Shown: positions 1 to 64,000 of the stretch, piece by piece
Numbering within the stretch: position 1 is the first letter of the stretch
How the letters are laid out: every line of letters starts with the position of its first letter
Virus record (IMG/VR): IMGVR_UViG_3300021399_000106
Span: 1 to 64,000 of that record
Reading direction: 5' to 3' (one strand)
Source: a virus
Taxonomy: Duplodnaviria > Caudoviricetes
DNA: 64,000 nucleotides
Notes under the pieces: model-generated
Databases searched by the model: none
What the model was told of the DNA's origin: nothing
What the model saw: the letters and a program-made list of their open reading frames with translations, nothing else
Program-made: the position numbers and the translations under genes

Positions 1-55
1 AGGATAGGCAAGATAAAGCAGATAGAAAACAAAAGCAGAAGGGTTGGGACTAAAT

Positions 56-924
56 ATGAAAAAGTATTTCTATGATGAAGCAGTTAAATATTTAGAACAA
101 AATGGAATAGGTTGCGACCCTTGCGAAGATTTAGAGGGTGAATATGTTTGCGACTTATTAGATGATGAATATGATGGATGCGATAATGCAACAGATGAAG
201 TTTACTATTATGAAAAAACATTACAATACATAATTAAAAGAACTCAAAATTATATAAATGAATTAAAGGGAGAAGATTAATATGGATAAAAGATTAAATG
301 ATGTAGATGTTGTAGAATTTGCAGAATACATAGTTGTATTAGAACATATTAAGAATACACCTAGTGGTGCACCTAGATATGAAGCAACAATAATATATAA
401 TGGTCAAGGCAAAGGAATTAATCGAGCTGGACACAAATATAGATTCACAGGTCATTATCTAAGTGAAAGACAAGAAGCTGAATATATTTTAGAACAATAT
501 TTAAAGGAGATGAACTAATATGGTAGTAAAAGTAAGATTCAGAATTAAAATAAATGGTGAATGGATAATTAAAGAAGCTATTGCAGATAATGAAGATTCT
601 ATAAAAGAGTTTTGTAGAAAGAATGATAAAATAGAAGATTGGGAAATTATTTCTACAGAGGAATTGAGTAAATAATATTCTACCATATATATAGTATAAG
701 AAGAAAAGAGGTAATAAAGTATGATGAATGTTTATGAAACTACAAAGATATTAGGTGCAGCTTTTAATGCTGATAAATTTGAACTTTACTTAGTTAATGA
801 AATAGATAAAATAGATGATGAGATGTCTAAGTTAGAACCTAATAATTATAAATATGAGGAATTGAAAATTAGAAAAAATACTCTACAAGAGATAAGGGAG
901 AAATATTATAATTTAAAAAAATAA
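56..924 (+). other. cluster of short hypothetical phage ORFs (56-280, 282-518, 721-924)
   Basis: abutting ORFs with RBS-like purine runs; no recognisable motifs. Confidence 0.6.
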
Positions 925-1013
925 ATTGTATAATTATATGTGATAGAAATATCACACAATCACCTCCCTTTCAGAGATAGGCTCAATTCCTCCTGGGCCT
1001 ATCTCACTTAAAT

Positions 1014-1104
1014 AGGAATATAACACAAAAGGCAGTGTATCGATCCAAGCTCTAAGAAAGTGAAAGGATGCGAGTATGTTGGTTCGAATCCATCTATTCC
1101 TACC
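1014..1104 (+). ncRNA. tRNA-like RNA with enlarged, irregular anticodon arm
   Basis: acceptor AGGAATA/TATTCCT+ACC, D-arm ACAC..GTGT, T-loop GGTTCGAATCC. Confidence 0.55.
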
Positions 1105-1251
1105 TCCTCCTATTAAAACGATTCATATTTTTTGAGAATTAAGTTACTTAAATACTTTTTTATTTAGGTAACTTTTTTCTTTTAGCTCTTTATTTTTCTT
1201 AAAAAATATATTATAATTAATGTGTAAATAATAAATAAGGAGGAATTTATT

Positions 1252-1689
1252 ATGGAAAAAAATTTATTATTAGAGAGTAAGGAAATTATTAAGAAATTCT
1301 TACAACAAAGAAAAATTGAAGTTGAAGTTGAAAATATTGAATATGTAAAATACTTCGATGAGAAAGGTGCTTATTATCATTCTATATATAATGGTCCTAA
1401 AAGAACATTTGGTTTTAGCTTATTTAAAATAGCTAATTCAAATAAACATATTCTACTTGAAGATGAAGATTTTGTTTGGGGAGGAGGAAGAATTCCTAGA
1501 TTTATAGTTCTATTTAATGCTAATGATATTACATTTAGTACTTATCGTTATGGAACAAAAAGTCAAGGTCAATATTTTGATAATGATTATACTTTAATGG
1601 GTATAGATTATGAAAGACTAGATTTAATAAATGAAGTTAAAAATTATCTAATTGAAAATAAATATATAAAATTATATCCAACTAAATAA
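1252..1689 (+). CDS. hypothetical protein
   Basis: ORF, RBS AGGAGG. Confidence 0.75.
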   Translation: MEKNLLLESKEIIKKFLQQRKIEVEVENIEYVKYFDEKGAYYHSIYNGPKRTFGFSLFKIANSNKHILLEDEDFVWGGGRIPRFIVLFNANDITFSTYRYGTKSQGQYFDNDYTLMGIDYERLDLINEVKNYLIENKYIKLYPTK

Positions 1690-1704
1690 AAATTATTTTA
1701 AGGA

Positions 1705-1743
1705 TTGATTTTCAATCCTTTTTATATTATAATATATATGTAA
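1705..1743 (+). promoter_or_regulatory. sigma70/A-type early promoter TTGATT-N17-TATAAT(-TGTAA); copies at 2561, 4248, 5519, 7513, 9155, 9604, 10704, 35795, 39407
   Basis: identical -35 TTGATT and 17-nt spacing at 10 intergenic sites, each before an RBS+ORF. Confidence 0.8.
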
Positions 1744-1763
1744 ATATAAAGGAGGAATAATAT

Positions 1764-2531
1764 ATGAAAAATTTATTTTACAAAGGTGCAATTAATAAGA
1801 GAAGTGGAAAGGCATTATTTAATTTCTTAAACAATCATTTCACTTATTACACAATGAATAGTTGGAATGGTTTAGAAAGTATCGCTAATAAAGTTAAAAT
1901 TTATGAATTAGGTTTAGAAGGCGATAAGTGGTTAGCATTAGGATTATTACAAAATGATGATTACGAATCTCTTAATAGAATGATTTATAATTGGGAAGAA
2001 GAACATCCTAATTACGAAGTTGTTTTTAATGGCAGAAGTGGTGGTTATCTAGTATTAACTAATAAGAATGATAATATAAATGTTATTCCTAATTGGATTA
2101 GTGATTATGATAATTATGAAGACTTCAAAGCTAATGTAAAAGATTATTATGAAACTATTAAAAATTGTTTAGATGATTTAAACTATTATGTAGAGTTAGT
2201 TCAAAGTTTCGATAAGTTATGTGATGAAATTAGAGAATACGTTAACGAGTTATCCTTAACTGATAAAGAGAAGTTAGCAGAAGATGAGTTACAAGGTATC
2301 GTTGATAATTTCAATTATGCTTATGAACAAGATTTAATGAATATGCAAATTGAAGAATTAGAAGTTAGTAAAGATGATAAAGGTTATTATATTGATACAA
2401 ATCAATTAACTAAATCTAATTCATTAAGTGATTGCTTTGATAGATTACTTGACAAATTCGATAACGCGATATCATTATTCAATGCTAAATATGATGAAAA
2501 TAACATATTAAGATTAGAATATAAAGGTTAG
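1764..2531 (+). CDS. hypothetical protein
   Basis: 255-aa ORF, RBS, FNGRSGGYLV motif of unknown role. Confidence 0.8.
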   Translation: MKNLFYKGAINKRSGKALFNFLNNHFTYYTMNSWNGLESIANKVKIYELGLEGDKWLALGLLQNDDYESLNRMIYNWEEEHPNYEVVFNGRSGGYLVLTNKNDNINVIPNWISDYDNYEDFKANVKDYYETIKNCLDDLNYYVELVQSFDKLCDEIREYVNELSLTDKEKLAEDELQGIVDNFNYAYEQDLMNMQIEELEVSKDDKGYYIDTNQLTKSNSLSDCFDRLLDKFDNAISLFNAKYDENNILRLEYKG

Positions 2532-2617
2532 GAGTAATCCTAACTTTTTTATTTTAAGGATTGATTTATTGATTATTTTATTATATAATTATTATGTAAA
2601 TAAGGAGGACATATAAT

Positions 2618-3016
2618 ATGAAAGAAATTAATTATATGAAAGGTCAATTAGAATTAATGAATAAAAAGGAAGTTGAAAATGTTTACTATAATTGGTGTAA
2701 GGCAAATGGAAAAAAGGTAGCAAAAAGGGAAATTAAAGGTTTAACAAAGGAATCAATTATAGATAAGTATATAGTAGCAAGAAATAAAAAGATGATATGG
2801 GGGTAGAAGAATATGGAAGTTAAATTATACACAAAGAAAGAAGCTAAAGAAATAATTAAGAATCATCCAGATAAGACTTTAAGAACAAAATGTGTAGTAG
2901 TAGACCTTGTTCAAGACAACGATGGTATGGACCATGAGAAGAGAATGTATTACATTGTAGAACTTATACGTAAAGGATGTTATATTTATTCAGTTTTATT
3001 TAAGGAGAAAGAATAA
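2618..3016 (+). other. two short hypothetical ORFs (2618-2806, 2813-3016)
   Basis: ORF track, RBS. Confidence 0.6.
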
Positions 3017-3017
3017 T

Positions 3018-3512
3018 ATGGAAAAGACAATTTATGAAAGATATGCAAGTCAAATAAATAACTTACAAGCTCCAGGGATGCCAGATAACAAAGTAGCAAT
3101 ATTCGTTGGAAAAGATGTATATACAGAAAGTGGTAGATATACTCTTGGCATTAGAAAGATAAATGAAGGACCTGATTATTATATAAATAATAGTTTAATA
3201 CCTTGGGCATTCATGAATGGCATTTATTGTAAAGGAATGACTCATGGAAACTTTGTTGTAGAAAGATGTTATGATAAAGTAACTAATATACCAAATAAGA
3301 AAGAAGAAGATTATAGTTTAAATGTAGATGTTTTAAATTATGTAAATGCAGTTATGGTAGCTACTAACTTCTATAATAAAGAAATAGTTTCACATATTAC
3401 AATGGTATACTATATTGGTGAAGCAGATACATGTGGTGTAAGAGAATTTAAAGATGAAGAAGAATTTACAAAGGCAATTAAAGAAGATTTAGAATATTTA
3501 GAAGAGGAATAG
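3018..3512 (+). CDS. hypothetical protein
   Basis: ORF in operon. Confidence 0.7.
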   Translation: MEKTIYERYASQINNLQAPGMPDNKVAIFVGKDVYTESGRYTLGIRKINEGPDYYINNSLIPWAFMNGIYCKGMTHGNFVVERCYDKVTNIPNKKEEDYSLNVDVLNYVNAVMVATNFYNKEIVSHITMVYYIGEADTCGVREFKDEEEFTKAIKEDLEYLEEE

Positions 3513-3515
3513 AAA

Positions 3516-4223
3516 ATGGAAAGTAAATTATTTGAAACGATATATAATAATTTAAAAAGTAGAGTTGATTGGTGTAATAAAACTTTAGGTCCTATAAAAA
3601 GCAAAGCTGATTTGGAGAAGATGAGTTTAAAAAAATATCAAGCTATATTAAAGATGTGTAAAACATTAATGAGTGATATGGATAAAATTTATACAGAGCT
3701 TAATCACATTTATGGAATGGGAAACTTAACAGTTCAGCAACAAAGTAAGTTAATATCCATGATGAGAAAGTTTACAAATTATAGAAGTGATATAAAATGT
3801 TTAGCTTCTCATAAAGATATTAACAGTGTTCCTAATATTCCTTCAACTTCAACTTATCAATTATCAGTATTAGCAGATACAGTATTAAGTAGATCAGTAA
3901 GATGCGATAAGTCAAATAAGGAAACAGATGATACTGAAATAAATAATATACTACCATATTATAGCTTTGAAGGAAGCTCAAAGATGAAGGTTACAGTTGA
4001 TATCACAGATCAAGAGAACATTAAGAACGTTTGGAAAGTTGTTGGACTAGCAATGGAACAAAACGTAGGAACAATGACTCGATTTAGAAATCAGATCTTT
4101 AAACTTGGTGATCATTATGGACTTAAATGGGATTTAGTTTCGCCTGGAAAGATTGTTGGAACACTCGTTAACGATAAACATCAAAGAGTAGCAAGATTCA
4201 GAAGTTTAGTAAAGATAGGATAA
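3516..4223 (+). CDS. hypothetical protein
   Basis: 235-aa ORF followed by terminator hairpin. Confidence 0.75.
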   Translation: MESKLFETIYNNLKSRVDWCNKTLGPIKSKADLEKMSLKKYQAILKMCKTLMSDMDKIYTELNHIYGMGNLTVQQQSKLISMMRKFTNYRSDIKCLASHKDINSVPNIPSTSTYQLSVLADTVLSRSVRCDKSNKETDDTEINNILPYYSFEGSSKMKVTVDITDQENIKNVWKVVGLAMEQNVGTMTRFRNQIFKLGDHYGLKWDLVSPGKIVGTLVNDKHQRVARFRSLVKIG

Positions 4224-4307
4224 AACCTATCTTTTTTATTTTACATCTTGATTTATCATGAAAAACATCTTATAATATAAGTGTAAAAATAAAAGGAGGA
4301 CTTACAT

Positions 4308-4595
4308 ATGGAAAAGAAATATTTAGAATTAACTTATAATGGAAAATTAATTGGAGCATTCGAAGATGTTAAAGTATTCGAAGAAAGAGAAAACGAGATC
4401 TATTTAGAATGTGCAGATGGAAACTTCACAATTCCAAAGAATACAACATTACCTAGCTATTATGGAAAATGGTATAGCCCTCAATTACATTTAGGATTTG
4501 ATGAATACAATCTATGTGGAAGAAGAGCTTTAAGAAGACATTCAAATGATTTAGATAAAAGAATAGTAAAGAGAGTAGATTTAGGAGGTAAGTAA
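4308..4595 (+). CDS. hypothetical protein
   Basis: ORF, RBS, upstream promoter. Confidence 0.7.
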   Translation: MEKKYLELTYNGKLIGAFEDVKVFEERENEIYLECADGNFTIPKNTTLPSYYGKWYSPQLHLGFDEYNLCGRRALRRHSNDLDKRIVKRVDLGGK

Positions 4596-4596
4596 T

Positions 4597-4935
4597 ATGC
4601 CAAAGATTAATCAAGTATTAACAAAAGGTGATTTAAAATTCTTATATGATAATTGGGCAATGACTTGGGAAGGATTAACTGAGGAGTCTTTTGAGAAAGC
4701 ATTAAATCTTTGTGGAGGTGAAAATGCAAAAGGCTATTTAATAAAAGGAAAAGTTATGAATGCTCTTTGTAAATTAACTGGAAGCAATGCATATCCAGAT
4801 GATTTAAACATTTTTGCAATATATCCATTTAAAGGATTAGCAATGCAGTTTGGTGCAAGATGGATGTATGATATAATTGAGAATAATGCTTGGAGAGAAA
4901 ATTATAATCCATTTAATAAGAAGAATAATAAATAA
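4597..4935 (+). CDS. hypothetical protein
   Basis: ORF in operon. Confidence 0.7.
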   Translation: MPKINQVLTKGDLKFLYDNWAMTWEGLTEESFEKALNLCGGENAKGYLIKGKVMNALCKLTGSNAYPDDLNIFAIYPFKGLAMQFGARWMYDIIENNAWRENYNPFNKKNNK

Positions 4936-4969
4936 CTAAATTAAATAAAAGAAAGAAGGATTATAAATT

Positions 4970-5452
4970 ATGCCAAAATATACATTTGATTTTAATCTAC
5001 AAGCCTGGATTCAAAATCTTGAAATTGAAGCAGATAGTTATGAGGATGCAGTTCAAAAGTTAAACACTATGGACATTGACGATTTAATTTCTGATGGTTA
5101 CGTTAAGAGATATGATATCGACGATGTTGATTGTGAAAGTGATGAAGATGATTATGAGGAAGAAGATGAAGAGGAAGATGATTTTCTTGATGATGAAGAA
5201 GACATTGAAAACGAATCCTTAACTGAATCTGTTAAAACAGTTAACAATGGTAAATACACTATCAAATATAACGAAGATGAAATTAATGAGATAGATGCGA
5301 AAGAATTAGTAGATGAAATTGAAAGTAGTTATAGAGATGTTTTCGAAAACGTTAAAGAAGTTGATTTAACTAACGATGAATATTTCGTTATTGGAGATAA
5401 GAAGTATCAATATATTGGTGGAAGACTTTACTACTATAATGATTTAAAATAA
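4970..5452 (+). CDS. acidic protein, possible internal head protein
   Basis: D/E-rich linker, ENESLTES (L-x-E) motif, upstream ACTAAATTA. Confidence 0.6.
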   Translation: MPKYTFDFNLQAWIQNLEIEADSYEDAVQKLNTMDIDDLISDGYVKRYDIDDVDCESDEDDYEEEDEEEDDFLDDEEDIENESLTESVKTVNNGKYTIKYNEDEINEIDAKELVDEIESSYRDVFENVKEVDLTNDEYFVIGDKKYQYIGGRLYYYNDLK

Positions 5453-5572
5453 GAATTAAAATAAAGTGAATAGAAAAATTAGGATAAGAGTGTTCTTATC
5501 CTTTTTTGTTTTTAGAGGTTGATTTTTAAATAATTGTATTATATAATATATGTGTAATTAAGGATAAAGGAG

Positions 5573-6199
5573 ATGTTGTATATGAAAAAAATAACTAAAT
5601 TAATTAATGGAAGTATAGTAGTATTTGTAATTTGCTTAATAGCAGTGTTAACATTAACAAGTTGTGATAACACAAATGATAATTTAAGAAAAGGACAAGA
5701 TACTAACATAACAGAGATACAAGGAGATGAGTGTCAAGTGACAACAAAAGAACTTAATGAAGCAGTTGACTTAAGAGATGAAAATAATTTAAAAATTACA
5801 TTCACAATAAACGAAATACAAAAAAATGAAATTACTATTTATGAGTATAGTGTTTATAACGATAACTTTAAAATGGTATGTAATGGTGATGTTTTTGACT
5901 ATCGTAAAAAGTCAGAAATGGAAACTGTTTTAAATGTTTTTAATATTTATAGTGATAAAATTTCTAATAGTTTAAAATATGATAAAGAAACAAAAAGTTA
6001 CATATGTAAAGACATAGAAATACAAAACTATTATTTATATAATTTTAAAGTAACATTTCGAAATAAAATGTTAGTTGAGCTTTATACGGAAATATATAAT
6101 AAAGAAACAAAAGAATTAATTCAAACTGTTAATACAATTTATGAATATGATTGTGTAGAACCATTTGAAATACCAAATAAAGAAGAAATAAAGGATTAG
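5573..6199 (+). CDS. putative lipoprotein
   Basis: hydrophobic N-terminus ending in lipobox LTSC. Confidence 0.6.
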   Translation: MLYMKKITKLINGSIVVFVICLIAVLTLTSCDNTNDNLRKGQDTNITEIQGDECQVTTKELNEAVDLRDENNLKITFTINEIQKNEITIYEYSVYNDNFKMVCNGDVFDYRKKSEMETVLNVFNIYSDKISNSLKYDKETKSYICKDIEIQNYYLYNFKVTFRNKMLVELYTEIYNKETKELIQTVNTIYEYDCVEPFEIPNKEEIKD

Positions 6200-6219
6200 A
6201 GATAATCCTTTTATTTTTC

Positions 6220-6236
6220 ACTAAATTATTATATAA
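6220..6236 (+). promoter_or_regulatory. ACTAAATTA motif, candidate phage late promoter; also 4935, 11270, 22921, 27461, 34340, 39489, 50423, 51493, 61221
   Basis: recurs intergenically upstream of genes/RNAs, often followed by TTATATA. Confidence 0.5.
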
Positions 6237-6259
6237 TAAGTAAAGGAGTGATTTATTTT

Positions 6260-7480
6260 ATGCCAGTAACAGTAATGGATTGAGATAATAATACAGCTAA
6301 TTGTGTAAAAGGAATTAGTGATTACTCTATGCGTGATGCTTATAAAGATAATAACTTTTCATCATTTTATGATTATTTTGTTTATCCTTACTCTAAATCT
6401 AATATAAAAACTAGTGCCTTTAAATATAAACTTTCAACAGGTGATGATTATGTAACTTATCCTTTGGAGTATAATTTAACCTTAGATAAATATCCTACAG
6501 GTTGAGGAATACAGGAATGAAATAAGGCTATATTACTTAAAAATTTTAAATATAGTAGAACAAATAGTGGAGGAAGTCAAGATTTTTGTCCAGTACTTCT
6601 TGAACCTGGAACTGTTGTTTATGGTGGAACCTCAACTAGTGATACTTGTAAAGTTTTGAAATTTATTGGCGAGGATGTTACAATTGAAAGGGTAGATGAT
6701 TTTACATTAAAAATAAATAACGAACCTTATAGACGTTTACTTTTTAGAGATAGTTGTGTGCCAAAAAGATTGTATATTACTGTTCAAGCTGCCGGTGGAG
6801 GTGGTGGTGGTTCACAATATATGTTTATGAGTACAGGTATGGGTGGCTGTGGTGGAGCCTCTGGTGCTTATGCTTGTATGATTCTAGATTTAACTGCTGG
6901 TGATAGAATTTGACGTATAACTGGTGGAAAAGGTGGGGCCGGTGGTTATCATACTGGAACCAGTGGTAAACATGATGGAACTAAAGGAGATGCTACCTAT
7001 ATATCCTTACAAGTAAATGGGGAATGGCAAGACATTGCAACCCTATATGGTGGTGAAGGTGGATTAAGAGGTGACAATGGTTTTCATCAAAGAAATTCAA
7101 TTCCAGGTAAAATTGAATTCTACAATACAGATAAGAAATGATATTGGTGTCTGGAACATTCTCCTGAAAACACCGATACAGAATCTCCTGGACACGGTGG
7201 AACTGAAGGTAAAAAAGGTTCAGGTATTTCTACAAATGAAATGTTACTAGCTGATAATAGTAATAACATGTCAGGTTCTAAAGTTCAGTGACCAGCAACA
7301 TCTGGTAAAAGTAATAACAAAAAAGGTGGAGGAGGAGGCGAAGGTTTAGTGTCAGGAACAGGATATTTTGGAGGTCTTGGTGATGGTGGAAATGGTGGCG
7401 ATGCACCTGTTTCAAGTGGTGAAGATGGTAGAAAGGGTGATGATTCATCAATAACCATATACCTTCTATATGAAGAGTAA
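6260..7480 (+). CDS. glycine-rich protein, possible virion/tail-fibre-type (TGA=Trp)
   Basis: 406 codons open if 6 in-frame TGA are Trp; AAGGGGGG/GGxGGxG repeats; RBS AAGGAG. Confidence 0.75.
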
Positions 7481-7566
7481 ATAAATATAATAAAATAAAT
7501 TTATTTTAGGACTTGATTTTCAAGTCCTTTTATTATATAATAATATTGTAATAAGGAAATAGGTGA

Positions 7567-7863
7567 TTGGATATGAAGAATAGAAATTGCAAAATAGTAA
7601 AAGCTAGAAAGATTTATAAATGTGATTGTTGTAATTGTATGATTAATATAAATGATAGTTACTTAAGATTAAATATTAATAGAAAAGGTATATTCCATTT
7701 TTGTAAAGATTGTGAAGAGAATAATAAAGGTGGAATAATGCAAATTATAAAAGAAGATGAACTTGAATATAGTGAAGAAAAAGGTTCTGTATATGGAAAT
7801 TCAGCATTCTATGATGAAGAAGGTAAAGACATAACTGAAGACTTTGGATATAATGAATTTTAG
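7567..7863 (+). CDS. small Cys-rich (Zn-binding?) protein
   Basis: KARKxYKCDCC...HFCKDC. Confidence 0.6.
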   Translation: MDMKNRNCKIVKARKIYKCDCCNCMININDSYLRLNINRKGIFHFCKDCEENNKGGIMQIIKEDELEYSEEKGSVYGNSAFYDEEGKDITEDFGYNEF

Positions 7864-8313
7864 GAAAGGAATAATTAGATATGAGAAAGTTATATTATAT
7901 TGTATTTAATAATTGTGAAGGTTCATTTCCTCAAAGAGATAGTGAGAGTTATGACTATGATGAAGTTAAAAGAGAAGTAGATAAACTTAATTCTCAAAAT
8001 GATAATCCTTATTGTAATTACAGTGTAGGACAAAGAGAGGTAATGTAAAATGAAACAAATTAAATTCAAAGCTAGAAAAGTATCTAATAATAAAGTAGTA
8101 AGAGGTAATTGGTTTGTTGAATTAAGACCTAACAATCCACAAAGAATAGCAGAAATGTTAGTTGGAGAGAAACTTAAAAACTTTATGGTAGTTGTTAAAG
8201 ATGTAAAAACAAAGATGATAATGGAGGAAATTTAAATAACTAATTAAATATTAACAATTAAATAAAAAACTTAAAATAAAGGAAATTTGAAAGGTTTAAT
8301 TGTATAATATAAA

Positions 8314-8775
8314 TGTAATCAAGTGAAGCAACTATTAAGGATGTCCACTTCTATTAGGTCTAGCTAACTGAGATAGGTGAGGAAGGAATTAATAGTAGGG
8401 TTTGAAACCGGATGCGAGGCATGTAAGGTCCTACGTCGTAGTTTGGAGCCTAAGAGATGGTCTAGAACATCTTGTGTATCTTACGGTGGAGTCAATTCGA
8501 ATTATACGGCCACTTGGTTCGTCTCTAAGAGTATACAAAGTAAAGCCCTGGGGTAGAGCAATATTAAGAGTATCGTTAACACAACCGAACCGCTTTGTAT
8601 ACTGCTAGAGGCGAATAACCTCAAATTATTGAAATGTTGTTTTTTGAAATGTTGTTTTTCACAATATGAAAACTCTCCTGAACTAATGTAGCATCATTAG
8701 GGAGTGTAAAAACCTCAAGGTTAGTCCTTGTTCAGACTCCTCTGGTATATGGGTATGAGAGAAAAAATATACCAA
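8314..8775 (+). ncRNA. large structured ncRNA of unknown family
   Basis: GC-elevated non-coding stretch after TGTATAAT promoter; helices AGTATACAAAG/CTTTGTATACT, ACTATTAA/TTAATAGT, TGGTATAT/ATATACCA. Confidence 0.55.
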
Positions 8776-8783
8776 TTTAATAT

Positions 8784-8957
8784 GGGGCTACCCAAGAGAG
8801 AGGAGCACACGCTTTTAAACAAGTGGTAGCTAGAACCTTAATGTGGTTATCTACTGAGATATAATAGTATTGTTTGAAGTTCCGGATTAGTAAAACAATA
8901 AGTATGTATTTTGGTTTTTATTTGGTATTGTAAGTGCAAGTCTTACTGGCCCCGCCA
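8784..8957 (+). ncRNA. oversized (174 nt) tRNA-like RNA
   Basis: acceptor GGGGCTA/TGGCCCC+GCCA, T-arm GTAAG-TGCAAGT-CTTAC. Confidence 0.55.
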
Positions 8958-9216
8958 TATAAAAAATTACAAAGATAGAAAGATGCATATGATGATTGGG
9001 ACATTGTTACTTATTCACTAATGAATATCTTCTGTGGAATATTTAATACTTATAACTATACTCCATATTATGAAGAACATCCAGAAGAATTTGATTTCAA
9101 ACCTGTCAGAACTAAAGTAAGTGAAAAAAGTTATTAAAATATTAAAATTAGGACTTGATTTTTAACTAAAATTATTATATAATTAATTGTAGACAATAAA
9201 TAAGGAGGCAAATAAA

Positions 9217-9573
9217 ATGAAATATAATCTACAAGAAGCAATGAAAGAATTGAATAATGAGTATGAAAGAGAAGACATTTTCAGTCAAATTAGAAATGGC
9301 AAATTATTTGATATTTCTTATGAAAGTGGTAATGGAAATGAAGTTTTAACAACAACATTCCTTGCAAATAATGAAGAAGAAGCAAAGAATATGCTAATGT
9401 ATGAGATGGAAGATGACAATATTAACATTGTAGATGTCAAATTAAATGATGATTCAGGTTGGGGAGTTTTTAACGCTATATTAAATAATGTTAGAGACGA
9501 AGATAGAAATGATTTAGAAGGCATTATTATGAGAGCATTATATGATAGTAATATTATATATAAAAAGGATTAA
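9217..9573 (+). CDS. hypothetical protein
   Basis: ORF, RBS AGGAGG, promoter. Confidence 0.7.
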   Translation: MKYNLQEAMKELNNEYEREDIFSQIRNGKLFDISYESGNGNEVLTTTFLANNEEEAKNMLMYEMEDDNINIVDVKLNDDSGWGVFNAILNNVRDEDRNDLEGIIMRALYDSNIIYKKD

Positions 9574-9655
9574 TTTCTAATCCTTTTTTTTTATTTTTAG
9601 AGGTTGATTTAAAATGAATTGTATTATATAATATAAATGTAAATAACAACAAGGA

Positions 9656-10686
9656 GTGATTTATATGAAATTATATATGTTAACTGAATGGAATTCTGAA
9701 TATGGCTATGAAGAGATATGTGCTTTATCTACTAATAAAAAAGATTTAGAACCTTTTGACCCTGAGTATAATTCTATACAAGAGTTTGACTTACCTGAAG
9801 ATGGAAGTTTACATTTAAAACTTGTGTCAGGTCAATTTGAATTAGTGGATAAAGACGACAATATTATAAAAGAGGGAGTTAAACTTACTCATTAAATAAA
9901 GATAAGAGGTGATTGTTTATGACATTAAAGCAATTAGAAGAAATTAAGAAAATAGGAATACCTAGTGAAGAATTATTTCATGAAGTATGTGATGAATTAT
10001 TAAAGTATAAACAATTTGAAGAACAACAAATAGGTTGTCCTATAGAAGTTAGATGTGAGATATTACCTGATAGTTATATTTATACTTTTGGAACAAGTAT
10101 GGATACTATAGATGTTATTACTGGAAGAAAAGTTACTGCTATAAGTAGAGAAGGAATTCATATTTCATATGCTACTGCAAGTGGTAGAGAAAGAGATATG
10201 ACATTACCTTGGAGAGCTTATAAAAAGACTTGGTGGTTAAAATCAGATAGGAGTGAATAGTTATGACTAAATGTGATTTTTGTGTATATCAAACAACTTG
10301 TATATCAGCTGCAGGCAATACTAATTATAGACCCGATAGCTATGTAGGAAGTGAAGAATGTAGAGAAGCTCTTAAATCTTTTACAGAATATGTTATGTTA
10401 AAAGAGAGAAACAAGAGTAAAACAAAAACATATAATAAGAATATCAATTATAAGAAAAGATAATAAGAGAAATAATAGTATGAATAAATATGAAAATGCA
10501 TTAATAGAAATATTAAATGGTTTAGGTAATGGTAATTATAATTTATATCCTATTGAAGTAGACTTTGAACCAAAATATATATTATCTATTTCTACTGACG
10601 TCGATGATGATATAGCAATAACAGTAAGTGAAGAAACTTATAACTTATTAGTACAATTAGATAAGGATATAAATGGTAAGGAATAA
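9656..10686 (+). other. four short hypothetical ORFs (9656-9895, 9913-10260, 10263-10463, 10480-10686)
   Basis: ORF track, RBSs. Confidence 0.6.
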
Positions 10687-10760
10687 ATTATTTAAAATAA
10701 ATCTTGATTTTAATTTAATTTTATTATATAATATATTTGTAAAGGATAAGGTGATTAATT

Positions 10761-11216
10761 ATGTTAAAGAAAGTAAAAGAATTAACTGTAGAAGAACTAA
10801 TGGAATTAGGTAAAGCAGATAATGTAAGAAATTTAAGAATTACTATTCAAGATCCTAATACAGAAAATAAACATTGGGATGTTATTATTGGTGGAACTGG
10901 TTATCAAAGAAAATTATTTCTAGAAGATGAAGTAGAAGTTCCTGATAAGAAAACTAAACAATTAGATCCTTTATCTTATGTGTTAACTTATAGAATGCAT
11001 TATCAATATGGAAGAGTTGAATTTCTAGATAGAAATGATAGGATTATTCAAATAATAAATATTGATGACCTTACAAAAATTTCAGTTGACTTCTATTCTG
11101 AAAAAGTAGAATATAAAGAATTACTTCCTACAGATAATCCATACAGAGATGAAATAGTAGCTTGTATTAAATTTGTGGATAGAACTAAAGAAGAATTATT
11201 ACGTATAAAATCTTAA
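10761..11216 (+). CDS. hypothetical protein
   Basis: ORF, promoter, terminator. Confidence 0.7.
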   Translation: MLKKVKELTVEELMELGKADNVRNLRITIQDPNTENKHWDVIIGGTGYQRKLFLEDEVEVPDKKTKQLDPLSYVLTYRMHYQYGRVEFLDRNDRIIQIINIDDLTKISVDFYSEKVEYKELLPTDNPYRDEIVACIKFVDRTKEELLRIKS

Positions 11217-11311
11217 AATAGGTCTTCATTTAAAGAAGACCTTTTATTATATCCTAATTCACAATTATTACTAAATTATATATAATAATTTAAAATGAGG
11301 TTATGATATTT

Positions 11312-11551
11312 ATGACATATGAATCTACAAAAACTTTTAACTATAATGGTATTGAAGTTAAATATGACGCAGACTGAGATACTGCAAAAGATATAATGGA
11401 ACCAGTAAAAGATATTTATCAACAATATAAAGATAAATTAGATATTAAAGTTATAGACTTTTCTCAATATGATTTGAATTATTGTTTAATAGATGATAAA
11501 GTTTATAAGTTTAATCCAGATGATTATAAATGGTATCCTGAAGAGGAATAA
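11312..11551 (+). CDS. hypothetical protein (TGA=Trp), similar to C-terminal half of 4970-5452
   Basis: 79 codons with one in-frame TGA; RBS GAGG. Confidence 0.65.
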
Positions 11552-11581
11552 ATTTTAAATTTTGTTTAAGGATGTTTTATT

Positions 11582-12751
11582 ATGAATAAATTATTAAGCT
11601 TTGATGAAAAACTATGAAATGAATATTATAACATAGTAAATACTAAAATAAAGGAAATACTACCTGAAATAAGAACTATTATTAAAGAGTCTATATCTAA
11701 TAATTTTGATTCTCTTTCCGATAAAACTATTAGTGATTTATTTGATATTATACTTAATGATTTAATTAAGAGTGGATTATGTAAGAAGAATAGTAAATTA
11801 AAAGGTTATCCTTCCTTAAATATAAAATCAGATAATATATATGTTAAATATCTACCAATAAATGTTGACCTTTATAATTGTAATTTAAAAAATTATTATG
11901 AATCTCTTAGTATGTCATTAATGTTTGAAATTCAATCTACCGCTGGACCTAATGGGGTTTCAGTTGATTCAAATTTAAGTGATCACATATATCAATTTGA
12001 AAAAGAATTACGTAAAAAGGTTTATAAATGTGAATATAAATTAAATGATAATCAAAAACAACAAAGAAAAGATTTTGATATTAAAAATCAAATAATGCAC
12101 GGTTATAATTGTCCACCTGAGTATATAGATGATCTTAAACGTTTAGGTAAAGTAGTTAAGGCACCTAAAAATCCAAATAAGGAATTCCTAGCTTTAGAAT
12201 TTAATCAAAATGATTATTCTAAAATTAAATTATTTGATGCAAATAATGGTTCACTTGTAGGTTATATTGGTGTTAGAGGAAATGGTTTTATTGATGGTTT
12301 AAGAGTTAGTAATATGTATCAAGGATTAGGTTTAGGTAATTGATTATTTGAATATGCTTTAAATCATGGGGCTTATAAATTAGACTGTGCCGGTGTTAGG
12401 GCTATTGAACTTTATCATAAATATGGTTTTTTAGCAATTGGTGTATCATATGATGGAAATTATGATAAAATTAATACAGAGGAAAAATTTAAAGAATTCA
12501 AAGATAAATTTGATAATCGATTATATAAGGATTTCCGAGTAGCACATATGTATAAAAAGGACCACTTAAATGAAGTACCTATAACATTAGAATTGGCTAA
12601 AGAGGTAGATAAATATATTAGTGCAAATTATAAAGGTATGGAAGAGGAAGTACCTATTAAAATAAAAAATAAAGAAATTTTGGAAGAGTGGAATTATAAT
12701 TATTATACTTTACAAAATGGATTAAAGGTTAGATTAAGAAAAAGAGACTAA
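11582..12751 (+). CDS. GNAT-family acetyltransferase domain protein (TGA=Trp)
   Basis: joins 11912-12343 and 12548-12751 in frame; YQGLGLGN(W)LF and AIELYHKYGF GNAT motifs span the TGA. Confidence 0.75.
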
Positions 12752-14256
12752 GGTAATTTTAATAATTACCTTTTTATTTTGCACTTAAAATGTAATAAAA
12801 ATATTAAAAAGTATTAAAATTTATATATTTTGTATTGTATAATAATATTGAAGAGGTGATTATATATGTTTGGAAATTGGACTAGATGGGATAAAGATAG
12901 TTTAAAGAAAATTGTAAAGACAGCATTATATGTTGATGAGGAAGAAATTGTATCTTTAAATTGCGAAGATGAATTTTATGGGGATATGGTAGAGATGTGT
13001 CATTATATTAACTCATTAGGTATTCATTGTGCAATAGATAGAGATAGAGATTCAATTTCATGTTCTACAATGCCTATTAAACAGAAACCTTATCCTTTAT
13101 ATCCTGAACAAGATTATTATGATAGAATATTTAATATAAATATTACTGTTAATTAATGGAGGAATAGTATAATGGATGATAAAACACTATTACAAATATT
13201 TCAAATAATAATCAATAATATTGGTATTGATAAATTTGATATATTTGAAAAAATAGAATTATATAAATTAAGTAATGGAGAATTATTTAATTGTGAAGAA
13301 GTATTACAAATGTTAGAGATACAAAGAAAAATAAAAGAAATGGATGGTAAGTAAAAGAAATGAAAAAAGTTATAGCTTATATTATTTTAGGAATTGTAGT
13401 AGCTGGTTTAATTGCATTAAATATATGGTTTAGTACTTATTGTTATAACTTAAATTATACTTTATACTTAAATGAGTTTAATGCTCAAATAAGTCAATTT
13501 GGATATTATAAAGAAGATATACATTTACTTAATCAGATAAATGAATATAACAAATTTACTGGTTTGTTAATTGTTAATATTATAAATTATATGCTTATAA
13601 TCATTGGAATAGGTATTTCAATATATGTTATTGAAGATGTATTTTGGTGGTAAATAAAGGTTATAGAGGTGGCTAATATGAAAAGAACAATTAAGATTAA
13701 AGATATTGAACATATTTCAACTGTAAATAAAATTTGTAAACAACCTCAAAATAGAGTTAAAGATAAAAAAATTTGTTATGATTGTCCTTTATTTTTAGGT
13801 TTTGCTTGTTATGCAAATATAATGTATTTAATAGACCAAGAAATAGAGGTAGAAGAGGATGAAAAGAAGTAATACCAGTCAAATAACATTTAATGACATA
13901 AGAAATGTTTTCGCTTTTATAAAAGTTGTATGGAATGGTCAAGTTATTTTTGATGATGATTATGATAATGGTTTTTATGACTTAACAGGTATATCTAAAT
14001 CTTGGCTTAAGAAACATACTGGAATAGATGGATTACATTATATAGAAGAAAAATATGGTGATAAGAAAATTTATTCATTTTATGCAATGGTTGTTGAAGG
14101 ACATCATTTTGAATTATATATTGAAGGAGAATAATTATGGATTTAGTATTTGATATCTGTTTTATCTTGTTTATGCTTTGGGCTGGTAGTATGCCATTTC
14201 TTGTTATTTTAATGATTAGAGAAGAATATAAAAATAAGGATAAGAGTGAATAAAAT

Positions 14257-14841
14257 ATGAGTGAATTTTTAAAAACTAAATTTAATTCTAAAATATTAGA
14301 TAAACAAGAAAAGAAAATTGAAACTTATATAGTATACGTTAATAGATGTAGAATTGAAATCACTATTGATGAAAATACTCATTCTTTAACTGTATATTAT
14401 GTTGATTTTAATATTACCTATTCCTATAGATGGAGACCATTTAGTTCAGATAAAACTTTTAAAGAGTTTATAGGCCAACCAGAAGATATTCATTATTTTT
14501 TAAATAAGTTAGGTATTGTAAAAGATGAATTTAGTTTATCTAAAAGTAAAAGAGAATTATATTCTTATAGCCTTCGTAATTTCCATTATGGATTATCTAA
14601 AAAAGAAAGAAGTGAATGGTTATCAAGAATAAATGAATTAAATGAAGAAACATTATTTTATGAAGGAAATGGCGATATTAATTTCTGGGCTTATACCGAA
14701 GGTGGCGGTTATATAGATACAGAGGATATGAATTGTAAGGTTTGTGATTATTCTTATCAAAATTTAATTATCATAAATGGACTTATAAAGGTAATGGAAC
14801 AAATTCAAAAAGAAATATTGAAAAAGGATAAGGATGAATAA
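14257..14841 (+). CDS. hypothetical protein
   Basis: 194-aa ORF. Confidence 0.7.
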   Translation: MSEFLKTKFNSKILDKQEKKIETYIVYVNRCRIEITIDENTHSLTVYYVDFNITYSYRWRPFSSDKTFKEFIGQPEDIHYFLNKLGIVKDEFSLSKSKRELYSYSLRNFHYGLSKKERSEWLSRINELNEETLFYEGNGDINFWAYTEGGGYIDTEDMNCKVCDYSYQNLIIINGLIKVMEQIQKEILKKDKDE

Positions 14842-15212
14842 TATGTATAAAGGAACTGAATTAAAAGGAAAATTAGGACATATTAATAAAGAATTAAAAC
14901 CTTTAAAAACATTTAAACAATTAAAACCATTATATCAAGATGATGATTTAATGGTAACTAGAGATAAGTTAGATTATTGTGAATTATTTTCAAGATCCGG
15001 AACTTTATGGGATGCTTATTATTTAGATGAATATAATAAATATTATAATGATGAAATAATGGAAAATTATAAAGATTATGGATATGATGAAAAACCAACT
15101 TATATATTAGTTAGAAGAAATAAGTATAGATGGATTGTATTTGATTATGAAGATGAGTTAATAGGTAAAGATAAATATGGTAATGGAATAAATGTGTTTG
15201 AGGAGGTATAAG

Positions 15213-15812
15213 ATGAACAAAGAATTAGAAGCATTAAATAAATGGTTAAAAGAATATTTAACTTTATGTGAAAAATTAAATACTAATCAACAAGAGAAAA
15301 TGCTATTAAATAATAACTCTCCTTATAACATTTTAAAAACATATTTTGAATCCATAGACAACACAAATCCTAGTGAAGCATTGGAAAATTTAGAACAATT
15401 AGTTGAAATGGCTGATAAATGTTGGGTTAGTTGTGATGTTCACAAATGGAAGAATACTATCAAACAAGACTTACTAAAAGCACAAGAGCAAGAAAAGAAA
15501 CTTAAAGAAATTAAAAAGAAACTTAAAGAAATTAAAGCTGATTTAACAATAGAGCTACATAATAAGAAAAACGCAATCGAAATGTATAAGCAACAATACA
15601 TATTAAGAGAAAAGCAAGAAAAGGTGCTTGAGATTATTAAGAAAAAGAGAGTTAATGTTGAGTGGTTTTGGAATGACTTTGTAGATAATGGATTTGGTTA
15701 TCATTATTATTTAGAAAAATGGTATAAATATCAAAGCACTGATAAACAAAAACTTACCGAAGAAGAATTTGATTTATTAAAGAGGTGGCTAGGAAAGGAT
15801 AAAAGTGAATAG
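15213..15812 (+). CDS. coiled-coil hypothetical protein
   Basis: RBS GAGGAGG; 21-nt tandem duplication 15495-15536 (KKLKEIK x2). Confidence 0.7.
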   Translation: MNKELEALNKWLKEYLTLCEKLNTNQQEKMLLNNNSPYNILKTYFESIDNTNPSEALENLEQLVEMADKCWVSCDVHKWKNTIKQDLLKAQEQEKKLKEIKKKLKEIKADLTIELHNKKNAIEMYKQQYILREKQEKVLEIIKKKRVNVEWFWNDFVDNGFGYHYYLEKWYKYQSTDKQKLTEEEFDLLKRWLGKDKSE

Positions 15813-18800
15813 TATGTTCATAGCAAAAATTATTATATATACTATTATGCTTGTTATTTTATTAATTATGAGTATTAAATATTTATTTGAAACAATTAGC
15901 GATTTTATTAAAACTATAAGGAGTGAATAGATATGGAATATAATACATTAAAAGTTGAACCATATAAAAATTTAATAATTGAATGTGACCATATTTATTT
16001 ACATCAAACTTCAATAGATTTAGAAATTGGAGTTCCTAATGAAAAAATAGAACAATTTGATTATTTGATTATAAATGGAATTAAGTTTAAGAGAGATAAG
16101 GGTGAGTAGATTATGAAATTAGAATATAGATATGGTCAAGTTTATTACACTGATTTACATCCAGGAGATATGATTCCTGTAACAGCAGATAATTATATAG
16201 TTTTAACTGAGAATGATATTGATGAAAATGGTAATTTAAAACAACCTTTAACTCAAGTATCAAATAGTTTAGAATTTAGTAAGTATAAGAGTGACTAATA
16301 TGAAAAAGAAAATTAAAGATTTGACTTATTTAGAAATAAGAAAAATTTGTGATAAATATTATGACGAGGATGATGACAATTGCAGTTTTAAATGTCCTTT
16401 CAAGTTATTAGACAATCGTTGTAAATTACAAAAAAGCAGTATTGAAGTTGGCAACGAAGAAATTGAGGTAGAAGATAAATAATTATTTTTAGAGATAGGA
16501 CTTGAAATATAGTCCTTTTTTATTTAACCGTAATAAAAAATATTAAAAATTATTAAAATAGTATAAATTATATTGTATAATGATATATAAGAGAGGTGTT
16601 ATTCAATGGCTAATATGGCGAAAATAAAAGATTTAAGTTTTGAGGACATAGTTACTATATGTGAAAGATTTAATGATGCTTGTGAATGTTGTGGTTTATA
16701 TATAGATTCTACTGGTGGTTGTTATAAACGATTATATAAAGAATTAAAAGAAATTGAAGATAGAGAAGTAGACCTAATTAAATTAAATAAGGATAAAGAA
16801 GAATTAAATATTAAGCAAAAATTAAAAGACGTATATGGTGAGGATTAGCATTATGAGAAGAACATTATATATTTATAGATATACAACTGAACCTGAGGCA
16901 ATAAAGGAATTTGGAAGTAATTTCTTTGTTTTTAAAGATAAGATATTAGAAGAAGATGAAAATGAATATATACTTAAATGTTATGACTATATAAGAAAAG
17001 GTATGGTTGATGACCCTTTTGGTGTAATGAATGAATCTACTAATACTGAAATTAACTATACTTGGTTCTCTTTAAATAATAATAAAGAAAGAATGAATAC
17101 GTTTAAAAGATTGGTTAGAGATAAATTAACTCAATATGAAAATAAGGTTTCAGAAGAGTTAAATTATGTAAGAAATTTAATTAGTAATATTAAGGAGGAA
17201 TAGAATATGGAATGGTATCAAATTTTGTTTCTTATAATTTTTACTGAAATAATTATAAATATGTTCGGTGCTGCTATCTATGCTAATTTATATGATAAGT
17301 TGGATGTATTTGTAGCAATGCCAAGTGACATTAAAGATAATACTGATATGAATTGGTTTGGATGTATTGTTTGTTATATATTACTATTTATTTTATTTCC
17401 AATTGTAAATATTGGTAAAGTTATTTATTGGTTATTTCATATTTAAGGAGGATTAATTATTATGGAAAATAAAATTGAACTACAAGAATTAAGTTTATTA
17501 ACTTGGTTAAGTCGCGGTAATAAGGATAAACTAATTGAATTAATGTGTAAATATACTGGTTGTGAACCTGATGTATATACAAATGATGAAATAATTAGTT
17601 TATTTGAACGTGCATTAATTGATATTAGTAGAAAGTATTATATTAAAGGTTTATTAAATGAATATTTTACTGCTAGACATGAGTGGAAGACTTATGCTTC
17701 CATCTATCCAAATAGATACACAGAAATTGATGCTGAAATTGACGCATTAGGAACTGCATTATTCTCAGTTTATCCAAAGGTATTTGATGAAGAGGATAAA
17801 TTAAGAATTGAAGAACTAAGAAAAGAATATATGGAGGAGTAATAATATGGAATTTGATGAATTAGAATTATTATATAATAAATGGCAAGCTAAGCAAAAG
17901 GAAAATTTTAAAATTAAATCTAATCCATATCCCACAGATTATGTTTTTGATGAAGATAAATCTGTTAAATGGAATAGAGAAAAAGTTATTGAAGAAAATA
18001 AAAAGATAGAAGATAATAAAAAAGAATTTAAAAAACAATTAACTGAATCAAGAGAAAAGTTCTATGATGCTTTATATCAATATATTAAAGAAGATTGTGA
18101 CTCAGGTAATGATAAAACTTTAACTAGAAAATTATTTGATATGATTACAAATTATATTTACGAAAATTATGAAGATGACTATTATTTCGAAAATGGTTTA
18201 TATAGCACTGTTTCTAGATATGAAGATATACTTGAATTTATTGATAAAGCTATTTCTATATTAAAGGAGGAATAATTGTATGAATTTTTATGAAGTTATA
18301 GGTATAGTAGATGATATAATAGAAAGAAGAATGCCTGAACATTATATAAATTATGTACAAAGAAACATTGCAGCAAGTGCTTTAGATGCATTATATTTAA
18401 CAGAACAAATAGATTCACTTTTATATAGTGAGTTAATAAATTATTACAATAAAAAGAAATATAAGTAAGGAGTAATAATTATGAAAAGATATAAATGTTG
18501 TAAATGTGATGAAGAAATAAATACAGTATTAACTAGATTCTTTGATCACAATGGAGACGATTATGAAGCTGAAATTAAATTTAAACAAGTACCTAGTAAT
18601 GCAATAGTTTTTGATGTAAGAACTAATTGGGTAGGTTATGGAATTTCAGATAGTTTTGAAGATATTGAAAATATGATTAGTTGTCCTAAATGTCATAAAT
18701 TTCCTTTTAAAGGTAAGGAAGTTCAGTGTTATGAATATTTAGAAGTTGTGTGTTTTAAAAAGTAAAAAAGGAGAAAAAATAATGGGAAGAATATTTTATA

Positions 18801-19997
18801 AACAACCAAATGGATTAATGACTATATTCTCAACTAATAGTGATCGTCCTATTTATTGGAATGTTAATAAGGAAGATTATATTAAGATTAAGTTGGAAGA
18901 ATATAAAGAAGATTTAGAAAGAGATGCTAAAGAAATCTTTGATGATGAAGATCCTTATTATGTTAAAGATTTTGAAGATATGCAAGATCAAATTATTCGT
19001 AACTATGAAGATAAAAAAGCAGACTTTGAACAGTATTTAAATGATGTTGGTTATGAAGGTAATATTGAAGATTTCAAATACTTATATGGCATAAATTATA
19101 AACCTTGGGAAGAAGAAATCGAAGATGAAGATGATGAAGATGACGATTTCAAAAACGATATCTATGATATAAGTTATGCTAGATAAGAAAATAAGGAGAA
19201 AGAACATTGAGTAAAGAATATTTAGATGTAACAAAAGATAATCAACAATATTTCAATATCTATCATATTTTCGTTTCTCATCCTTTTAATGTTGCAGTTC
19301 CTACTGAAAGCAGTATAAATGAAATTTTAGGTAGAAATGACAGAGGTGAATAAATATGGAATTAACAAAGGAAGAGAAAAAATATATACTATCTTTAATT
19401 GATAGAAATACTGAAGCAATATCTCATTTAGAGGGTGCTATAAGTGATGATGAATGGATTTATGAGATCTATGATATGGCTAATTCAATTAGAGAAAAAT
19501 TTAAAAAGGATAAGGATTAATTTTAATTTTATGCAAAGTTTATTAGATGATACTTTAATATATTGTAATAGAGAAAGAACTAGAAAATGTGAGCGATATG
19601 CTCGAAAACATAAATGTTCATTTCTGGAAGCCTATAATATTCTATATAAAACTAATTATAAATATACTTATGAAGAGAAGTTAGAAAGGTTATCATTAGA
19701 TACTTCACTAGTAAATAATAGATAAGGAGGATTAAATTATGAAAAATATTGGAAGAATTAAATTTGTTAAAACAGAAGGCGATGACATATTAAATTGGAC
19801 ATGTATTTGTCCTCATTGTGGTAAAGAAGTTAAATATGGTGATATGATGAAAACATCCGGCATAAATAATTGTCCTAATTGCAATGATGAGGTAAATAAA
19901 CAAATCGCATTTGATAAGAAAACAAATTATGAGGTTTATGTTAGAAAAGCAATTAATAATGAATATGAACCATATATGTATAGAGGTGAATAATTAT

Positions 19998-20612
19998 ATG
20001 ATATTTACATTACATAATCAATCAATTAACCTTGAAGATGGTGATACCTTAACTGTATATAAATATAATTTTGATGAGAATAAAGGTATAACTATTAAGG
20101 AAGAAAATTATAAAGCAAAAATAACAATATTTGAAAGTGGCGATGCTCATTTAGGTTTTGAAAATGATGAGCATTGTTGTAGTGAAGATTATTTTTCAAT
20201 GTGTGTTAACTCTATATATACCGCTTATTATTTAAGTAATGATGAATTAACAAAATCTAGGTTTATTGACAGCATTCTTAAAAAAATTGATAATAGAATT
20301 AATTGGTTAGAAAAAGAAAAAATAGAAAAAGATAATCATTATGATACAGCAATAACAAAGTTATATAATATGCATATAAAAGCTGAATCATTAATATTAA
20401 TGAAAAAGAATAATTTAACTGAAAATAATGTTAAGGAATTATGTAATTTTGCAAATAAGGTTGTTGATAAATTATGTGGCGACCACGCTGTTATAGATAC
20501 AGGTTCTATATTTGATGTTATGAATGTTGTATTAGATGCTTTAAATAATTTAAATGAAAAAGATTTAAATAAGGTTCAAAAAATAGTAATGGGTAAATAT
20601 TGGTTAAGTTAG
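19998..20612 (+). CDS. hypothetical protein
   Basis: ORF; start re-called after RBS GAGGTG. Confidence 0.65.
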   Translation: MIFTLHNQSINLEDGDTLTVYKYNFDENKGITIKEENYKAKITIFESGDAHLGFENDEHCCSEDYFSMCVNSIYTAYYLSNDELTKSRFIDSILKKIDNRINWLEKEKIEKDNHYDTAITKLYNMHIKAESLILMKKNNLTENNVKELCNFANKVVDKLCGDHAVIDTGSIFDVMNVVLDALNNLNEKDLNKVQKIVMGKYWLS

Positions 20613-20790
20613 AGGTGATTTATATGAAGAAGAGATATGTAGATCTCGGTTGGTATTTAAAAAAAGATTCTGAAAAAGTTGAAGTTAGTACGGAGGACTT
20701 TTTAAAACATTTAAAAAGGATAAAAGAAGAAGGTATTGAAGAAAAATACGTTATTTTTGATAGTTATAATTCTATTAAGGAGGAAAATTA

Positions 20791-22575
20791 ATGAGAGATA
20801 TATTTAGAGGAGATTTAATTAATGTAGAAAAAGCATTACATTGTATTGCGTATAAAAAACATTTTAGTGATGAATTTGTTGAAAAATTTATAAAAAAATA
20901 TAAGAATAAAAAATTATATACTTATCGTTGTTATATAAGTGATAAAAACAGTCTAGTACTAGAAAAGAATGATTTTAGATATTATTTAAAGGATGATGCT
21001 TTTAATGAAATATTAAAAGATAAAAAAACTTCTATACGTAAACCTGATTATCAAAATAACCGACAATATTTTAAAGATATGAAATGCTATTATAATCGCC
21101 TTGTTTCAAATATTAATTATGATAAATATATTATCGCGGATGAAAATTTAATTCAAAATATCTATATCAGAACCCAAAAAATTATTGTTAAAGGTCCTAA
21201 TGAGGTTTATTTTATCAATGGTAAGAAGATAAGAAGAATTAATTTAAAAAAGTCACAAAATAATAATCAACAATGGATTAATTATGTACTTTTTGAACCT
21301 ATTGATCACTGGCATAATAATTTAACTAATTACAACTCATTAACTAGAAATATCTATTCTGAAATATTTATGGATAAAATTTTGGATAAGTTAGACCTAA
21401 CAAAGGACACCCTTCCTTATAAAAATGAGAATTTTTATAATAATAACCTTATAGATCTTTCAGACGAACAAATTAATTTGTATCAAAATGAAATTTCAAA
21501 ATTTTTCCCCTTAGTAAAATATACGAAGGAACCATTTAAAATCGTTGGTAATGAGATAAATTGTTTTTCACAGGAAAATGAAATTCCATCATACATAAAG
21601 AAGAAAATTGCTACAAATTATGTACAACCAAAGTTACAGATTAAAGATATAGAATTTATTGTTAGCTATTCTAATCCAAAATTTAATTATGTTAATAATC
21701 AGGAAATATTATGTAGATACGGTGTTTGTAAATACATAGGTTTAAAAGATATTAATATAATTAAACAATTTTTAGATTTGGATATATCTAAAAGTGAATT
21801 ACAATATTCCGGTAACTCTTTAAAATTATATTATAACTATTTAAAGAAATATTATAAAGGCAAGTTAAAAAATATCGAGGTACTATTACTTAACAGATTA
21901 AAAGAACTTACGGATACAAATCATTGTACACTTTTTGATTCCTTACGAATGTTTCAACGTGCAATTTTAGTTAGAAGACGCTATAAGGATAAACCATTTA
22001 AACATTTGGATATGGATTATTTACTAAAGAATGGTTTACGTGATATTCATGATACATTATCTCAGATAAGTAGAGATGATACTAATATTTTAAATTATAA
22101 GGTTTTTGATGATGTTAGCAATTATGAAAAATATGAGTTTACAATTAATGGATACCAATTCCTGATGCCTCGTAATAGTTCAGAATTAATTAGATTAGCT
22201 GATATAATGAAAAATTGTGTAGCATCATATCAATTAAATATTTTATACAAAACTAGTATCATAGTATATGCTACAGATAATGCCGAAATAATTGATTATA
22301 TAAGAAATAATATTGGAGATATAAAAGATTTAACATCTAGGTTAGAGAAAGATGATATACAAAGTCCAGCTTGTATTGAACTTAGGGAACAACATGTATT
22401 AGAATATAAATCTGATGAATCTAGTAACTCTTCAGCGGAGGAACTAAATGTAACACAGTGTTTTGGTAGACATAATCATAGTTTACAAAAAGTTAATCCT
22501 AATTTGTATACTACTTGTGAGAAATATTTTAATAATTTAAATGCTAATTTTAGAGGTGATTCATCATGGTTTTAA
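20791..22575 (+). CDS. PcfJ-like domain protein
   Basis: C-terminal IHD..S...ELIRLADIMKNCVASY pattern typical of PcfJ-like domains. Confidence 0.55.
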   Translation: MRDIFRGDLINVEKALHCIAYKKHFSDEFVEKFIKKYKNKKLYTYRCYISDKNSLVLEKNDFRYYLKDDAFNEILKDKKTSIRKPDYQNNRQYFKDMKCYYNRLVSNINYDKYIIADENLIQNIYIRTQKIIVKGPNEVYFINGKKIRRINLKKSQNNNQQWINYVLFEPIDHWHNNLTNYNSLTRNIYSEIFMDKILDKLDLTKDTLPYKNENFYNNNLIDLSDEQINLYQNEISKFFPLVKYTKEPFKIVGNEINCFSQENEIPSYIKKKIATNYVQPKLQIKDIEFIVSYSNPKFNYVNNQEILCRYGVCKYIGLKDINIIKQFLDLDISKSELQYSGNSLKLYYNYLKKYYKGKLKNIEVLLLNRLKELTDTNHCTLFDSLRMFQRAILVRRRYKDKPFKHLDMDYLLKNGLRDIHDTLSQISRDDTNILNYKVFDDVSNYEKYEFTINGYQFLMPRNSSELIRLADIMKNCVASYQLNILYKTSIIVYATDNAEIIDYIRNNIGDIKDLTSRLEKDDIQSPACIELREQHVLEYKSDESSNSSAEELNVTQCFGRHNHSLQKVNPNLYTTCEKYFNNLNANFRGDSSWF

Positions 22576-22968
22576 ATAAAATTGTGAGAAATAATAAGGA
22601 AATAACTTTACCTAGACAAGTTACTATACCAGATAATATAGGTAATTACAGAGATTCAGATATATGGTTTACTATTTTTGAGGCTGTTATTGATGCCTGG
22701 AATGAAGATTTAAAGGAGAAAAATAAAAATGAAAGCAATTATTAAAGCAGGAAAATATTCCCATATACACACATGCAGTAATTGCGAGTGCGTATTTACA
22801 TTTACTAAAAAGGATTGTATTATGAATATTTCTAGAGGAAATTCTAAAACAGATTATAATATAATTTGTCCTGAGTGTGGAAAAAAGGATAAAGTTCTAA
22901 TTAATTAAACTAATAATTAAACTAAATTATTTATATAGATAACAAAGCATAAATAGAGGAGATAAAAT

Positions 22969-25074
22969 ATGATAAAACTAATTTATGATGAATGTAATCC
23001 TACAAGAGATAGAAGACCTACAACTGAAGAAGATGTTGAAAATGATATTCATGTTGAGGAATTTAATAGTGTGAAGGATTTAATGGAGGAATTAGCCTAT
23101 TTAGCAGGATATGATTCCTTAGATGAATTCCTATATGAAGCTAATATGGATGCTAATGACTCTGATGCAGTAATTTCTGAATTACTTAGCTATTTTACTG
23201 ATCCTGGTGATGGTTCTGCAAATATTTTCTATTTAAATGTAGATGGTAAAGAATTTGATGACGTTATGCCTTATGATTCAGTTGCGGCATTAGATTTATC
23301 TAAAGCAACTAAGGAAGATGTTGTTAATGCTATTTTAGGTGAATCTTTAAATGAGTCTACAGAGAATGGCTATGAAATAAATTATAGTTGTTGGATTGAT
23401 GAAGAAGGTAATTTCGGACTTGAAGGTGATTTTGATACTGAAGAAGAAGCAATTGCTTATTGTAAAGATAATAACTACTATTCAGTAGAAAAACAATATT
23501 TTGATGGTAATGAAAGAGTAAAAACTGAAGAGATATTTATTAATCCTGATTATGTTGATAGCGATGAAATCGCTGATGCATATATGGATAATGATGAATA
23601 TTACGATGAAGAGGCTAAGAACGAAGATCCTTGGTATAAAGGTTCTGATGATGAGGATTACGATATTGAACTTGAGGATGACTCTGATTTAGAATTAGAT
23701 GAAAAATATTCTGACAATTACAAAAATGCTAGATATGAAAAACTAATCGGCAAAAAAATTAGAATCATTGATATAGATGATCCTTATGATGCTAAGGATT
23801 ATAATGGTAGAGAAGGTATAGTAGAATATGTTGCAACAAATTCTTTTGGTGATGTTTATCTTGATGGTACTTGGGGTTCATTATCAATTTATCCAAAAGT
23901 AGATACCTTTGAGTATGTTAATGAAACTAATGAGTGTATTAATAATTCAATAGAAGAAGGTTTATTTGACTCAGAAAAAGAACCCGTAAATTATGGTCAT
24001 AAAGCTTGGGTTTTAAATAAAATAATTTCTTCAATGAATAATGAAGGTGCATATTATGAAACTGGGTGGTTATATATTTGGCCAGATGGAGAAACTGAGG
24101 AAGAATGCGATGATGACTTCGGTGATTACGATTCATTTAAAGAATTAGAGGATGAATTTATTTCAATTTATAAGTATAATTATGATCAAGAAGGTGATGA
24201 TTATAATTTCCATGAAGGTGGTTTATATAATCCAACAAGAGAAGCAGTTGAATTAGCACATGAATATGATAAAAAACTAGGTTTAGAACCTATTGCAGTT
24301 TTAGGAAATGTTAAAGAGTGTGTTGATGATGTTAGATTTGCAGAATCTGTAGAAACTGATAATTTAGAAACATTTGATGATAAAATGGATTTCTTAGCAG
24401 GTGATGAAGAAGAAGCAATTGATGGATATGATGAAATAATTCCTGAAGTTGAAGATGAACATATAAAAGATCAATTAACTCATATTAGAGATGAGGAAAA
24501 AGCACATAAAAAATATTTAAATGATGTTAAGGAAGATCCTTCAATTGATTATGAGGATCCTGAGGAATTAGAGGAAGGTATAAACGAAGATATAAATAAT
24601 TACGAATTAAATTACGAGGATTGCGATTTCGGTCGTACCGATGGTGAATATTACTTCTCTACTAATATTTCACAAAATGATAATGAGGATGACAATTTAC
24701 AAATAACAATAGATTGTGAAACAGATAAGGATGATATTAACTGTTATTATGATGAGATTGAAAAATTTCAAGGTTATTCATATGGAGAAAATGTTGTGGA
24801 ATTAGATCCAAATGATGTTAGAACAGGAGTTATCTATTCAACTTGGGATGATTTTAGTAAAAAATTCACAAAGGATGAAGTTGTAAATGTTTATGGTATT
24901 AGTGCTGAAGATTTAGAGGCATTAACAAAAAAGGCTACAGATGAGGCTGTTGATAAATTTATAGATGATGTTATAGAATATTATTCCGAAAATATGGATG
25001 AGTTAATTCCTGAAGATGATGGACCAGATCCTGATTATGAATATGAACGTTATAGAGATATGAGAGATGAATAA
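22969..25074 (+). CDS. very acidic multi-module protein (DUF4314-like and ferritin-like segments); possible capsid-internal polyprotein
   Basis: modules separated by LGESLNES/IEEG/FAES/LEEG; EEEAIDGY..HIRDEEKAH ferritin-like; IIDIDDPY..GIVEYV..WGSL. Confidence 0.6.
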   Translation: MIKLIYDECNPTRDRRPTTEEDVENDIHVEEFNSVKDLMEELAYLAGYDSLDEFLYEANMDANDSDAVISELLSYFTDPGDGSANIFYLNVDGKEFDDVMPYDSVAALDLSKATKEDVVNAILGESLNESTENGYEINYSCWIDEEGNFGLEGDFDTEEEAIAYCKDNNYYSVEKQYFDGNERVKTEEIFINPDYVDSDEIADAYMDNDEYYDEEAKNEDPWYKGSDDEDYDIELEDDSDLELDEKYSDNYKNARYEKLIGKKIRIIDIDDPYDAKDYNGREGIVEYVATNSFGDVYLDGTWGSLSIYPKVDTFEYVNETNECINNSIEEGLFDSEKEPVNYGHKAWVLNKIISSMNNEGAYYETGWLYIWPDGETEEECDDDFGDYDSFKELEDEFISIYKYNYDQEGDDYNFHEGGLYNPTREAVELAHEYDKKLGLEPIAVLGNVKECVDDVRFAESVETDNLETFDDKMDFLAGDEEEAIDGYDEIIPEVEDEHIKDQLTHIRDEEKAHKKYLNDVKEDPSIDYEDPEELEEGINEDINNYELNYEDCDFGRTDGEYYFSTNISQNDNEDDNLQITIDCETDKDDINCYYDEIEKFQGYSYGENVVELDPNDVRTGVIYSTWDDFSKKFTKDEVVNVYGISAEDLEALTKKATDEAVDKFIDDVIEYYSENMDELIPEDDGPDPDYEYERYRDMRDE

Positions 25075-25397
25075 TAGTAATTTATAGTTGATTTATCAAA
25101 TAAAACCGGACTTTTTATATCCGGTTTTTATTTTTGTATTAAAAAATATTAAAATTCATTTAAGTAGTATTGTATAAATATATAAAGATTATAATGAGGT
25201 GATATATATGAAACAGTACACATTACTTTATATTATGGATGATACAAAGGTAGTTCATAATAAAACATTTTTACAACTTAAAGATTTAAAAGACTTTAAA
25301 AATTATCAATTAGAGTTAAAGGAAGATTTACAACAAGTTGATAAAGATGGTTATGTATGGTTTGTAGAAAATAACTTGGAATAGGTAAATAACAAGT

Positions 25398-26450
25398 ATG
25401 GCGCTTATAAAAAGATGGAATAAAATTAATTATAAATTAAATGGCATAAAGGAAGAAAATAAGGAAGCAATTTATAATTTTAGACAATATTTAGAATTAA
25501 ATAACATTAAAAATATCGCTAGGCGTGAGGATTTTTTATTACGATGTTTTATGGACATAGGTAATCAATATGGTGATTTAGTTAATAAAAATTCAAACAA
25601 CAACGATTATTTACGTAGTTTGTATAAAATACGTTGTTTTTTAATGGATGCTTTTATTAGTGTGGTGGCTAATTTAAAATGTTTAGATTATGTTGATTTT
25701 TGTTTTGATGGTGAGGATAGACAAATTTTACCTAGCTTTGCATCACTTGCATCTGCATCACTTACATTCCCGGAAACAAAATTAGAAGATAATATCATAG
25801 AAAATTATAAAAAAGAAAATATTATCTTACTGAATAGTTATAATTCGTTTTTTGACACCTTTAACGTGGATAATAGATATAATTCATTTTATGGTCACTC
25901 TAATCTAGCTAAGAATATAACCTATAATATAGATTCTTATGTCTTCAGAGAAATATTTAATTATTGTAAGAAAAAAACTAATTTTAAGGTTTTAAATAAT
26001 GAAATGTCTTTTAATCCTATATTAGAAAGAGAACAGTATTTAAAACTTGAAGAATTAATGTCTGAGTGTGATATGAAAATACTTTCAAAATCTAAAAGTA
26101 ATTATTCTAATTTTATATTGACTTCACCACAGGTATTTTCCTTCTTATCTTCCTCATATAACTTTAAAAATAATAATTCAAATTTTGAGTTTGGTAGTTA
26201 TGCTTTAAATGCAGGTGAGTATAAGGATAAGAACGTTTGTGTTTTAGCTGATATAAACGATAAAATGCTAATATTAGGTAATCACTATAGTACATCAGAA
26301 TATTTTGATAGCGATATAGTATTTCAAGTATCACATATAATTAAATTACCAGATTTAACTGATTTAGATATTACACCGGTTTTTATGGAATCTACAGTAA
26401 AAGTGATTAATGATAATTTACAAGTTATAAAGATAGTAGAAAGGAATTAA
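25398..26450 (+). CDS. possible divergent T4 gp23/gp24-like capsid-fold protein
   Basis: NFILTSPQV..AGEY..ILGNH..IVFQ..TPVF layout resembles gp23 C-terminus. Confidence 0.35.
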   Translation: MALIKRWNKINYKLNGIKEENKEAIYNFRQYLELNNIKNIARREDFLLRCFMDIGNQYGDLVNKNSNNNDYLRSLYKIRCFLMDAFISVVANLKCLDYVDFCFDGEDRQILPSFASLASASLTFPETKLEDNIIENYKKENIILLNSYNSFFDTFNVDNRYNSFYGHSNLAKNITYNIDSYVFREIFNYCKKKTNFKVLNNEMSFNPILEREQYLKLEELMSECDMKILSKSKSNYSNFILTSPQVFSFLSSSYNFKNNNSNFEFGSYALNAGEYKDKNVCVLADINDKMLILGNHYSTSEYFDSDIVFQVSHIIKLPDLTDLDITPVFMESTVKVINDNLQVIKIVERN

Positions 26451-26459
26451 AATTAAATT

Positions 26460-26831
26460 ATGAAAGCAAAAGAAGTACTAGAAAAATTAAATATTACAAG
26501 ACCTACATTAACAAAGTATGTTAAACAAGGATTAGTAAAGGTTGACAGCGTAATAAATGGTCAATATAATTATAATGAAGAAAGTGTAAATAAATTATTA
26601 GATGGAAATTGAAACGCTAATTCAACAACTAAAACAATAACTTTAAATAGTGCAAATACACGAATAGTAACTAGAGATAGAATAACTATTGAAAACTTAA
26701 CTGAAATATTAAAAGATACTGTAAATATATTTGATACATTAATTCAGTTAAGAGTATTACCACCAGTTATAAGTGATCAAGTTATTAATATAAATAAAAG
26801 ATGTAACAATATATTAAATGAAAAAGATTAA
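26460..26831 (+). CDS. MerR-like HTH DNA-binding protein (TGA=Trp)
   Basis: MKAKEVLEKLNITRPTLTKYVKQG; TGA at 26610 read through to TAA 26829. Confidence 0.65.
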
Positions 26832-26906
26832 AACGTTTTTATATTTTACTAAAATAAATTGTATATTTATAGGTTATTATAAATAACAAGAAGGAGAATA
26901 TTAAAA

Positions 26907-27194
26907 ATGAGATTAATTAAAATTGAAATGAAAGGTAGAGAATACTCTACAATATATTTTGCAACAAAGTTGGTATCTGAGGTATCAAGATATAGTTCAG
27001 ATGTAATTCTAAAATCAGTTTCAGAGAATAGAATGCCTCAGGAAGTTGATTTAAAATCTATTTTAGGAGTAAGTGCTTTATTAGCAAATAGAGCCGATAT
27101 TCTAGAGATAGAATTAAGAGGTGAGGATGAAATTTATGAAGCCTCACATTTAGAAAAGGTAATTAATAAATTATTAGAAGAATCAAATAAGTAA
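26907..27194 (+). CDS. HPr-like phosphocarrier protein lacking His15
   Basis: VDLKSILGV..LEIELRGEDE HPr signature. Confidence 0.7.
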   Translation: MRLIKIEMKGREYSTIYFATKLVSEVSRYSSDVILKSVSENRMPQEVDLKSILGVSALLANRADILEIELRGEDEIYEASHLEKVINKLLEESNK

Positions 27195-27576
27195 TACAGG
27201 TCACCTTTTCTAAAATATAATTTTAAGAGGTGACATTGTATATGAATAACTTACTATGTAGAAAAAGAAGAATAATTAGAAAATTGGTTAAAAGTCTTAG
27301 CTATGAACAAATACAAGACGAACTTATAAGATTGTACCTTTCGGAGGAAATGACAAGTTTAACTTTATATTATTACAAACTACTACAAAAAGCACATGAC
27401 AAACATATCAAAAAAATAATTAAAAATCCACATATAAACTAATGTGGCATTTTTAATTATACTAAATTATTATATATGAAAGTGTATAATAATTTGTATA
27501 AGCAGTTATCTCCTAGGCTTCGTTAAGTAGAAGAGATTCGTGCCGTTGTACTTGAAGCTTCGGTAATTTTATATAT

Positions 27577-27991
27577 GGGCTTGTTTATGGATTCGCTGAG
27601 AGTTCAGAGAAAAGGTAAGCATACGGAGTAGACTTCGTTACCAACGTCGAGGTTTGAATAAACGCAAACTCAATTAAAAACAAAATCGCAAACTTCTTCA
27701 GAGGCTTTGCTTCTCAAAGAGTTGCAGCATTAGCTTAATTAACGAATATTAAGCAAACGAAAACTAGAATACCTATACTAGTAAGTAGTTACATTTTCAT
27801 AGGGGTAGAGGACCTTTGTATTTATTAGCAGTCGAAAGGAAATCGAAACGACCATAGAAACTAATCGAATTACATTTCTAATTTGCTTATTTACAGATGA
27901 TGTAATTTGTACGAGGATATAAATAAGATAATATGTAGAAAGCCTAATTGAAGGATTTTCATACGGGAGTTCGAGTCTCCCCAGGTCCACC
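27577..27991 (+). ncRNA. ssrA: tmRNA
   Basis: acceptor GGGCTTG/CAGGTCC-ACC with G3.U, GGATTCG 5' motif, T-arm GGGAGTTCGAGTCTCCC, tag 27664-27738 ANSIKNKIANFFRGFASQRVAALA*. Confidence 0.92.
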
Positions 27992-28063
27992 TCATCGGTA
28001 TTTACCTACTTTGACGCAGTGATGAGGCTTTAAACTAAAAGGTAAAATGAATAGGAGTTTGTC

Positions 28064-28420
28064 ATGATAAAAGAAGGATTATTTGATGCTGAAAGCAGTG
28101 TTCAAACACTTGAGGATTTATTTGCAAAATATAAAGATTTAGATAAACCTGAAATAAGTGGTGTTGAATTTTATCAATTTGTAAAGAAACCTGATGCTGA
28201 TTGAGATGATTTAAAAGTTATAACAACAATGGATAGTGGTTTAGTTCCTGGCGATTATACTTGGAGTGGTTTTGATAATGGAGAGTATAATGAAGGTGAT
28301 TATTTATTAAGTTTTCCGGGTAAAGCAAGATCAATGGTATTTAGTAGTGTAGAAGATATTGATAAACACTTACAACAAAATCATGGTCAATTTAAATTAC
28401 CTGGATATAATTATAACTAA
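28064..28420 (+). CDS. hypothetical protein (TGA=Trp)
   Basis: RBS AGGAG; starts MIKEGLFD; one in-frame TGA at 28202. Confidence 0.65.
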
Positions 28421-28471
28421 ATAGTTTAAAGATGATTAATTTCATCTTTTTTATTTTCAAGGAGAGATAAT

Positions 28472-29058
28472 ATGAAAGAAACAGATATTAAAGTATTAGT
28501 ATTTAGTTTGTCTGATTCTTATAAAAAACACTTATTTGACCTACCTATCAAAATTAATGATGATGAATATAAGGTTAGACTTGAGTTTAATGCTGAAGTA
28601 AAAGAAGAATTAGAGGAAAGTACTTTATATGAACATTTATATGAAGGAAATCTTAAAATAGGCAATCTAAATATAAATTTTTATCTATCAATATTTTTAG
28701 AAAAATATCGTATCAATGCTAGATTTGATAAATATTTTTATAAGATAGATAAAATAATTTGTTAAAGATCATTAAAAATGGTCTTTTTTTATTGTATTTA
28801 AATGTATAATATATAAAATAAAGGAGAATAACTATGAAATTACCTGAAATTTTAAGTTTAATTGAAAATGGCGAATTAGATATATATGTTAATTATAAAT
28901 CTAATTATAGAGGAAAAATAACCAAAAATAATGGAAATACTAAATATGATTTTGATGTTGATTCCTATTCTGATTTAAAAGAATTAGAAATTAAAAATAT
29001 ATCTACCGAAACAAATGTTGATGGTAATAGTTTATTAGTAGTTATTTTAAGCGAGTAA
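28472..29058 (+). other. two hypothetical ORFs (28472-28765, 28834-29058)
   Basis: ORF track, RBS. Confidence 0.6.
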
Positions 29059-29072
29059 GGAGATAAAGTAAA

Positions 29073-29603
29073 ATGAAACTATTAGTTGTAGTAGATGTAC
29101 AAAATGATTTTATAACTGGGGCATTAAGAAATGAAGAGGCAATTAATAGAGTGCCTAATATTATAGAAGAAATTCTTGATTATAATCCTGATGTTATCTT
29201 TTTAACAAGGGATACACATCATGAAGATTACCTAGAAACAATGGAGGGTAAGAAATTACCATATCCTCATTGTATTGAAGGCTCTGATGGTTGGCAAATC
29301 GAAGAAAGCGTTATCAATGCAATTAGAACAACATCAGCTGCAGTTAAAATTATAGATAAAAATACTTTTGGTTATGATGGTTGGAAAGATGAATTAGCAA
29401 ATTATGAGGATGATGCAGAAACTGAAATTGAAGTTATTGGTTATTGCACAGATATTTGTGTTATATCAAATGTTTTAGGTATTAAAGCAGTTCTTCCAAA
29501 TGCAAAAATTCAAGTAAAGGAATCTTGTTGTGCTGGTGTTACAAAAGAAAGTCATGATGTTGCCTTAAAAGCAATGCAAAGTTGTCATATCGATATTATT
29601 TAG
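29073..29603 (+). CDS. pncA: nicotinamidase (isochorismatase family)
   Basis: VVDVQNDF, DTH, PHC, K, GYCTDICV motifs; NAD-cluster context. Confidence 0.88.
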   Translation: MKLLVVVDVQNDFITGALRNEEAINRVPNIIEEILDYNPDVIFLTRDTHHEDYLETMEGKKLPYPHCIEGSDGWQIEESVINAIRTTSAAVKIIDKNTFGYDGWKDELANYEDDAETEIEVIGYCTDICVISNVLGIKAVLPNAKIQVKESCCAGVTKESHDVALKAMQSCHIDII

Positions 29604-29612
29604 GTGTTATTT

Positions 29613-29804
29613 ATGGATGAAAAATTATTATTATTAATTCATTTGTTATGTCAAGTTAAAAATGTTGAGATTGAAAATTATTTATGAGAAAAGGTTAAGA
29701 AATTGGGTATAACTGAAAATATATATAACGAAAATTTTACCGATAATAAACAATTTATTAAAGATTGCATTGATGGCAAATATGAATTAATTAAAAAACA
29801 TTAA
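29613..29804 (+). CDS. hypothetical protein (TGA=Trp)
   Basis: 63 codons, one in-frame TGA, RBS AGGTG. Confidence 0.5.
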
Positions 29805-29869
29805 AAAATATTAAAAATTAGAGGTTTTACCTCTTTTTTTATTGTATATTTTATAAAGAGGTGAATAGT

Positions 29870-30700
29870 ATGAGTTTTGATGTAAATAAAACTAAACAAG
29901 AATTAGTAGAATGGGTTAGAAAAACAGTTGGCGACTGCACAGTAGTTATTGGGATTAGCGGTGGTAAAGATAGTTCAATCACTGCAGCTTTATGTGTAGA
30001 AGCATTAGGTAAGCATAAAGTATTTGGTGTATTAATGCCAGATGGTGAACAAAAAGATATTGATAAATCACATCAATTATGCGATTGTCTAGGAATAGCT
30101 AATACAACTATTAACATTCATAGAGCAACAGTTGGTTTAAGAACTGCGATATGGCAAACATCAGCAAGTCATAGTCGTAACAATATATTTGAAAAAGAAG
30201 CTCGTAAGCAATTGTTAACAATTCGAGAAGATGGAAAACAAGAACGTCTTAATGATGTATATGAAACTAATACTCCAGCAAGAATTCGTATGACAACTTT
30301 ATATGGAGTAGCTGCAATTCTAGGCAATTCAAGAGTAGCTAACACTTGTAATTTATCAGAAGACTGGGTTGGTTATTCAACAAAATATGGCGATAGTGCA
30401 GGAGACTTTTCACCACTTGCTAATTTAACAGTTCATGAGGTAAAAGCACTTGGTTATGAATTAGGTTTACCAAAGGATTTAATTGAAAAAATTCCAAGTG
30501 ATGGAATGAGTGGTAAATCAGATGAAGAAAAATTAGGATTCACTTATGATGAGTTAGATACTTATATTAGAACTGGTGTTATTGAAAATCTTGAACACAA
30601 AGAAAAGATTGATAGAATGCACAAAGCTAATTTACATAAATTAAGACTTATGCCAAAATATGAACCTGATGATTTAATGGTTAGTTTAAAGGAGGAATAA
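29870..30700 (+). CDS. nadE: NH3-dependent NAD+ synthetase
   Basis: GISGGKDS, ARIRMTTLY, GYSTKYGD, PSDG, DEEKLGFTY. Confidence 0.93.
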   Translation: MSFDVNKTKQELVEWVRKTVGDCTVVIGISGGKDSSITAALCVEALGKHKVFGVLMPDGEQKDIDKSHQLCDCLGIANTTINIHRATVGLRTAIWQTSASHSRNNIFEKEARKQLLTIREDGKQERLNDVYETNTPARIRMTTLYGVAAILGNSRVANTCNLSEDWVGYSTKYGDSAGDFSPLANLTVHEVKALGYELGLPKDLIEKIPSDGMSGKSDEEKLGFTYDELDTYIRTGVIENLEHKEKIDRMHKANLHKLRLMPKYEPDDLMVSLKEE

Positions 30701-30701
30701 A

Positions 30702-31115
30702 ATGGAATTTGATTTTTCAGATTTAAAAAAAGTTCTAGATGCATTACTAGATGCTGCAAACTGTGAATATGATGATTTAAAAATGTATAAAAATCATTAT
30801 GGAACTACTCAAAGTATATATAAAGATGTACTTTCTAATTATTTTGATGCAAAAGAAGGTTTTTCTTGTAGTTCAGATAAAGCTGGATATGTTGCATCTA
30901 TGATGGTTAAAACTTTAAAAGATGGTAAATATTATCCTTTAAAAGAAACTTATAGAGAATATCAAGCTAATGGTGGTAATATTGGTGGTATTACTGAATT
31001 AGATGAAGTTGCCTTTTGGTGTCCTAAAACAATGGAAACCACTAAAGACGCATTTGATGTATTTGTAAGATGTTTATCTAATATAAATTATAATGAGATA
31101 AGTGGAGAAGAATAA
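30702..31115 (+). CDS. hypothetical protein in NAD cluster
   Basis: ORF, RBS AGGAGG. Confidence 0.7.
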   Translation: MEFDFSDLKKVLDALLDAANCEYDDLKMYKNHYGTTQSIYKDVLSNYFDAKEGFSCSSDKAGYVASMMVKTLKDGKYYPLKETYREYQANGGNIGGITELDEVAFWCPKTMETTKDAFDVFVRCLSNINYNEISGEE

Positions 31116-31220
31116 ATATGTTTTTAAGAATTATAATTACAACAATAATATTAATTACTATAGCAATATTAGGTTTTAAACAAGATAAGTCAGAGTTTGA
31201 GTACAAGGAGAATGAATAAA

Positions 31221-31808
31221 ATGGAACAAAAAGTTTTAAGCGTAGAAAAAAATTATAATACAAAATATTTAAAATTTTATACAGCACATTATAAAACAGA
31301 TGGTAAACCTAGAGATTATTATTTTGTATCAAGAAATGATGAAAAGGATTTAGCAATTAAAAATAAGGAAATAAAACCTACAGCAATTGAGGCATTTACT
31401 TATTATTATGATGAAAATGGCGAAATGCAAGTAGTTATGATTGAAGAATTTAGATCAGCCATTGGTAGATATGTTACTTCTTTCTGTGCTGGATTAATTG
31501 AAAAAGGTGAAGATGTTAATAAAGCAATTGAAAGAGAAGTTAAAGAAGAAATAGGTGCTGATGTAGTTAGAATTAGTTTATTACAGAATTATCCATTATC
31601 AATGTGTGCTGGTATGTGTGATGAAGCAAACTATATGGCAATAGTTGAAATTAAAAATATTGGTGAACAACATTTAGAAAAAACTGAGGATATCAAGGTT
31701 AAGATTTATAATATGAATGACCTACATAGAATGGTAACTAGAAATGAAATTAATTTAACAGCATCAGGATTATTGGGTTATTTAGCTTTATATAATGACA
31801 TGGTATAA
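31221..31808 (+). CDS. Nudix hydrolase, probable ADP-ribose pyrophosphatase
   Basis: Nudix box AGLIEKGEDVNKAIEREVKEEIG, EFR, downstream AGMCDE. Confidence 0.85.
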   Translation: MEQKVLSVEKNYNTKYLKFYTAHYKTDGKPRDYYFVSRNDEKDLAIKNKEIKPTAIEAFTYYYDENGEMQVVMIEEFRSAIGRYVTSFCAGLIEKGEDVNKAIEREVKEEIGADVVRISLLQNYPLSMCAGMCDEANYMAIVEIKNIGEQHLEKTEDIKVKIYNMNDLHRMVTRNEINLTASGLLGYLALYNDMV

Positions 31809-31884
31809 ATATAGATAAATCCTATAAAATTTAATGGTTTTTAATAATTTTATTGTATATTAATTTGAAAGGTAGGTTTATAGT

Positions 31885-33069
31885 ATGAAATTAGAACCAA
31901 TTATTAGAAGTTTATTAGATACAGATTTATATAAATTTACGATGAACCAAGTGATGTTACATCGTCATACTAATTTAACAGGAACTTATATTTTTAAATG
32001 CAGAAATAAGGATGTTAAATTCACTTATGCTATGCTAGATGAAATCAATGAACAAATTGATCATTTATGCACGTTAACATTTACAGATGAGGAATTAAAT
32101 TATTTAAGAAGTATTAGATTTATTAAACCTGATTATGTAGAATTTTTAAGATTATATAGACCAATTAGAGACTATGTTAAAACTGATTTAGATGAATTAG
32201 GTAATTTAACTATTAGAGTTGATGGTCCATTATTTAGTGCAATGCAATATGAAATATATTTATTAGAAATTGTAAATGAAGTATATTTTAGAATGAAATA
32301 TGATTATCAAAAATTATGGTATAGCGCATTAATTAAAGCATCTTATAAGGTTGAGGATTTCATTACAGGTAAATATGATTTCAATTTTGCTGAATTTGGG
32401 TGTCGTAGAAGATTATCCAGAGAATGGCAAGAATATGTATTAAAAGAAATGCTAAAGACTGGACATTGTGTAGGAACAAGTAATGTTTATTTAGCAATGA
32501 AACATAATCTAACACCAATAGGAACTTATGCTCATGAATATGTTCAAATGTTCCAAGGTATTGAAACTATTCCAGTAGCACATTCAAATAGAATTGCATT
32601 AAAAGAATGGTTTGATGAATATAATGGAGATTTAGGTACAGCTTTAACTGATACCTTAACAACAGATTGTTTCTTAAAAGATTTTGATAAGTTACAAGCA
32701 ACAATGTATTCAGGTGTAAGACATGATTCTGGCGACCCTTACACATGGGGAGAAAAAATTATTGCTCACTATGAGAAATTAGGAATTGACCCTAAAACAA
32801 AAACATTATTATTCAGTGATTCATTAAATTTCGATAAAGCACAAGAAATCTATGAATATTTCAAAGGTAGAGGTAAGGTATCATTTGGTATTGGAACATT
32901 TATTACTAATGATACTTGTGAAGAACCTTTAAATATCGTTATTAAATTACAATATGTAAATGGTAGACCAGTAGCTAAGTTATCAGATGTTGAGGGTAAA
33001 TCAATGTCTCAAGATGCAGAATATACAACTTATTTAAGAAGTGCAGTTAAGAGAAGAGTTGAAGAGTAG
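31885..33069 (+). CDS. pncB: nicotinate phosphoribosyltransferase
   Basis: LLDTDLYK, EFGCRRR, GTSNV, GTYAHE, RHDSGDP, FSDSL, FGIGT, AKLSD. Confidence 0.93.
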   Translation: MKLEPIIRSLLDTDLYKFTMNQVMLHRHTNLTGTYIFKCRNKDVKFTYAMLDEINEQIDHLCTLTFTDEELNYLRSIRFIKPDYVEFLRLYRPIRDYVKTDLDELGNLTIRVDGPLFSAMQYEIYLLEIVNEVYFRMKYDYQKLWYSALIKASYKVEDFITGKYDFNFAEFGCRRRLSREWQEYVLKEMLKTGHCVGTSNVYLAMKHNLTPIGTYAHEYVQMFQGIETIPVAHSNRIALKEWFDEYNGDLGTALTDTLTTDCFLKDFDKLQATMYSGVRHDSGDPYTWGEKIIAHYEKLGIDPKTKTLLFSDSLNFDKAQEIYEYFKGRGKVSFGIGTFITNDTCEEPLNIVIKLQYVNGRPVAKLSDVEGKSMSQDAEYTTYLRSAVKRRVEE

Positions 33070-33234
33070 TGAAACAAGATTTTAAGGATTTTTTAAATAA
33101 ATTCAGAAATATTAAATTAGCATACCTACATAACCTATATTTTATATTTACTGGAGATAGAAAACCTTATGATGCTTATATGAAGTATATTGAAAAATAT
33201 GGCTTAGTAGAATTAGTGGATATAGGTAATTTTT

Positions 33235-33840
33235 ATGGATAAAAAGTTTAAATTAGGATTTATGGTAGGTAGAATGCAACCTATCCATAAAGGACATCAA
33301 CAATTAATTGATTTAGGATTAGAATTATGTGAAAGATTTGTTATACTATTAGGTTCTAGTAATGAATCTAGAACTAAAAGTAATCCTTTAACTTTTACTG
33401 AAAGATATGATTTAATTAAAAAAATATATGGAGATAAAGTTGAAATATATCCTATTGTAAATATTGGTATTGGATTTGTGCCTGAATGGGGTAATTATAT
33501 AATGAATACTATGAAATTCTACTGTGATTCTTATCCTGATTTTTATATCGGTGGTGTTGAAGAAGGTAGAAAAGATGTATTTAATAATTATCCTAATCTT
33601 TCAACATTATATATAGGTAGAGATAAAATTGATGTTTCAGCAACTCAAATTAGAGATCTTGTTAAAAATATCGCTTATCCTATGTATATGAATACAGACA
33701 GAATGTTGATTCATATGTCAAATATAGAAGATAGATTAAAACAGTTAATTGATGAAAAAATTGTACAAAATGTTCTAGGGTATAGAGGTGTAATAAAAGA
33801 TACCTACAAAGAAAATAATGGGAAGGAAGCGAATTCATAA
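33235..33840 (+). CDS. nicotinamide/nicotinate-nucleotide adenylyltransferase (NadM/NadR type)
   Basis: GRMQPIHKGH, NPLTFTER, VSATQIR. Confidence 0.85.
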   Translation: MDKKFKLGFMVGRMQPIHKGHQQLIDLGLELCERFVILLGSSNESRTKSNPLTFTERYDLIKKIYGDKVEIYPIVNIGIGFVPEWGNYIMNTMKFYCDSYPDFYIGGVEEGRKDVFNNYPNLSTLYIGRDKIDVSATQIRDLVKNIAYPMYMNTDRMLIHMSNIEDRLKQLIDEKIVQNVLGYRGVIKDTYKENNGKEANS

Positions 33841-33841
33841 T

Positions 33842-34186
33842 ATGGTTTTTAAAATAAATAAATATAGTATAAATAGTGGATTTGATATATTTCTAGTCAT
33901 TGTTAATATTATTTTAATAATTGGACTTATATTCTTTTCTACATTTGGCGAAATGTTATATTGGAATTGGTTTATAACACTGGCTACTGGATGGTCAAAG
34001 ATAAATTACTGGTTAATGTTAGGCATAAGTTTTACTATATCACTAATAAGAGGAACCCTTAGTTCCAATAACTCTTCTAACGAAGAAGGTTGTAGTGCCG
34101 GAGAATTATTAACTAAAATATTTGGATATTATTTAGGTATAGGGTTAATGATTGGTCTTGGTGCACTAATACATTTAGGGGTATAG
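33842..34186 (+). CDS. membrane protein
   Basis: three hydrophobic segments. Confidence 0.6.
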   Translation: MVFKINKYSINSGFDIFLVIVNIILIIGLIFFSTFGEMLYWNWFITLATGWSKINYWLMLGISFTISLIRGTLSSNNSSNEEGCSAGELLTKIFGYYLGIGLMIGLGALIHLGV

Positions 34187-34683
34187 AATAAAATGAAGAC
34201 CAAAAGAATAAAAAAGGAAACATTATTTGAAGTTAAATGTGTTTGTTGTGGTAAAAAATTTAAAACCACAGATCCTAAACAAGATACATGTTTAAAATGC
34301 TCAGTTGAACTAATTGAATTTCTTAGTATGTAACAAATAACTAAATTATTATATAAGGAAAGGTTGAATTATTATGAAAAATAAAAAATATTTAAATAAT
34401 CCAATTCTAAAGAGCGTTAAAGCTGCAAATTTATGCCTAGATGAATGGCATGAAAATTATAATAATCCAGAAATGGTTGAATGTAATCATAACAGAGTTT
34501 TACCTAAAATTGGATTATGTCTAGTAACTATACTGTTAGTAATAACTTTAATTGCAGTATTTTAATTTTTCGATTTAAATAAGTTGTTTTTATATCGTAT
34601 ATAAATTTATAACAACGTTATAAAAACTTCTTAAAATCGAAATTTGAAGGTGTTTACGCTATATTATACTAAGGAGATTCAAT

Positions 34684-35781
34684 ATGATAAAAAAAGAAGG
34701 AAAATATTTTGTTATTGACAAGATAGATGGAATAAGATTAATTGAGGTTATCTTTGCAGGAGAAGAAGATAGACCTCTTTATAAGATTTATGATGGTAAG
34801 GAATGCGTTAAAAAGTGGAGAAGTAAAAAAAACCTTCACGGAATGGCCGATTATGATATCATAGATTCTGATGATTATAATACATACTTGAATTATGTTG
34901 AAGATAATTCTGATAACATAATTTCTTATGATATGTTTGGTTTACCTGATGGCAGTCTTTTAGGAACTAGCAGAGGCAACAGAGAAATACATAAGAAAGA
35001 TAATTCTGAAACACGTACTAATACTAATACACCTTATAGACCTTTTTATGGATCTTTCTATTCTAATTATGAGCCTCCAAAGAAAGAAACCGGCTTTTAT
35101 GATAAATTAACTAAAAGTAATACCTTAGTATTCCATAGAACAGATCCTACAACAACAATGCTTAGTCAGTTATATGAAGGAAAAGGATGGGATGTTCTTA
35201 ATTCGTGCTATAACTTAGACCAAGAGGAATTATTTAAGGTTGTTGACGCACATGAAAGAATAGTTTGTTTAGGTCATGGTTATCCAGGAGGATTAATGGG
35301 AATGTTTGGTCCTGAAATGGCTCCTCATTTTAAAGATAAAAAATTATTTGTAATTTGGTGTAATGCAGATAAATATTTTGACAACGCTGGTATAGGAAAT
35401 GGTCAATTTATAACAGGAAATATTCCTAGCGAAGTTGGCGAGTCAATCGCTGCTGGTTGTGGAAATATTGGAAGACAAGAAATGCTAGATAATATTACAT
35501 ACTGGTCTAAATTATGTGCTGATGTAATCGAAAGATGCCTTGAAGGAGATGTAAAATCTTCCGTTGATTACATTAGAGAAAATTATATTTCTCACTATGG
35601 AACTCATCCTGTTACAAAATATAATGCAATAAGAACAAAAGTTCATGGAACATCTTACGCAGCAAATGAAGCTGAAGTAAACAAAATTTATGAAAGACTA
35701 GGAATAGAAGTTAAACCTGCTGAAAGTAATGGAGGATTTGGTGGTTGGAACCGTGCTTCATTATGGGATAATGAAGATTAA
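34684..35781 (+). CDS. hypothetical protein, possible His/Cys (caspase-like fold) domain
   Basis: IVCLGHG..LFVIWCNA. Confidence 0.55.
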   Translation: MIKKEGKYFVIDKIDGIRLIEVIFAGEEDRPLYKIYDGKECVKKWRSKKNLHGMADYDIIDSDDYNTYLNYVEDNSDNIISYDMFGLPDGSLLGTSRGNREIHKKDNSETRTNTNTPYRPFYGSFYSNYEPPKKETGFYDKLTKSNTLVFHRTDPTTTMLSQLYEGKGWDVLNSCYNLDQEELFKVVDAHERIVCLGHGYPGGLMGMFGPEMAPHFKDKKLFVIWCNADKYFDNAGIGNGQFITGNIPSEVGESIAAGCGNIGRQEMLDNITYWSKLCADVIERCLEGDVKSSVDYIRENYISHYGTHPVTKYNAIRTKVHGTSYAANEAEVNKIYERLGIEVKPAESNGGFGGWNRASLWDNED

Positions 35782-35855
35782 TTTAAAATAAATATTGATT
35801 TTTATTAAATTGTATTATATAATATAAGTATATTAAATGAAAGGAAGATACTTAT

Positions 35856-36146
35856 ATGGTAGAGGTTAGTAAAACTGGTTTTAAAAATTTATGTTTTGAT
35901 TTAATTGGTAGTGAAACAAAATTAGATATTGTTGTTAGAGAAGAAAATGAAAAAGGTATCAGAGCAATATATTGTGAAGTTCCTACATTATCGGAATTAA
36001 AAAAACAATATCCTGATGTTAAAGAATTATATAAATATATAGCAAAACATATTAAAGATAGTTGCTTTCATGTTTGTGAATATAATAAAAAAACACAATT
36101 ATTAATTATAGATGGAAGCAAATATGAGGAAATAAAAATTGTATAA
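35856..36146 (+). CDS. hypothetical protein
   Basis: ORF, RBS, promoter. Confidence 0.65.
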   Translation: MVEVSKTGFKNLCFDLIGSETKLDIVVREENEKGIRAIYCEVPTLSELKKQYPDVKELYKYIAKHIKDSCFHVCEYNKKTQLLIIDGSKYEEIKIV

Positions 36147-36162
36147 TTAAATATAATTAACT

Positions 36163-36726
36163 TTAGTTCTTGAAATATATTGGATGAAAAACTCCTAAAA
36201 GTTAGCTCGATATAAAGAACATAGAATAAGAGCAAATATTTTCCTTATTTAGAAAAATAAGGTGGCGGTGGATGTGGTTTAATCACACACTAGCGGATTT
36301 GATTTTTTCGCTATATAAAATGAAATCTTAGAAGGAAAACTATGTAGTGACTACAATTTAGATGAGAACTCCTGATCATGTGGGATATACATTAATAGCG
36401 TGATAGTTTACAGTATGTTTACTATCCCTAGTATGCGAAGCACCGACTTAGTTTCGGAAAGATTATGTGAGAACCCTAAGTAGCATTTAAACCCGTTTGG
36501 CTGTATTTAGATGTGTCCACCTATTTGGGCCTCTATTTACCTGGTCTACTCACCTGACACGTTAGCAAAGGGAACTCTTGAAATTAAGATAGTAATTTGT
36601 AGATTAATGAGGGAAATCACAAGCGTCGAGTCCAATAAAAAGATGCCTTATGGGCGAAACGATGAGATAGGGATTGGCAACACATAGCCTATCGGTTAAA
36701 AGCCATTGTTGGTTCAAGTCCAACCA
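36163..36726 (+). ncRNA. large structured ncRNA (GOLLD/ROOL-class candidate)
   Basis: ORF-free, GC-elevated; long-range GGTGGATG/TGTCCACC; ends in T-loop GTTGG-TTCAAGT-CCAAC; next to tRNAs. Confidence 0.5.
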
Positions 36727-36771
36727 AATTATTATAATTCAAGACAAGTGAGGTTGAGCCTCACAGCTATA

Positions 36772-36897
36772 TGTTCCAATATAGTTTAATGGTAAAACAA
36801 CAATGACAACCCCATAGATAGAACTATCTCTTGATTATTCAAGGCTTAATGCGTGTATGAGTGACGTGTAATCTGGTTCAAATCCAGTGAGGAACAG
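36772..36897 (+). ncRNA. tRNA-like RNA with expanded anticodon domain
   Basis: TGTTCC/GGAACA acceptor, TAGTTTAATGGTAAAAC D-arm, CTGGTTCAAATCCAG T-arm. Confidence 0.55.
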
Positions 36898-37470
36898 GGC
36901 TATTAGATTAGCAAATGGTTGTATGTTAGCCTGAAAAACATTCATAAACACAAGGTACTCTTAGATGAGTATCTTGTTGAATACAAATTAATAGTGGGAA
37001 TGACGCTTCGAATATCATTCACTTGATATTTACGTCTATTACTGCAACGTTCCGTTTAAATGGTAGCTAATAGATAAGAGCGAAAAAGCACCCTGTTATC
37101 GCTATATAAGGCAGGGTTTTAGATTGTTTACTGATGACAAGGGAAGCTTGGAAGAGGGGTCGGTTAGGTTAGCAATTATCCTAATATGTCAAAAAATTGC
37201 AATTTTATATTGTATAATATAATTGAAGGAAAAGAATATCCAGTGGTAGCGCCCAAACACTAGGACGGCAACCGGTAAGTCGGACGGTCAAGTACGCAGA
37301 ATAAGAGATGAAAATCCTTACAACCTAACTAGAGTGTAGGTTGAGCCAATTAAATAAGTAGAAGCCACTCATTAAGTCGACATTTAGATATCATTCATTT
37401 AGCGATGAAAGTGATCTATTTTTAGCGAAAATGTATCGATGCGCAGCGAGGTTCTTCGGACGTGGCTTGT
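36898..37470 (+). ncRNA. one or two further unassigned structured RNAs
   Basis: ORF-free; hairpins ACAAGGTACTC/GAGTATCTTGT, CAACCTA/TAGGTTG, CCCTG/CAGGG; TGTATAAT at ~37211. Confidence 0.4.
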
Positions 37471-37477
37471 TATATAT

Positions 37478-37553
37478 TGCGGGGTGGAGCAGTTGGTAGC
37501 TTGCAGGGCTCATAACCCTGAGGCCGTCGGTTCGAGTCCGGCCCCCGCGACCA
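37478..37553 (+). tRNA. tRNA-fMet(CAT)
   Basis: cloverleaf, three G-C pairs in anticodon stem, weak 1-72 pair, CCA. Confidence 0.9.
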
Positions 37554-37583
37554 TGTAAAATAAATTAATTTTGTTAAATAAAT

Positions 37584-37691
37584 GATTGAATATGCAATTA
37601 TAAAAAGCAGCCGTTCTGTAACCACGGTGCCTATACAGTATACTAGTTAATTAAAAGGCTTTGCAGGTGTAATTCCTGTCTTCAATCACCA
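37584..37691 (+). ncRNA. aberrant tRNA-Tyr-like RNA (GTA), long variable arm
   Basis: GATTGAA/TTCAATC+ACCA, T-arm GCAGG-TGTAATT-CCTGT. Confidence 0.5.
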
Positions 37692-37813
37692 GGTTACGGT
37701 TTTAAGGACATAAACAAGCCACGGTTAGGAATGTCCTTTTTATTTTATAAAATATATAATTTTTTATATACTAATATTGTATATTTAAATATAAAATATA
37801 ATAGAAAGGAATT

Positions 37814-38125
37814 ATGTTTATGAATACATTGTTTGATGTTTATATGTTACAAGCAAAATTATACCATTGACTTGATGGAGAATATTATAATGTAGCAGTT
37901 GAAAATTATTTAGAAATAGAAAAAGCTGAATTAGAATATGACGATGAAAGAGCAACATTAAGTAATGTTAAATTTCATATTCGTTGAGGTAGATTCTATG
38001 ATAATAAAGAAAAAGAATATTTGAATGAAGAACATAAAACTATTATAGATATTGATATTAAATATTTAGAAAATTATGATTATATTTTAGGAATTTTTAC
38101 TGAATATGCTAAAAAGATAGGATAA
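37814..38125 (+). CDS. hypothetical protein (TGA=Trp)
   Basis: 103 codons, two in-frame TGA, RBS AAAGGA. Confidence 0.65.
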
Positions 38126-38183
38126 TATATTGTATAATATAAAGTAATTATTTCCCGGAGTGAGATTCTCCGTTGATATAGAT

Positions 38184-38259
38184 ACCGGCGTAGCTCAACT
38201 GGTAGAGTCGCGGTCTTCAAAACCGTTGGTTGTGGGTTCGAGTCCTACCGCCGGTACCA
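38184..38259 (+). tRNA. tRNA-Trp(TCA), UGA-decoding
   Basis: 76-nt cloverleaf, anticodon TCA at 38217-38219, short variable loop (not Sec), A73, CCA. Confidence 0.92.
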
Positions 38260-38328
38260 GTCAGTATAATGGTTTATGGATTCATTTCTATAAACCATTT
38301 TTATTTTATATAGGAAAGGAATTAAATT

Positions 38329-39315
38329 ATGCAAAGAATGATAAGTGGTATTAAACCAACAGGAAAAGTAACGTTAGGAAATTATATTGGTGCAATAAAA
38401 CAATTTATAAAATATCAAGATGATTATGATTTATGGGTTTTTATAGCGGATTTGCACGCATTAACACTTCCTATAAGCCAAAAGGAGTTACTCGAAAATA
38501 CGGAGAATTTAGCGGCGATTTATATAGCTGCTGGATTAGATCCTAAAAAGGTAACTTTATTTAAACAATCTAGTATTGTTGGACCTACAGAATTAAGTTG
38601 GTTACTAACTTGTAATACTGTTTTAGGTGAATTAACTAAAATGCCACAATATAAAAATTATTGTGAAAATCATAAAGGTGAAGGTGTTCCAACTGGTATG
38701 TTAATGTATCCTTCCTTAATGAGTGCCGATATATTATTATATGATGCTGATTATGTTCCAGTAGGGGAAGATCAAAAATCGCATGTTGATTTATGTAGAG
38801 ATATGGCTGAAAAGTTTAATAAAAGATATCCTGATAGTTTTAAATTACCTGAAACTATATTAGCTAAACAAGGTGCCAAAATAATGAGTTTATCAAATCC
38901 TACAAAGAAAATGAGTAAATCAGAATCTGATAAAGGAACAATTTATATTTTAGATGATATAGAAATATCTAAGAAAAAAATTATGAAAGCTTTAACTGAT
39001 AGTGAAGATAAAGTATATTATGATCCAATTAATAAACCAGGAATTTCAAATCTATTAACAATTTATAGCTGTTTAAGTGGAGAAGATATTAAAGTAATTG
39101 AAGATAGATATAAAGATGCTATTAATTATGGTATATTTAAGAAAGATTTATGTACATTATTAGAAAAGGAATTATTACCTATTCAAGAAAAAGTTAGAAA
39201 GTTAAAAGAAAGTGGAGATTTGGATTTAATATTATTTAATGGCTCATTATCTGCACAATCAGCTGCAAAAAGAAAAATTACAGAAATTTATAAAAAAGTT
39301 GGTTTATTAGATTAA
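38329..39315 (+). CDS. trpS: tryptophanyl-tRNA synthetase
   Basis: SGIKPTG.TLGNYIGA, ADLHA, YP.LMSADIL, PVGEDQ, KMSKS. Confidence 0.95.
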   Translation: MQRMISGIKPTGKVTLGNYIGAIKQFIKYQDDYDLWVFIADLHALTLPISQKELLENTENLAAIYIAAGLDPKKVTLFKQSSIVGPTELSWLLTCNTVLGELTKMPQYKNYCENHKGEGVPTGMLMYPSLMSADILLYDADYVPVGEDQKSHVDLCRDMAEKFNKRYPDSFKLPETILAKQGAKIMSLSNPTKKMSKSESDKGTIYILDDIEISKKKIMKALTDSEDKVYYDPINKPGISNLLTIYSCLSGEDIKVIEDRYKDAINYGIFKKDLCTLLEKELLPIQEKVRKLKESGDLDLILFNGSLSAQSAAKRKITEIYKKVGLLD

Positions 39316-39531
39316 AATTAATTGTATAATATATTGTTAAAAATTAATAAATATTTAGTTAGATTCAAAGAAAATTATAATTTTATAAAAAAAGTTATTT
39401 TAGGTATTGATTTTTAGAAAAAAATATTGTATAATATATATGTAAAATAAAAATAATTAATTTTAGTAAAAACAGAGAAATTTGTTGTACTAAATTAGTT
39501 AAATAAAAAATTTGTTAAGGAGAACACAGTT

Positions 39532-39699
39532 ATGAAAACATTATTAAGTCTAATAAAATTACATAATCTTAATAGTCAATATCCGTTACAATCATACTGT
39601 GATTACTCTGAACAAATTACAGACAACGCTGTATTCACAAATAAACCATTTGGGTATGAAGCGAGAGAAAATAGCACACGAGGTTTTCCTAGAAGTTAA
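39532..39699 (+). CDS. putative leader peptide upstream of tRNA array
   Basis: 55 codons, RBS AAGGAG, between promoter 39407-39435 and terminator. Confidence 0.55.
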   Translation: MKTLLSLIKLHNLNSQYPLQSYCDYSEQITDNAVFTNKPFGYEARENSTRGFPRS

Positions 39700-39725
39700 C
39701 TGAAACTAATCTTTTAAAATAATTT

Positions 39726-39757
39726 AAGGACTAGCAAAGTTAGCTAGTCCTTTTTTA
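39726..39757 (+). terminator. intrinsic terminator/attenuator before tRNA array
   Basis: AAGGACTAGC..GCTAGTCC+T6. Confidence 0.75.
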
Positions 39758-39771
39758 TTTGTTATTTATAT

Positions 39772-39847
39772 AGGTCTTTAGTTTAATAGGTAAAATGATA
39801 GTCTCCAAAACTATAAGATGTGAGTTCGAATCTTACAGGGCCTGCCA
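39772..39847 (+). tRNA. tRNA-Trp(CCA)
   Basis: cloverleaf, G73, CCA. Confidence 0.9.
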
Positions 39848-39864
39848 TAAAATTAAATATAATA

Positions 39865-39965
39865 AAGACAGTTACAGCAATTCTAAATGCTAGACAAATG
39901 GATAAGTCAATTTCCTGCTAAGAAATCATTTTGGGTTCAAATCCCAAGCAAATAAAACTGTCTTG
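39865..39965 (+). ncRNA. clamp element E1 with acceptor-truncated tRNA-Ser(GCT)-like module
   Basis: AAGACAGTT-ACAGCAA...AACTGTCTTG around D, anticodon and T arms. Confidence 0.7.
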
Positions 39966-39970
39966 TATAT

Positions 39971-40046
39971 GGGGCATTAGCTCAGCTGGGAGAGCGTCTG
40001 TTTTGCACGCAGAAGGTCACCGGTTCGATCCCGGTACGCTCCACCA
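39971..40046 (+). tRNA. tRNA-Ala(TGC)
   Basis: cloverleaf, G3.U70, CCA. Confidence 0.92.
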
Positions 40047-40203
40047 TATAGATTGTACCTGTTACTATAGAACAGTTATGATAAATATAAAGCGTTCATT
40101 TGATAAATGAAAGAAAGATAAAGTGGTGATTTATCTCCTTCCGATATACTGGTGGGATAGCTTATAAGCTAGTGTTAAGCCTAGGACAATTAACACTTAA
40201 AAT

Positions 40204-40279
<76 letters not shown>

Positions 40280-40302
40280 TAAAAATAAATATTTAAGATA
40301 TA

Positions 40303-40420
40303 AAGACTCATACTGCAATTATTCCATTCTAGGATTTTTAGCTCATTTGGTAGAGCGTCAAACTTGTAATTTGAAAGTAGCAGGTTCAAGTCCTGCAGAA
40401 TCTATGATAAACGAGTCTTG
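40303..40420 (+). ncRNA. clamp element E2 enclosing CCA-less tRNA-Thr(TGT)-like module (40332-40404)
   Basis: AAGACTC-ATACTGCAA...AAAC-GAGTCTTG. Confidence 0.7.
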
Positions 40421-40425
40421 TAAAT

Positions 40426-40502
40426 GGACATGTAGCTCAGTTGGTTAGAGCTCCCCGCTCATAACGGGGCGGTCCTAGGTTCGAGACCTAGCTTGTCCAC
40501 CA
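40426..40502 (+). tRNA. tRNA-Ile2/Met(CAT)
   Basis: cloverleaf, GGAC acceptor like Bacillota Ile2, CCA. Confidence 0.85.
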
Positions 40503-40509
40503 GTTAAAT

Positions 40510-40585
40510 CGCCCCATCGACAAGCGGCCTAAGTCATTGGACTTTCTATCCAACATCGCCGGTTCGAATCCGGCTGGGGTGACCA
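40510..40585 (+). tRNA. tRNA-Glu(TTC)
   Basis: cloverleaf, CCA. Confidence 0.88.
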
Positions 40586-40589
40586 TAAT

Positions 40590-40667
40590 CGTCGCGTAGT
40601 GGAATTGGTTAACACACTTGCCTCTCAAGCAAGAGATTTACGAGTTCAAATCTCGTCGCGTCGACCA
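40590..40667 (+). tRNA. tRNA-Glu(CTC)
   Basis: cloverleaf, CCA. Confidence 0.85.
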
Positions 40668-40672
40668 TAATT

Positions 40673-40748
40673 GTTCCCATAGGCTAATGGACTAGACCAC
40701 TAGGCTACGAACCTAGTAATGAGGGTTCGAATCCTTCTGGGAATGCCA
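40673..40748 (+). tRNA. tRNA-Arg(ACG)
   Basis: cloverleaf, CCA. Confidence 0.9.
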
Positions 40749-40759
40749 TTTAAATATAT

Positions 40760-40836
40760 TGGCTGTTAGCTCAATTGGTTAGAGCATCGGACTGTTAATC
40801 CGGGGGTTGAGAGTTCAAGTCTCTCACAGCCAGCCA
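40760..40836 (+). tRNA. tRNA-Asn(GTT)
   Basis: cloverleaf, CCA. Confidence 0.92.
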
Positions 40837-40838
40837 AT

Positions 40839-40913
40839 GCAGGTATAGTATAAAGGTTAGTATTTCAGTCTTCCAAACTGAGGATACGGTTTCGAGATCC
40901 GTTACCTGCTCCA
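40839..40913 (+). tRNA. tRNA-Gly(TCC)
   Basis: cloverleaf, U73, CCA. Confidence 0.88.
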
Positions 40914-40986
40914 TAAAATTCTAAAGAAAGAGGTAATCGCTATGGAATCTGATTATAGCTATTATTACAACTTAATAATTAAATTT

Positions 40987-41071
40987 CGTGGCGTAGTTCG
41001 TTAAAGAGGCGAGGAAGTCCGTAAAACTTTCATCTTAGATCCGCTGAGAGCATTACTCAGAGCCACGACCA
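40987..41071 (+). ncRNA. degenerate tRNA-like RNA (GTA loop)
   Basis: CGTGGC/GCCACG+ACCA, non-canonical T-loop. Confidence 0.45.
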
Positions 41072-41075
41072 ATAT

Positions 41076-41165
41076 GGGTATGAGGCTACTGTCGGTTGCG
41101 TGGCGGCAGACTGTAAATCTGTTACATTGGAAACGTCGTAGGTTCGACTCCTACCATACCCACCA
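41076..41165 (+). tRNA. tRNA-Tyr(GTA)
   Basis: cloverleaf, long variable arm, CCA. Confidence 0.85.
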
Positions 41166-41168
41166 AAT

Positions 41169-41245
41169 GGACGCTTAGCTCAGCTGGGAGTAGCGCTTGC
41201 CTTACAAGCAAGAGGTCACAGGTTCGATCCCTGTAGCGTCCACCA
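41169..41245 (+). tRNA. tRNA-Val(TAC)
   Basis: cloverleaf, CCA. Confidence 0.92.
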
Positions 41246-41330
41246 GCCGATTTTAAGACATAATTGCTTAAAGGTTGTTTGCCAGACTTTAGTAGTAACG
41301 GCATCGAATAAAAACTGGCATTTAATATTT

Positions 41331-41407
41331 CGGGATTTAGCTCAGCTTGGTAGAGCGCTTGGTTTGGGACCAAGATGTCGTAGGTTCGAATCCTATAATC
41401 CCGACCA
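41331..41407 (+). tRNA. tRNA-Pro(TGG)
   Basis: cloverleaf, CCA. Confidence 0.92.
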
Positions 41408-41448
41408 AATAAGTTGTGGGTATAATAAGACTTGAAACCCTCATAAGT

Positions 41449-41524
41449 GGCCCGTTAGTTCAGCGGTTTAGAATCTTCGGCTGTCTCCCGAGGGACACGA
41501 GTTCGAATCTCGTACGGGTCGCCA
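41449..41524 (+). tRNA. tRNA-Asp(GTC)
   Basis: cloverleaf, G73, CCA. Confidence 0.9.
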
Positions 41525-41528
41525 TAAT

Positions 41529-41621
41529 GGTCAGTTGGCAGAGTCTGGTTTATTGCACTGGTCTTGAAAACCAGCGACGGTGATGAGCCGTCCGTGGGTT
41601 CAAATCCTACACTGACCGCCA
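41529..41621 (+). tRNA. tRNA-Ser(TGA)
   Basis: cloverleaf, long variable arm, CCA. Confidence 0.92.
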
Positions 41622-41639
41622 TTAATTAAAATTATATAT

Positions 41640-41768
41640 GCTCACGTTATAGTCACATCAATTTATGGATGGTTGCAAACTGAAATAAGGAGATGAGGAT
41701 GAATCTTGGAGATGGCCACCGAGATGAACGCAATACGGTATTAGGTGCAATTCCTTTTGTGGGTACCA
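41640..41768 (+). ncRNA. oversized (129 nt) tRNA-like RNA
   Basis: GCTCACG/TGTGGGT+ACCA, T-loop AGG-TGCAATT-CCT. Confidence 0.5.
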
Positions 41769-41773
41769 TATAT

Positions 41774-41850
41774 CCAATAGTAGCTCAGTTGGTTAGAGCA
41801 CTCGGCTGATAACCGAGAGGTCGATTGTTCAAATCAATCCTATTGGACCA
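41774..41850 (+). tRNA. tRNA-Ile(GAT)
   Basis: cloverleaf, CCA. Confidence 0.9.
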
Positions 41851-41856
41851 TAATAT

Positions 41857-41943
41857 GCTCCGGTGGTGGAACTGGTATACACGTTGGACTTAAAATCCAA
41901 TGCCTTTACAGGATTGAGGGTTCAAATCCCTCTCGGAGCACCA
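41857..41943 (+). tRNA. tRNA-Leu(TAA)
   Basis: cloverleaf, long variable arm, CCA. Confidence 0.92.
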
Positions 41944-41952
41944 AATATAAAT

Positions 41953-42029
41953 GCTCGAGTTAGTTCAGTTGGTAGAACATCTGATTGTGGCTCAGAGGGT
42001 CAAGGGTTCGAGTCCCTTACTTGAGCCCA
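41953..42029 (+). tRNA. tRNA-His(GTG)
   Basis: cloverleaf with G-1:C73, CCA. Confidence 0.9.
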
Positions 42030-42121
42030 TATAAAATATTAGAAAAAGGAGAACGACGTATATGAAACGAAAATGTAGATGTCGAAAGTGTTGTAGGAAA
42101 CAATTTAATAGATTTTTATAT

Positions 42122-42197
42122 GCGCCGTTAGCTTAACTGGTAGAGCTCTGGTCTCTTAAACCTGAGGTTATAGGTTCAAATCCTATACGGCGCACCA
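42122..42197 (+). tRNA. tRNA-Lys(CTT)
   Basis: cloverleaf, imperfect anticodon stem, CCA. Confidence 0.8.
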
Positions 42198-42203
42198 ATA
42201 GAT

Positions 42204-42279
42204 GTGCCTGTAGCTCAGATGGTAGAGCACTTGACTTTTAATCAAGGGGTCACGAGTTCGAACCTCGTCGGGCACACCA
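42204..42279 (+). tRNA. tRNA-Lys(TTT)
   Basis: cloverleaf, CCA. Confidence 0.92.
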
Positions 42280-42284
42280 TGAAT

Positions 42285-42361
42285 GTGCCGTTAGCTCATT
42301 CGGATAGAGCAACCGCCTTCTAAGCGGTAGGTGATAGGTTCGAGTCCTATACGGCACGCCA
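42285..42361 (+). tRNA. tRNA-Arg(TCT)
   Basis: cloverleaf, CCA. Confidence 0.92.
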
Positions 42362-42370
42362 TTATTTAAT

Positions 42371-42444
42371 GCGTCCGTAGCCAAGTGGTAAGGCAGGAGG
42401 CCGCAACCCTCTGATCACTGGTTCAAATCCAGTCGGATGCTCCA
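42371..42444 (+). tRNA. tRNA-Cys(GCA)
   Basis: cloverleaf, U73, C33, CCA. Confidence 0.85.
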
Positions 42445-42448
42445 TTAT

Positions 42449-42525
42449 CTCCTAATAACCCAATCGGAAGAGGTAGTAAGCTCAAACCTTACAAAGTATT
42501 GGTTCAAATCCAATTTAGGAGACCA
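42449..42525 (+). tRNA. tRNA with CAA anticodon (nominal Leu), short variable loop
   Basis: CTCCTAA/TTAGGAG+ACCA; GTAAG-CTCAAAC-CTTAC. Confidence 0.75.
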
Positions 42526-42554
42526 TATATTGTATAATATTTAGATATAAAGTT

Positions 42555-42629
42555 GCCGCTTTAGTATAAAATCTATTACGATTGAATGGTAATCAATTGA
42601 AGGCGGAGAGTTACCGTCAAGCGGCACCA
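42555..42629 (+). tRNA. tRNA-Thr(GGT), degenerate D/T loops
   Basis: GCCGCTT/AAGCGGC+ACCA; ATTGA-ATGGTAA-TCAAT. Confidence 0.65.
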
Positions 42630-42635
42630 TTAAAT

Positions 42636-42711
42636 GCCACTCTAGCTCAGTAGGTAGAGCGTTGGCCTGAAGAGCCAAGCGTGGTAGGTTCGATTCCTAC
42701 GGGTGGCGCCA
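42636..42711 (+). tRNA. tRNA-Phe(GAA)
   Basis: cloverleaf, CCA. Confidence 0.9.
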
Positions 42712-42714
42712 AAT

Positions 42715-42789
42715 GCGTGAGTAGTATAATGGTTAGTATATGTCCTTGCCAAGGATAAGGTGCGGGTTCAATTCCCGTCTCGCGCTCCA
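42715..42789 (+). tRNA. tRNA-Gly(GCC)
   Basis: cloverleaf, U73, CCA. Confidence 0.88.
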
Positions 42790-42816
42790 GAGTAGATTTG
42801 AAAGGAAGTAATTATT

Positions 42817-43233
42817 ATGAGTTTATATACTAGAGTATATGAAGATTTTATTAAAGCAAGAAAAGATAAAAATGAAGTAAATAAAAATATTTTAGGTTTA
42901 TTATATAATGCTTTAAAAAACAAAGCAATTGAATTAAGAGTTGATGAATTAACTGATGCTGATTCTAGTTCTGTAATTAAGAAAGTTTCTAAACAATTAG
43001 ATGAAGAAATTGAATGCAATGTAAAGGTTAATAGAACTGAAAAAGCAAATGAATTAACTTATCAAAAGAATTTAATTCAAGACTACTTACCAAAACAATT
43101 AAGTGAAGATGAAATTAAGACTATATTAAATACTCTAGAAGATAAAGCTATTCCTTCAGTAATGAAGTATTTTAAGACTAATTATAATGGTCTAGTAGAT
43201 ATGAGCTTAGTTAGTAAGCTCGCTAGACAATAA
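42817..43233 (+). CDS. GatB/YqeY-domain protein
   Basis: ARKDK..LKN..I..LTD..VIKK..KQ..YLPKQLSEDEI..VDM pattern. Confidence 0.8.
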   Translation: MSLYTRVYEDFIKARKDKNEVNKNILGLLYNALKNKAIELRVDELTDADSSSVIKKVSKQLDEEIECNVKVNRTEKANELTYQKNLIQDYLPKQLSEDEIKTILNTLEDKAIPSVMKYFKTNYNGLVDMSLVSKLARQ

Positions 43234-43235
43234 TT

Positions 43236-43310
43236 GCCAGTTTAGCTCAGAGGAAGAGCAAACCGCTCATATCGGTTAGGTCGAGATATCGTAATTCTCA
43301 GCTGGTACCA
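43236..43310 (+). tRNA. tRNA-Met(CAT), atypical T-loop
   Basis: cloverleaf, CCA. Confidence 0.75.
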
Positions 43311-43315
43311 TATAT

Positions 43316-43400
43316 GCCGGTGTGGTGGAATTGGTAGACACCCTAGTCTTAGAAACTAGTGCTGAAAGGCGTGAGGGTTCAAGTCCCTCCACCGGTACCA
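43316..43400 (+). tRNA. tRNA-Leu(TAG)
   Basis: cloverleaf, long variable arm, CCA. Confidence 0.92.
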
Positions 43401-43555
43401 TTTGATTATTCATTTATTAATAGTAAGCGCGGTAGTATTATTAATAAATTTATAATAGTTGCCATTTAGAAAAATGGAGCGTATGACACTGATTGCAAGG
43501 TGTGTAACGACTGATGAAATGTGGAGCCGACAGTATAAAAAAACTCCAACCATAT

Positions 43556-43630
43556 AGGACCGTAGCCAAGTGGTAAGGCAAGGGACTTTGACTCCCTCAT
43601 TCGAAGGTTCGAACCCTTCCGGTCCTGCCA
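43556..43630 (+). tRNA. tRNA-Gln(TTG)
   Basis: cloverleaf, CCA. Confidence 0.92.
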
Positions 43631-43634
43631 AAAT

Positions 43635-43725
43635 GGTTGCTTACTCAAGAGGTCGAAGAGGGTGCACTGCTAACGCATTAGGAGTTTAATCGCTCGCGGG
43701 GGTTCAAATCCCTCAGCAACCGCCA
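43635..43725 (+). tRNA. tRNA-Ser(GCT)
   Basis: cloverleaf, long variable arm, CCA. Confidence 0.9.
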
Positions 43726-43738
43726 TTTGAAAGGAATA

Positions 43739-44284
43739 ATGTTTATGAAAGATTTAGTAAAGGCTAGTAAGTATATTGCACTACTATTAAGGCATAAACC
43801 GGAAGAAGGAGATTTAAATCTCGACAAAGAAGGTTATTGTCCAACTGTTGATTTAATAAGAGCCTTAAAAAGAAAATTTAATTGGTTTACATTAAATGAT
43901 TTGTATGATATTGTAAATTCAGACGAAAAAGGTAGATATTCATTTAATGATAATAAAACCAAAATTAGGGCAAATCAAGGTCATTCAACAAATCAAGTAA
44001 ATATAACATTTAAAGAAGTAACACCTCCTGATATTTTATATCATGGAACAGCAACTAGATTTTTAAATGATATTTATAGAGAAGGTTTAAAACCGATGTC
44101 TAGACAATATGTTCATTTAAGTAAAGATATTGAAACTGCAACGAAAGTTGGTAGTAGACACGGAAATCTATATATTTTAGAAATTGATTGTAAGAAAATG
44201 GTTGAAGATGGATATAAATTTTATATTTCAGAAAACAATGTTTACTTAACAAAATTAGTTCCTAGAAAATATTTTAAAAATTAA
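43739..44284 (+). CDS. kptA: RNA 2'-phosphotransferase (Tpt1/KptA)
   Basis: LLRH, KGRY, IRANQGHS, LYHGT, GLKPMSRQYVHLS, NNVYLT. Confidence 0.92.
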   Translation: MFMKDLVKASKYIALLLRHKPEEGDLNLDKEGYCPTVDLIRALKRKFNWFTLNDLYDIVNSDEKGRYSFNDNKTKIRANQGHSTNQVNITFKEVTPPDILYHGTATRFLNDIYREGLKPMSRQYVHLSKDIETATKVGSRHGNLYILEIDCKKMVEDGYKFYISENNVYLTKLVPRKYFKN

Positions 44285-44347
44285 TTAAAAAATATAATAT
44301 TTTGGTAAAAGATATTGTATATATAATATGTAAAATAAAAATTTAAG

Positions 44348-44410
44348 AGACACAGACAGCAAACAATTAATGCAATCAACTTTTAATTGATCAGGCAAAA
44401 ACGTGTCTAG
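44348..44410 (+). ncRNA. clamp element E3 in 5' UTR of DUF2828 gene, carrying a Lys(TTT) anticodon stem-loop
   Basis: AGACAC-AGACAGCAA..ATCAA-CTTTTAA-TTGAT..AAAC-GTGTCTAG directly before RBS. Confidence 0.7.
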
Positions 44411-44425
44411 AAAGGAAGATTAATT

Positions 44426-46057
44426 ATGGATTTTTATGGAACAATGCAAAAGGTACAAAATAATGTATCAGTAACTGAAAATGGTATGGAAGGATACAAG
44501 ACAACTTTCCACCCATTACTAGATATGAATTTCAAGGTAACTTCATATCGTAAGCTTACAGATAGAGATATCTGTAATGATATTGACCAAATAATTTCTC
44601 AAGCAGAGGATGCTCAATATCTATTAAAATTCTTATTTATGGTAAGAGATGTTAGAGATGGTTTAGGAGAAAGAAGATTATTTAGAGTTGCATTAAAGCA
44701 TCTATTAAATACTGCTAATTTCGATAATAAGACTGAAATAATTTCAGACTTAATTAAAACTCAAATTTCTAATTTTGGTAGATTTGATGACTTATTTATT
44801 TTCGTAGGTACCCCTTATGAAAATATCTTAATTAAAACAATTAAGAATCAATTAAAGTCAGACTATGAGAATATGTTAGCTAATAAGAGCATTTCATTAT
44901 TAGCTAAGTGGATGCCATCTGAAAATGCTTCTTCAAAGGAAACTAAGAAGTTAGCAACAGCAATTAGAAAGGCATTAAATGCAGATTCTAAGACTTATAG
45001 AAAAACTTTATCAGCATTAAGAGCATATTTAAAGGTAACTGAAACTTATACTTCAGCTAATGAATGGGATAAGATTGATTATAATCAAGTTCCTTCTAAG
45101 GCAAACTTAAAGTATAAGGATGCATTCTTAAAGCATGATGAGGAAAGACGTAGAGATTACTTAGCTGCATTAAGAGTTGGTGTTGATAAGGAAGGTAATA
45201 AGGTTAAGATTAATTCTTCAGTTAACTTCCCACATGAAATTGTTGCTAAGTATACTAAGAAAAGCTACTGGAGCTTACAATTATCTGAATATGATGAAGC
45301 ATTAGAACAATTATGGAAGAATTTAAAGCAAAAAGATGGTTTAAATAACACAATCGTTGTTAGAGATGGTTCTGGTTCAATGACTTCAACAATTGGTAAT
45401 GGCGATACAACTGCATTAGATGTTTCAACAGCATTAGCAATTTATTGTTCAGAACATTTAAATTCAGGATTTAAGGATAAATTCTTAACATTCTCAAGTA
45501 GAGCTAAGTTAATTGATTTAAGTGCTGAAACTAATTTACATAACAAATTAAATAAGGTATTTAAAGAGGATGATTGCTCAAATACAAACATTGAAGATGT
45601 ATTCGATGTAATTTTAAATACAGCTGTTAATGGTAATGTTGCACCTGAGGATATGCCAGCACAAGTATTAATTATTTCAGATATGGAATTTGATGGTGCT
45701 TATGGTGGAAATAGATTCAATGGTACAAGCAACGTATTCAAGAAAGCAGCTACTAAGTATGCCAATGCAGGTTACAAGTTACCTAAATTAGTATTCTGGA
45801 ATGTATGCTCTAGAACAAATACTATCCCAGTAACACAAAATGAAAATGGTGTAGTATTAGTATCAGGATTCTCAGTTAATACCTTAAATATGGTATTAAA
45901 TGGAAAGACTTCACCTTGGTTATCATTAGTAGATGAATTAACTACAGAAAAGTATAATTCAATTCCATTATTAGCTAATGTAGTGAAGGCTAATGTAAAG
46001 GTAAATACTACTAAGAGAACCTCTAAGTCAAATAAGACACCTGATTTCTTAAAGTAA
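44426..46057 (+). CDS. DUF2828-family protein (Ro60/TROVE-like helical region + vWA domain)
   Basis: RDVRDGLGERRLFR, LLAKWMPSE, IDYNQVPS, MIDAS DGSGSM, IISDMEFD, PKLVFWNV, LVSGFS. Confidence 0.8.
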   Translation: MDFYGTMQKVQNNVSVTENGMEGYKTTFHPLLDMNFKVTSYRKLTDRDICNDIDQIISQAEDAQYLLKFLFMVRDVRDGLGERRLFRVALKHLLNTANFDNKTEIISDLIKTQISNFGRFDDLFIFVGTPYENILIKTIKNQLKSDYENMLANKSISLLAKWMPSENASSKETKKLATAIRKALNADSKTYRKTLSALRAYLKVTETYTSANEWDKIDYNQVPSKANLKYKDAFLKHDEERRRDYLAALRVGVDKEGNKVKINSSVNFPHEIVAKYTKKSYWSLQLSEYDEALEQLWKNLKQKDGLNNTIVVRDGSGSMTSTIGNGDTTALDVSTALAIYCSEHLNSGFKDKFLTFSSRAKLIDLSAETNLHNKLNKVFKEDDCSNTNIEDVFDVILNTAVNGNVAPEDMPAQVLIISDMEFDGAYGGNRFNGTSNVFKKAATKYANAGYKLPKLVFWNVCSRTNTIPVTQNENGVVLVSGFSVNTLNMVLNGKTSPWLSLVDELTTEKYNSIPLLANVVKANVKVNTTKRTSKSNKTPDFLK

Positions 46058-46069
46058 AAAAATAAATAA

Positions 46070-46230
46070 AAGACACATACAGCGATATTTATATCATGCT
46101 TGAGGAGCCGCCGATGGAGGTATGAAATCCTCCCTTCCCGACCAAGAGCTATTAAGTTTAATTATTTAATAGTTGTTGCTCGGGAAGTAGCTTAATATTC
46201 ATAGAGCAGCGATTGATAAAACGTGTCTTG
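46070..46230 (+). ncRNA. clamp element E4 with circularly permuted tRNA-Pro-like module
   Basis: order T-arm, CTTCCCG-ACCA, linker hairpin, CGGGAAG, D-arm; AAGACAC/GTGTCTT clamp. Confidence 0.75.
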
Positions 46231-46255
46231 TTGACTTAAAAATAAATAACGGTAA

Positions 46256-46396
46256 AAGACATTTACTGCAATTCTAACGATTATCACATGTCAAGTGAGT
46301 GACGGTGGTTCGATTCCATCCTCCCCTGCCATTTATTATAATATATAGGGGAGTAGTTCAGTGGTAGAATGCTAAAAAATCAACCAAAATGTCTTG
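46256..46396 (+). ncRNA. clamp element E5 with circularly permuted tRNA-Asp(GTC)-like module
   Basis: order anticodon arm, T-arm, CTCCCCT-GCCA, linker, AGGGGAG, D-arm; AAGACATTT/AAATGTCTT clamp. Confidence 0.8.
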
Positions 46397-46440
46397 ATTA
46401 CCTTTAAAATATAAATTTAATATAACATATATAAATAGAT

Positions 46441-46573
46441 TAGACACATACAGCAACTTTTAATCTTTTAGATTACTATAGGTTCAAATCCTATCTCAGC
46501 AACATTGCTAAGTGGCGAAAATGGTATACGCAAACTACTTAAAATAGTTATAATGAAAAAGAAACGTGTCTAG
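46441..46573 (+). ncRNA. clamp element E6 with circularly permuted tRNA-Leu(TAA)-like module
   Basis: order T-arm, loop-closed acceptor CTCAGCA/TGCTAAG, D-arm, anticodon arm; TAGACAC/GTGTCTA clamp. Confidence 0.78.
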
Positions 46574-46585
46574 AAATTAAAATAG

Positions 46586-46618
46586 ATTGGTATTTTACTA
46601 GTAATACCAATTTTTTTA
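46586..46618 (+). terminator. intrinsic terminator after clamp-RNA cluster
   Basis: ATTGGTATT..AATACCAAT+T-run. Confidence 0.65.
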
Positions 46619-46647
46619 TTGTATAATTTAATAGAAGAGGTGATATT

Positions 46648-46875
46648 ATGTTATTTTTAGAAACAAGTTCAGAATCTATGACATTATTTACAGCTTTAGT
46701 AATTGTGTTAGTAATAGCATTAGGAATAGTTGTATTATTAATTACATTAAAAACTAATCGATTATTTCCTTTTCATAAAATGCATAAAGAAGATGAAGAT
46801 AATTGTTATGATATGAATCTAAGAAAATCAAGTTCAGTAAAAAAGGATGAAAGAGGAAATAAATGGAAACATTAG
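46648..46875 (+). CDS. small membrane protein
   Basis: single TM helix, RBS GAGGTG. Confidence 0.6.
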   Translation: MLFLETSSESMTLFTALVIVLVIALGIVVLLITLKTNRLFPFHKMHKEDEDNCYDMNLRKSSSVKKDERGNKWKH

Positions 46876-48197
46876 CTAAGTTTAAAGAATTTGTTGATGA
46901 AATTCAACAAAATAATTCAAGAAATTATAAATTAGAAGTTTTAAAGAAATGATCCGATAATCCAATAATTCGTGTATATTTAGATTTTATTTATAATCCT
47001 TATAAGATTACTGGTATTTCAGAAAAGAAGTTATATAAGGAAATTTGAATGGAATCTGAAGAGATTACAAGTATGTATCAGCTTATGGATTATTTATTAA
47101 CTCATAATACCGGTAGAGATGAAGATATTTGTAAGGTTCAGCAATTCAAAGATTTATTAGATGTTGATTATTATGAATTATTTGATGCTATAATTACAAA
47201 ATCATTAACATTAGGTGTTGATGTATTAAGTATTAATAAATGTATGGGAAACTTCATTCCGCAATTTTCAGTCCAACTTGCCAATAAATATTTTGATAAA
47301 CCTGAAATTGTAGAAGGTAAATCATTTGCATTAACTAGAAAAATTGATGGATCCAGAATTATTGCTATTAAAGAAAATGGTGAAGTTACCTTCTATACTA
47401 GACAGGGACAATTATATGAGGGATTGGTTGATTTAGAAAAAGAAATGTTAGAAACTATGCCTGATAATATTTGTTTAGATGGTGAATTAACTATATTAGA
47501 TGCTAATGGTTTAAGTAGTAAAGACCAATATAAAGCGTGTATGAAAATTTCTAGAAAAGATGGAATTAAACATGGTTTAAAAATGTTAGTATTTGATTGT
47601 ATGAATGCGTCAGAATTTAAAAATCAATTCTGTAATAGACCATATAAGAGTAGAAGACAAATGCTAGTTCAAATTTTTAGAAATAATTTTGTTATGGATG
47701 GGGTTAACTATGATTCTGATTTAGCAAATCTAAACCATACTTATTTTGAAATGTTACCTATTTTATATGAAGGTGAAGATACACAACAAATAATGCCTAT
47801 TCTAAATAAAATGGTTGATAATGGCGAAGAAGGTATTATGATTAATATTTTAGACGCACCTTATGAGTTCCGTAGGACTCCGAATTTGTTGAAAGTCAAA
47901 AAAATGCAAGATTTAGATTTAGAGGTAATTGGTTATGAAGAAGGCTCTGGAAACTTTGCAGGAATGTTAGGTGCTTTATTAGTTAGATATAAACAAGGAA
48001 ATACTGTTAAAGTAGGTTCAGGATTGAATAAAGAATTAAGACAAGAAATTTGGAAAGATCCTGATTCATATATCGGTAAAATTATTTCAGTTCAATATTT
48101 TGAAGAAACAACAAATCAAAATGGTGGATTGAGTTTGAGATTTCCAGTCTTTTTAGAGTTTAGAAATCCAGCAGATAAAAACGTAGCAGATTTTTAG
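46863..48197 (+). CDS. ATP-dependent DNA ligase (TGA=Trp)
   Basis: KIDG, LDGEL, EEGIM, LLKVKK, KVGSG, SLRFPVF; N-terminus extends through TGA 46950 and 47046. Confidence 0.9.
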
Positions 48198-48207
48198 GAG
48201 GTAAATT

Positions 48208-48468
48208 ATGTATATAGAGCCAAAAGTAAATGAATTAAAAATTGGAGATAGCGTATATATTAGACAAACTGCACCAATGGACGATGAAGAAGAATATCGT
48301 TTTTATGAATCTATAATTTATAAAATTGAAGGAGATAAAATTTATAGTAAATATACTACAAATAATCTAAAATTTAATTTTAAAAAGGAAGATGTATATT
48401 ACATAGAAGGTAAAGATAAATACTATGTAAATAGATTTGAAACTCGTTGGAATGGAATATACGGATAG
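48208..48468 (+). CDS. hypothetical protein
   Basis: ORF, RBS AGGAGG. Confidence 0.65.
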   Translation: MYIEPKVNELKIGDSVYIRQTAPMDDEEEYRFYESIIYKIEGDKIYSKYTTNNLKFNFKKEDVYYIEGKDKYYVNRFETRWNGIYG

Positions 48469-48479
48469 GGGATAGAATT

Positions 48480-48911
48480 ATGGCATATAGAACTTATATA
48501 AATGGTCATGAATGGTTAGGCAATAACGTATTATATGATGAAATATATGATGAATTAAAAAGACAAGGTTGTCCATTTGATGAAGATTGTTGTGTAGGCT
48601 GAGAAACACCATTTGAGGTTAAGGATTTAGATAGTTTAGTTAAGGCAACAGAAAAAGCTATAATTAACTTATATAACAAAAGAATACAGATAAAAGAGAA
48701 TATTGCAGATTTTTCTGAGTATATTACTCATCCTATTGGTGATCTCACTTGGCAATTACAAGAAGCTAGAGACTATGGTTACATATTTATAAGTGCAATG
48801 TTATTAGAATATGTAGGAGAATGTCATAAACAGTGGGATTTCGAATTTACTAAATCAGGTATGAAATATGTACTAATTAATGATGGTAAATGTTTATTTT
48901 CTGCTTATTAA
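48480..48911 (+). CDS. hypothetical protein (TGA=Trp)
   Basis: 143 codons, one TGA at 48600; fills the gap between neighbours. Confidence 0.7.
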
Positions 48912-48922
48912 GGAGGAGTAAT

Positions 48923-49429
48923 ATGAACTATAATTTTGATAAAGATATATTATATCAAGTTATGACCGAAGGAATATGGTATTATAATAAATTAGGAGAA
49001 GTAGGTCATAATACAAACGTAAAAGTAGATACACATTATATTAATTTTAAAGTTTTTGGAAGAAATATGGGTTTTAATTGGAAAGATTTAAATATAAAAT
49101 TCTTTTTAACCAAAAATGAAGCTGAAAAAGCAGCTAAAGAATATTTAGATTATCTACTAAAATATGTTGATATTAGTACTCTTAAAAAGATAGTTAATTT
49201 AAAAGAAAATGATGAAATAGTTGAATTAAGTTCTTCAAAACATTTATTTCATAGAACAGTTGAACAGTATTCTTACTGGGATAAAAAGAGAAAAACATTT
49301 ATTATTGTAAGTGAATATGATGACGATTATGGTGGAGGATATGATGAATTTGAATATCCTATTCATGAATATGGTCATTCTTGGTTTTTAACTGAAAAAG
49401 ATGCAAAGGAACATATTTATAATTCGTAA
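48923..49429 (+). CDS. hypothetical protein
   Basis: RBS AGGAGG; start re-called. Confidence 0.7.
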   Translation: MNYNFDKDILYQVMTEGIWYYNKLGEVGHNTNVKVDTHYINFKVFGRNMGFNWKDLNIKFFLTKNEAEKAAKEYLDYLLKYVDISTLKKIVNLKENDEIVELSSSKHLFHRTVEQYSYWDKKRKTFIIVSEYDDDYGGGYDEFEYPIHEYGHSWFLTEKDAKEHIYNS

Positions 49430-49461
49430 TAATTGTATATTTATAAAAGGAGAATTAGATT

Positions 49462-49881
49462 ATGAGTGATTTAAATTCGTTAGTTTTTAGTAAAAAAGAG
49501 CAAGAATTAGGATTGCATTTAGATTTTATAAATACATTATTAAAATTAAATAAAGAAAGTACAGATCATTATATAGAATTTTTAGTTAGACAAGAAGAGG
49601 ACTTTGTAATTATAGAATGATGTCAAATTAATTATCATTGTGAGGATTGTTATAGTCATTTTAAATTAGTTGAACCTGACCAAGTAGTTATGCTAGAATA
49701 TAGATTTCCTGATAACCACACTGAATATGTTTTTAGTGAAGAAGAAGGAAAAGAATTATTGGACGAATGATTAAAGGAAAATCCTGGTTGGGAAAAAGGT
49801 CCTTATGGTACTTGATATAATAAAATTGAGAATGATAGATTAAGAAAAGAATTTGGTTTAGATAAAGAAGGTAACGAATAA
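49462..49881 (+). CDS. hypothetical protein (TGA=Trp)
   Basis: 139 codons, three TGA; RBS AAGGAG; stop overlaps next ATG. Confidence 0.7.
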
Positions 49882-50417
49882 TGGGAAGAGAAATTATCGT
49901 TCAAATAAGAGATAGAAGTAGAAACTTTCAAGTTATGGATGAAGATTATGTTTGTGGTAGAGATGATGCTACAAATTATATTGCTCAATTAATTTATAAT
50001 AGAAGAGAAACTTTACCTGAAGTAGATGAGGATAATTTAGAAGGAAGAGAGTTAAGTGACAGATATTCCTTAATATTTGATATAAGTAATAAAGAGCAAT
50101 TTCATGAATTATCCGATATTTGTAACAGATTAAAAGAATATGCTGATGAAGATTATGCTGAAATAAATAAAGCAAAAGAAACATTAGCAGATTTAAAAAT
50201 TGCAAGAAGAAATTGTAGTATATATGAAGAATTTGAAAAATTTTCAGAAGCAATTGAGACAACTCAGGAATGGTTAGATAATGAAGACTATTCTAGAGCA
50301 GGTTCGTTATTAGATATGATTAATGACTGTAAAAGAATGATAGAAAATCAAAATACACCGGAAAGTAGTTTACCTTCTAATGGAAAATATGAAATTGTTA
50401 TTATTTTAAGCGAATAA
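49881..50417 (+). CDS. hypothetical protein
   Basis: 178-aa ORF. Confidence 0.7.
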   Translation: MGREIIVQIRDRSRNFQVMDEDYVCGRDDATNYIAQLIYNRRETLPEVDEDNLEGRELSDRYSLIFDISNKEQFHELSDICNRLKEYADEDYAEINKAKETLADLKIARRNCSIYEEFEKFSEAIETTQEWLDNEDYSRAGSLLDMINDCKRMIENQNTPESSLPSNGKYEIVIILSE

Positions 50418-50487
50418 TTTTAACTAAATTAATTGTATAATATATATGAGGATAAAAAATATCCTTATTCCTATTATAAATAATGGT

Positions 50488-50578
50488 TAGTTACACACAG
50501 CAATTTAATAATACAAATACATGAACAACATTTATATCATTGTTTGGATACGAAAGTAATTAGTAGGTTCGTAACTAG
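50488..50578 (+). ncRNA. clamp element E7 (non-tRNA cargo)
   Basis: TAGTTAC-ACACAGCAA...C-GTAACTAG. Confidence 0.55.
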
Positions 50579-50710
50579 AAAAAAGTAATTTACTAATGAG
50601 GAATAGTATCGCGGCGCATATAAGTCACCTTGATGACAAATATTATATGTAGCTGTAATTATAGTTAACGCTATAACAATTCAAAGGAGTTGAAATATCC
50701 TTTAATAAAA

Positions 50711-50835
50711 AGTCGCATACAGCAAAATAAAAAATCTTTTAAAAAGAAGACAAATAATACAATCAAAAAAATTATTTTGATAGTTATGGCGACTGTGAAT
50801 GCCTATATATAAAAGACAATAGCGAAAGCGACTAG
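50711..50835 (+). ncRNA. clamp element E8 (non-tRNA cargo)
   Basis: AGTCGC-ATACAGCAA with GCGACT partners at 50789 and 50828. Confidence 0.55.
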
Positions 50836-50992
50836 TAAATTTAAAGCATTGTTTAGTAGTATATAAGACTAGATCAGTCCTAAAATTTAATACCAATGTG
50901 CATAAGCACCTCAGTTATGTTATCATTGATATCAAATTAATTGGAAACAGGATTCCAAAATATGATATTATAATTAAAAGGAGAATTAGAAA

Positions 50993-51428
50993 TATGAGAA
51001 CATTATATGAATCTGAATTAAAAGAATTACAAGGAAAGACTTTTACTGATGTGAAGGAGCTTGAAAAAGCAGAAGCTGAAGTAAAGGAAAATGCAACAAA
51101 AAAAGAGGTAGCGTTAGCAGAAAAGAAAGCCGATTTAGCTAAAATTAATGAATCAGCAAATAAATATTTAAAGCTAGTTGAAGAAAATAATAAAAAGCGT
51201 GAGGAATTAAGAAAAGCTGAACAAGAAGTTTATGAGGCTTATAAAAAGGAGTTAGATGATTTTGCTGAAAAACATCAAGGATACCATTTAACTTATCGTA
51301 AAGATGGAGATAATGTGGAATTCCAAATTGAGGAAGCTAAACATCAAACACTAGAAAATTATTATAAGGAAACTCAAGAAACCTTTAATAAATTATTTAA
51401 TAATTTTTTCAATTCATTTTGGTTTTAA
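50993..51428 (+). CDS. coiled-coil hypothetical protein
   Basis: RBS AAGGAG before MRTLYE. Confidence 0.7.
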
Positions 51429-51523
51429 TAAATAGATTGAAAATTTCTGAGGTATAATAAATAAGCCGATTATATATCGGCTTTTATTTTTTACTAAATT
51501 ATAAAAAGAAGAGGTATAATAAT

Positions 51524-51757
51524 ATGTCACAAAGAGTTGAAAATTTAGTTCAAATGTTAGATACTTATGTATCAGATGGTGGATATCACTTAAATGTAAA
51601 TGTATTTAATAGAGAATTATTATTAGACGCACAACAACATCCTGAAAAATATCCACAATTAACAATAAGGGTAAGTGGATACGCTGTCAACTTTGTAAAA
51701 TTGACAAAAGAACAACAGAACGACGTTATTTCAAGAACTATCCACGAATCTATGTAA
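51524..51757 (+). CDS. grcA: autonomous glycyl radical cofactor (PFL C-terminal domain)
   Basis: [35 protein letters not shown]. Confidence 0.88.
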
Positions 51758-51982
51758 ATGTATAACCTACAATTAGGTAATAACCTCTTTGTAGACATAG
51801 GTGTAGGAGATATATTCATTTACAAATATAAAGAAAATTGTTTTGCAATAAAAGATGTAACTGAAAATTATAAACCTGAATTAAATGAATTTACGATTGA
51901 AATATTATCTTTTTATAGCAAAAGGCATTTTATATTTAAAAGAGATAATGGATATTATTGATGAGAAGAAACTAAATTTTAA
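51758..51982 (+). CDS. hypothetical protein (TGA=Trp)
   Basis: tandem TGA TGA read as WW before TAA. Confidence 0.5.
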
Positions 51983-52062
51983 TATTTTTTAATATTTTTT
52001 ATAGGAATACAGTTGTTATTCCTATTTTTTATTGTATAATTATATGTAACTAGGAGGATACT

Positions 52063-53193
52063 ATGGAATTAGCGTTATTAAAATTTATAAAAGAACATGA
52101 AAATTGGGAAGAATTATTAACTAGAGACCCATATAACCTAAAAATAAATAGAGATGGTAAATATATTATATTTAAATATAATCAATTATGTTCTGATTTT
52201 AATTTACCAGAAGTTCAAGAAGCCCGAGGTATAATTTTTAGAGAATCAGATTGGAAGTGTGTTTGTCACGCCTTCAATAAGTTTGGAAATTATGGTGAAT
52301 CATATTGCCCTGAAATAGATTGGTCAACTGCATCTGTTCAAGAAAAAGTTGATGGTTCATTAATGAAAGTTTGGTATGATGAATATTGGCATATATCAAC
52401 TAATGGTACTATAGATGCTTTTAAAGCACCATTAGAATGTGCTAATAAAGAAATAACTTCTTATGGAGAACTATTCTTATATTGTTTAAAAGAAAATAAA
52501 CCTTCATTTCCATTTCAAGATTTTATTTCATTTTTAGATAAAGAATATTGTTTTATGTTTGAAATGGTATCACCTTATAATAGGGTTGTTATTGAGTACC
52601 TTGAATCTAAGTTATATTATTTAGGATGTAGAAATATGAGCACTCATCAAGAGTATGGTTTTGCAGATTATTTTCATATTCCATTTGTTAATGGTTTGGG
52701 TAATATATTAAATATGCCAAAACTATATCCATTACATACCTTAAAAGAAGTTCAAGAAGCAGCAAATGCCTTACCTTGGAATGAAGAAGGTTATGTAGTA
52801 TGTGATGCTAATTTCAATAGAGTTAAGATTAAATCTCCAGAATATGTTTTAGCGCATCACGGAAGAACTAATGGTAATATTTCTATTTCAAGATTATTAG
52901 AAATAATTTTAAATAATGAGATAGATGAATTCTTAATTTATGCAGATGAATATAAAGATAAAATAAATAATTTAATTGCTGAAATGGAATTATTTAAAAC
53001 TCAAGTTAAATTAGAAATTATAAATCTAGCTCCAGCAAATTATACTTCAAGAAAAGAATATGCAGAAGTAGTTAAGAGATACCCAGCATATATGCAATAT
53101 TTCTTATTTAGATATAAAACTATTAATGAAGAATTTAAGAAAATAAATATTTCTGGTTGGAAAAAGATATTAAGTGCGAGAGGCATTATTTAA
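52063..53193 (+). CDS. T4 Rnl1-like RNA ligase
   Basis: EARG, KFGN, EKVDGSL, FEMVSPYNRVV, EEGYVV, RVKIKSPEY. Confidence 0.85.
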   Translation: MELALLKFIKEHENWEELLTRDPYNLKINRDGKYIIFKYNQLCSDFNLPEVQEARGIIFRESDWKCVCHAFNKFGNYGESYCPEIDWSTASVQEKVDGSLMKVWYDEYWHISTNGTIDAFKAPLECANKEITSYGELFLYCLKENKPSFPFQDFISFLDKEYCFMFEMVSPYNRVVIEYLESKLYYLGCRNMSTHQEYGFADYFHIPFVNGLGNILNMPKLYPLHTLKEVQEAANALPWNEEGYVVCDANFNRVKIKSPEYVLAHHGRTNGNISISRLLEIILNNEIDEFLIYADEYKDKINNLIAEMELFKTQVKLEIINLAPANYTSRKEYAEVVKRYPAYMQYFLFRYKTINEEFKKINISGWKKILSARGII

Positions 53194-53217
53194 AAATAAT
53201 TAAGGAGGAAATACTTT

Positions 53218-54763
53218 ATGCAATCAACTATAATTTTTGAACGAGAATCAACTTATAAACCTAATTTTAAAATTAGAACGGTTAAAGTTAAATTTGAAGA
53301 TACAGATAATACTGTTTTATACTTTTCCCAAGTTCTTAATGGGGATTCAATTATATTTCAACAAACGTATAAAAATAAAACTTACGCTATAAGTAAAGCA
53401 AAACAGTTTGATGATGATTTGGCTTGGCATAAAGATATAAATATATTAAATTTATTATATAATAAACAAGAGAAAGAAGGACTGATTAAAAATGATTAAA
53501 ATAATAAAAAATGGAAAATTACCTAAAGAAGATAAGGTGATATTTAGAACAAAATGTGATAAATGTAATTGTGAGTTTAAATTTGAGCAAGAAGATTTTA
53601 CTAAAATTGAGAGACGTATTGATGGATATTATTTTATAGCCTGCCCATGTTGCGGTTATGAAATTGTCGGTAAATATGAAGACTTTAATCCTCAAGTGAT
53701 TAAAGTAGATACTAAGGAGGAATAGATTATGAGTTGTTATATTAGAAGTAAAGATGGTATATTTGGCGTATTGAATTTAGGAGAATTCTATACTGATAAT
53801 GTAGGAGATTATCCTTTAGAATATGCTTTAAAAACCGCTAGTAATCCAATAGAATTATGTGATGGTTTTTATATTGATCATGAAGATAGTAAGTTTAGTC
53901 TAACAAGAGTTTTTTCAGATTTTGACAAAGCAAAAACTTTGTATGATTCATTTAAAAAATTAGGAATTAAAGTAAAGTTAATCGGTTTTATTAAGACAGA
54001 TAAAGGTTTATTATTTTGTCTTATATATGACGATGAAGATAATAGGTTTTTTACTTTGTGGGAAAATATAGATTTTAAATATTACAATAAATGGAAAGAT
54101 AGTGTAATTAGAGGTGAATAAATAATGGAAAAAGAAAAAATGCCAATGACGTTGTGTGGTTATCAAATACCAAGCAAAGATATAAAAATTAGGAAAAAAT
54201 ATTTGGCTTCTGATGGTTGGAGATGGTATATAGAAGTTGCCGATTATGGGTGGGTTATATCTAATGCACCTGGATATGAAACATATACCAAAGACGGTTA
54301 TAAAAACAACTTAGGTTATGAAAAGAACTTTGAAGAAGCATATCAGTGGTTATTAGAAACATGTAAAAGAAATGACTGGACATTAAAAGAGATAGGAACT
54401 TCAGAAGAAGAAAAAGAAGTTTTGGATGATGAAGAATGTAATTTAGATATAAATAAGTCTTTATATAATATTGAAAATAGAAAAATATATGAATATGATG
54501 ATGACATCGCTATTTTATTCTATAAAGGATATAAAGTAGCAAAAGGAACCGTTGAAACATTTAGATGTAATTGGTGTGAAGAAATGAGTAATTGTAAGGA
54601 TATGAACGATTTTCTAGATGATATTGGTGTAGAACTTGTCGTAGAATTAGATGATGAGGATGTTAAAGATAATTGGGAACACATTTGGGATGAGTTGGAG
54701 TGGAATGAAGAAAGTAAATCGTATAAATATAAAAATTGGGAATGGATTGTATTAGATCTTTAA
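53218..54763 (+). other. four hypothetical ORFs (53218-53499, 53492-53725 Zn-ribbon, 53729-54121, 54125-54763)
   Basis: ORF track, RBSs. Confidence 0.65.
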
Positions 54764-54809
54764 TTTTTAATTGTATTATAATTATATTAGAATAAACAGG
54801 AGGTAACAT

Positions 54810-55835
54810 ATGATAAAATTTATAATGTTAATTGGTTTACCAGGAAGTGGTAAATCTACCTACGCAAACAAATTAATAGATAATAATACCGTATGGTTAT
54901 CTTCTGATAAAATAAGAGAAGAAATTTATGGAACTGAAGAGGAACAAAAAAATCCAGCATTAGTTTTCTCAATTATGTTTGATAGAACAGTTGAAAATCT
55001 AAATAATAATAAGAATGTTATTTATGATGCTACAAATATTAATAGAAAACTTAGAAAAGATTTATTAGATAGATTAAAAAGAAAAGTAAATAATGTCTAT
55101 TATGAATGTGTGCTAGTATATACAAACTTAGAAGAATGTAAGAAAAGAAATTCAAAAAGAGATAGAAAAGTTCCTGAATCTATAATTGATAAAATGGTTA
55201 AAAATTTTGAAGTTCCTGTTAAAGGAGAAGGTTGGGATAATATTGAAGTTAATTATACAACTAAACCATCAGTACCTTATGATAAAGTTATTGATATTTT
55301 TGTAAGTAAAGAGCCTCATGATAATCCTCATCATAATATGGATATTGATTTACATATGTATGCTGCTTGGGATTATTATGTAACACATTATGAATATGGT
55401 ATAGATAATTATTTAAAATATGCCATCTTATTTCATGATATAGGTAAGAAATTCTGTAAAACATATTATAATAGAAGGAATGAATTATGTGAAAAGGCAC
55501 ATTATTACCAACATGCAAATGCTGGAGCATATTTCGCTTTTGATATAGATTTTTCTAATTATAATGACCCTTATTTTGATGGAATATATCAAGATAAAGA
55601 ATTTACAGAAAATGATAAATACAATATGATAATATTAATTAACTATCATATGAGACCTCTAGAAGCTTGGAAGGATTCTAAAAAATCTGAAAATAAAGAT
55701 AAACTAATTTTAGGTGATAAATTATTTAATTATCTTGAAATATTACATGATTGTGATAAGAATTCTGAAGAGGATGAAAAGTTTGTTAAATGGTTTCTTG
55801 AAAAAATGGTTAAGGTATATAGAGGTGAAAACTAA
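54810..55835 (+). CDS. polynucleotide kinase-like (AAA_33 P-loop) fused to HD domain
   Basis: GLPGSGKST, SSDKIR, YDATN, RN..R; H..LFHDIGK..H..HM..D. Confidence 0.82.
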   Translation: MIKFIMLIGLPGSGKSTYANKLIDNNTVWLSSDKIREEIYGTEEEQKNPALVFSIMFDRTVENLNNNKNVIYDATNINRKLRKDLLDRLKRKVNNVYYECVLVYTNLEECKKRNSKRDRKVPESIIDKMVKNFEVPVKGEGWDNIEVNYTTKPSVPYDKVIDIFVSKEPHDNPHHNMDIDLHMYAAWDYYVTHYEYGIDNYLKYAILFHDIGKKFCKTYYNRRNELCEKAHYYQHANAGAYFAFDIDFSNYNDPYFDGIYQDKEFTENDKYNMIILINYHMRPLEAWKDSKKSENKDKLILGDKLFNYLEILHDCDKNSEEDEKFVKWFLEKMVKVYRGEN

Positions 55836-56602
55836 TGTCTGATTATATAACTATTGTAGATTATAATAAAAGATTTAAAGAAGCTGATATTAAGTTAAAA
55901 GATTATATGCAATCATTTAATCCTAAATCAGCCACATTTGTTAAAATTGATGATGAATTAATTCAAATAACCAAAGTGGATAAGAAATATTATGATTGTA
56001 TTGTAGATCACCTAAGTTTAATACCTATGGGTGGAGTTATATATTTAAAAGATTAAAGAGGTGATTAAATAAATGCCAAAAAAGATTAATAATAAAAATC
56101 TAGTTCCTAGAAAGCGTAAATTAGTTGCACCAAAAGCATCTTTAATTTATAGTTCTGATTTTGTTGCAATGTTATATAAAAAATGTACCAGATATGAAGA
56201 AATGGAAAATGGTTTAAATATTGATTTAGAAACTTTATTTAATGCCATTGCAAAAGGAATATATTGTAATAATAAATTTATTCAAGTAAAATTAGGTGTA
56301 AATATTAATGGACAATTCGTTTTATATGGAAATGATGGTTCTATTTTTAAATTAAGCGATTATAAAAAGATTTGGTTTTTAAAGAAAGATAAGAGTGAAT
56401 AGATATGAAAAGTTATTTTGATGAAGTTAGATATGATTATGGTGAGTTTAAAAGTTTAAACGATTTTTCAGATTTAGGTCAAGAATGGGCTGAAGAATTA
56501 GCAAACTATTTTGATGATACAAATAAAGCACAAATGGAAAGTTTATTAATGTTACTTAATATGGCTTATGATTTAGGACTAAAGAAAGGTAAGAGTAAGT
56601 AA
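55835..56602 (+). other. three short hypothetical ORFs (55835-56056, 56073-56402, 56405-56602)
   Basis: ORF track. Confidence 0.6.
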
Positions 56603-56603
56603 T

Positions 56604-56897
56604 ATGGAAGATATTAAATTAGAAAATAAAGAAATGGAAAAGAATGTAAACCATCCAGACCATTATAATACACATCCTATGGAATGTATTGATGAAATGG
56701 TTGTTGTTTTTGGTTTTGATGCTGTTATAGATTTCTGTAAATGTAATGCTTGGAAATATAGATACAGAGCTGGTAATAAAGATGATATTAAACAAGATTT
56801 AGCAAAGTCAGATTGGTATCTAAATAAAGCAAAAGAGTTACAATCTATGAAAAATGGAAATCCTTATTATGATAGTAGAGGAGTTAAATTACTATAA
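56604..56897 (+). CDS. DUF3310-like phage protein
   Basis: VNHPDHYN, ECID, NAWKY.YRAG.K, DLAKS.WYL. Confidence 0.75.
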   Translation: MEDIKLENKEMEKNVNHPDHYNTHPMECIDEMVVVFGFDAVIDFCKCNAWKYRYRAGNKDDIKQDLAKSDWYLNKAKELQSMKNGNPYYDSRGVKLL

Positions 56898-57202
56898 TGG
56901 TTGATAAAAATTTTAGAGACAGATTAAATTATTATTGCGAAATTAATGAAATTGATGATGAGGATAGACCTTTAATTTTAGATAATTCAGCATATGATAA
57001 TTCAATAATTGGTATTAGTAATGATAATAGATTAATTTATGATTATGGAAAAATGCTTGTTGAATATTCTCAAGATAATAAATGCACTATTGAAGAAGCA
57101 ATGGAATGGATTGAATATAATACTATAAGAGCAATAGCATATAATAGTGATGAGCATAAACCAATTATAATTTATAATAGACAAGTTATTGAGGAGATAT
57201 AA
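56897..57202 (+). CDS. hypothetical protein
   Basis: YDNSIIG..IYDY..EEAMEWIEYN. Confidence 0.7.
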   Translation: MVDKNFRDRLNYYCEINEIDDEDRPLILDNSAYDNSIIGISNDNRLIYDYGKMLVEYSQDNKCTIEEAMEWIEYNTIRAIAYNSDEHKPIIIYNRQVIEEI

Positions 57203-57759
57203 TGATTGATAAACAAGATATTAAAGTTGAAATATTAAAATATCCAACAGAACAAGATTGGCTATGGGCTAAAACTTGTACTTTAAATACTGTAGGTAAA
57301 AAATTAAAATCTTCAACAAAAAGTGTTGATAATGAATATAAGGCAAAATTATTAGCATCTGAACATAGTCCTATTAGAGAATTATGATTTGGTATTAGAT
57401 TAACAATCCCATATTTCATTTCAGTTCATATAGTTAGACATCATATTGGTTGTAACCATTATGTATCAACCCAGAGAGATGATAGACATCCTGAAAGAGA
57501 AATATCAAGAGAGGATTTACCACAAGGACAATTCGTATCTCATATTTTATCAATTAATGCACAGGAATTAATGTTCTTTATGCATAAAAGATTATGTAAT
57601 CAAGCAGATCCTATAATGAGATATGTAGCTAATATGATAAAGAAAGAAGTATTAAAAACAAATCCTGAATTTGAAGGATTATTAGTTCCTTTATGTGAAT
57701 ATAGAAATAATAAATGCACAGAAATGTTCCCTTGTGAAAAAGCTAAAACTTTTAATTAA
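57202..57759 (+). CDS. thyX: ThyX-like flavin-dependent thymidylate synthase (TGA=Trp)
   Basis: EHSPIREL(W), VHIVRHH..VSTQR, INAQEL..KRLC..A; TGA at 57385 joins two ORFs. Confidence 0.75.
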
Positions 57760-57790
57760 TTGTATAATTTATATATAGGTGGTGATATTT

Positions 57791-58582
57791 ATGGCAAATA
57801 TATTTAAGAGATTATGGCATAAAATAACAAGAAAGCCATATTGGTATCCTAATAAAGAATCTCAAAAAATGTTAAGAAAAGAAGCTGATGAGTTAATTGG
57901 TTGGGATAAAAGCATAAATCCATGTTGGAATAAATCTTGGAAATATTTTATTAAAAGACAATATCCTTGGTATGGCTTACTTGAATTATGTCAATTCAAA
58001 ATAATAGAAATGAGAGATTATATGCAAAATCACTCTTTTATTAATGAAGAAGATACTCAAAAACAAATAAAACAAATGACTGAGGTTATTGAATTAGGTA
58101 AAAAAATATTAGCAGATGAATATGAAAATGCTGCTTTCCAATGGAATAGAGATAATGAGGTTGGTATTACAATAATTTATAAAAAACCAGATTATCCAAA
58201 AAATGCCACATTTAAAGATAAAATTTCTTATAATAAGAAAAGAGAGGAATTAGGTAGATTATATAATACCGGAATTTTTGAGGAAATTATTGGAAACTCA
58301 GATTTCTATGATGAACGTTTATCTGATGAGGGTAAAACTAGATTATATAACTATGTTAAGGATAAAGATACTAGAAAATTATCTGAATGGTTAAAAGACA
58401 ATAATTTAACTGAAAATGATATAGAAACAGCATATACTTCTGAATATACAAATGGTTTAAGTGAGGAAGAAAATCATAAAATATCAACACAAATGTATGA
58501 AGAGGCTTGGCAAGATAGGAGAAATGATATCGCTAAATACTTTGAATGTATTGGTGAATATGAATATACGTGGGGTGATTAA
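57791..58582 (+). CDS. hypothetical protein
   Basis: Trp-rich ORF, all Trp as TGG. Confidence 0.75.
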   Translation: MANIFKRLWHKITRKPYWYPNKESQKMLRKEADELIGWDKSINPCWNKSWKYFIKRQYPWYGLLELCQFKIIEMRDYMQNHSFINEEDTQKQIKQMTEVIELGKKILADEYENAAFQWNRDNEVGITIIYKKPDYPKNATFKDKISYNKKREELGRLYNTGIFEEIIGNSDFYDERLSDEGKTRLYNYVKDKDTRKLSEWLKDNNLTENDIETAYTSEYTNGLSEEENHKISTQMYEEAWQDRRNDIAKYFECIGEYEYTWGD

Positions 58583-58584
58583 TT

Positions 58585-59082
58585 TTGGGAATTAAAGAAT
58601 TAATTGAGGAAAGAAAAAAAATCAAAGAAAATAAGAAACTAATAAAGGAATTTCCGTTTTTACTCCCTAGAAATGTATGGACAGGAGAGGCAATTAGTAA
58701 TTATGACTACTCATTTACCGAATTAGACTCTATGCCTGATGGTTGGCGTAAATCATTTGGATTGGATATGTGTAAAGAAATTAAGGAAGAACTTTTAAAA
58801 TACAATGCCTTAGATGATTATAGAATAACACAAATTAAGGAAAAGTATGGAAGTTTAAGATGGTATGATAATGGGTATCCAAAAGATAGTAAAATAGGGG
58901 ATATCATTGAAAAATATGAAAAATTATCTGAAGAAGTTTGTATTAACTGTGGTAAACCTGCAAAGTACTATACTAAAGGATGGATTTCTTTTATTTGTGA
59001 GGATTGTAAAAATAAAATTATTAAGGAAAATAATTATTATTCCGAAGATTCTTTTGCATTAATTGAAGAGGAAGGTATATAG
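58585..59082 (+). CDS. conserved phage hypothetical protein
   Basis: PDGW, QIKEKYGSLRWY, CINCGKP..CEDC. Confidence 0.7.
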   Translation: MGIKELIEERKKIKENKKLIKEFPFLLPRNVWTGEAISNYDYSFTELDSMPDGWRKSFGLDMCKEIKEELLKYNALDDYRITQIKEKYGSLRWYDNGYPKDSKIGDIIEKYEKLSEEVCINCGKPAKYYTKGWISFICEDCKNKIIKENNYYSEDSFALIEEEGI

Positions 59083-59280
59083 TAGTATGGAAGTAAATAA
59101 CAATTTATTAACTTTTTTTGTTAACTTATTAGAAGAAGACTTTAATAATGTCGATGCATTATTAATGTTGAAAGAATGTGCAATGAATCAATGGAAGAAT
59201 GGTGAATTAACTGATTCTCAACACTGCGATATCGAGGCATATTTAGACTATAAATTAAGTTTATTATAGGATGTGATAAT

Positions 59281-60285
59281 ATGAAGTATTTTGTTGTGAG
59301 TGATATTCACTCATTTGGAAATATTTTAGAAAAAACTTTAAAGAAGTGTGGTTTTAATAAAAGAGATAAAAATCATACTTTAATTGTTTGTGGAGATATT
59401 TTTGATAGAGGACTAGATACAATTAAAGTTTATAATTATTTAAAATCCATTCCTAAGAAAAGATGTATTTTAATTAGAGGAAATCATGAATCTCTTTATT
59501 TTAGTTTATTAAATAAGTATTATCCTGAATCACATGATTTTAGTAATGGTACCGTATCCACTTTTGTTCAAATAGCTGGATATGATTTAGATGTTCAATA
59601 TGACTTGAGATATGGATATCATATGTCCTATGGTTCATATTTTGAGTATGAACATATTGACCCTGAATGTAAAGATAAATGGAGAGATATTAAGAAAAAG
59701 GTAAAAGAGTCCGAAATTACTAAATGGTTACAATCTAAACAATGGATAAATTATTATGAATTAGATAACTATATATTTGTTCATTCATTTATTCCTTTAA
59801 AATTTCATGAAGAAGATTATAGAGGATTTAATGAAGATTATTGTATATATTATGGTTGGGTTCAAGCATTTGAGGAAAAACCTAATTGGCGTGAATCTAC
59901 TAATGAAGAATGGGATAAAGCAACTTGGGGTTGTGCATATACATTCTTTGATGCTGGTTTATTTAATCAAGAAAAAGTTAAAAATAAAATATTAGTTTGT
60001 GGACATTATAAATGTTCTGCATTTAATGAACATTATCTTAATATAGAAACAGATGATATTTATTATGGTAAAAATTTAATTGCAATTGATGCTACAACCG
60101 CTTTAAGTAATAAAATAAATGTATTAATAATAGATGAGGACGGAAAATGTTATGACCAAAATGGTTTATTGAAATATAAAAAACCAATACCCATTATAGA
60201 AACTGTAACAGTAAGTCCAGAAGAATACAAAAAATTGGTTGAAGAGGAATATCAAAAATATGCTAATGATGTAACAAATTCTTAG
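59281..60285 (+). CDS. calcineurin-like metallophosphoesterase
   Basis: SDIH, GDIFDRG, RGNHE, FVH, CGH. Confidence 0.85.
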   Translation: MKYFVVSDIHSFGNILEKTLKKCGFNKRDKNHTLIVCGDIFDRGLDTIKVYNYLKSIPKKRCILIRGNHESLYFSLLNKYYPESHDFSNGTVSTFVQIAGYDLDVQYDLRYGYHMSYGSYFEYEHIDPECKDKWRDIKKKVKESEITKWLQSKQWINYYELDNYIFVHSFIPLKFHEEDYRGFNEDYCIYYGWVQAFEEKPNWRESTNEEWDKATWGCAYTFFDAGLFNQEKVKNKILVCGHYKCSAFNEHYLNIETDDIYYGKNLIAIDATTALSNKINVLIIDEDGKCYDQNGLLKYKKPIPIIETVTVSPEEYKKLVEEEYQKYANDVTNS

Positions 60286-60304
60286 AATAGAAAGGAGTGA
60301 TATA

Positions 60305-61225
60305 ATGCCAAAATTTAATTTAAATCCTAGTTTTAAACACTGGGAAAAGTATGATAATATCTTTATAATTAGTGATACCCACTTTGGTGATATAGTAACT
60401 GATACCATAAATGGAAATGATTATAGAGAAAAAAATACTGGTATTAAAACTCCTACTATTGATGAACAAGTTGCAAAAATAAATAAAATTTGTCATAAAA
60501 ATGATTTATTAATTATTTTAGGAGATATTGGTGATATTGAACCTATTAAGAAAATTAAAGCAGGTTATAAAGTATTAATTATGGGTAACCATGATCAAGG
60601 TAAATCTAATTATGAAAAACATATAAAATTAAGACCAGCTACCTATGAGGATATAAATGATAAATCTAAATTAATTTATAATTTCACCCCTCCAGTTGGT
60701 ATAGATACAATGAGGTGGTTAAGATTTGCAAGTATGGAATTAAATATTCCTTTATCAACTATTCATGAATATTTTAGAAATCCTAATAATTATGTGGAAT
60801 TAAAGCCAGATAAAGAAGCAATTTGTGGTATACAGGAATGTATAGCTGTTGTTGAAGTAGAAAATAAAGGTTTATTTGATGAAGTATGGCCTGGTGTTTG
60901 TCCAATAAAGGAAGATATAGTATTAAGTCATGAACCTTATGATTCTAAATATTGCTTAAATATTCATGGTCATGACCATAATTGTCAACTAATGAAGGAT
61001 TTAATTAAAGGAAAGGAAATTAAACCTGAAGAATATTTCGATACACAATTAAGTTATTGTAAGGATGCAAAACGTTATTATCTTAATGTTTGTTCTGAAT
61101 GGGTTAATTATGAACCAGTAAACCTAAAAAACATTATAAAATCCGGAATTTTAAAGGAAATACCTAATATTCATAGGGAAGCTATAGATAAGCAAATAGA
61201 AAATCCTGTTCATAATAAACACTAA
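60305..61225 (+). CDS. calcineurin-like metallophosphoesterase
   Basis: SDTHFG, LGD, GNHD, LSHEP, IHGHDH. Confidence 0.85.
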   Translation: MPKFNLNPSFKHWEKYDNIFIISDTHFGDIVTDTINGNDYREKNTGIKTPTIDEQVAKINKICHKNDLLIILGDIGDIEPIKKIKAGYKVLIMGNHDQGKSNYEKHIKLRPATYEDINDKSKLIYNFTPPVGIDTMRWLRFASMELNIPLSTIHEYFRNPNNYVELKPDKEAICGIQECIAVVEVENKGLFDEVWPGVCPIKEDIVLSHEPYDSKYCLNIHGHDHNCQLMKDLIKGKEIKPEEYFDTQLSYCKDAKRYYLNVCSEWVNYEPVNLKNIIKSGILKEIPNIHREAIDKQIENPVHNKH

Positions 61226-61393
61226 ATTAAATAGATATTATTTTTACGCAAACTTTTCCTTTCATAGCGTTTAAATAATATCTTTTTTTATTGATTATTG
61301 TATATTTAATTAGCAGAATTTAATAAGAATATTTGAGTTTATATTATATAAAATACTCTTTAAATTGTATATTAACGTAAAGGAGTTGATTAA

Positions 61394-62068
61394 ATGTCTT
61401 GTTGACTTGAAAATGAGTGTAAAAAACTTCATTGTAATGATAAAAATGGTTGTATGATTCAATATAAATTAGATTATTTATTTAATGAAGCAGGCATACC
61501 TTTAAATAGAAGAAAATCTCAATCCTTAGTAACAGATGCAGATGGCACTGACAGAGAACAATTTATTAAATTAAAATCTATTCAAGATAATATTCTAGAT
61601 TTTGTAAATAATGGTGATAATTTATATATTTATAGTATTCAAGCAGGTAATGGTAAAACATCTTGAGCGATAAGATTATTACAAAGCTATTTTAAAAAAA
61701 TATGACTTAAAACAGAATTAAAATGTAGAGCTTTGTTTATAAATGTTCCAAGTTTTCTACTAGCATTAAAAGCGAATATTAATGAACCTAATGAGTATTA
61801 CAAACATATAAATGAATATGTTTTAGATTGCGATTTAGTTATTTGAGATGATATTGGAAACAAGGTAGGAACTGAATTTGAAATCTCTCACCTTTTAAGT
61901 ATTATTGACACAAGAATAAATAGTGGAAAAGCAAACATTTATACATCAAATATTCTACCTGAACAATTAGGTAATTTATTAGATATTAGATTAGGTAGTA
62001 GAATTGTAAATGCATCAGAATGCATTCAATTTAAAGGCGGAGATAAAAGATCTCTTAATTTAGAGTAG
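61394..62068 (+). CDS. DnaC/IstB-like helicase loader ATPase (TGA=Trp)
   Basis: Walker A GNGKTS(W), Walker B LVI(W)DDIG, YTSN, RLGSRI, GGDKR; four in-frame TGA. Confidence 0.88.
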
Positions 62069-62085
62069 CAAGGAGTTATAAGTAA

Positions 62086-63351
62086 ATGGTACAGTTACAA
62101 ACATTAAATAAAATATTACAGGATAAAGATCCTTCAATAATAACTTTAAATAATTTAAATGCAGATTATTTTCCAGAATATATTCCTGAGTTTTACTTTA
62201 TTAAAGAGCATCTAGATAAATATGGTTGTTTACCTGATATAGAAACATTTACAGCTAAGTTTGAGGATTTTGATGTTATTGAAGTTAATGAGCCTACAGC
62301 ATATTTGTTAGAGGAACTTTATAATGATAAAATTAGAAGAGATTTAACTAATGGATATAATCAGTTAAGACCCCTATTAATTAATGGGGATAAAGATGCT
62401 ATTGATAAAGCATTAATGCTAGTTAAAGAAACTGCAGAGAAGTCCGCTCAAGCAATAAGTTTAAATTGTGTTAACTTGTTTGAAGACACAAGTAGATATG
62501 ATGCTTATGTAGAAAGAACTGAAAATTATGATAAATATTTTATAACTACAGGATTTGATGAGTTAGATAAGGTTATTGGCGGTTGAGATGTAAAGGAAGA
62601 ATTAGCTACTATAGTTGCAAGAACTGGTATAGGTAAATCATGGTTTCTTATTAAATCTGCAACGGCTGCTGCATTACAAGGAAAAAGAGTAGGTATATAC
62701 TCAGGTGAAATGTCTGCTAATAAAGTTGGTTACAGAGCGGATACCTTAATAAGCCATTTATCAAATGGAGCATTAATTCATGGTGGTGCAAGTGTTAAAA
62801 ATGAATATAAAAGATTCTTAGATGAATTAAAGGAAAAGAATTTAACTTGTTATGTTTTAACACCAAAAGATGTTAATGGAGCAGCAGGTGTATCTGCATT
62901 AAGAGCATTTGTTGAAAAATATAATTTAGATGTATTATATATTGACCAACATTCATTACTTGATGATGATAGAAAAGCTAAGAATCCTGTTGAAAGAGCT
63001 GCAAATATATCTAAAGATTTAAAGATATTACAGGTTACTAAACAAATTCCAATTATTACAGTATCACAACAAAACAGAGAGCAAGTTGAAGGAAAAACAT
63101 TTGATACAACTCAATTAGCTCAATCTGATAGAATTGCTCAAGATTCAACTATTATTATATTTATTGAAAGAAAAGCTGATTTATTTAAATTACATTTAGT
63201 AAAATCAAGAGATACAGAAAATGGTAAGGTATTATCATACAAAGTTGATTTAAATACAGGTACTTTTCAATACATTGTTGAAAATGAAGATGGTGAAAGC
63301 ACTCAAGTACAATATGGAGATACCACTTATTCAGAAGACGAGGTATTTTAA
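62086..63351 (+). CDS. DnaB-like replicative helicase (TGA=Trp)
   Basis: TGFDELDKVIGG(W)..ARTGIGKS, SGEM, YIDQ, SQQNR, SDRIAQD, KSR. Confidence 0.92.
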
Positions 63352-64000
63352 TGAATAACTATATTGAAGTTAAACGTAGACGTATATATACTCCTTTATG
63401 GGATATTATTATGGATATTAAAAGACAACTTCATAATGGTAAACTTAGAGAAGTTAGAACACCTAAGGATAATAATATTAGAGTAACATGTCCACATCAT
63501 AAAAATGGCTTAGAATCTGATCCAGATTGCAATATTTATATTGGTCCTGATATGAAAGATGCGTCAGGTAATCTTATTGTAGCTTATGGAACAGCTAACT
63601 GTTTTGCTTGTGATTTTAAAGGTGATTTTGTAAAATTTGTAGCAGAATGTTTTGACAAAAGTTATGAATGAGCAGCAGATTGGCTTATCGATAATTACTA
63701 TACTGGATCTTATGTTGAAGATATTGAGCTAGAACCTATTATATTAGCTAAATCTAAAAGACAATATCTTCCAGAATCAATTCTAAATGAATTTGAAGAT
63801 TTTCATCCATATATGTTACAAAGAAAATTAACAAAAGATGTAATTAAAGAATTTGAAATAAAGTATGATCCAAAAACAGAATGTTTAGTATTTCCTGTTA
63901 GAGATGAAAAAGGTAAATTGTGAATGCTAACAAGGCGTTCTGTTAAGGATAAAAAATTCATAATAGATAAAGAGAAACAGAAACCTGTATATTTATTATA
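63351..64000 (+). CDS. DNA primase, partial (TGA=Trp)
   Basis: CPHH..CFAC zinc finger, YMLQRKL, LVFPVRD; TGA at 63669 and 63921 read through. Confidence 0.85.

Follow-up and report, generated by a model that had tools for sequence, protein, structure and literature searches.

TGA as a tryptophan codon in a graded subset of the genes of a gut or rumen phage

In-frame TGA codes for Trp in a gut or rumen phage, where it is restricted to a subset of the genes, with a frequency that differs between classes of promoter-like motifs. The best explanation is a staged code switch, the possibility raised in a preliminary description of this DNA. The phage probably reassigns UGA to Trp while infecting a host in which UGA means stop, in a manner staged by gene class and with a decoding kit that is itself TGA-free.

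Results

Gene calling and the meaning of TGA

The window analyzed here covers the first 64 kb of a phage record of 166.5 kb, a linear contig which is ∼93% complete and has a GC content of 27%. Calling genes with code 4 instead of code 11 raised greedy gene coverage from 0.739 to 0.903 and lengthened the average gene from 162 to 211 aa, and the share of the + strand covered by ORFs of at least 100 aa rose from 47% to 66% once TGA was sense, in agreement with the recoding claimed earlier; reading TAG as sense brought almost no gain in coverage. Under the TGA-sense code, 226 genes were called, which end in TAA (171) or TAG (55). None needed a TGA stop, as had been claimed; the caller cannot by design end a gene at TGA, and this result is also supported by the absence of a TGA pile-up at the 3′ ends. 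TGA codons were evenly distributed along genes, again with no 5′ bias, the nucleotide after TGA showed no weak-termination bias, and conserved domains continued across in-frame TGA codons.

A naive code-4 ORF call yielded 16 window genes with in-frame TGA. Those at 58546 and 12830 were start-codon artefacts (true starts 58585, overlapping the end of the upstream gene, and 12866, respectively), and after their removal 14 genes with 29 TGA codons were left (Table 1), close to the “about 15 genes” of the preliminary description. The five motifs quoted there all contain TGA (shown as an asterisk): GNGKTS* (61646), LVI*DDIG (61835), VIGG*DVK (62572), GLGLGN*LF (12323), and EHSPIREL*F (57361). The codon counts reported for the helicase loader gene (61394–62068) and for the gene at 6260–7480 were reproduced, as was the exclusive use of TGG in trpS, the NAD enzymes, and the Trp-rich gene 57779–58582. 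In the loader, TGA codons lie, among other places, beside Walker A and Walker B, and the GNAT domain (residues 215–288) spans a TGA at codon 254. For the five small TGA genes (at 11303, 28064, 29604, 37814, and 48447), the sole evidence is ORF continuity.

Table 1. Features of the window, with Trp codon usage.
Feature	Position	Strand	Trp codons	Remarks
Eight TTGATT-N17-TATAAT sigma-70-like promoters	1705..10732	+	0 TGA/19 TGG (downstream genes)	several right after terminator hairpins
Gly-rich-domain protein	6260..7480	+	6 TGA/2 TGG	start ATG 6260; Pfam Gly_rich_2 spans three TGA codons
82-aa ORF and GNAT-domain protein	11303..12751	+	1 + 2 TGA	ACTAAATTA motif at 11270
Operon (701-aa protein, probable capsid, HTH protein)	22969..26831	+	701-aa protein: 0 TGA/7 TGG	ACTAAATTA motif at 22921
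Probable major capsid protein	25398–26450	+	0 TGA/1 TGG	Atlas look-alikes are capsid families (0.94); TM 0.51 to Gp23
HTH protein	26460–26831	+	TGA at codon 51	in the ACTAAATTA operon
Small ORFs 28064–28420 and 29604–29804	28064..29804	+	one TGA each	ORF continuity only
NAD salvage block (nicotinamidase-like, NadE, Nudix, NAPRTase, NMN adenylyltransferase-like)	29073..33840	+	all TGG
103-aa ORF	37814..38125	+	2 TGA/0 TGG	immediately upstream of suppressor tRNA; ORF continuity only; no family match
tRNA, anticodon UCA (opal suppressor)	38184..38259	+		ARAGORN; Rfam tRNA 65.8 bits
trpS, tryptophan–tRNA ligase	38329..39315	+	0 TGA/2 TGG	Pfam tRNA-synt_1b 6e-65; NCBIfam TIGR00233 321.5 bits (cut-off 176.75)
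tRNA array, ∼29 tRNAs	39772..43725	+		includes ordinary tRNA-Trp(CCA), G73, 39772–39847
Tpt1 RNA 2′-phosphotransferase and DUF2828/DUF7788 protein	43727..46057	+	both TGA-free
ATP-dependent DNA ligase	46863..48197	+	TGA at codons 30 and 62	Pfam DNA_ligase_A_M, OB_2
ORFs 48447–48911 and 49462–49881	48447..49881	+	1 and 3 TGA
RNA-repair genes (T4 Rnl1-like RNA ligase, kinase-like AAA_33 protein) and neighbours	52063..55835	+	only TGG (26)
ThyX-like protein	57202..57759	+	TGA at codon 62	weak partial match, 27 bits vs cut-off 88
Trp-rich gene	57779–58582	+	0 TGA/10 TGG
DnaC/DnaI/IstB-like AAA+ helicase loader	61394..62068	+	4 TGA/0 TGG	TTGTATAWT motif at 61365
DnaB-type replicative helicase	62086..63351	+	TGA at codon 167	DnaB_C 5e-27, spans TGA
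Toprim primase (gene continues to 64334)	63351..64000	+	3 TGA/2 TGG

The residue encoded by TGA was read from alignment columns, in which TGA was masked as X, against a standard-code relative (G002; PolA 46% identical, 97% complete, no real in-frame TGA, no tRNA(UCA), and a TGA stop in 49 of 207 genes). At the 56 masked columns, this relative had W 24 times, F 6, Y 5, L 4, C once, and G never (background frequencies, 1% for W and 5% for G), and its residue at TGG columns was W in 41 of 74. In an 81%-identical relative (G001), the same columns showed 65 occurrences of TGA and 31 of W, with TGA and TGG being interchanged. The assignment of TGA to Trp in the preliminary description is thus borne out.

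TGA use follows gene class

The first 61 kb contain ∼21 TGA (25 before the two start artefacts were dropped) versus ∼181 TGG codons, the remainder of the genome 184 versus 171. This pattern is not due to chance: 98 Trp-containing genes were TGA-free (62.3 ± 5.6 expected), and genes with and without TGA formed 54 runs along the genome compared with 88.6 ± 6.4 in shuffles. Three promoter-like motifs, all overrepresented in intergenic DNA and pointing in the same direction as the genes, define classes that differ in the TGA fraction of their Trp codons: 0 for the sigma-70-like class E (0 TGA/19 TGG), 0.24 for class M (TTGTATAWT; 90 TGA/280 TGG), and 0.68 for class L (ACTAAATTA; 111 TGA/52 TGG), a nonrandom distribution (chi-square P = 2e-23, the motif classes having been defined after the TGA labels were seen). 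The genome contains 11 exact copies of the TTGATT-N17-TATAAT motif (0.55 expected), 10 of these being intergenic and co-oriented with genes; no factor recognizing the TTGTATAWT or ACTAAATTA motifs was identified. T4-like phages have early, middle, and late transcription programmes, and the labels early, middle, and late used here rest on the post hoc motifs and on analogy with such programmes. The resemblance would lie in sigma-70-type promoters at one end of the genome and in distinct short motifs that lack a −35 element before later genes; the motifs themselves, TTGTATAWT and ACTAAATTA, differ.

Class M comprises auxiliary metabolism, tRNA and RNA repair, recombination, and replication including the replisome. 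At least one TGA is present in each of the genes for the loader, DnaB, primase, PolA, ligase, SNF2 helicase, NrdD, the UvsX-like recombinase, and the SbcCD-like nucleases; the sliding clamp and clamp loader genes are TGA-free. The L motif precedes the virion genes, those for tail fibres, sheath, tube, and baseplate hub among them. Within the early block, it also stands before two isolated TGA genes, at 6260 (motif at 6220–6228) and at 11303. Large virion genes and those for tail fibres contain 5–14 TGA each, with sheath, tube, and hub as TGA-free exceptions. The emphasis of the preliminary description on replication genes therefore holds in part: the replisome is recoded, but genome-wide the TGA share is higher in virion genes, and the window suggested a replication focus because it lacks most late genes. 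The gene listed there as thyX does contain a TGA, in a column occupied by His in G001, but the ThyX label itself is weak (Table 1).

Comparison of the phage (G000) with G001 shows that purifying selection, as judged from codon turnover, removes TGA from the TGA-free genes. G-ending Lys, Glu, and Gln codons had turned A-ending at 55–63% of sites. TGG had changed to TGA at just 8 of its 96 sites in the TGA-free set (P = 1e-16), compared with 11 of 42 in the TGA genes. In TGA-tolerant genes, TGA and TGG differed at 31% of conserved Trp sites, the corresponding value for synonymous Lys, Glu, and Gln codons being 22–29%, so that turnover there looks like near-neutral drift. Replication genes of G001 mostly retain at least one TGA (UvsX does not): the ligase ortholog (89% identical over its full length) likewise has two, and the loader ortholog has 2 TGA/2 TGG (0 TGA/3 TGG in G002). 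The ortholog of ORF 49462 has 2 TGA/3 TGG in G001. Across the family, code 11, code 4, or code 15 (TAG recoding) is used, and the code-11 relative G002 points to a standard-code ancestry.

The decoding kit and the host

The tRNA with anticodon UCA is 76 nt long and has an ordinary cloverleaf, an A1-U72 pair, discriminator A73, and an encoded CCA end. It sits 70 nt upstream of the TGA-free trpS, and both genes are readable in the standard code. Given the A73 of the suppressor and a tRNA body that does not resemble tRNA-Trp, we infer its charging with Trp from the codon columns and not from tRNA identity. G001 also carries a tRNA(UCA), different in sequence. A TTGTATAAT motif lies at 38130, near the suppressor gene. 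Suppressor and trpS share their upstream motif class with the replisome genes, and any delay between them could come only from accumulation. Neither RF1 nor another counter to host RF2 was found (no PF00472 or PF03462 match in the ∼93%-complete 166.5-kb record), nor were terminase, portal, or lysis genes in this linear contig.

The nearest bacterial TrpRS (58% identical) come from metagenome-assembled genomes (MAGs) of gut and rumen Bacilli, Acholeplasmatales and Anaeroplasmataceae, which have two release-factor genes each, without in-frame stops. Related phage contigs were present in 3 of 307 MAGs of the order Acholeplasmatales compared with 0 of 346 Clostridia genomes, a difference that is not significant and rests on weak binning; the MAGs with such contigs carry RF1 and RF2 genes. 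The host is probably a standard-code Acholeplasmatales-like gut bacterium; the evidence, to which the selection against TGA in early genes also belongs, is indirect and speaks against the “code-4 host” mentioned in the preliminary description.

Discussion

In the proposed scheme, the window would represent the early and middle part of a tailed phage genome. Host RNA polymerase and ribosomes would express the TGA-free genes first, the suppressor tRNA and TrpRS would build up next, and the full-length replisome, recombination, and most virion proteins would appear only once UGA decoding is available; loader, DnaB, primase, PolA, and ligase cannot be made at full length without it. The TGA load would mainly record how late each gene is needed, with G-to-A mutation pressure (27% GC) turning TGG into TGA wherever a premature stop is harmless, and the delay of replication and assembly would simply follow from this, with no gate having evolved for the purpose. 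TGA is absent from the genes of a few very abundant late proteins (sheath, tube, hub, and the probable capsid operon), possibly because suppression in competition with host RF2 is imperfect.

That TGA specifies another residue (Gly as in code 25, Cys, or selenocysteine), or marks pseudogene breaks or assembly errors, has next to no probability, despite the “SeC” label that ARAGORN assigns owing to the anticodon and despite the suppressor body not being Trp-like. W makes up 43% of the TGA columns, followed by the aromatics, with C in 1 and G in 0 of 56; the tRNA is a standard cloverleaf and not a long tRNA-Sec with extended acceptor and variable arm; conserved domains span TGA codons; and 75 TGA codons are in register with G001, which stems from a different metagenome record. 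Very improbable, too, is a natively code-4 host of the Mycoplasmatales type, in which the TGA-free genes would have been imported recently from phages or bacteria with the standard code and have yet to drift. The low GC content, a 47%-identical TrpRS homolog in a Mycoplasmatales MAG with a single release factor containing in-frame TGA, and the bacterial-type auxiliary nature of many TGA-free genes fit this idea. However, RF2-type genes accompany the closer TrpRS relatives and occur in the MAGs with related phage contigs, code 11 or code 15 is in use among family members, and a phage-owned tRNA(UCA)/TrpRS kit would be superfluous in such a host. Furthermore, TGA use depends on gene class, with TGA-free genes in excess, and ∼100 contiguous genes, small phage-only ORFs included, lack TGA. 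Synonymous sites between G000 and G001 are saturated, yet TGG is kept in TGA-free genes (8% versus 55% turnover), which argues for selection and not for lag.

Within staged reassignment by the phage, the replisome TGA codons might be positively selected checkpoints, closed until the phage tRNA(UCA) and TrpRS are active, as the dedicated replication gate of the preliminary description implied. The TGA content of the replication and recombination genes, its retention in most G001 orthologs, and the TGA-free decoding kit are in line with this notion, which we nevertheless regard as unlikely. TGA is uniform along genes without the 5′ bias of a checkpoint, is almost freely swapped with TGG at a rate near that of synonymous sites, is absent from clamp and clamp loader, and makes up a smaller share in replication than in virion genes; in addition, tRNA and replisome genes share one promoter class. 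A more elaborate proposal is equally tentative: the private A73 tRNA(UCA), with its non-Trp body, and the phage's own TrpRS would by themselves, without RF1, impose code 4 on a standard-code Acholeplasmatales-like host, and the three-step TGA load (0, 24%, 68%) would be a translational timer making replisome and virion synthesis strictly dependent on this pair, with relatives swapping in unrelated suppressor tRNAs or the other stop codon to the same end.

Phages with TGA-to-Trp recoding and a standard-code “code-change module” have been described, in which replication genes are variably recoded across clades (Borges et al., bioRxiv 10.1101/2021.08.26.457843). Like the Agate and Jade phages, code-4 gut phages with standard-code hosts, the phage described here is large, of animal-gut type, reads TGA as Trp with its own tRNA(UCA), keeps the code-change genes (suppressor tRNA and TrpRS) in standard code, has heavily recoded virion genes lying in several modules across the genome, and belongs to a family containing codes 11, 4, and 15; this likeness is one of features, the clades being defined by large-terminase phylogeny and no terminase having been found on the contig. 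It differs in its A73 suppressor with a non-Trp-like body, in its recoded replisome, replication genes being unrecoded in the Agate example, and in the lack of RF1, which the two Jade genomes with TrpRS carry (bioRxiv 10.1101/2021.08.26.457843). In Lak phages, replication genes are mostly recoded (bioRxiv 10.1101/2021.08.26.457843). Lak megaphages and crAss-like phages share host-compatible early and recoded late genes but have Bacteroidota hosts, mostly TAG-to-Gln recoding, and belong to other phage families. Block-wise dual coding of phage genomes, with standard-code and reassigned-stop blocks, is described in the Mgcod report (bioRxiv 10.1101/2022.06.29.495998); the genome here splits likewise, but more finely, down to single operons (6260–7480 in the early block), and in step with promoter-motif class. 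Mycoplasma and Spiroplasma also read UGA as Trp via tRNA(UCA), but they use TGA genome-wide and have lost RF2, whereas here the extent of use varies with gene class, and RF2-type genes are retained in the likely host clade.

The graded TGA load, highest in virion genes, is the published late-gene pattern, and the phage adds a well-resolved example to the known code-switching phages without changing the principle. What it contributes is a TrpRS-plus-suppressor module without RF1 alongside a recoded core replisome, a quantitative relation of TGA load to three classes of promoter motif, and, through its close relative, direct evidence that selection and not lag keeps early genes TGA-free. Because sister phages use the standard code or TAG recoding, the family is well suited to distinguishing a regulatory role of recoding from its origin as a by-product of mutation pressure.

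Tryptophan encoded by TGA in a large tailed phage

The phage genome (G000, the whole record) is a single linear record of 166,546 bp (GC ∼27%; completeness 93%, CheckV) and belongs to a large tailed phage infecting an anaerobe; the window covers its first 64 kb. No close relative is present in the INPHARED phage collection, which gave only short chance-like matches, and other windows of the scan contained no look-alike stretches. When genes were called greedily under the standard code (code 11), the genome was fragmented, with a coverage of 0.739, a mean gene length of 162 aa, and 62 "genes" ending in TGA. With TGA as a sense codon (code 4), the outcome was clearly better, coverage rising to 0.903 and mean length to 211 aa; making TAG a sense codon brought almost no gain in coverage. 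Genes called under the TGA-sense code stopped at TAA (171) or TAG (55). As this caller is unable to end a gene in TGA, the position of TGA along genes served as an independent check: the codons were evenly spread, without the pile-up at 3′ ends that would signal residual TGA stops, which agrees with the preliminary description, where no gene had been found to end convincingly in TGA. The five conserved motifs it had listed were each found at a TGA codon in the place reported. Its figure of about 15 TGA-containing genes holds approximately: 16 ORFs were called naively in the window, and 14 genes with 29 TGA codons stand. Two of the naive calls had artefactual starts, one at 12830 (real start 12866) and the other at 58546 (real start 58585), where three "TGA" codons fall in the overlap with the end of the upstream gene. 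Gene 6260–7480, containing six TGA, has its ATG start at 6260 and a good ribosome-binding site upstream.

Sequence alignments with PDB entries gave only weak hints of what TGA encodes (NrdD codon 690 aligned with Phe; PhoH sites with Ala, Leu, and Val), and this approach was replaced by a column test with relatives retrieved via polymerase similarity. One of these, G001, is a 100.8-kb fragment (PolA 81% identical) that is also TGA-recoded (coverage 0.78 to 0.96). The other, G002 (156 kb, 97% complete, PolA 46% identical), uses the standard code, with a coverage of 0.90 under code 11, TGA stops in 49 of 207 genes, no tRNA(UCA), and no real in-frame TGA in the orthologs. TGA was masked as X before alignment, so that it could not steer the columns. 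At 56 masked columns, G002 had Trp 24 times, Phe six, Tyr five, Leu four, Cys once, and Gly never (background: Trp 1%, Gly 5%); at TGG columns, it had Trp in 41 of 74. At the same masked columns, the counts for G001 were 65 TGA and 31 Trp. These counts identify TGA as a codon for Trp, as had been proposed, and not for Gly, Cys, or Sec.

Features of the phage (G000) and of related phages
Feature	Location	Particulars
tRNA, anticodon UCA	38184–38259	ordinary 76-nt cloverleaf; A73; ACCGGCG acceptor
trpS	38329–39315	70 nt downstream of tRNA(UCA); TIGR00233, 321 bits; TGA-free
tmRNA	27577–27991	Rfam 70.8 bits; tag peptide ends AALA
Replication genes		PolA-type polymerase, DnaB helicase, Toprim primase, DnaC-like loader
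Further genes		SNF2 helicase, anaerobic NrdD, UvsX-like recombinase, SbcCD-like nucleases
7-Deazaguanine genes		queuosine-type
Virion genes		tail sheath, tube, baseplate hub, tail fibres
E motif		TTGATT-N17-TATAAT; 11 occurrences vs 0.55 expected
M motif		TTGTATAWT; 37 intergenic sites
L motif		ACTAAATTA; 27 intergenic sites, 22/27 co-oriented with genes
Related phage G209:C133	L073–L078, L070	123.5 kb; whole genome; standard code; 20% TGA stops
Related phage G291:C4	L079–L084, L071	126.7 kb; whole genome; TAG-recoded

The decoding genes

The phage's ordinary tRNA-Trp(CCA) carries G73, in contrast to the A73 of tRNA(UCA), and the nearest look-alikes of the latter in the phage and candidate-host genomes were tRNA-Thr and tRNA-Met, not tRNA-Trp. 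The suppressor tRNA of G001 (L016, 99556–99631) adjoins the ligase gene; its acceptor, AGGGG, is Trp-like and its discriminator base is G73. No ortholog of this tRNA was found in G000. Despite the 81% identity of the two polymerases, only 51 of 76 positions of these opal suppressors are identical and, judged by sequence, the two tRNAs are unrelated. No release-factor gene was found in G000. Besides 32 tRNAs, the window encodes a tmRNA, possibly of interest where the phage itself provokes premature termination at UGA. An 89-nt tRNA at 1014–1102, detected by Rfam (41 bits) and absent from the ARAGORN output, may carry an insertion.

TGA is confined to a subset of genes

The 209 TGA and 353 TGG codons of G000 are strongly clumped. 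Trp-containing genes free of TGA number 98 (62.3 ± 5.6 expected), and runs along the genome number 54, compared with 88.6 ± 6.4 in shuffles, which bears out the earlier impression that only some genes carry TGA. The first 61.3 kb hold 25 TGA (21 without artefacts) versus ∼181 TGG; the remainder holds 184 versus 171. TGA-free genes of the window include trpS, those for five NAD-salvage enzymes, Tpt1, two RNA ligases, a kinase-like protein, phosphoesterases, and a DUF2828 protein. A QueE-, QueC-, GTP-cyclohydrolase-, and tRNA-guanine-transglycosylase-like gene cluster at 73.7–79.8 kb (L001) is also mostly TGA-free; its composition suggests 7-deazaguanine modification of DNA. The gene at 26460–26831 encodes an HTH protein (HTH_17/MerR-like, residues 1–49) whose sole TGA is codon 51, with 72 open codons beyond; it would yield a 50-aa product before a code switch and a 123-aa product after it.

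Within the "early" block, a probable head operon (22969–26450) is preceded by a late-type motif. Its 701-aa protein, one segment of which weakly resembles encapsulated ferritin, and its 350-aa probable major capsid protein are both encoded without TGA; PDB searches with 25398–26450 and 22969–25074 returned no match. Neither terminase nor portal was detected in the 93%-complete contig, nor a counterpart of the Gp23-type head module of G002 (140.7–156.3 kb); the stretch of the genome that was not assembled may contain the genes for head packaging.

A motif search on upstream regions returned three recurrent promoter-like motifs (E, M, and L), all of them over-represented in intergenic DNA and oriented like the genes. 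Eight E sites lie upstream of genes at 1.7–10.8 kb (window 1705–10732), often directly past terminator hairpins. A generic sigma-70 scan was uninformative in this AT-rich DNA (164 matches vs 164 expected), and only the exact, repeated E architecture gave a significant sigma-70-like signal. The L motif lies upstream of the genes for sheath, tube, hub, and tail fibres, of the large virion genes, and, within the "early" block, of the isolated TGA genes 6260 and 11303. Class M covers tRNA(UCA) and trpS as well as the tRNA array and the replisome genes. When each gene was assigned to its nearest upstream motif, the motifs having been defined after the TGA labels were seen, the TGA/TGG ratio was 0/19 for E, 90/280 for M, and 111/52 for L (chi-square P = 2e-23). 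The M motif and ACTAAATTA are strand-biased in G001 as well and occur at chance level in standard-code G002. By analogy, the three classes would correspond to early, middle, and late genes.

Selection against TGA in one gene set, and arguments against a purpose-built gate

Synonymous sites are near saturation between G000 and G001: G-ending Lys, Glu, and Gln codons of G000 are A-ending in G001 in 55–63% of cases. Yet of the 96 TGG codons compared in TGA-free genes of G000, only eight correspond to TGA in G001 (P = 1e-16). For TGA-containing genes, the count is 11 of 42, and 31% of conserved Trp sites differ there, much like other two-fold sites. TGA is therefore actively excluded from one gene set and near-neutral in the other. 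As A-ending codons make up 75–90% of those used for Lys, Glu, and Gln, the TGA share of 68% in the L class is close to mutational equilibrium. Certain L-class genes contain no TGA in either G000 or G001 (TGA/TGG: sheath 0/5, tube 0/4, 22969–26450 operon 0/9), which suggests a second pressure against TGA in very abundant proteins.

The preliminary description had gone further and proposed that DNA replication is gated on the phage's own UGA decoding. The replisome genes do require UGA decoding, and as a consequence of recoding that part of the proposal stands. A purpose-built gate, with TGA placed in replisome genes to hold back replication, is argued against by the distribution of the codons: their positions within genes are uniform, without 5′ bias, the following base shows no context bias (P = 0.73 vs background), and TGA and TGG exchange freely among relatives. 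Moreover, clamp and clamp loader are TGA-free, and the TGA load of virion genes exceeds that of replication genes.

Host and relation to known recoded phages

The closest bacterial TrpRS (57–58% identical) come from gut and rumen MAGs titled Bacilli and Acholeplasmatales, followed by that of an Anaeroplasmataceae MAG (53%). In each of four such MAGs examined, there were two release-factor genes, both uninterrupted by in-frame stops; a Mycoplasmatales MAG (TrpRS 47%) had one release factor, whose gene contains an in-frame TGA. When a 20-kb late region of the phage was compared with the 307 MAGs of the Acholeplasmatales-titled order, three had matching contigs, and these three carry RF2-type genes; Clostridia genomes gave no match (0/46 and 0/300). 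Indirectly, these sequence matches point to a standard-code, Mollicutes-like gut bacterium as host. PncB is silent on host affinity, because it had no match in candidate-host MAGs and, among five Clostridia MAGs, matched two at only 26–27%. Two related phages, G209:C133 and G291:C4, were binned in Acholeplasmatales-order MAGs; under code 15 (TAG sense), the latter reaches a coverage of 0.94, up from 0.60, and contains 502 in-frame TAG. Since one is standard-code and the other TAG-recoded, all three codes occur within one phage family.

TGA-to-Trp phages are known to infect standard-code Firmicutes and Bacteroidetes, and clades mixing codes 11, 4, and 15 have been described (Borges et al, bioRxiv 10.1101/2021.08.26.457843). 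According to the same study, structural and lysis genes are recoded and replication genes "variably" so (in Lak phages, most of them are), and Jade phages carry, in standard code, a "code change module" of suppressor tRNA, TrpRS, and RF1, the last of which distinguishes them from G000. Block-wise dual coding of phage genomes is also on record (Mgcod). The TGA recoding in G000 is thus real, well resolved, and of an already described kind of phage; its particulars are the absence of RF1, an A73 suppressor adjoining trpS, a recoded core replisome, and a graded link between TGA use and promoter-motif class.

Follow-up and report, generated by a model that had tools for sequence, protein, structure and literature searches.

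A tRNA(UCA) with discriminator A73 and a TrpRS altered at the G73-reading positions: a probable co-adapted pair in a TGA-recoded phage

Described systems that decode UGA as Trp

Phage code switching requires that a cell using the standard code be made to decode a stop codon as an amino acid. The general concept of a phage TrpRS:tRNA(UCA) pair is known: two such pairs, AP1 and HF2, are already characterised by Seki et al (2025, PMC12636597). As described there, AP1 resembles the locus analysed here in combining a phage TrpRS with a co-located, Trp-inserting UGA suppressor. Its tRNA has G73, whereas the one studied here has A73, and its TrpRS has L6, T7, I145 and V147 where the present enzyme has I5, S6, V143 and V145; given this mismatch, AP1 is a different enzyme. 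With its G73 pairing, AP1 is closer to the Gln/Glu sister type described below (L024 and L026). The HF2 tRNA(UCA) has A73, as here, and the likeness is drawn from the published description of that pair rather than from its sequence.

The "code change module" of Jade phage, described by Borges et al (10.1101/2021.08.26.457843), is also similar. Both belong to large gut phages with TGA-to-Trp recoding and likely Bacillota hosts, both keep the suppressor tRNA and its cognate synthetase in standard code with in-frame stops in late genes, and in both the suppressor tRNA(UCA) adjoins the phage TrpRS. The Jade-phage module differs in that it includes RF1 and precedes the lysis cassette. The unit studied here precedes a tRNA array, and RF1 is absent from the phage genome, as neither PF00472 nor PF03462 had a match anywhere in the 166.5-kb record (93% complete).

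The canonical bacterial pair is represented by the complex of TrpRS and tRNA-Trp from E. coli, in which Glu155 hydrogen-bonds to G73 and Gln152 stacks on it (PMC12135181). The phage pair shares its fold, class I motifs, Trp-binding Asp, anticodon-binding residues and A1-U72, but has Ser/Asp in place of Gln152/Glu155 and a tRNA with A73, C2-G71, C3-G70 and a UCA anticodon. Eukaryotic and archaeal tRNA-Trp have A73 like the phage tRNA(UCA), but combine it with G1-C72; their TrpRS carry Arg and Pro in place of the two residues and recognise A73 by means of an N-terminal domain, which the phage enzyme lacks (PMC12135181).

In code-4 systems (Mycoplasma, Spiroplasma and mitochondria), a Trp-type tRNA with a UCA anticodon reads UGA as Trp, as is proposed here. 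Bacterial code-4 tRNA-Trp(UCA) retain G73. These systems use one TrpRS per cell, whereas here a second, phage-encoded enzyme enters a presumed standard-code host.

The tRNA(UCA)-trpS unit and recoding of the phage genome

The window, a stretch of 64,000 nt, comes from a record of a large gut or rumen phage. Several lines of evidence indicate that TGA is a sense codon in this phage, most likely for Trp, chiefly in structural gene blocks. Code 4 gives an ORF coverage of 0.845 vs 0.705 with code 11, the longest ORF is 2013 aa vs 749 aa, and the genome contains 221 in-frame TGA and 348 TGG codons. TGA is scarce in the region from 1 to 60 kb and dominant in the regions of 90–100 kb and 120–166 kb, which hold tail-fibre and other large genes. 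When the phage was aligned with its relatives, in-frame TGA faced TGA 13 times and Trp eight times; it faced Phe when DnaB and NrdD were compared with their standard-code counterparts. Alignments with PDB entries for ligase, DnaB, NrdD and DNA polymerase, with TGA translated as X, placed the TGA sites at weakly conserved aromatic or hydrophobic positions with no invariant Trp, so that the residue-level case, small in amount, would lend modest support to TGA as Trp. A natively code-4 host was ruled out: the early region avoids TGA, the tRNA-Trp(CCA) that the phage itself encodes is of canonical type, and the TrpRS/tRNA-Trp pairs of the nearest cellular lineages are canonical as well.

The features of the locus are collected in Table 1. 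As the preliminary description had claimed, tRNA(UCA) lies before trpS, behind a TTGTATAAT motif and outside the main tRNA array (39772–43725). The gap between tRNA(UCA) and trpS is 69 nt. Downstream, trpS is followed by a small ORF and then by the array of 31 tRNA genes, and tRNA-Trp(CCA) starts 457 nt after trpS. The trpS gene, likewise described beforehand as free of TGA, has no TGA codon, two TGG codons and a TAA stop and is open under table 11, as is trpS of all relatives retrieved.

Table 1. Features of the tRNA(UCA)-trpS locus (positions in the window).
Feature	Position	Strand	Remarks
TTGTATAAT promoter-like motif, 5′ of the tRNA(UCA)-trpS unit	38130..38138	+	
Small 5′-leader hairpin of tRNA(UCA), CGGAG-loop-CUCCG	38156..38174	+	Weak folding signal, z -1.35
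tRNA(UCA): Trp-type body, A1-U72, C2-G71, C3-G70, A73, encoded CCA	38184..38259	+	ARAGORN, Rfam
13-bp hairpin and U-run, terminator-like, between tRNA and trpS	38268..38309	+	dG -15.5 kcal/mol, z -3.2
trpS, tryptophanyl-tRNA synthetase, 328 aa, without in-frame TGA	38329..39315	+	
Codons of Ser151-His-Val-Asp154, at the site of E. coli TrpRS Gln152/Glu155	38779..38790	+	
Two further TTGTATAAT motifs (39322 and 39427), 3′ of trpS	39322..39435	+	
Small ORF, 55 aa (MKTLL...PFGYE), 3′ of trpS	39532..39699	+	Conserved
Terminator-like hairpin, 10 pairs (5 G-C), and T-run	39726..39752	+	
tRNA-Trp(CCA), canonical bacterial type: A1-U72, G2-C71, G3-C70, G73; first in the main array	39772..39847	+	

The TTGTATAAT motif occurs 31 times in the genome, where ~ 14 copies would be expected from base composition. 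The majority of copies are intergenic and point in the same direction as the genes, and 22 of the 31 fall within the TGA-poor first 87 kb. In the relative locus L004 the arms of the leader hairpin are conserved, and the two changes that the element has there fall outside them. The 13-bp hairpin with its U-run is also present in L004, and L141 has a weaker form that is no better than shuffled sequence. The 55-aa ORF was seen at four loci (the analysed phage, L004, L141 and L143), and a family search with it gave no match.

Acceptor end of the tRNA and G73-reading residues of the enzyme

The call of tRNA(UCA) by ARAGORN agrees with the Rfam tRNA model (65.8 bits; gathering score, 29). Minimum-free-energy folding did not return a cloverleaf; the covariance model and ARAGORN do give one, with C35 and A36 in place and a variable loop of 5 nt. 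The acceptor arms ACCGGCG and CGCCGGT form A1-U72, as in bacterial tRNA-Trp, but pairs 2:71 and 3:70 are C-G instead of G-C, and the bacterial identity nucleotides G73 and C34 are replaced by A73 and U34. The acceptor of tRNA-Trp(CCA) is AGGTCTT/AGGGCCT with G73. Both discriminators and the ACCGGCG acceptor read in the sequence as they had been noted previously. The D-arm, anticodon arm and T-arm of tRNA(UCA) are tRNA-Trp-like. Identity as tRNA-Sec was ruled out by the short variable arm and the 7/5 stems.

The trpS product is a TrpRS. It matches PF00579 (6e-65) and scores 321.5 bits with the TIGR00233 trpS equivalog model (cut-off 176.75), compared with 26.5 bits for the tyrS model; its predicted fold has a pLDDT of 82.5. 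The class I signatures TLGNYIG (14–20) and KMSKS (194–198) and the Trp-binding Asp134 do not vary across the alignment of the clade. The anticodon-binding residues, a point on which the preliminary description had called for a check, are the unchanged canonical set: Thr223, Asp224, Ser225, Tyr267, Gly268 and Lys271 correspond to E. coli Thr225, Asp226, Ser227, Tyr270, Gly271 and Lys274 and are clade-invariant, which we count in favour of a co-adapted pair.

At the positions that crystallography has shown to read G73, the Gln152/Glu155 pair of E. coli is replaced by Ser151/Asp154. Across the phage TrpRS clade (n = 121), Gln occurs in none of the sequences and Glu in 10. Both residues were retained in all 84 TrpRS of one background set, in 79 of 80 TrpRS from species genomes, the sole exception being a binned phage contig, and in 138 of 150 representatives after 50% clustering. 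Further clade-specific changes (R104K, T106P and K111Y) lie in the CP1 region, which contacts the acceptor arm. The clade is large and comes from gut and rumen phages; clustering at 90% identity divides its proteins into at least 120 groups. A metagenome scan returned only TrpRS at most 51% identical, mostly cellular, and these served as a background set and not as relatives. IMG/VR yielded nothing when scanned with the single phage TrpRS sequence and five loci when scanned with the clade alignment. We found no prior report of the Ser151/Asp154 substitutions, and the accessible parts of the papers by Seki et al and Borges et al mention neither such enzyme-side changes nor an ACC...GGU acceptor end.

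A linked tRNA(UCA) was found for five Ser/Asp enzymes, 65–100% identical to one another, and all five tRNAs have ACC...GGU-A73. This end is constant although the tRNA bodies are only 64–82% identical; acceptor pairs 4–7 vary, with pairing preserved by compensatory changes. The analysed phage and L004 are 93–97% identical in the flanks but only 64.5% in the tRNA, a cassette swap that left the acceptor end unchanged. The sister group of the Ser/Asp clade (support 0.999), likewise a phage lineage, has Gln/Glu enzymes and tRNA(UCA) with G73, and the nearest cellular lineages, Anaeroplasmatales and Erysipelotrichales, have Gln/Glu TrpRS and tRNA-Trp with AGGG...G73. The co-variation of enzyme and tRNA is one evolutionary transition in the tree and not a series of independent events.

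The close spacing of the two genes is not a conserved feature. Among relatives, tRNA(UCA) lies ~ 55–70 nt, ~ 950 nt or ~ 10 kb from trpS. One trpS, 93% identical to that of the phage, has no tRNA in its upstream contig sequence (~ 400 nt), and at four further relatives tRNA(UCA) was absent from the flank searched, up to 10 kb (at three of these loci, upstream to the contig end). The two deepest relatives, P0121 (Pro/Tyr) and P0126 (Ser/Phe), have no tRNA nearby. A search of IMG/VR for the GGTACCA end pattern returned only the known record and a single non-tRNA sequence matched by chance, and a first pattern search of the metagenome-assembled genome G001 gave no intact tRNA. A73 tRNA(UCA) also occurs in other phages without any TrpRS, one of them a record that is 100% complete.

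Probable charging of tRNA(UCA) and its meaning for code switching

We regard the locus as the probable code-change kit of a TGA-recoded phage, in which an A73 suppressor and a re-shaped TrpRS are co-adapted, the host charges the suppressor poorly and privacy runs one way. The host, reading the standard code, would translate the TGA-poor and TGA-free genes, trpS among them. Transcription of the unit behind TTGTATAAT would yield the Trp-type UCA tRNA and, by read-through of the hairpin and U-run, TrpRS mRNA. The acceptor end of this tRNA lies outside the bacterial Trp identity set, with A73 for G73 and C2-G71/C3-G70 for G2-C71/G3-C70, so that a canonical host TrpRS, in which Glu reads G73, should charge it poorly. 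With B. subtilis TrpRS, the tRNA change G73A lowers charging ~ 9-fold (PMC12135181). The pocket of the phage enzyme, presumably re-shaped by Gln to Ser151 and Glu to Asp154 and combined with a canonical anticodon site, would then allow the suppressor to be charged with Trp, possibly through a contact between Asp154 and A73, and in structural genes rich in TGA the codon would be decoded as Trp.

On these features tRNA(UCA) probably depends on the phage enzyme for charging. The HF2 pair offers a parallel: according to Seki et al (PMC12636597), its A73 tRNA(UCA) shows no activity in E. coli extract unless its own TrpRS is present, and then inserts Trp. The same paper reports that E. coli tRNA-Trp(CCA) is a good substrate for HF2 TrpRS and that the AP1 and HF2 enzymes charge each other's tRNA despite unlike discriminators, from which it follows that position 73 is no absolute barrier. 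By analogy, these data suggest that the phage TrpRS is itself permissive; it probably still accepts G73 tRNA-Trp, which makes the privacy one-way. The preliminary description had proposed a quasi-orthogonal suppressor pair with a TrpRS specialised for it. The first part gains from the altered G73-reading residues, the conserved A73 acceptor end, the canonical sister lineage and the analogy with HF2. "Specialised" is probably too strong, given the activity of HF2 TrpRS on tRNA-Trp(CCA) and the mild effect of E153D in B. subtilis TrpRS, where this conservative Glu to Asp change costs ~ 33% of activity on G73 tRNA (PMC12135181). The varying adjacency of tRNA(UCA) and trpS and the A73 tRNA(UCA) of phages that lack TrpRS also weigh against the proposal, and the co-adapted pair favoured above has against it, besides these, that the co-variation goes back to one transition and that the residue-level case for TGA as Trp is modest.

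It is also conceivable, but in our view unlikely, that trpS is a generic auxiliary gene that raises Trp-charging capacity, that the host TrpRS suffices and that A73 and Ser/Asp are products of neutral drift under relaxed constraint. The varying tRNA-trpS adjacency, the A73 tRNA(UCA) of phages without TrpRS and the charging of ordinary tRNA-Trp by HF2 TrpRS would fit such a role, as would the many other translation genes of the relatives (including a hibernation factor, S21, tmRNA and ~ 30 tRNAs) and the argument, made by Borges et al (10.1101/2021.08.26.457843), that host TrpRS is often co-optable. Drift, however, leaves unexplained that two near-invariant residues were both replaced across the 121-member clade and that ACC...GGU-A73 was retained across divergent tRNA bodies and through a cassette swap. 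The two canonical states also stay together in the sister lineage.

Still less probable is a pair that is orthogonal both ways, with a phage TrpRS that rejects G73 tRNA-Trp as the host enzyme rejects the suppressor. Substitution of both G73-reading residues and the clade-specific CP1 changes could be taken to point to it, and AP1, in the published description (PMC12636597), is a phage TrpRS able to reject E. coli tRNA. Against this, Asp retains the carboxylate, which in B. subtilis E153D leaves charging of G73 tRNA only mildly impaired; HF2, the sole A73-partner enzyme tested in that description, accepts G73 tRNA-Trp; and the phage retains its own G73 tRNA-Trp(CCA). Charging of tRNA(UCA) with another amino acid, with trpS unrelated to recoding, is highly improbable: A73 suits many synthetases and differs from the bacterial Trp discriminator, and TGA lies opposite Phe, Cys, Leu or Val at several aligned positions, but the three arms are tRNA-Trp-like, C35 and A36 are major TrpRS determinants and meet a canonical anticodon site, TGA swaps mainly with TGA and TGG among relatives, and Trp was the residue inserted by each of the 13 phage tRNA(UCA) that Seki et al examined (PMC12636597).

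For the co-adapted pair favoured here, the locus offers a sequence-level rationale for how one lineage could switch code with a tRNA that the host is unlikely to charge. It replaces the literature's vague statement on possibly different identity elements by definite point mutations that can be tested, and the Ser/Asp clade is a large, naturally occurring family whose candidate UGA-decoding pairs could serve to expand the genetic code. More tentatively, at somewhat less than even odds in our judgement, the Ser/Asp TrpRS and its A1-U72/C2-G71/C3-G70/A73 suppressor may constitute a second natural identity set for bacterial-type TrpRS, one that the host cannot charge and that gates the late TGA-containing genes on how much phage enzyme has accumulated. 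If so, insulation of the phage code from the host would be achieved by the acceptor end rather than by the anticodon.

TGA recoding and the tRNA(UCA)-trpS locus

The record is a single IMG/VR virus genome of 166,546 bp (27% GC, ~93% complete). Its tRNA genes are all confined to the first 64 kb, the window, where ARAGORN identified 32 tRNAs and one tmRNA. Genetic code 4 fits the phage genome better than code 11: it gives an ORF coverage of 0.845 (versus 0.705) and a longest ORF of 2013 aa (versus 749 aa). In-frame codons comprise 221 TGA and 348 TGG. TGA is scarce at 1-60 kb and exceeds TGG at 90-100 kb and 120-166 kb, and among the genes of the TGA-rich blocks are one for a tail fibre and several of very large size; read-through is also required by some replication genes, those for DNA ligase, a DnaC-like loader, DnaB, DNA polymerase and NrdD. 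When we aligned the proteins with those of related phages, TGA stood opposite TGA 13 times, opposite Trp 8 times and, on a few occasions each, opposite Phe, Cys, Leu, Ile, Val or Lys. It also stood opposite Phe in DnaB and NrdD alignments with standard-code organisms. The alignments fit a reading of TGA as Trp in this phage, but not overwhelmingly. No release-factor domain was found across the ~93% complete record.

As the preliminary description had reported, a tRNA gene with a UCA anticodon lies ahead of trpS, behind a TTGTATAAT motif, and trpS has no in-frame TGA (2 TGG codons, TAA stop). The 69-nt gap between tRNA and trpS holds a hairpin of 13 bp and, after it, a U-run (dG -15.5 kcal/mol, z -3.2). 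We also confirmed from the sequence that this tRNA has discriminator A73 (acceptor 5' ACCGGCG, 3' CGCCGGT, CCA encoded) whereas the tRNA-Trp(CCA) has G73 (acceptor AGGTCTT/AGGGCCT). Every sequence feature in the preliminary description was borne out. A tRNA-Sec identity was excluded because the variable loop is just 5 nt. The trpS product matches PF00579 at 6e-65 and scores 321.5 bits against the trpS equivalog TIGR00233 (cut-off 176.75).

Features of the tRNA(UCA)-trpS region and other elements in the window
Feature	Position	Detail
tmRNA	27577-27991	tag ANSIKNKIANFFRGFASQRVAALA
TTGTATAAT motif	38130-38138	
tRNA, anticodon UCA	38184-38259	ARAGORN; Rfam tRNA model 65.8 bits (gathering score 29)
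trpS	38329-39315	328 aa; open under table 11
trpS residues 104-111	38638-38661	
Small ORF (MKTLL...PFGYE)	39532-39699	3' of trpS
tRNA-Trp(CCA)	39772-39847	ARAGORN; Rfam tRNA model 63.1 bits (gathering score 29)
'tRNA-Ser(gct)'	39884-39955	72 nt; ARAGORN; absent from Rfam tRNA matches at gathering score

The TTGTATAAT motif occurs 31 times in the genome against ~14 expected (also at 39322 and 39427), mostly between genes and oriented with them, and is often lengthened to ATTGTATAATAT. Since most copies precede TGA-poor or TGA-free genes in the first 87 kb, which holds 22 of them, the motif is a candidate promoter class, early or middle.

The small ORF recurs with 52-56 aa at the related loci L004, L141 and L143; a search for family matches returned none, and it could be part of a trpS module. 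The 'tRNA-Ser(gct)' may be tRNA-like rather than a decoder. In the relative L147, a tmRNA (15040-15457) with a tag nearly identical to ANSIKNKIANFFRGFASQRVAALA directly adjoins an A73 tRNA(UCA).

Residues of the phage TrpRS at the G73 site

[quoted passage not shown] We mapped the phage residues by alignment to Geobacillus TrpRS and a Salmonella TrpRS with E. coli numbering. Gln152 is replaced by Ser151 and Glu155 by Asp154; the anticodon-site residues Thr225, Asp226, Ser227, Tyr270, Gly271 and Lys274 are unchanged (phage Thr223, Asp224, Ser225, Tyr267, Gly268 and Lys271). A confident predicted structure (pLDDT 82.5) places residues 151 and 154 at the start of helix 147-166.

The 120 nearest relatives, all metagenomic, are 64-98% identical to the phage enzyme, and their neighbourhoods were phage-like in every one examined. 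In the resulting clade of 121, the Gln position is Ser in 107, Pro in 10 and Ala in 4, and the Glu position is Asp in 111 and Glu in 10. Among background TrpRS, Gln/Glu is present in 84/84 metagenomic and outgroup sequences, 79/80 species-representative genomes (the remaining one being a binned phage contig) and 138/150 representatives at 50% clustering. The clade signature TKMPQYKN also occurs in three of the non-canonical representatives, in which the two positions hold Pro/Tyr, Ser/Phe and Pro/Asp. Further changes particular to the clade, in CP1 and in the catalytic loop (R104K, T106P and K111Y), affect positions well conserved in other TrpRS; Lys111 of the Geobacillus enzyme contacts ATP.

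Two double-length proteins, P0122 (714 aa) and P0125 (789 aa), each have two stretches matching TrpRS and may be tandem or fused enzymes; in P0125 the Glu position is occupied by Gln.

Acceptor end of the suppressor tRNA among relatives

A tRNA(UCA) could be assigned to five enzymes of the Ser/Asp type: that of the window and those of L004 (69 nt from trpS), L141 (~55 nt), L001 (~950 nt) and G002 (~10 kb, with the tRNA adjoining the tmRNA). All five tRNAs have A1-U72, C2-G71, C3-G70, A73 and an encoded CCA, and acceptor pairs 4-7 vary with pairing kept through compensatory changes. Pairwise comparison of four of the bodies gave 64-82% identity. At precisely the same site, the window and L004 (249-323) carry tRNAs with bodies only 64.5% identical, between flanks of 93-97% and beside trpS genes of 97% DNA identity, and both read ACC...GGU-A73. 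The tRNA cassette was therefore exchanged precisely, with its acceptor end kept.

The phylogeny recovers the Ser/Asp clade as monophyletic (support 0.987), with L024/L026 as sister group (support 0.999); the enzymes of L024/L026 are of the Gln/Glu type and their tRNA(UCA) carries G73. AGG...G73 was present in every phage tRNA-Trp(CCA) gene compared and in tRNA-Trp of Anaeroplasmatales-type MAGs, the closest cellular lineages (TrpRS identity 56-59%). As a single evolutionary transition, the co-variation of enzyme and tRNA does not carry the statistical weight that independent recurrences would; what gives it force is that it agrees with the crystal structure and that the acceptor end is conserved among tRNAs whose bodies diverge. 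At the sequence level there is good evidence for mutual adaptation of the enzyme pocket and the acceptor end.

The adjacency of tRNA(UCA) and trpS is not conserved. L143 encodes a TrpRS 93% identical to that of the window and also has a recoded ORF; the ~400 nt of contig upstream of its trpS contain no tRNA. In four further relatives no tRNA(UCA) was found in flanks of up to 10 kb (upstream to the contig end at three loci) or in a 67-kb contig. At L002, L003, L005 and L006, trpS adjoins a ribosome hibernation factor gene (PF02482) and lies near genes for ribosomal protein S21 and NAD salvage and a TROVE/Ro60-like gene, a large translation and RNA-handling island.

Most Trp-type tRNA(UCA) in an IMG/VR census have G73. 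Trp-like tRNA(UCA) with A73 and other first pairs (G1-C72, U1-A72, C1-G72 or G1-U72) occur in phages of higher GC (L108, L115/L137, L117, L120 and L139); we found no TrpRS encoded in these records, one of which is 100% complete.

Expected one-way privacy and published pairs

Borges et al. (10.1101/2021.08.26.457843) describe TGA-recoded gut phage clades and, in two Jade phages, a standard-code 'code change module' of suppressor tRNA, TrpRS and RF1. Seki et al. (PMC12636597) report that the tRNAs of two phage pairs, AP1 (G73) and HF2 (A73), have no activity in an E. coli extract that lacks their own TrpRS, that both pairs insert Trp at UGA, that each enzyme charges the other's tRNA and that E. 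coli tRNA-Trp(CCA) is a further substrate of HF2 TrpRS. The concept of a suppressor tRNA with its phage TrpRS is therefore not new, having been published and tested on relatives or analogues. In the portions of these two papers available to us we found no mention of enzyme-side substitutions in the G73 pocket.

For Bacillus subtilis TrpRS, G73A lowers charging ~9-fold and E153D lowers activity by ~33% (PMC12135181). The proposal of a natural quasi-orthogonal opal-suppressor pair is partly supported, as regards mutual adaptation at the sequence level; strict specialisation of the phage TrpRS for the suppressor is unlikely given the E153D and HF2 data. With Asp retaining the carboxylate, these data suggest that a Ser/Asp enzyme still accepts G73, and privacy would be expected to run one way: the tRNA would need the phage enzyme, which would not be exclusive to it. 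The locus belongs to the published type of phage code-change kit, unlike the Jade module in lacking RF1, and its enzyme-side substitutions are point mutations open to direct testing.

Follow-up and report, generated by a model that had tools for sequence, protein, structure and literature searches.

Why large phages carry nearly complete sets of tRNA genes, and when these genes are used, is a matter of debate, the options being codon-usage matching, replacement of degraded host tRNAs and escape from anticodon nucleases. The question takes a concrete form in the rumen phage considered here, represented by a stretch of 64,000 nucleotides (the window, below). Its tRNA array is preceded by a promoter, a ribosome-binding site (RBS), a short ORF and an intrinsic terminator, a succession that an earlier note, made from the letters of the DNA alone, had described and read as an attenuator sensing tRNA shortage; every element of it is present at the position then given. 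What decides, at such a place, whether RNA polymerase enters the array? From the sequence evidence gathered here we lean slightly towards a ribosome-dependent transcription attenuator, which would gate read-through from promoters at 39322 and 39427 into the tRNA genes. The latter would then probably be read mainly when ribosomes run slowly.

A cassette in front of a tRNA array

All features discussed here lie on the + strand. An upstream promoter motif, P1 (39322-39333), placed directly 3′ of the TrpRS stop codon, is an exact copy of TTGTATAATATA, a motif that recurs in this genome (22 matches against 5.3 expected, including the −10 box of the next promoter, mostly on the + strand and 5′ of genes), and it is kept in the relatives L007, L008, L012 and L013. 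Promoter P2 (39407-39435) consists of a −35 box TTGATT, a 17-nt spacer and a −10 box TATAAT inside TTGTATAAT. In the alignment its −10 motif is present in all eight lineages; the −35 box is kept in the window, L007, L008, L011 and L012, and is degenerate in L010, L015 and L018. Then comes a 5′ UTR of about 90 nt (39442-39531), with a predicted hairpin (39454-39468 pairing with 39488-39501), the element CTAAATT (39490-39496), invariant in the aligned lineages, and the RBS AAGGAG (39517-39522), retained with the start codon in eight lineages out of eight. The UTRs of other genes of this phage that have the same promoter motif measure some 20-30 nt, against about 90 nt here. The leader ORF (39532-39699) has 55 codons followed by TAA, and the whole cassette, about 350 nt long, is self-contained.

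The same layout was looked for 5′ of tRNA arrays in related phages, a check that the earlier note had proposed, and it is kept in eight diverged metagenomic phage lineages, all with the promoter motif, a long 5′ UTR, a strong RBS and an ORF of 55-58 codons. In GenBank phages, blastn and tblastn gave no relative of the ORF or of the locus. Scans of IMG/VR, with back-translated patterns of the ORF and TrpRS or with the full attenuator pattern, returned nothing; applied to JGI metagenomes, the full pattern retrieved one relative, L013. Another match in the same metagenomes, L014, was discarded as a chance match behind a bacterial two-component gene. The first tRNA gene starts 4-21 nt past the T-run in the seven lineages with readable downstream DNA (15 nt in the window, where tRNA-Trp(CCA) begins at 39772), and L015 has a 30-tRNA array downstream. 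In L018, the DNA 3′ of the terminator resembles an RBS and ATG, not a tRNA. The upstream neighbour differs between lineages, being TrpRS, tRNA(UCA), a Ro-like gene with its RNA, or tmRNA, which indicates that the cassette travels with the tRNA array.

In the window ARAGORN finds 24 tRNA genes, tRNA-Trp(CCA) and those that follow it (39772-42525), and no copy of the phage's own promoter motif was found between 39427 and 42530. A weaker TATAAT candidate lies at about 41420, so that read-through is required for the first 14 tRNA genes (39772-41407) at least; an attenuator at this place would gate at least these 14, and probably all 24. A hidden promoter in the spacer before the terminator was considered and rejected, that spacer being variable and holding no conserved −10. 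Public RNA runs (sheep, bovine and other gut metatranscriptomes) contain contigs of relatives: X2 (39478-39677), which covers the UTR and the ORF, and X1 (39781-40014), which covers tRNA-Trp to tRNA-Ala. None of the contigs from RNA runs bridges the terminator; X5 (39422-39842), from a run of unknown kind, does.

Around the module lie genes concerned with the handling of RNA (TrpRS, YqeY, Tpt1/KptA, a Ro-like protein and a ligase). The phage is TGA-recoded, with tRNA(UCA) and TrpRS just upstream of the cassette; a further hairpin, at 38268, lies between these two in what appears to be a single unit. The first 60 kb gain little in coding density when TGA is read as an amino acid, and the leader is thus read identically under both codes. 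A tRNA(UCA) and a TrpRS in a standard-code early region, with late genes containing in-frame TGA, are likewise found in TGA-recoded gut phages, the code-change modules of which were described by Borges et al. (10.1101/2021.08.26.457843). That study describes no leader or attenuator before the tRNA array, and the cassette is also found without TrpRS, in L011, L015 and L018. The host is likely a Bacillota, to judge from the nucleotide similarity of TrpRS, the strong AAGGAG RBSs and the hosts of TGA-recoded Jade phages. Rfam, run over the region in the window and in four relatives at the gathering score and at E ≤ 1, returned only tRNAs and tmRNA, and no T-box.

The leader ORF and the end of its peptide

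The comparison of lineages shows a translated leader: in all eight the ORF stays open, the low dN/dS of its C-terminal part is accompanied by synonymous change, and RBS and start codon are kept. In the seven lineages other than the window, the frame stays open despite a 6-nt insertion, indels and a local frame change at the end. The peptide matched no family in Pfam or PHROG, AlphaFold2 gave it no confident fold (pLDDT 57, pTM 0.17), and the ESM Atlas offered only weak, unnamed look-alikes.

The hand count of the earlier note, 19 of 20 amino acids without Trp and 34 distinct codons, is correct for the window ORF. Set against 55-codon windows from the phage's own genes, 19 amino acids are not unusual (tail 0.14; P(≥19) = 0.138 for random 55-residue windows), and 34 distinct codons are (background mean 25.9, sd 2.7, tail 0.0004). 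Conditioned on the amino-acid sequence, codon diversity is only mildly raised (P 0.025 in the window, 0.02-0.5 across lineages); it was thus rejected as an independent signal, and the case was rested on the amino-acid repertoire and the rare codons. The very rare codons CCG, GGG, GCG and CGA, each at most 1.5 per 1000, number four in the window ORF (tail 0.012), and most lineages are enriched, with 2-6 against about 0.9 expected. That these codons are uncommon had been seen before and holds true; of all the rare codons then named, however, GGG and GCG alone are conserved. The repertoire comprises at least 19 amino acids in every one of the eight lineages, L018 holding all 20. Given 16 fixed columns, the probability of at least 19 is 0.08-0.11 per lineage, and a simulation on a star tree, with the three distant lineages known at the time, yielded 0.045-0.155; the lineages being related, this statistic does not amount to eight independent trials. 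The position of single His and Cys residues changes from one lineage to another. Absence of Trp, true of the window ORF, was rejected as a design rule: it is expected by chance at about 0.6 per lineage, and L018 carries TGG. The classical run or cluster of regulatory codons is missing, and the leader has instead 19-20 amino acids and scattered rare codons.

A feature absent from the earlier note is the C-terminal peptide KPFGYEARENxTRGxP (codons 38-53, 39643-39690). For these last 16 conserved residues dN/dS is 0.04-0.25 with dS of 0.3-1.5, the mark of strong purifying selection, as against 0.5-1.2 for codons 6-37, so that the middle of the leader drifts almost freely. Here GGG (39652-39654) is kept in seven of the eight lineages and GCG (39661-39663) in all of them, two codons that make up 2-3% of the genome's Gly and Ala codons. 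The conserved segment ends with RGxP, 1-3 codons before the stop, and the Pro-53 codon lies 12-18 nt from the inner anti-terminator strand in all lineages. For the nucleotide-conserved segment GGGUAUGAAGCGAGAG, no RNA partner consistent across lineages was found. A C-terminal segment of tunnel length near the stop, conserved at the peptide level while the rest varies, is what is looked for in an arrest peptide, and no known arrest motif or family was matched in Pfam, PHROG or the ESM Atlas. From the established geometry, these 16 residues would occupy the exit tunnel of a ribosome at the end of the ORF. A pure codon sampler leaves them unexplained; they suggest a part for the nascent chain as well.

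The terminator and a hairpin sharing its 5′ arm

The intrinsic terminator (39726-39756) is made of a 10-bp stem (39726-39752, 5 GC) with a 5′ arm at 39726-39735, a loop at 39736-39742 and a 3′ arm at 39743-39752, and of a T-run to 39756. The genome has 16 terminators with a perfect stem on the + strand, and with −14.9 kcal/mol this one is the strongest. Upstream of it, CTAATCTTT (39706-39714) is a weakened copy of the terminator 3′ arm, and its pairing with AAGGACTAG (39726-39734), already proposed in the earlier note, is borne out at eight of nine positions (−2.9 kcal/mol alone). That note had not seen the outer helix, in which UAACU (39697-39701) pairs with AGUUA (39738-39742) of the terminator loop. 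The 5′ strand of this helix belongs to AGTTAAC(T) (39694-39701), which also contains the stop codon (39697-39699). The predicted anti-terminator thus combines CUAAUCUUU:AAGGACUAG, the inner helix, with UAACU:AGUUA, AAGGACUAG being common to anti-terminator and terminator, and the two helices together reach −5.4 to −6.2 kcal/mol in the window, according to the cut point of the fold.

Folding of the alternatives made the anti-terminator the minimum-energy nascent fold before the terminator 3′ arm exists. When nascent RNA is folded from the ORF start to the terminator loop, six lineages give this same hairpin as the minimum-energy fold; folded locally, all eight give it. Naked leader folds hold no structure competing with the anti-terminator; the conserved 5′ UTR hairpin precedes the RBS. 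Across lineages the anti-terminator ranges from −6.2 to −12.3 kcal/mol and the terminator from −12 to −16.4 kcal/mol, the terminator being the more stable in seven of eight; in the window the anti-terminator attains at most −6.2 kcal/mol, and the refolding barrier is estimated at 6.4-12.7 kcal/mol. For the window alone, a match to this hairpin with at least eight arm bases paired is given by 0.4% of shuffles and by 4.3% of random genomic 29-mers.

In the alignment, 96.4% of anti-terminator cells are paired, against 21-49% when the partner is slid. Substitutions in the 5′ strand occur solely opposite G (C↔U) or at the A.C mismatch, where pairing survives; the alignment holds no two-sided covariation for this hairpin, because its 3′ strand is frozen. 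The terminator is 100% paired in the eight lineages, with one compensatory change from C:G to U:A. Over a divergence that saturates synonymous sites, CTAATCTTT, AGTTAAC and the loop AGTTA are invariant, and the spacers of 8-12 nt and 4-6 nt between them vary freely. AGTTAAC keeps every nucleotide in all lineages although L007-L009 use another reading frame there. The stop codon always lies within AGTTAAC or just 3′ of it; in all lineages 0-7 nt separate it from the inner strand and 21-29 nt from the arm of the terminator. Among 92 other IMG/VR terminators with an identical stem, none has the AGTTA loop, the CTAATCTTT element or the peptide. The locus thus displays a translated ORF with its RBS, an intrinsic terminator, a computed anti-terminator sharing a strand with it, and a stop codon at which a terminating ribosome, with a footprint of established size, would block the anti-terminator and leave the terminator free.

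Proposed control by the ribosome, and its rivals

How might such a unit work? A ribosome keeping pace with RNA polymerase would reach the stop codon, where its footprint, extending some 12-13 nt beyond the stop's first base, would mask the outer strand along with the beginning of the inner one, so that the anti-terminator would be blocked, the terminator would form and transcription would end. Were the ribosome delayed anywhere in the leader, or never loaded, the anti-terminator would form first and keep AAGGACUAG engaged until the polymerase has moved on into the tRNA genes. The 19-20 amino acids found in every lineage, together with several very rare codons, imply that the delay measured is probably overall decoding speed, responsive to any tRNA that is short or damaged, and not to one amino acid; this would close a feedback loop on tRNA supply. 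In the least certain step, the last 16 residues may slow elongation or release at the ORF end, keeping the ribosome parked there. The earlier reading as a tRNA-shortage attenuator is supported in part, by the translated leader, the strand-sharing pair, the stop placement, the lack of a recognisable promoter of the phage's own class between the terminator and the 24 tRNA genes, and the repertoire; switching itself, and its dependence on the supply of tRNAs, we infer.

A more specific proposal, which we make tentatively and would not bet on, is that of a general meter of decoding speed. The leader would be a test ORF, selected to contain every amino acid and rare codons, the translation of which races the polymerase; loss or cleavage of any tRNA, through host anticodon nucleases or phage-induced shutoff, would turn on the full replacement set, and in healthy translation it would be the C-terminal nascent peptide that keeps the ribosome parked on the anti-terminator. 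Against the attenuator in general, speed alone could be sensed without a conserved peptide, and the strong selection on the last 16 residues could also mean an ordinary small protein. Furthermore, transcription in Bacillus subtilis often runs ahead of translation, and a kinetic race would be harder if the host is a Bacillota. Ribosome-dependent attenuators do exist in that organism, as in the case of vmlR (PMC9226507).

Several of the closest precedents are enterobacterial. In trpL, hisL, leuL, thrL, pheL, the multivalent ilvGMEDA and pheM (pheST), a short leader precedes a terminator, the 5′ arm of which alternatively pairs upstream, and a ribosome at the stop covers the upstream strand, so that fast translation leads to termination and delay to read-through (PMC1183508, PMC3082878). 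The phage unit shares the translated leader, the intrinsic terminator and the alternative pairing of its 5′ arm. By contrast, enterobacterial leaders have 14-32 codons with runs for one amino acid, whereas the phage leader has 55-58, no run and 19-20 amino acids; its peptide is conserved at the C-terminus, and its targets are phage tRNAs, not biosynthetic enzymes. No counterpart of the 1:2-type pause or anti-anti-terminator hairpin of trp was found in the phage leader folds, so that an untranslated leader should give read-through, not super-attenuation. In the leaders of vmlR, msrD, lmo0919, bmrCD, PA5471/ArmZ and topAI-ToiL, several of which work in Bacillota, ribosome stalling serves to sense general stress on translation: any slowing on the uORF induces a gene of benefit to translation (PMC9226507; 10.1101/2021.11.29.470318). 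These also combine a uORF with a terminator/anti-terminator choice; however, they are short, answer ribosome-bound antibiotics and control ABCF or efflux genes, while the phage leader is long and rich in composition, with tRNA supply as its presumed signal and a tRNA array as its target. T-box leaders of Bacillota aaRS genes resemble the phage unit, as proposed, in their proximity to an aaRS gene and in a terminator/anti-terminator choice that reflects the state of tRNAs, but the phage unit has no specifier loop, T-box sequence or Rfam match, and it has a translated ORF. Control of this kind is established for amino-acid operons; in the literature, no published case with tRNA genes as the target was found.

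On a plainer account, the ORF would be the gene of an ordinary small phage protein, equipped with a promoter of its own and with a terminator that is strong but leaky, and the tRNAs would be made by constitutive read-through; the hairpin would stabilize the mRNA 3′ end after an RNase P cut at tRNA-Trp, and the anti-terminator would be a by-product of AT-rich sequence. We consider this rather unlikely, while granting that strong purifying selection on the C-terminal 16 residues is as in a functional peptide, that the terminator exceeds the alternative hairpin in stability, that the hairpin at 38268 makes internal hairpins not unique in this genome, and that 4.3% of random 29-mers match the window pairing. 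It sits badly with three elements, CTAATCTTT, AGTTAAC and the loop AGTTA, that do not vary while their spacers do, with substitutions confined to sites where pairing survives, with the retention of AGTTAAC across a frame change and with the score of zero among 92 terminators having the same stem. Nor does a protein gene account for a near-neutral middle with no predicted fold, or for a cassette that goes with tRNA arrays and not with a fixed upstream neighbour.

Two further accounts keep the switch and change its trigger. In one, which we hold to be distinctly improbable by itself, the C-terminal peptide would stall the ribosome for a single signal (a metabolite, a release factor or one aminoacyl-tRNA), and the ribosome stalled near the leader end would set the choice between terminator and anti-terminator, as in TnaC, SpeFL, SecM or MsrDL, the repertoire being incidental. 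The last 16 residues, conserved as peptide with RGxP near the stop while the rest drifts, speak for it, as does the position of Pro-53, 12-18 nt from the inner strand, where an arrested ribosome would cover the outer strand only. TnaC, SpeFL, SecM, MifM and the RAPP-type ApdA/ApdP are also conserved only over a tunnel-length C-terminus, with an ORF end overlapping the regulatory RNA, and the phage peptide ends, like arrest peptides, with Arg-Gly-x-Pro near the stop, arrest being putative. Yet it matches no arrest motif or family that is known, lacks both signal peptide and membrane anchor, and has no candidate ligand; TnaC and SpeFL act on Rho-dependent termination, whereas the phage terminator is intrinsic; and the 19-20 amino acids of every lineage and the enrichment in rare codons are left unexplained. 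Arrest can also be combined with the attenuator. In the other account, which we rate as very improbable, translation of the ORF is irrelevant, and a phage or host protein, or an uncharged tRNA in the manner of T-box leaders, would bind the invariant elements and so select the structure. These elements are indeed more invariant than pairing alone requires, and RNA-handling genes (TrpRS, YqeY, Tpt1/KptA, the Ro-like protein, the ligase) surround the module. However, no T-box or other Rfam family is recognized even at E ≤ 1, the anti-terminator has no UGGN bulge, a strand that serves two helices should be frozen even if no protein binds it, and the constant position of the stop codon in the 5′ strand has no explanation.

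If an attenuator here does read overall decoding speed, the tRNA array would answer to demand instead of being a constitutive supplement, and leader-peptide attenuation, a matter of one amino acid and its operon, would be extended to the control of all tRNAs by shortage of any of them. For the tRNA genes, such control would be homeostatic. The TGA-recoded context further raises the question of how the supply of tRNAs is timed relative to the code switch. The cassette might, finally, serve as a compact and portable sensor of translational capacity.

Arrangement and distribution of the leader cassette

The succession of elements described in the earlier note, a promoter (P2, 39407..39435), a ribosome binding site, a leader ORF (39532..39699), a terminator (39726..39756) and a tRNA array from 39772, is present with every element in place. 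Homologues of the 55-residue product, sought among metagenomic proteins by word-based and profile searches, are small ORFs of 55-58 residues only. Their contigs, together with one locus retrieved by a DNA pattern scan, form eight lineages (the window with L006, then L007, L008/L009, L010, L015, L011, L012/L013 and L018, where L numbers denote metagenomic relatives), with relatives in sheep, bovine and other gut samples. All share a single order: the promoter motif, a long UTR with CTAAATT, AAGGAG, the ORF, AGTTAAC, a variable 4-6 nt, (C/T)TAATCTTT (replaced by TTATTTCTT in L018), a second spacer of 8-12 variable nt, AAGGACTAG, a loop with AGTTA at its 3' end, CTAGTCCTT and finally a T-run. The layout that the note suggested looking for in related phages is thus kept, as far as the T-run, in all eight. 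In seven a tRNA gene comes next, 4-21 nt 3' of the T-run. This gene is Trp(CCA) in five lineages and Ala in L011; L008 has a different tRNA that seems to be interrupted. In L018 the terminator is followed by an apparent RBS and ATG, the contig ending 36 nt beyond. The array of L015 has 30 tRNAs. The upstream neighbour varies (TrpRS, tRNA(UCA) alone, a Ro-like gene with its small RNA, or tmRNA), and the cassette therefore travels with the downstream DNA.

The source record (166.5 kb, 93% complete, about 26% G+C) has the window as its first 64 kb, every long ORF of which lies on the + strand. Reading TGA as an amino acid raises coding density from 0.63-0.89 to about 0.95 from about 60 kb on (G000:C1:60000-160000 of the whole genome record, including window 60000-64000), while the first 60 kb are almost code-neutral. 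This marks the phage as TGA-recoded apart from a code-neutral early region, an arrangement described previously in gut phages, among which the TGA-recoded Jade phages of Firmicutes carry TrpRS and a suppressor tRNA (Borges et al., 10.1101/2021.08.26.457843). Its host is probably a member of the Bacillota. In L008 (575-1176), a different tRNA-like 5' half 3' of the terminator precedes an ORF whose product has a Cys-rich N-terminus and an AWNKG-type motif; the W of this motif, like a second position, is an in-frame TGA. This ORF resembles an HNH-type homing endonuclease gene that either interrupts the first tRNA or stands in its place; its in-frame TGA is direct evidence that TGA means Trp in this phage group.

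Around the cassette lies an RNA-centred module, with tRNA(UCA) at 38184, TrpRS (38329-39315), about 30 tRNA genes (39772-43725), YqeY, Tpt1/KptA, a Ro-like DUF2828 protein and a ligase; a tmRNA is found at 27577. Between 38130 and 39315 the order is promoter motif, tRNA with anticodon UCA (SeC according to ARAGORN), T-run hairpin (38268-38299) and TrpRS, probably an opal-to-Trp code-change kit. The same pair occurs in L012/L013; the tRNA(UCA) of L011 (97 nt) stands without TrpRS. Further upstream, G+C rises to 0.34 in 36000-38180, where promoter motifs lie at 36139 and 37210 and ORFs take up little of the DNA from tRNA-Met (37478) to tRNA(UCA). Besides those two tRNAs this region gave no above-threshold Rfam match, and it may hold further small RNAs. 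Within the array, the tRNA-Ser(gct) called by ARAGORN at 39884-39955 is enclosed by a longer conserved stem (AAAGACAGTTACAGCAA ... CTGTCTT; window 39865-39960, L010:1-100), and similar tRNA-like modules adjoin the Ro-like gene in L015 (1780-1900); these elements may serve the Ro-like protein as Y-RNA-like partners.

Transcription into the tRNA array

The -10 of the leader promoter belongs to a recurrent motif, TTGTATAAT(ATA), with 22 matches against 5.3 expected, mostly 20-30 nt upstream of an RBS; the cassette's UTR of about 90 nt is unusual for genes with this motif. In this UTR, CTAAATT (39490-39496) is unchanged in all eight lineages, as the 3' strand of a hairpin in some and directly after the hairpin in others. 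Between P1 (39322..39333) and P2, the relatives L006, L008 (20-170), L012 (5670-5830) and L013 (2300-2470, - strand) carry about 130 nt of conserved, more G+C-rich sequence, the window and L007 being without it; it has no match in Rfam and may be a small RNA.

An independent promoter between terminator and tRNA-Trp, which would tell against the note's proposal, was not found: the gap is too short for one, the spacer 5' of the terminator is variable, with no conserved -10 across lineages, and a scan for the phage's promoter motif had no hit from 39427 to 42530. A weaker TATAAT candidate lies at about 41420. At least 14 tRNA genes, and probably 24, would therefore depend on passing the terminator. 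The motif reappears at 42530-42541, immediately 3' of tRNA-Leu(CAA); transcription of YqeY and of the array's distal part probably starts separately, beyond the reach of the proposed attenuator.

Terminator and proposed anti-terminator

Of the 16 perfect-stem terminators on the + strand, this one is the strongest (-14.9 kcal/mol; -12 to -16.4 across lineages). When the nascent RNA is folded without the terminator's 3' arm, the minimum-energy fold is an anti-terminator hairpin, of which the note had put forward the inner helix. This held with the whole naked ORF in six lineages (and in the window separately) and as a local hairpin in all eight. Its outer helix, UAAC(U):(A)GUUA, joins 39697-39701 to the terminator loop; the inner helix, CUA-A-UCUUU:AAGGA-C-UAG, joins 39706-39714 to the terminator 5' arm. 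The hairpin's stability is -6.2 kcal/mol in the window, with relatives at -8.4 to -12.3. An estimated refolding barrier of 6.4-12.7 kcal/mol would mean, by a rough rate argument, that refolding takes fractions of a second to seconds.

In the alignment of the lineages, 96.4% of anti-terminator cells are paired; shifting the partner by 1-3 columns lowers this to 21-49%. Substitutions in the 5' strand of the anti-terminator face G (two C-to-U changes, and in L018 a CU-to-UC change facing GG) or affect the sole A.C mismatch; its six A-U/U-A positions are unchanged. The 3' strand, common to both structures, has no changes; a strand constrained by two pairing partners is expected to be frozen in this way. 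In the terminator all cells (100%) are paired, and one change there is compensatory (C:G to U:A). The 5' element is a copy of the terminator 3' arm with two weakening differences, kept in every lineage. Among 92 identical-stem terminators of other IMG/VR phages taken as control, loops are quite different, and the upstream element and the peptide are absent from all of them. Taken by itself, the window's pairing is only moderately unusual (shuffles match it in 0.4% of cases, random genomic 29-mers in 4.3%); it is the comparative pattern that argues for two structures. As for the stem itself, AAGGACTAG/CTAGTCCTT recurs exactly, with other loops, in 87 unrelated viral contigs (L019-L098, IMG/VR), where by rough estimate its 21 fixed bases would give less than one match by chance; it seems widely reused as a terminator among phages or prophages.

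The leader stops at the TAA within AGTTAAC in five lineages, and in L007 and L008/L009 at a TAA 5 nt further on, abutting the inner strand. AGTTAAC is invariant despite another reading frame in L007-L009, and is therefore constrained as RNA. A bacterial ribosome with a stop codon in its A site covers about 12-13 nt beyond the first base of the stop. Here it would mask the outer strand plus either the beginning or the entire length of the inner strand, ending at least 10 nt before the terminator 5' arm, the same geometry as in trp-type attenuation. A ribosome reaching the stop in time would prevent the anti-terminator; a delayed or absent one would allow it.

The leader peptide and what it may sense

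The frame stays open despite a 6-nt insertion (L009) and the local 3'-end frame change (L007-L009). Codons 38-53 (KPFGYEARENxTRGxP) have dN/dS of 0.04-0.25 (dS 0.3-1.5), against 0.5-1.2 for codons 6-37; by this pattern the ORF is translated, with constraint limited to its end. AlphaFold2 predicted no fold for the peptide (pLDDT 57, pTM 0.17) and family searches gave no match. The window's leader draws on 34 codons for 19 amino acids. Compared with genes of the same phage, the number of amino acids is unremarkable (tail 0.14), the number of codons is not (0.0004), nor are its four very rare codons (0.012); codon diversity is mostly a consequence of amino-acid diversity. Rare codons, pointed out in the note, are indeed enriched in most lineages, but only GGG (seven of eight) and GCG (all eight), both among the genome's rarest, are shared, the others differing in identity. 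Four-fold sites adjacent to these two vary, and no conserved RNA partner was found across lineages for the segment bearing them.

The broad amino-acid sampling extends to the relatives: at least 19 of 20 in all eight lineages, and all 20, Trp included, in L018. The absence of Trp recorded in the note is not significant. Of random 55-residue windows taken from the phage's proteins, 13.8% contain at least 19 amino acids and 2.3% all 20. If the 16 conserved columns are kept and the other positions filled according to phage composition, a lineage has a chance of 0.08-0.11 of containing at least 19. These eight values were not multiplied, the lineages being related; by our own estimate, with 3-4 independent lineages besides that of discovery, the joint chance is roughly 1e-3 to 1e-4. 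The single His and Cys occupy alignment positions that differ from lineage to lineage, hence the set was kept through turnover, not simply inherited.

On these grounds we lean, by a little, towards a ribosome-dependent attenuator switch, a reading in which the sensing of general decoding speed is included. The latter, favoured by repertoire and rare codons, is possible but short of probable, and alone it leaves the conserved C-terminal peptide unexplained. This peptide probably serves to park or pause the ribosome, or else points to a more specific signal. In style it is like arrest peptides, with a tunnel-length conserved segment and Arg-Gly-x-Pro close to the stop, while matching none in sequence. 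The main rival, an ordinary small gene followed by a leaky terminator, appears rather unlikely to us. Against the attenuator reading, the window's own anti-terminator is weak and two-sided covariation was not found in the anti-terminator. The loose coupling of transcription and translation in Bacillota also counts against it. To be sure, these bacteria do have working ribosome-dependent attenuators (PMC9226507).

There is ample precedent for leader-peptide attenuation and for attenuators sensing stalling (PMC1183508, PMC3082878, PMC9226507). Searches of the literature found neither leader-peptide or stalling attenuation of tRNA genes or phage tRNA arrays nor a leader defined by a complete amino-acid set. 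What would be new is the use of this familiar device before a phage tRNA array, with a leader sampling nearly all amino acids.

What the first reader, a model, noticed from the sequence alone, without database searches (positions are those of the whole stretch)
44315..44430. Clamp with a bare Lys(UUU) anticodon stem-loop abutting the RBS of the DUF2828 gene: possible autoregulatory tRNA-damage sensor
Seen: smallest clamp copy (63 nt) holds ATCAA-CTTTTAA-TTGAT, matching the CTTTTAA loop of tRNA-Lys(TTT) at 42204; its 3' arm ends at 44410 and the RBS AAAGGAAG starts at 44411. Known: tRNA-Lys(UUU) is the target of PrrC and PARIS AriB. Inference: protein bound to the clamp represses its own translation, and cleavage of the loop or titration by the other clamps derepresses it.
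Basis: inference. Interest (0 to 1): 0.75.

Follow-up and report, generated by a model that had tools for sequence, protein, structure and literature searches.

The report
Anticodon-loop mimic RNA in Ro60-like leader
The 61-base hairpin just before this gut phage's Ro60-like gene is a real, conserved small RNA module: a fixed "handle" that travels with that protein in many phages, carrying a copy of a lysine tRNA's anticodon arm whose anticodon is swapped in closely related phages, so it looks like an exchangeable bait for factors that read or cut tRNA anticodons.

Summary
The element at 44348-44408 is the smallest of eight "handle" RNAs in this 166-kb phage. Each has a 6-bp closing helix followed by ACAGCAA.

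- **Partner gene:** the DUF2828/DUF7788 protein is predicted to fold like Ro60.
- **Distribution:** the handle lies on that gene's strand in 178 cases against 4 in 80 related loci. It also occurs in Listeria P100, Bacillus FADO and mycobacteriophage Faith1, with covarying helices.
- **Cargo:** a 5-bp stem with a 7-nt loop identical to the phage's own tRNA-Lys(UUU) anticodon loop.
- **New here:** ten close relatives keep handle, stem and ribosome-site abutment, but the anticodon triplet changes (UUU, UGU, GUU, GGU, CCA, CCC). U33 and A37 stay fixed.

The element is most likely a Y-RNA-like partner of the Ro60-like protein that displays an exchangeable anticodon bait. Feedback on translation is plausible in this clade but is not the conserved core, because the same RNAs also sit downstream of the gene or 20-45 nt from the ribosome site elsewhere. 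Binding, decoy action and cleavage sensing are all untested.

This scan has noted the same RNA family on other genomes, and I found no publication describing it.

The parts
44312..44327 (+). Promoter-like motif (degenerate form of the phage's recurrent ATTGTATAAT extended -10 motif), about 20 nt before the handle.
   Evidence: The motif occurs 23 times on the + strand of the genome (repeats D19/D20). A similar motif sits at the same position in relatives L132, L087 and L088, and L001 has a TTGACA/TATAAT pair. The consensus promoter scan was uninformative in this AT-rich DNA. Inference.
44348..44353 (+). Handle helix, 5' strand (AGACAC).
   Evidence: Pairs with 44403-08. The helix covaries across loci (AGACGC/GCGTCT, AGGCAC/GTGCCT, GGAATC/GATTCC in P100, GGACGC/GCGTCC in Faith1).
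44356..44362 (+). Conserved unpaired ACAGCAA motif, 2 nt after the helix. Presumed protein-recognition site.
   Evidence: Invariant in alignment A2. Present in P100, FADO, Faith1 and Felixounavirus loci.
44375..44391 (+). Anticodon-arm mimic: 5-bp stem (44375-79 with 44387-91) and 7-nt loop CTTTTAA (44380-86), the same loop as tRNA-Lys(UUU).
   Evidence: RNAalifold consensus of nine leaders chosen by position gives this hairpin, with three compensatory pairs. The CTTTTAA loop occurs on 10 different stems. The triplet is swapped in relatives.
44403..44408 (+). Handle helix, 3' strand (GTGTCT), preceded by an A-rich strand.
44411..44418 (+). Shine-Dalgarno sequence AAAGGAAG of the Ro60-like gene, 2 nt after the handle.
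   Evidence: The arrangement GYGTCT-RG-AAAGGA is kept in 10 of 10 close relatives.
44426..46057 (+). Ro60-like protein gene (DUF2828 + DUF7788, 543 aa).
   Evidence: Pfam hits. AlphaFold2 model with pLDDT 77. The top 12 Foldseek PDB hits are all full-length Ro60/TROVE structures, E 4e-8 to 8e-5. A DxSxS MIDAS motif is invariant.
46071..46228 (+). Handle RNA B (tRNA-like T arm, loop-closed acceptor, D arm).
46257..46394 (+). Handle RNA C (permuted tRNA-like cargo). Its helix AGACAT/ATGTCT is a compensatory variant.
   Evidence: Sub-threshold YrlA hit at 46300-46370, 21.6 bits.
46442..46571 (+). Handle RNA D (permuted tRNA-Leu(UAA)-like cargo, including an anticodon arm).
   Evidence: (repeat D13).
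46587..46617 (+). AT-rich hairpin followed by a run of seven T. Likely terminator of the promoter-leader-gene-B-C-D unit.
   Evidence: Read from the sequence. Not called by the consensus scan because it has fewer than 3 G-C pairs. Inference.
39866..39963 (+). Further handle RNA: tRNA-Ser(GCU)-like body with the handle in place of the acceptor stem.
   Evidence: ARAGORN calls its inner part a tRNA-Ser.
40304..40418 (+). Further handle RNA enclosing a whole tRNA-Thr(UGU).
50711..50794 (+). Further handle RNA (AGTCGC/GCGACT). A weaker candidate lies at 50489-50561.
42204..42279 (+). The phage's own tRNA-Lys(UUU), whose 7-nt anticodon loop the leader copies.

Best explanation
The element is the leader-borne member of a family of small "handle" RNAs that partner phage Ro60-like (DUF2828/DUF7788) proteins. 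This is a Y-RNA-like arrangement.

**The handle.** It consists of a 6-7-bp helix joining the two ends, ACAGCAA on the 5' side and an A-rich 3' strand. It is the constant part and is most likely the protein's binding site, as the Y-RNA stem is for Ro60.

**The cargo.** Here it is the minimal one, a bare anticodon arm with the loop of tRNA-Lys(UUU).

**Transcription.** The RNA is transcribed as the first ~90 nt of the protein's own mRNA, in one unit with three larger tRNA-like handle RNAs.

**Proposed action.** The protein-RNA particle presents the anticodon loop as an exchangeable bait. The bait would engage a factor that recognises or cuts anticodon loops, for example a host anticodon nuclease.

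**Feedback.** In this clade the handle ends 2 nt before the Shine-Dalgarno sequence. Protein bound to the unprocessed leader would therefore also hinder ribosome entry and give negative feedback.

**Shown:** the structure, its conservation and covariation, linkage to the gene, the predicted Ro60-like fold of the protein, anticodon swapping, and the position.

**Inferred:** protein binding, bait or decoy action, and feedback.
For: **Partner fold**
- The 12 best PDB matches of the model are all Ro60/TROVE over the full length.

**Linkage, gene-first sample**
- Handle RNAs of 45-70 nt occur 178 times on the gene's strand and 4 times on the opposite strand across 80 homologous loci.
- 54 of 80 loci have one ending within 150 nt upstream of the gene, and 27 of 80 have one starting within 150 nt downstream.

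**Linkage, handle-first sample**
- 49 of 117 loci (median 8 kb) hold a DUF2828 homologue.

**Reach**
- The handle occurs beside the gene in P100, FADO and Faith1, with different but pairing helices.

**Structure**
- RNAalifold on nine leaders chosen by position returns the handle plus a 5-bp/7-nt hairpin, with four compensatory pairs.
- In A2, 10 of 11 pairs show compensatory change.

**Anticodon mimicry**
- 53 of 153 unique small handle RNAs carry a perfect 5-bp/7-nt hairpin with a YU-NNN-R loop. Cargo shuffles give 3.9 +/- 1.9, maximum 10.
- The commonest loops are CTTTTAA (Lys), CTTGAAA, CTGCTAA, CTCATAA, TTTGGGN and CTGTTAA.

**Swapping**
- Leaders of relatives at 73-89% protein identity keep the stem, U33 and A37.
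- Their triplets read UGU, GUU, GGU, CCA or CCC.
- The UGU and GUU loops equal this phage's own tRNA-Thr and tRNA-Asn loops.
- UUU, UGU and GUU are the three tRNA targets reported for the PARIS nuclease AriB (PMC12409363).

**Context**
- Nearby genes are Tpt1, a T4 Rnl1-type RNA ligase, an AAA_33 kinase and an ATP-dependent ligase.
Against: - No binding, expression or end-mapping data exist. RNA-library contigs did not cover the leader.
- On this copy alone, the predicted fold hides the 3' half of the loop in an alternative helix (probability 0.91 against 0.04 for the anticodon arm).
- About two thirds of small handle RNAs show no clean anticodon-type hairpin, and the closest IMG/VR relative (L001) has a different cargo in its leader. 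An anticodon bait cannot therefore be the only use of the handle.
- The rows of A2 were pre-selected for pairing, so its 99.6% paired figure is circular.
- The match to the AriB target set is post hoc, the host is unknown, and AriB also needs D-loop contacts that a bare arm lacks.
Confidence: 0.6

Rival explanations
1. The leader is an autoregulatory operator and tRNA-damage sensor. The protein bound to the handle represses its own translation, and cleavage of the Lys loop by an anticodon nuclease, or titration by the other handle RNAs, derepresses it.
For: - The handle ends 2 nt from the Shine-Dalgarno sequence here and in 10 of 10 close relatives. The same holds in separate lineages L015, L029, L031 and L071.
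- 34 of 80 loci have a handle ending within 45 nt of the start codon, which is inside a 30S footprint.
- Seven other handle copies in the genome could compete for the protein.
- RNA-repair genes lie nearby.
Against: - The commonest handle-to-ribosome-site gap in other lineages is 22-48 nt.
- The same Lys-arm handle RNA lies downstream of the gene or far from it in other phages.
- In P100 three handles precede the gene with a further hairpin between them and the ribosome site, and in Faith1 all three follow the gene.
- The loop is not Lys-specific.
- Nothing indicates that cutting the loop would release a protein bound about 20 nt away on the handle.
Confidence: 0.15
2. A purely cis-acting 5' element. 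The terminal stem-loop stabilises or marks the mRNA for processing, and neither the protein nor the anticodon-like loop matters.
For: - It sits about 20 nt from the likely transcription start.
- 5'-terminal hairpins are known mRNA stabilisers (general knowledge).
- In L085 and L133 the leader directly follows a tRNA 3' end, so processing must occur there.
Against: - The same handle closes free-standing RNAs with tRNA-like cargo on either side of the gene.
- The unpaired ACAGCAA is invariant while the helix covaries, which is the signature of a sequence-specific ligand.
- Anticodon-type loops are enriched 13-fold over shuffles.
Confidence: 0.08
3. A chance AT-rich hairpin, or a decaying tRNA-Lys fragment without function.
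For: - The genome is AT-rich, and CTTTTAA is a low-complexity heptamer.
- The MFE fold of this copy is not the anticodon arm.
Against: - Expected 0.01 per window.
- Conserved by position in relatives with compensatory stem changes.
- The Lys loop occurs on 10 different stems.
- Strong strand bias, 178 against 4.
Confidence: 0.02

Closest known systems
Ro60 (Rsr) with Y RNAs, especially bacterial and phage YrlA/YrlB (Rfam RF02553; Chen et al. 2014, PMC4201824; Thermus phage phiLo Ro60 with Yrl1/2, PMC12135203)
   Same: - The partner protein is predicted to have the Ro60 ring-plus-vWA fold.
- The RNAs are encoded next to the gene on the same strand.
- Each RNA is a helix joining the 5' and 3' ends plus a variable module, often tRNA-like.
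- The operon layout resembles rsr-yrlBA-rtcBA, with RNA-repair enzymes nearby.
   Different: - The protein belongs to Pfam DUF2828/DUF7788, not TROVE.
- The conserved RNA motif is ACAGCAA, not GNCGAA.
- No Rfam hit to this element, and only 21.6 of the required 69 bits for copy C.
- The cargo here is a bare anticodon arm, and its anticodon differs among close relatives.
- One copy sits in the gene's own leader, against the ribosome site.
Dictyostelium Class I RNAs (Aspegren 2004; Kjellin 2021, PMC7919456; search pattern in PMC5054030)
   Same: - Length is 42-65 nt.
- A short covarying stem joins the ends and is followed directly by a conserved motif that ends ACAGCAA.
- The published search pattern is GTTGRC-CTTACAGCAA ... 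GTCAAC-TG.
- The rest of the RNA is variable, and the function is unknown.
   Different: - These are eukaryotic RNAs with their own DUSE promoter.
- Three rather than two nucleotides separate the stem from ACAGCAA.
- The known binding protein is the RRM protein Rnp1A.
- A link to a DUF2828 protein in amoebae was not tested here.
Translational operators in the leaders of RNA-binding protein genes (for example T4 gp32, RegA and gp43, and ribosomal-protein operons that mimic rRNA or tRNA)
   Same: A copy of the protein's presumed RNA ligand lies in its own mRNA next to the ribosome-binding site.
   Different: Repression is not shown. In many relatives the same RNA lies too far from the ribosome site or after the gene.
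Phage answers to anticodon nucleases: T4 Pnkp/Rnl1 repair of PrrC-cut tRNA-Lys (general knowledge) and T5 tRNA-Lys/Thr/Asn variants that neutralise PARIS AriB (PMC11464382, PMC12409363)
   Same: - The anticodons on display include Lys UUU, Thr UGU and Asn GUU.
- An Rnl1-type ligase and a kinase are encoded nearby.
   Different: Those are full tRNAs that replace the cut ones, or enzymes that reseal them. Here a non-chargeable anticodon arm sits on a protein-binding handle. Use as a decoy is a hypothesis.

Membership tests
ACAGCAA-handle RNAs linked to DUF2828 genes (no published name found) | A 6-7-bp helix joining the 5' and 3' ends, with sequence free to covary. | tested here: met
   AGACAC/GTGTCT here. 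Other helices pair in relatives and in distant phages.
ACAGCAA-handle RNAs linked to DUF2828 genes (no published name found) | Unpaired ACAGCAA two nucleotides after the 5' strand, and an A-rich strand before the 3' strand. | tested here: met
   44356-62, and AAAAAC at 44397-44402. Invariant columns in A2.
ACAGCAA-handle RNAs linked to DUF2828 genes (no published name found) | Same strand as, and close to, a DUF2828/DUF7788 gene. | tested here: met
   Ends 17 nt before the start codon. Strand bias in relatives is 178 against 4. 49 of 117 handle-first loci hold the gene.
YrlA / bacterial Y RNA (Rfam RF02553) | Score at or above Rfam's gathering threshold (69 bits). | tested here: not met
   No hit to 44348-44408 at E up to 10. 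Copy C scores 21.6 bits over its tRNA-like part only.
YrlA / bacterial Y RNA (Rfam RF02553) | GNCGAA(N0-1)G motif in the Ro60-binding module (PMC4201824). | tested here: not met
   No CGAA occurs in the element. ACAGCAA takes that place.
YrlA / bacterial Y RNA (Rfam RF02553) | Bound by a Ro60 orthologue. | not testable with these tools
   The partner is Ro60-like by predicted fold only. No binding data.
Ro60/TROVE proteins (for the partner gene) | Pfam TROVE domain match. | tested here: not met
   Only DUF2828, DUF7788 and a sub-threshold HexPS-like match (22.5 bits against a cutoff of 28.9) are found. No PDB relative by sequence or by profile.
Ro60/TROVE proteins (for the partner gene) | Helical-repeat ring plus a C-terminal vWA domain with a MIDAS motif. 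| tested here: met
   Full-length Foldseek matches to 9kop, 9l5y, 1yvr and 2nvo, TM 0.32-0.56. DxSxS (D314, S316, S318) is invariant in 22 homologues. This rests on a model with pLDDT 77.
tRNA | Cloverleaf recognised by ARAGORN or Rfam RF00005. | tested here: not met
   No call at 44348-44408. Only the anticodon arm is present.
Dictyostelium Class I RNA | Short terminal stem followed by the conserved 11-nt motif. Length 42-65 nt. | tested here: inconclusive
   The stem, the length (61 nt) and the last 7 nt of the motif (ACAGCAA) match the published pattern. The first 4 nt and the spacing differ, and no homology test was possible.
Autoregulatory translational operator | The protein's RNA site overlaps or abuts its own ribosome-binding site, and the protein represses translation. 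| tested here: inconclusive
   The position criterion is met here and in 10 of 10 close relatives. It is not general across the family. Repression is not testable with these tools.

The most novel reading that the evidence does not exclude
Phage Ro60-like particles are programmable anticodon baits. The handle docks the RNA on the ring protein, and the displayed anticodon arm captures or distracts host anticodon nucleases, or marks ribosomes starved for that tRNA. The triplet is exchanged in an arms race: UUU, UGU and GUU on one stem, the set cut by PARIS AriB. In this clade, the copy in the gene's leader couples the state of the bait to synthesis of the protein.
Probability: 0.2. Interest if true: 0.9.

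Novelty: new variant of a known kind. Interest (0 to 1): 0.77.

Why it matters
**A second, widespread Ro/Y-RNA-type system.** Ro60 and Y RNAs are conserved from bacteria to humans, yet what the tRNA-like parts of bacterial Y RNAs are for is still open. This family is found in cultured phages of Listeria, Bacillus, Mycobacterium, Escherichia and others.

**The cargo is reduced to its minimum.** It is an anticodon arm whose anticodon changes between near-identical phages. That points directly at anticodon recognition as the function and makes it testable with small RNAs and known nucleases.

**If it is a decoy, it is a new counter-defence.** It would be a new kind of phage answer to tRNA-cutting immunity, alongside replacement tRNAs and repair enzymes.

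**A possible protein partner for amoebal RNAs.** The shared ACAGCAA motif also offers a lead for the unexplained Class I RNAs of social amoebae.

Tried and rejected
- **Rfam.** Neither the gathering-threshold scan nor the E-value scan gave a family for the element.
- **PDB by sequence and by profile.** No relative of the protein. Only the fold search worked.
- **Consensus promoter/terminator scan.** Fewer promoter-like sites than in shuffles and no terminator call in this AT-rich DNA. Uninformative.
- **Metagenome pattern scan for handle + ribosome site.** 38 loci were returned. Apart from L095, L127 and the offset pair L111/L126, none carried a handle.
- **Viral-contig version of the same pattern.** 4 loci, 2 of them real.
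- **RNA libraries.**
  - Only assembled contigs were available.
  - In the metatranscriptome of the likely source sample, two identical contigs cover 45390-45741 and 45915-46140.
  - None covers the leader.
  - This says nothing about expression or RNA ends.
- **Literature.** The term DUF2828 returns only plant and tardigrade papers. The Ro60/Y RNA/phage searches turned up no description of an ACAGCAA handle RNA.
- **First loose handle scan.** It gave 502 hits on the gene strand and 182 on the other, too many false positives. It was replaced by the stricter one.
- **Complex prediction.** Not used, because it scores protein pairs only.
- **Loop pairing with the ribosome site.** Considered and dropped: only 3-4 weak pairs are possible.
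Full report
**1. Observation**

The sequence is as described.
- The helix is AGACAC (44348-53) paired with GTGTCT (44403-08).
- ACAGCAA lies at 44356-62.
- The hairpin is ATCAA / CTTTTAA / TTGAT at 44375-91.
- The Shine-Dalgarno sequence AAAGGAAG is at 44411-18, and the ATG at 44426.

The phage's tRNA-Lys(UUU) at 42204-79 has the same 7-nt loop on a different stem. The clamp pattern is expected 0.01 times per window. The element is the smallest of eight such RNAs. All lie on the + strand between 39.8 and 50.8 kb of a 166.5-kb contig.

**2. The neighbouring protein**

ORF 44426-46057 matches DUF2828 and DUF7788. It has no sequence relative in the PDB.

An AlphaFold2 model built from 22 homologues has pLDDT 77. 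Its 12 best Foldseek matches are all full-length Ro60/TROVE structures: Thermus phage phiLo, Xenopus, Deinococcus and human. A DxSxS MIDAS motif is invariant.

Homologues occur in 710 cultured-phage records. Some are annotated "Ro-like RNA binding protein" in mycobacteriophages, and Faith1's protein is DUF2828/DUF7788 by Pfam.

**3. The RNA family**

- In 80 IMG/VR loci holding homologues at 44-74% identity, handle RNAs of 45-70 nt occur 178 times on the gene's strand and 4 times on the other.
- 54 loci have one ending within 150 nt upstream, and 27 have one starting within 150 nt downstream.
- Sampling by the handle instead, 49 of 117 loci (median 8 kb) contain the gene.
- In Listeria P100, Bacillus FADO and mycobacteriophage Faith1 the handle recurs beside the gene. 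The helices differ but still pair, while NN-ACAGCAA and the A-rich 3' strand stay the same.
- Larger copies carry tRNA-like cargo. Copy C gives a sub-threshold YrlA hit over its T arm, acceptor and D arm. Copy D is a permuted tRNA-Leu-like body.
- Elsewhere in the window, one handle replaces the acceptor stem of a tRNA-Ser-like body and another encloses a whole tRNA-Thr.
- No Rfam family matches.
- The YrlA Ro-binding motif GNCGAA is absent.

**4. The cargo is an anticodon-arm mimic**

Of 153 unique small handle RNAs, 53 carry a perfect 5-bp stem with a 7-nt loop of the form YU-NNN-R-N. Cargo shuffles give 3.9 +/- 1.9, with a maximum of 10.

The commonest loops are standard anticodon loops: Lys UUU (14, on 10 different stems), Ser UGA, Ser GCU, Met CAU, Pro UGG and Asn GUU. 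A handle-first sample gives the same picture.

RNAalifold on nine leaders chosen by homologous position predicts exactly the handle plus this hairpin, with compensatory changes in one handle pair and three hairpin pairs. A pair count on 21 diverse copies shows compensatory change in 10 of 11 pairs. Those rows were pre-selected for pairing, so the percentage paired is circular.

**5. Anticodon swapping**

The table lists the leaders of nine of the ten close relatives plus the window. L086, the tenth, is a second contig whose leader is identical to L085's.

| Locus | Protein identity | Hairpin stem | Loop triplet |
|---|---|---|---|
| window | 100% | ATCAA/TTGAT | UUU |
| L132 | 89% | ATCAA/TTGAT | UGU |
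| L134 | 81% | ATCAA/TTGAT | GUU |
| L085 | 82% | ATCAA/TTGAT | GGU |
| L133 | 83% | ATTAA/TTGAT | GGU |
| L087, L136 | 78%, 73% | TTTGA/TCAAA | UUU |
| L088 | 76% | TTTGA/TCAAA | CCA |
| L135 | 75% | TTTGA/TCAAA | CCC |
| L001 | 74% | no anticodon arm | - |

- All ten keep the handle and the junction GYGTCT-RG-AAAGGA.
- U33 and A37 never change.
- The window, L132 and L134 differ at only four columns of 61, and two of those lie in the triplet.
- The UGU and GUU loops are identical to this phage's own tRNA-Thr and tRNA-Asn loops.
- UUU, UGU and GUU are the three tRNAs reported as targets of the PARIS nuclease AriB, whose site includes U36-A-A-U39. All three loops keep that sequence.

This match is post hoc. 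The host is unknown, and AriB also reads the D loop.

**6. Position and the autoregulation idea**

A promoter-like motif lies about 20 nt upstream. It is a degenerate form of ATTGTATAAT, which occurs 23 times on the + strand. An AT-rich hairpin plus a T run follows copy D. So the leader, the gene and copies B-D look like one transcription unit, although this is inference.

The handle ends 2 nt before the Shine-Dalgarno sequence here, in the ten close relatives, and in four further lineages. Across the 80 loci:
- 48 have a handle ending within 65 nt of the start codon.
- The usual handle-to-ribosome-site gap is 22-48 nt.
- The very same Lys-arm RNA lies just after the gene in L005/6, L011/14/16/22 and L023, and about 1.3 kb upstream of it in L009.

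Feedback through the leader copy is therefore plausible in this clade, but it cannot be what the family is for. Nothing bears on derepression by loop cleavage.

**7. Caveats**

- For this copy alone, the energy model favours an alternative helix between the 5' linker and the 3' half of the loop (probability 0.91 against 0.04).
- That helix is also possible in L132, L133 and L134, but not in L085, L087, L088, L135 or L136.
- Two thirds of the small handle RNAs show no clean anticodon hairpin.
- There are no expression or binding data.

**8. Context**

The surrounding genes point to RNA repair and counter-defence:
- Tpt1 directly upstream.
- An ATP-dependent ligase read with TGA as Trp, and a T4 Rnl1-type RNA ligase.
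- An AAA_33 kinase and NAD-salvage enzymes.

**9. Comparison and novelty**

The system works like Ro60 with Y RNAs. It fails the membership tests for YrlA (score and motif) and for Pfam TROVE.

The handle motif matches the published pattern for Dictyostelium Class I RNAs.

Earlier notes of this scan describe the same handle family, including anticodon-arm cargo, on other genomes. I found no paper that describes it.

I rate it a new variant of a known kind.

Noticed in passing
window 44363-44389: In this copy the 5' linker CAAUUAA can pair with UUAAUUG (the 3' half of the loop plus the stem). This hides the anticodon loop, with predicted probability 0.91. The same alternative is possible in L132, L133 and L134 but not in five other relatives. 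It could be a conformational switch or a by-product of AT-richness.
   Followed up: partly
window 40304-40418 and 39866-39963: One handle encloses a complete tRNA-Thr(UGU). Another replaces the acceptor stem of a tRNA-Ser(GCU)-like body, which ARAGORN reports as a tRNA-Ser. tRNA counts for such phages may therefore include handle RNAs.
   Followed up: partly
L081 944-1495 (Listeria phage P100): A ROOL RNA match just below Rfam's threshold (86 against 99.1 bits, E 4e-16) lies about 650 nt upstream of P100's three tandem handle RNAs and its Ro60-like gene gp165. An RtcB-type ligase follows downstream.
   Followed up: no
L081 815-889 and 1783-1853: The P100 RefSeq record annotates two tRNAs on the strand opposite to the one on which Rfam finds them, which is the gene's strand. 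This is probably a strand error in the record.
   Followed up: no
window 38184-39315 and 46863-48197: A tRNA with anticodon UCA sits next to a class I Trp/Tyr-type synthetase gene. The ATP-dependent ligase ORF is open only if two in-frame TGA codons are read as Trp. This indicates partial TGA recoding in the phage.
   Followed up: partly
window 29073-33840, 52063-53193, 54810-55835: The handle-RNA region is flanked by NAD-salvage genes (nicotinamidase-like, NAD synthase, Nudix, NAPRTase, a nucleotidyltransferase), a T4 Rnl1-type RNA ligase and an AAA_33/KTI12-like kinase. Together they look like a counter-defence and RNA-repair island.
   Followed up: partly
L085 about 2375-2420; L133 about 30-75: In these relatives the leader handle directly follows the 3' end of a tRNA gene, with no promoter motif of its own. 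The handle RNA and the gene must there be cut out of a tRNA-containing transcript.
   Followed up: no
L017, L046 and related loci, about 2850-3000: Where the handle lies 25-45 nt from the ribosome site, its 5' flank (CTCCAA) extends the handle helix. It could alternatively pair with the GGAGG of the ribosome site, giving a possible anti-Shine-Dalgarno switch.
   Followed up: no
L084 4214-4278 and 4857-4980 (Escherichia phage fjerdesal): Two handle RNAs lie inside the tRNA array just downstream of the DUF2828 gene of a Felixounavirus that grows on E. coli K-12. This is a convenient experimental system for the family.
   Followed up: partly
whole genome (G000), + strand: The motif ATTGTATAAT (an extended -10 type) occurs 23 times on the + strand and 9 times on the - strand, mostly just before genes or RNA genes. 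It is probably the phage's early or middle promoter.
   Followed up: partly
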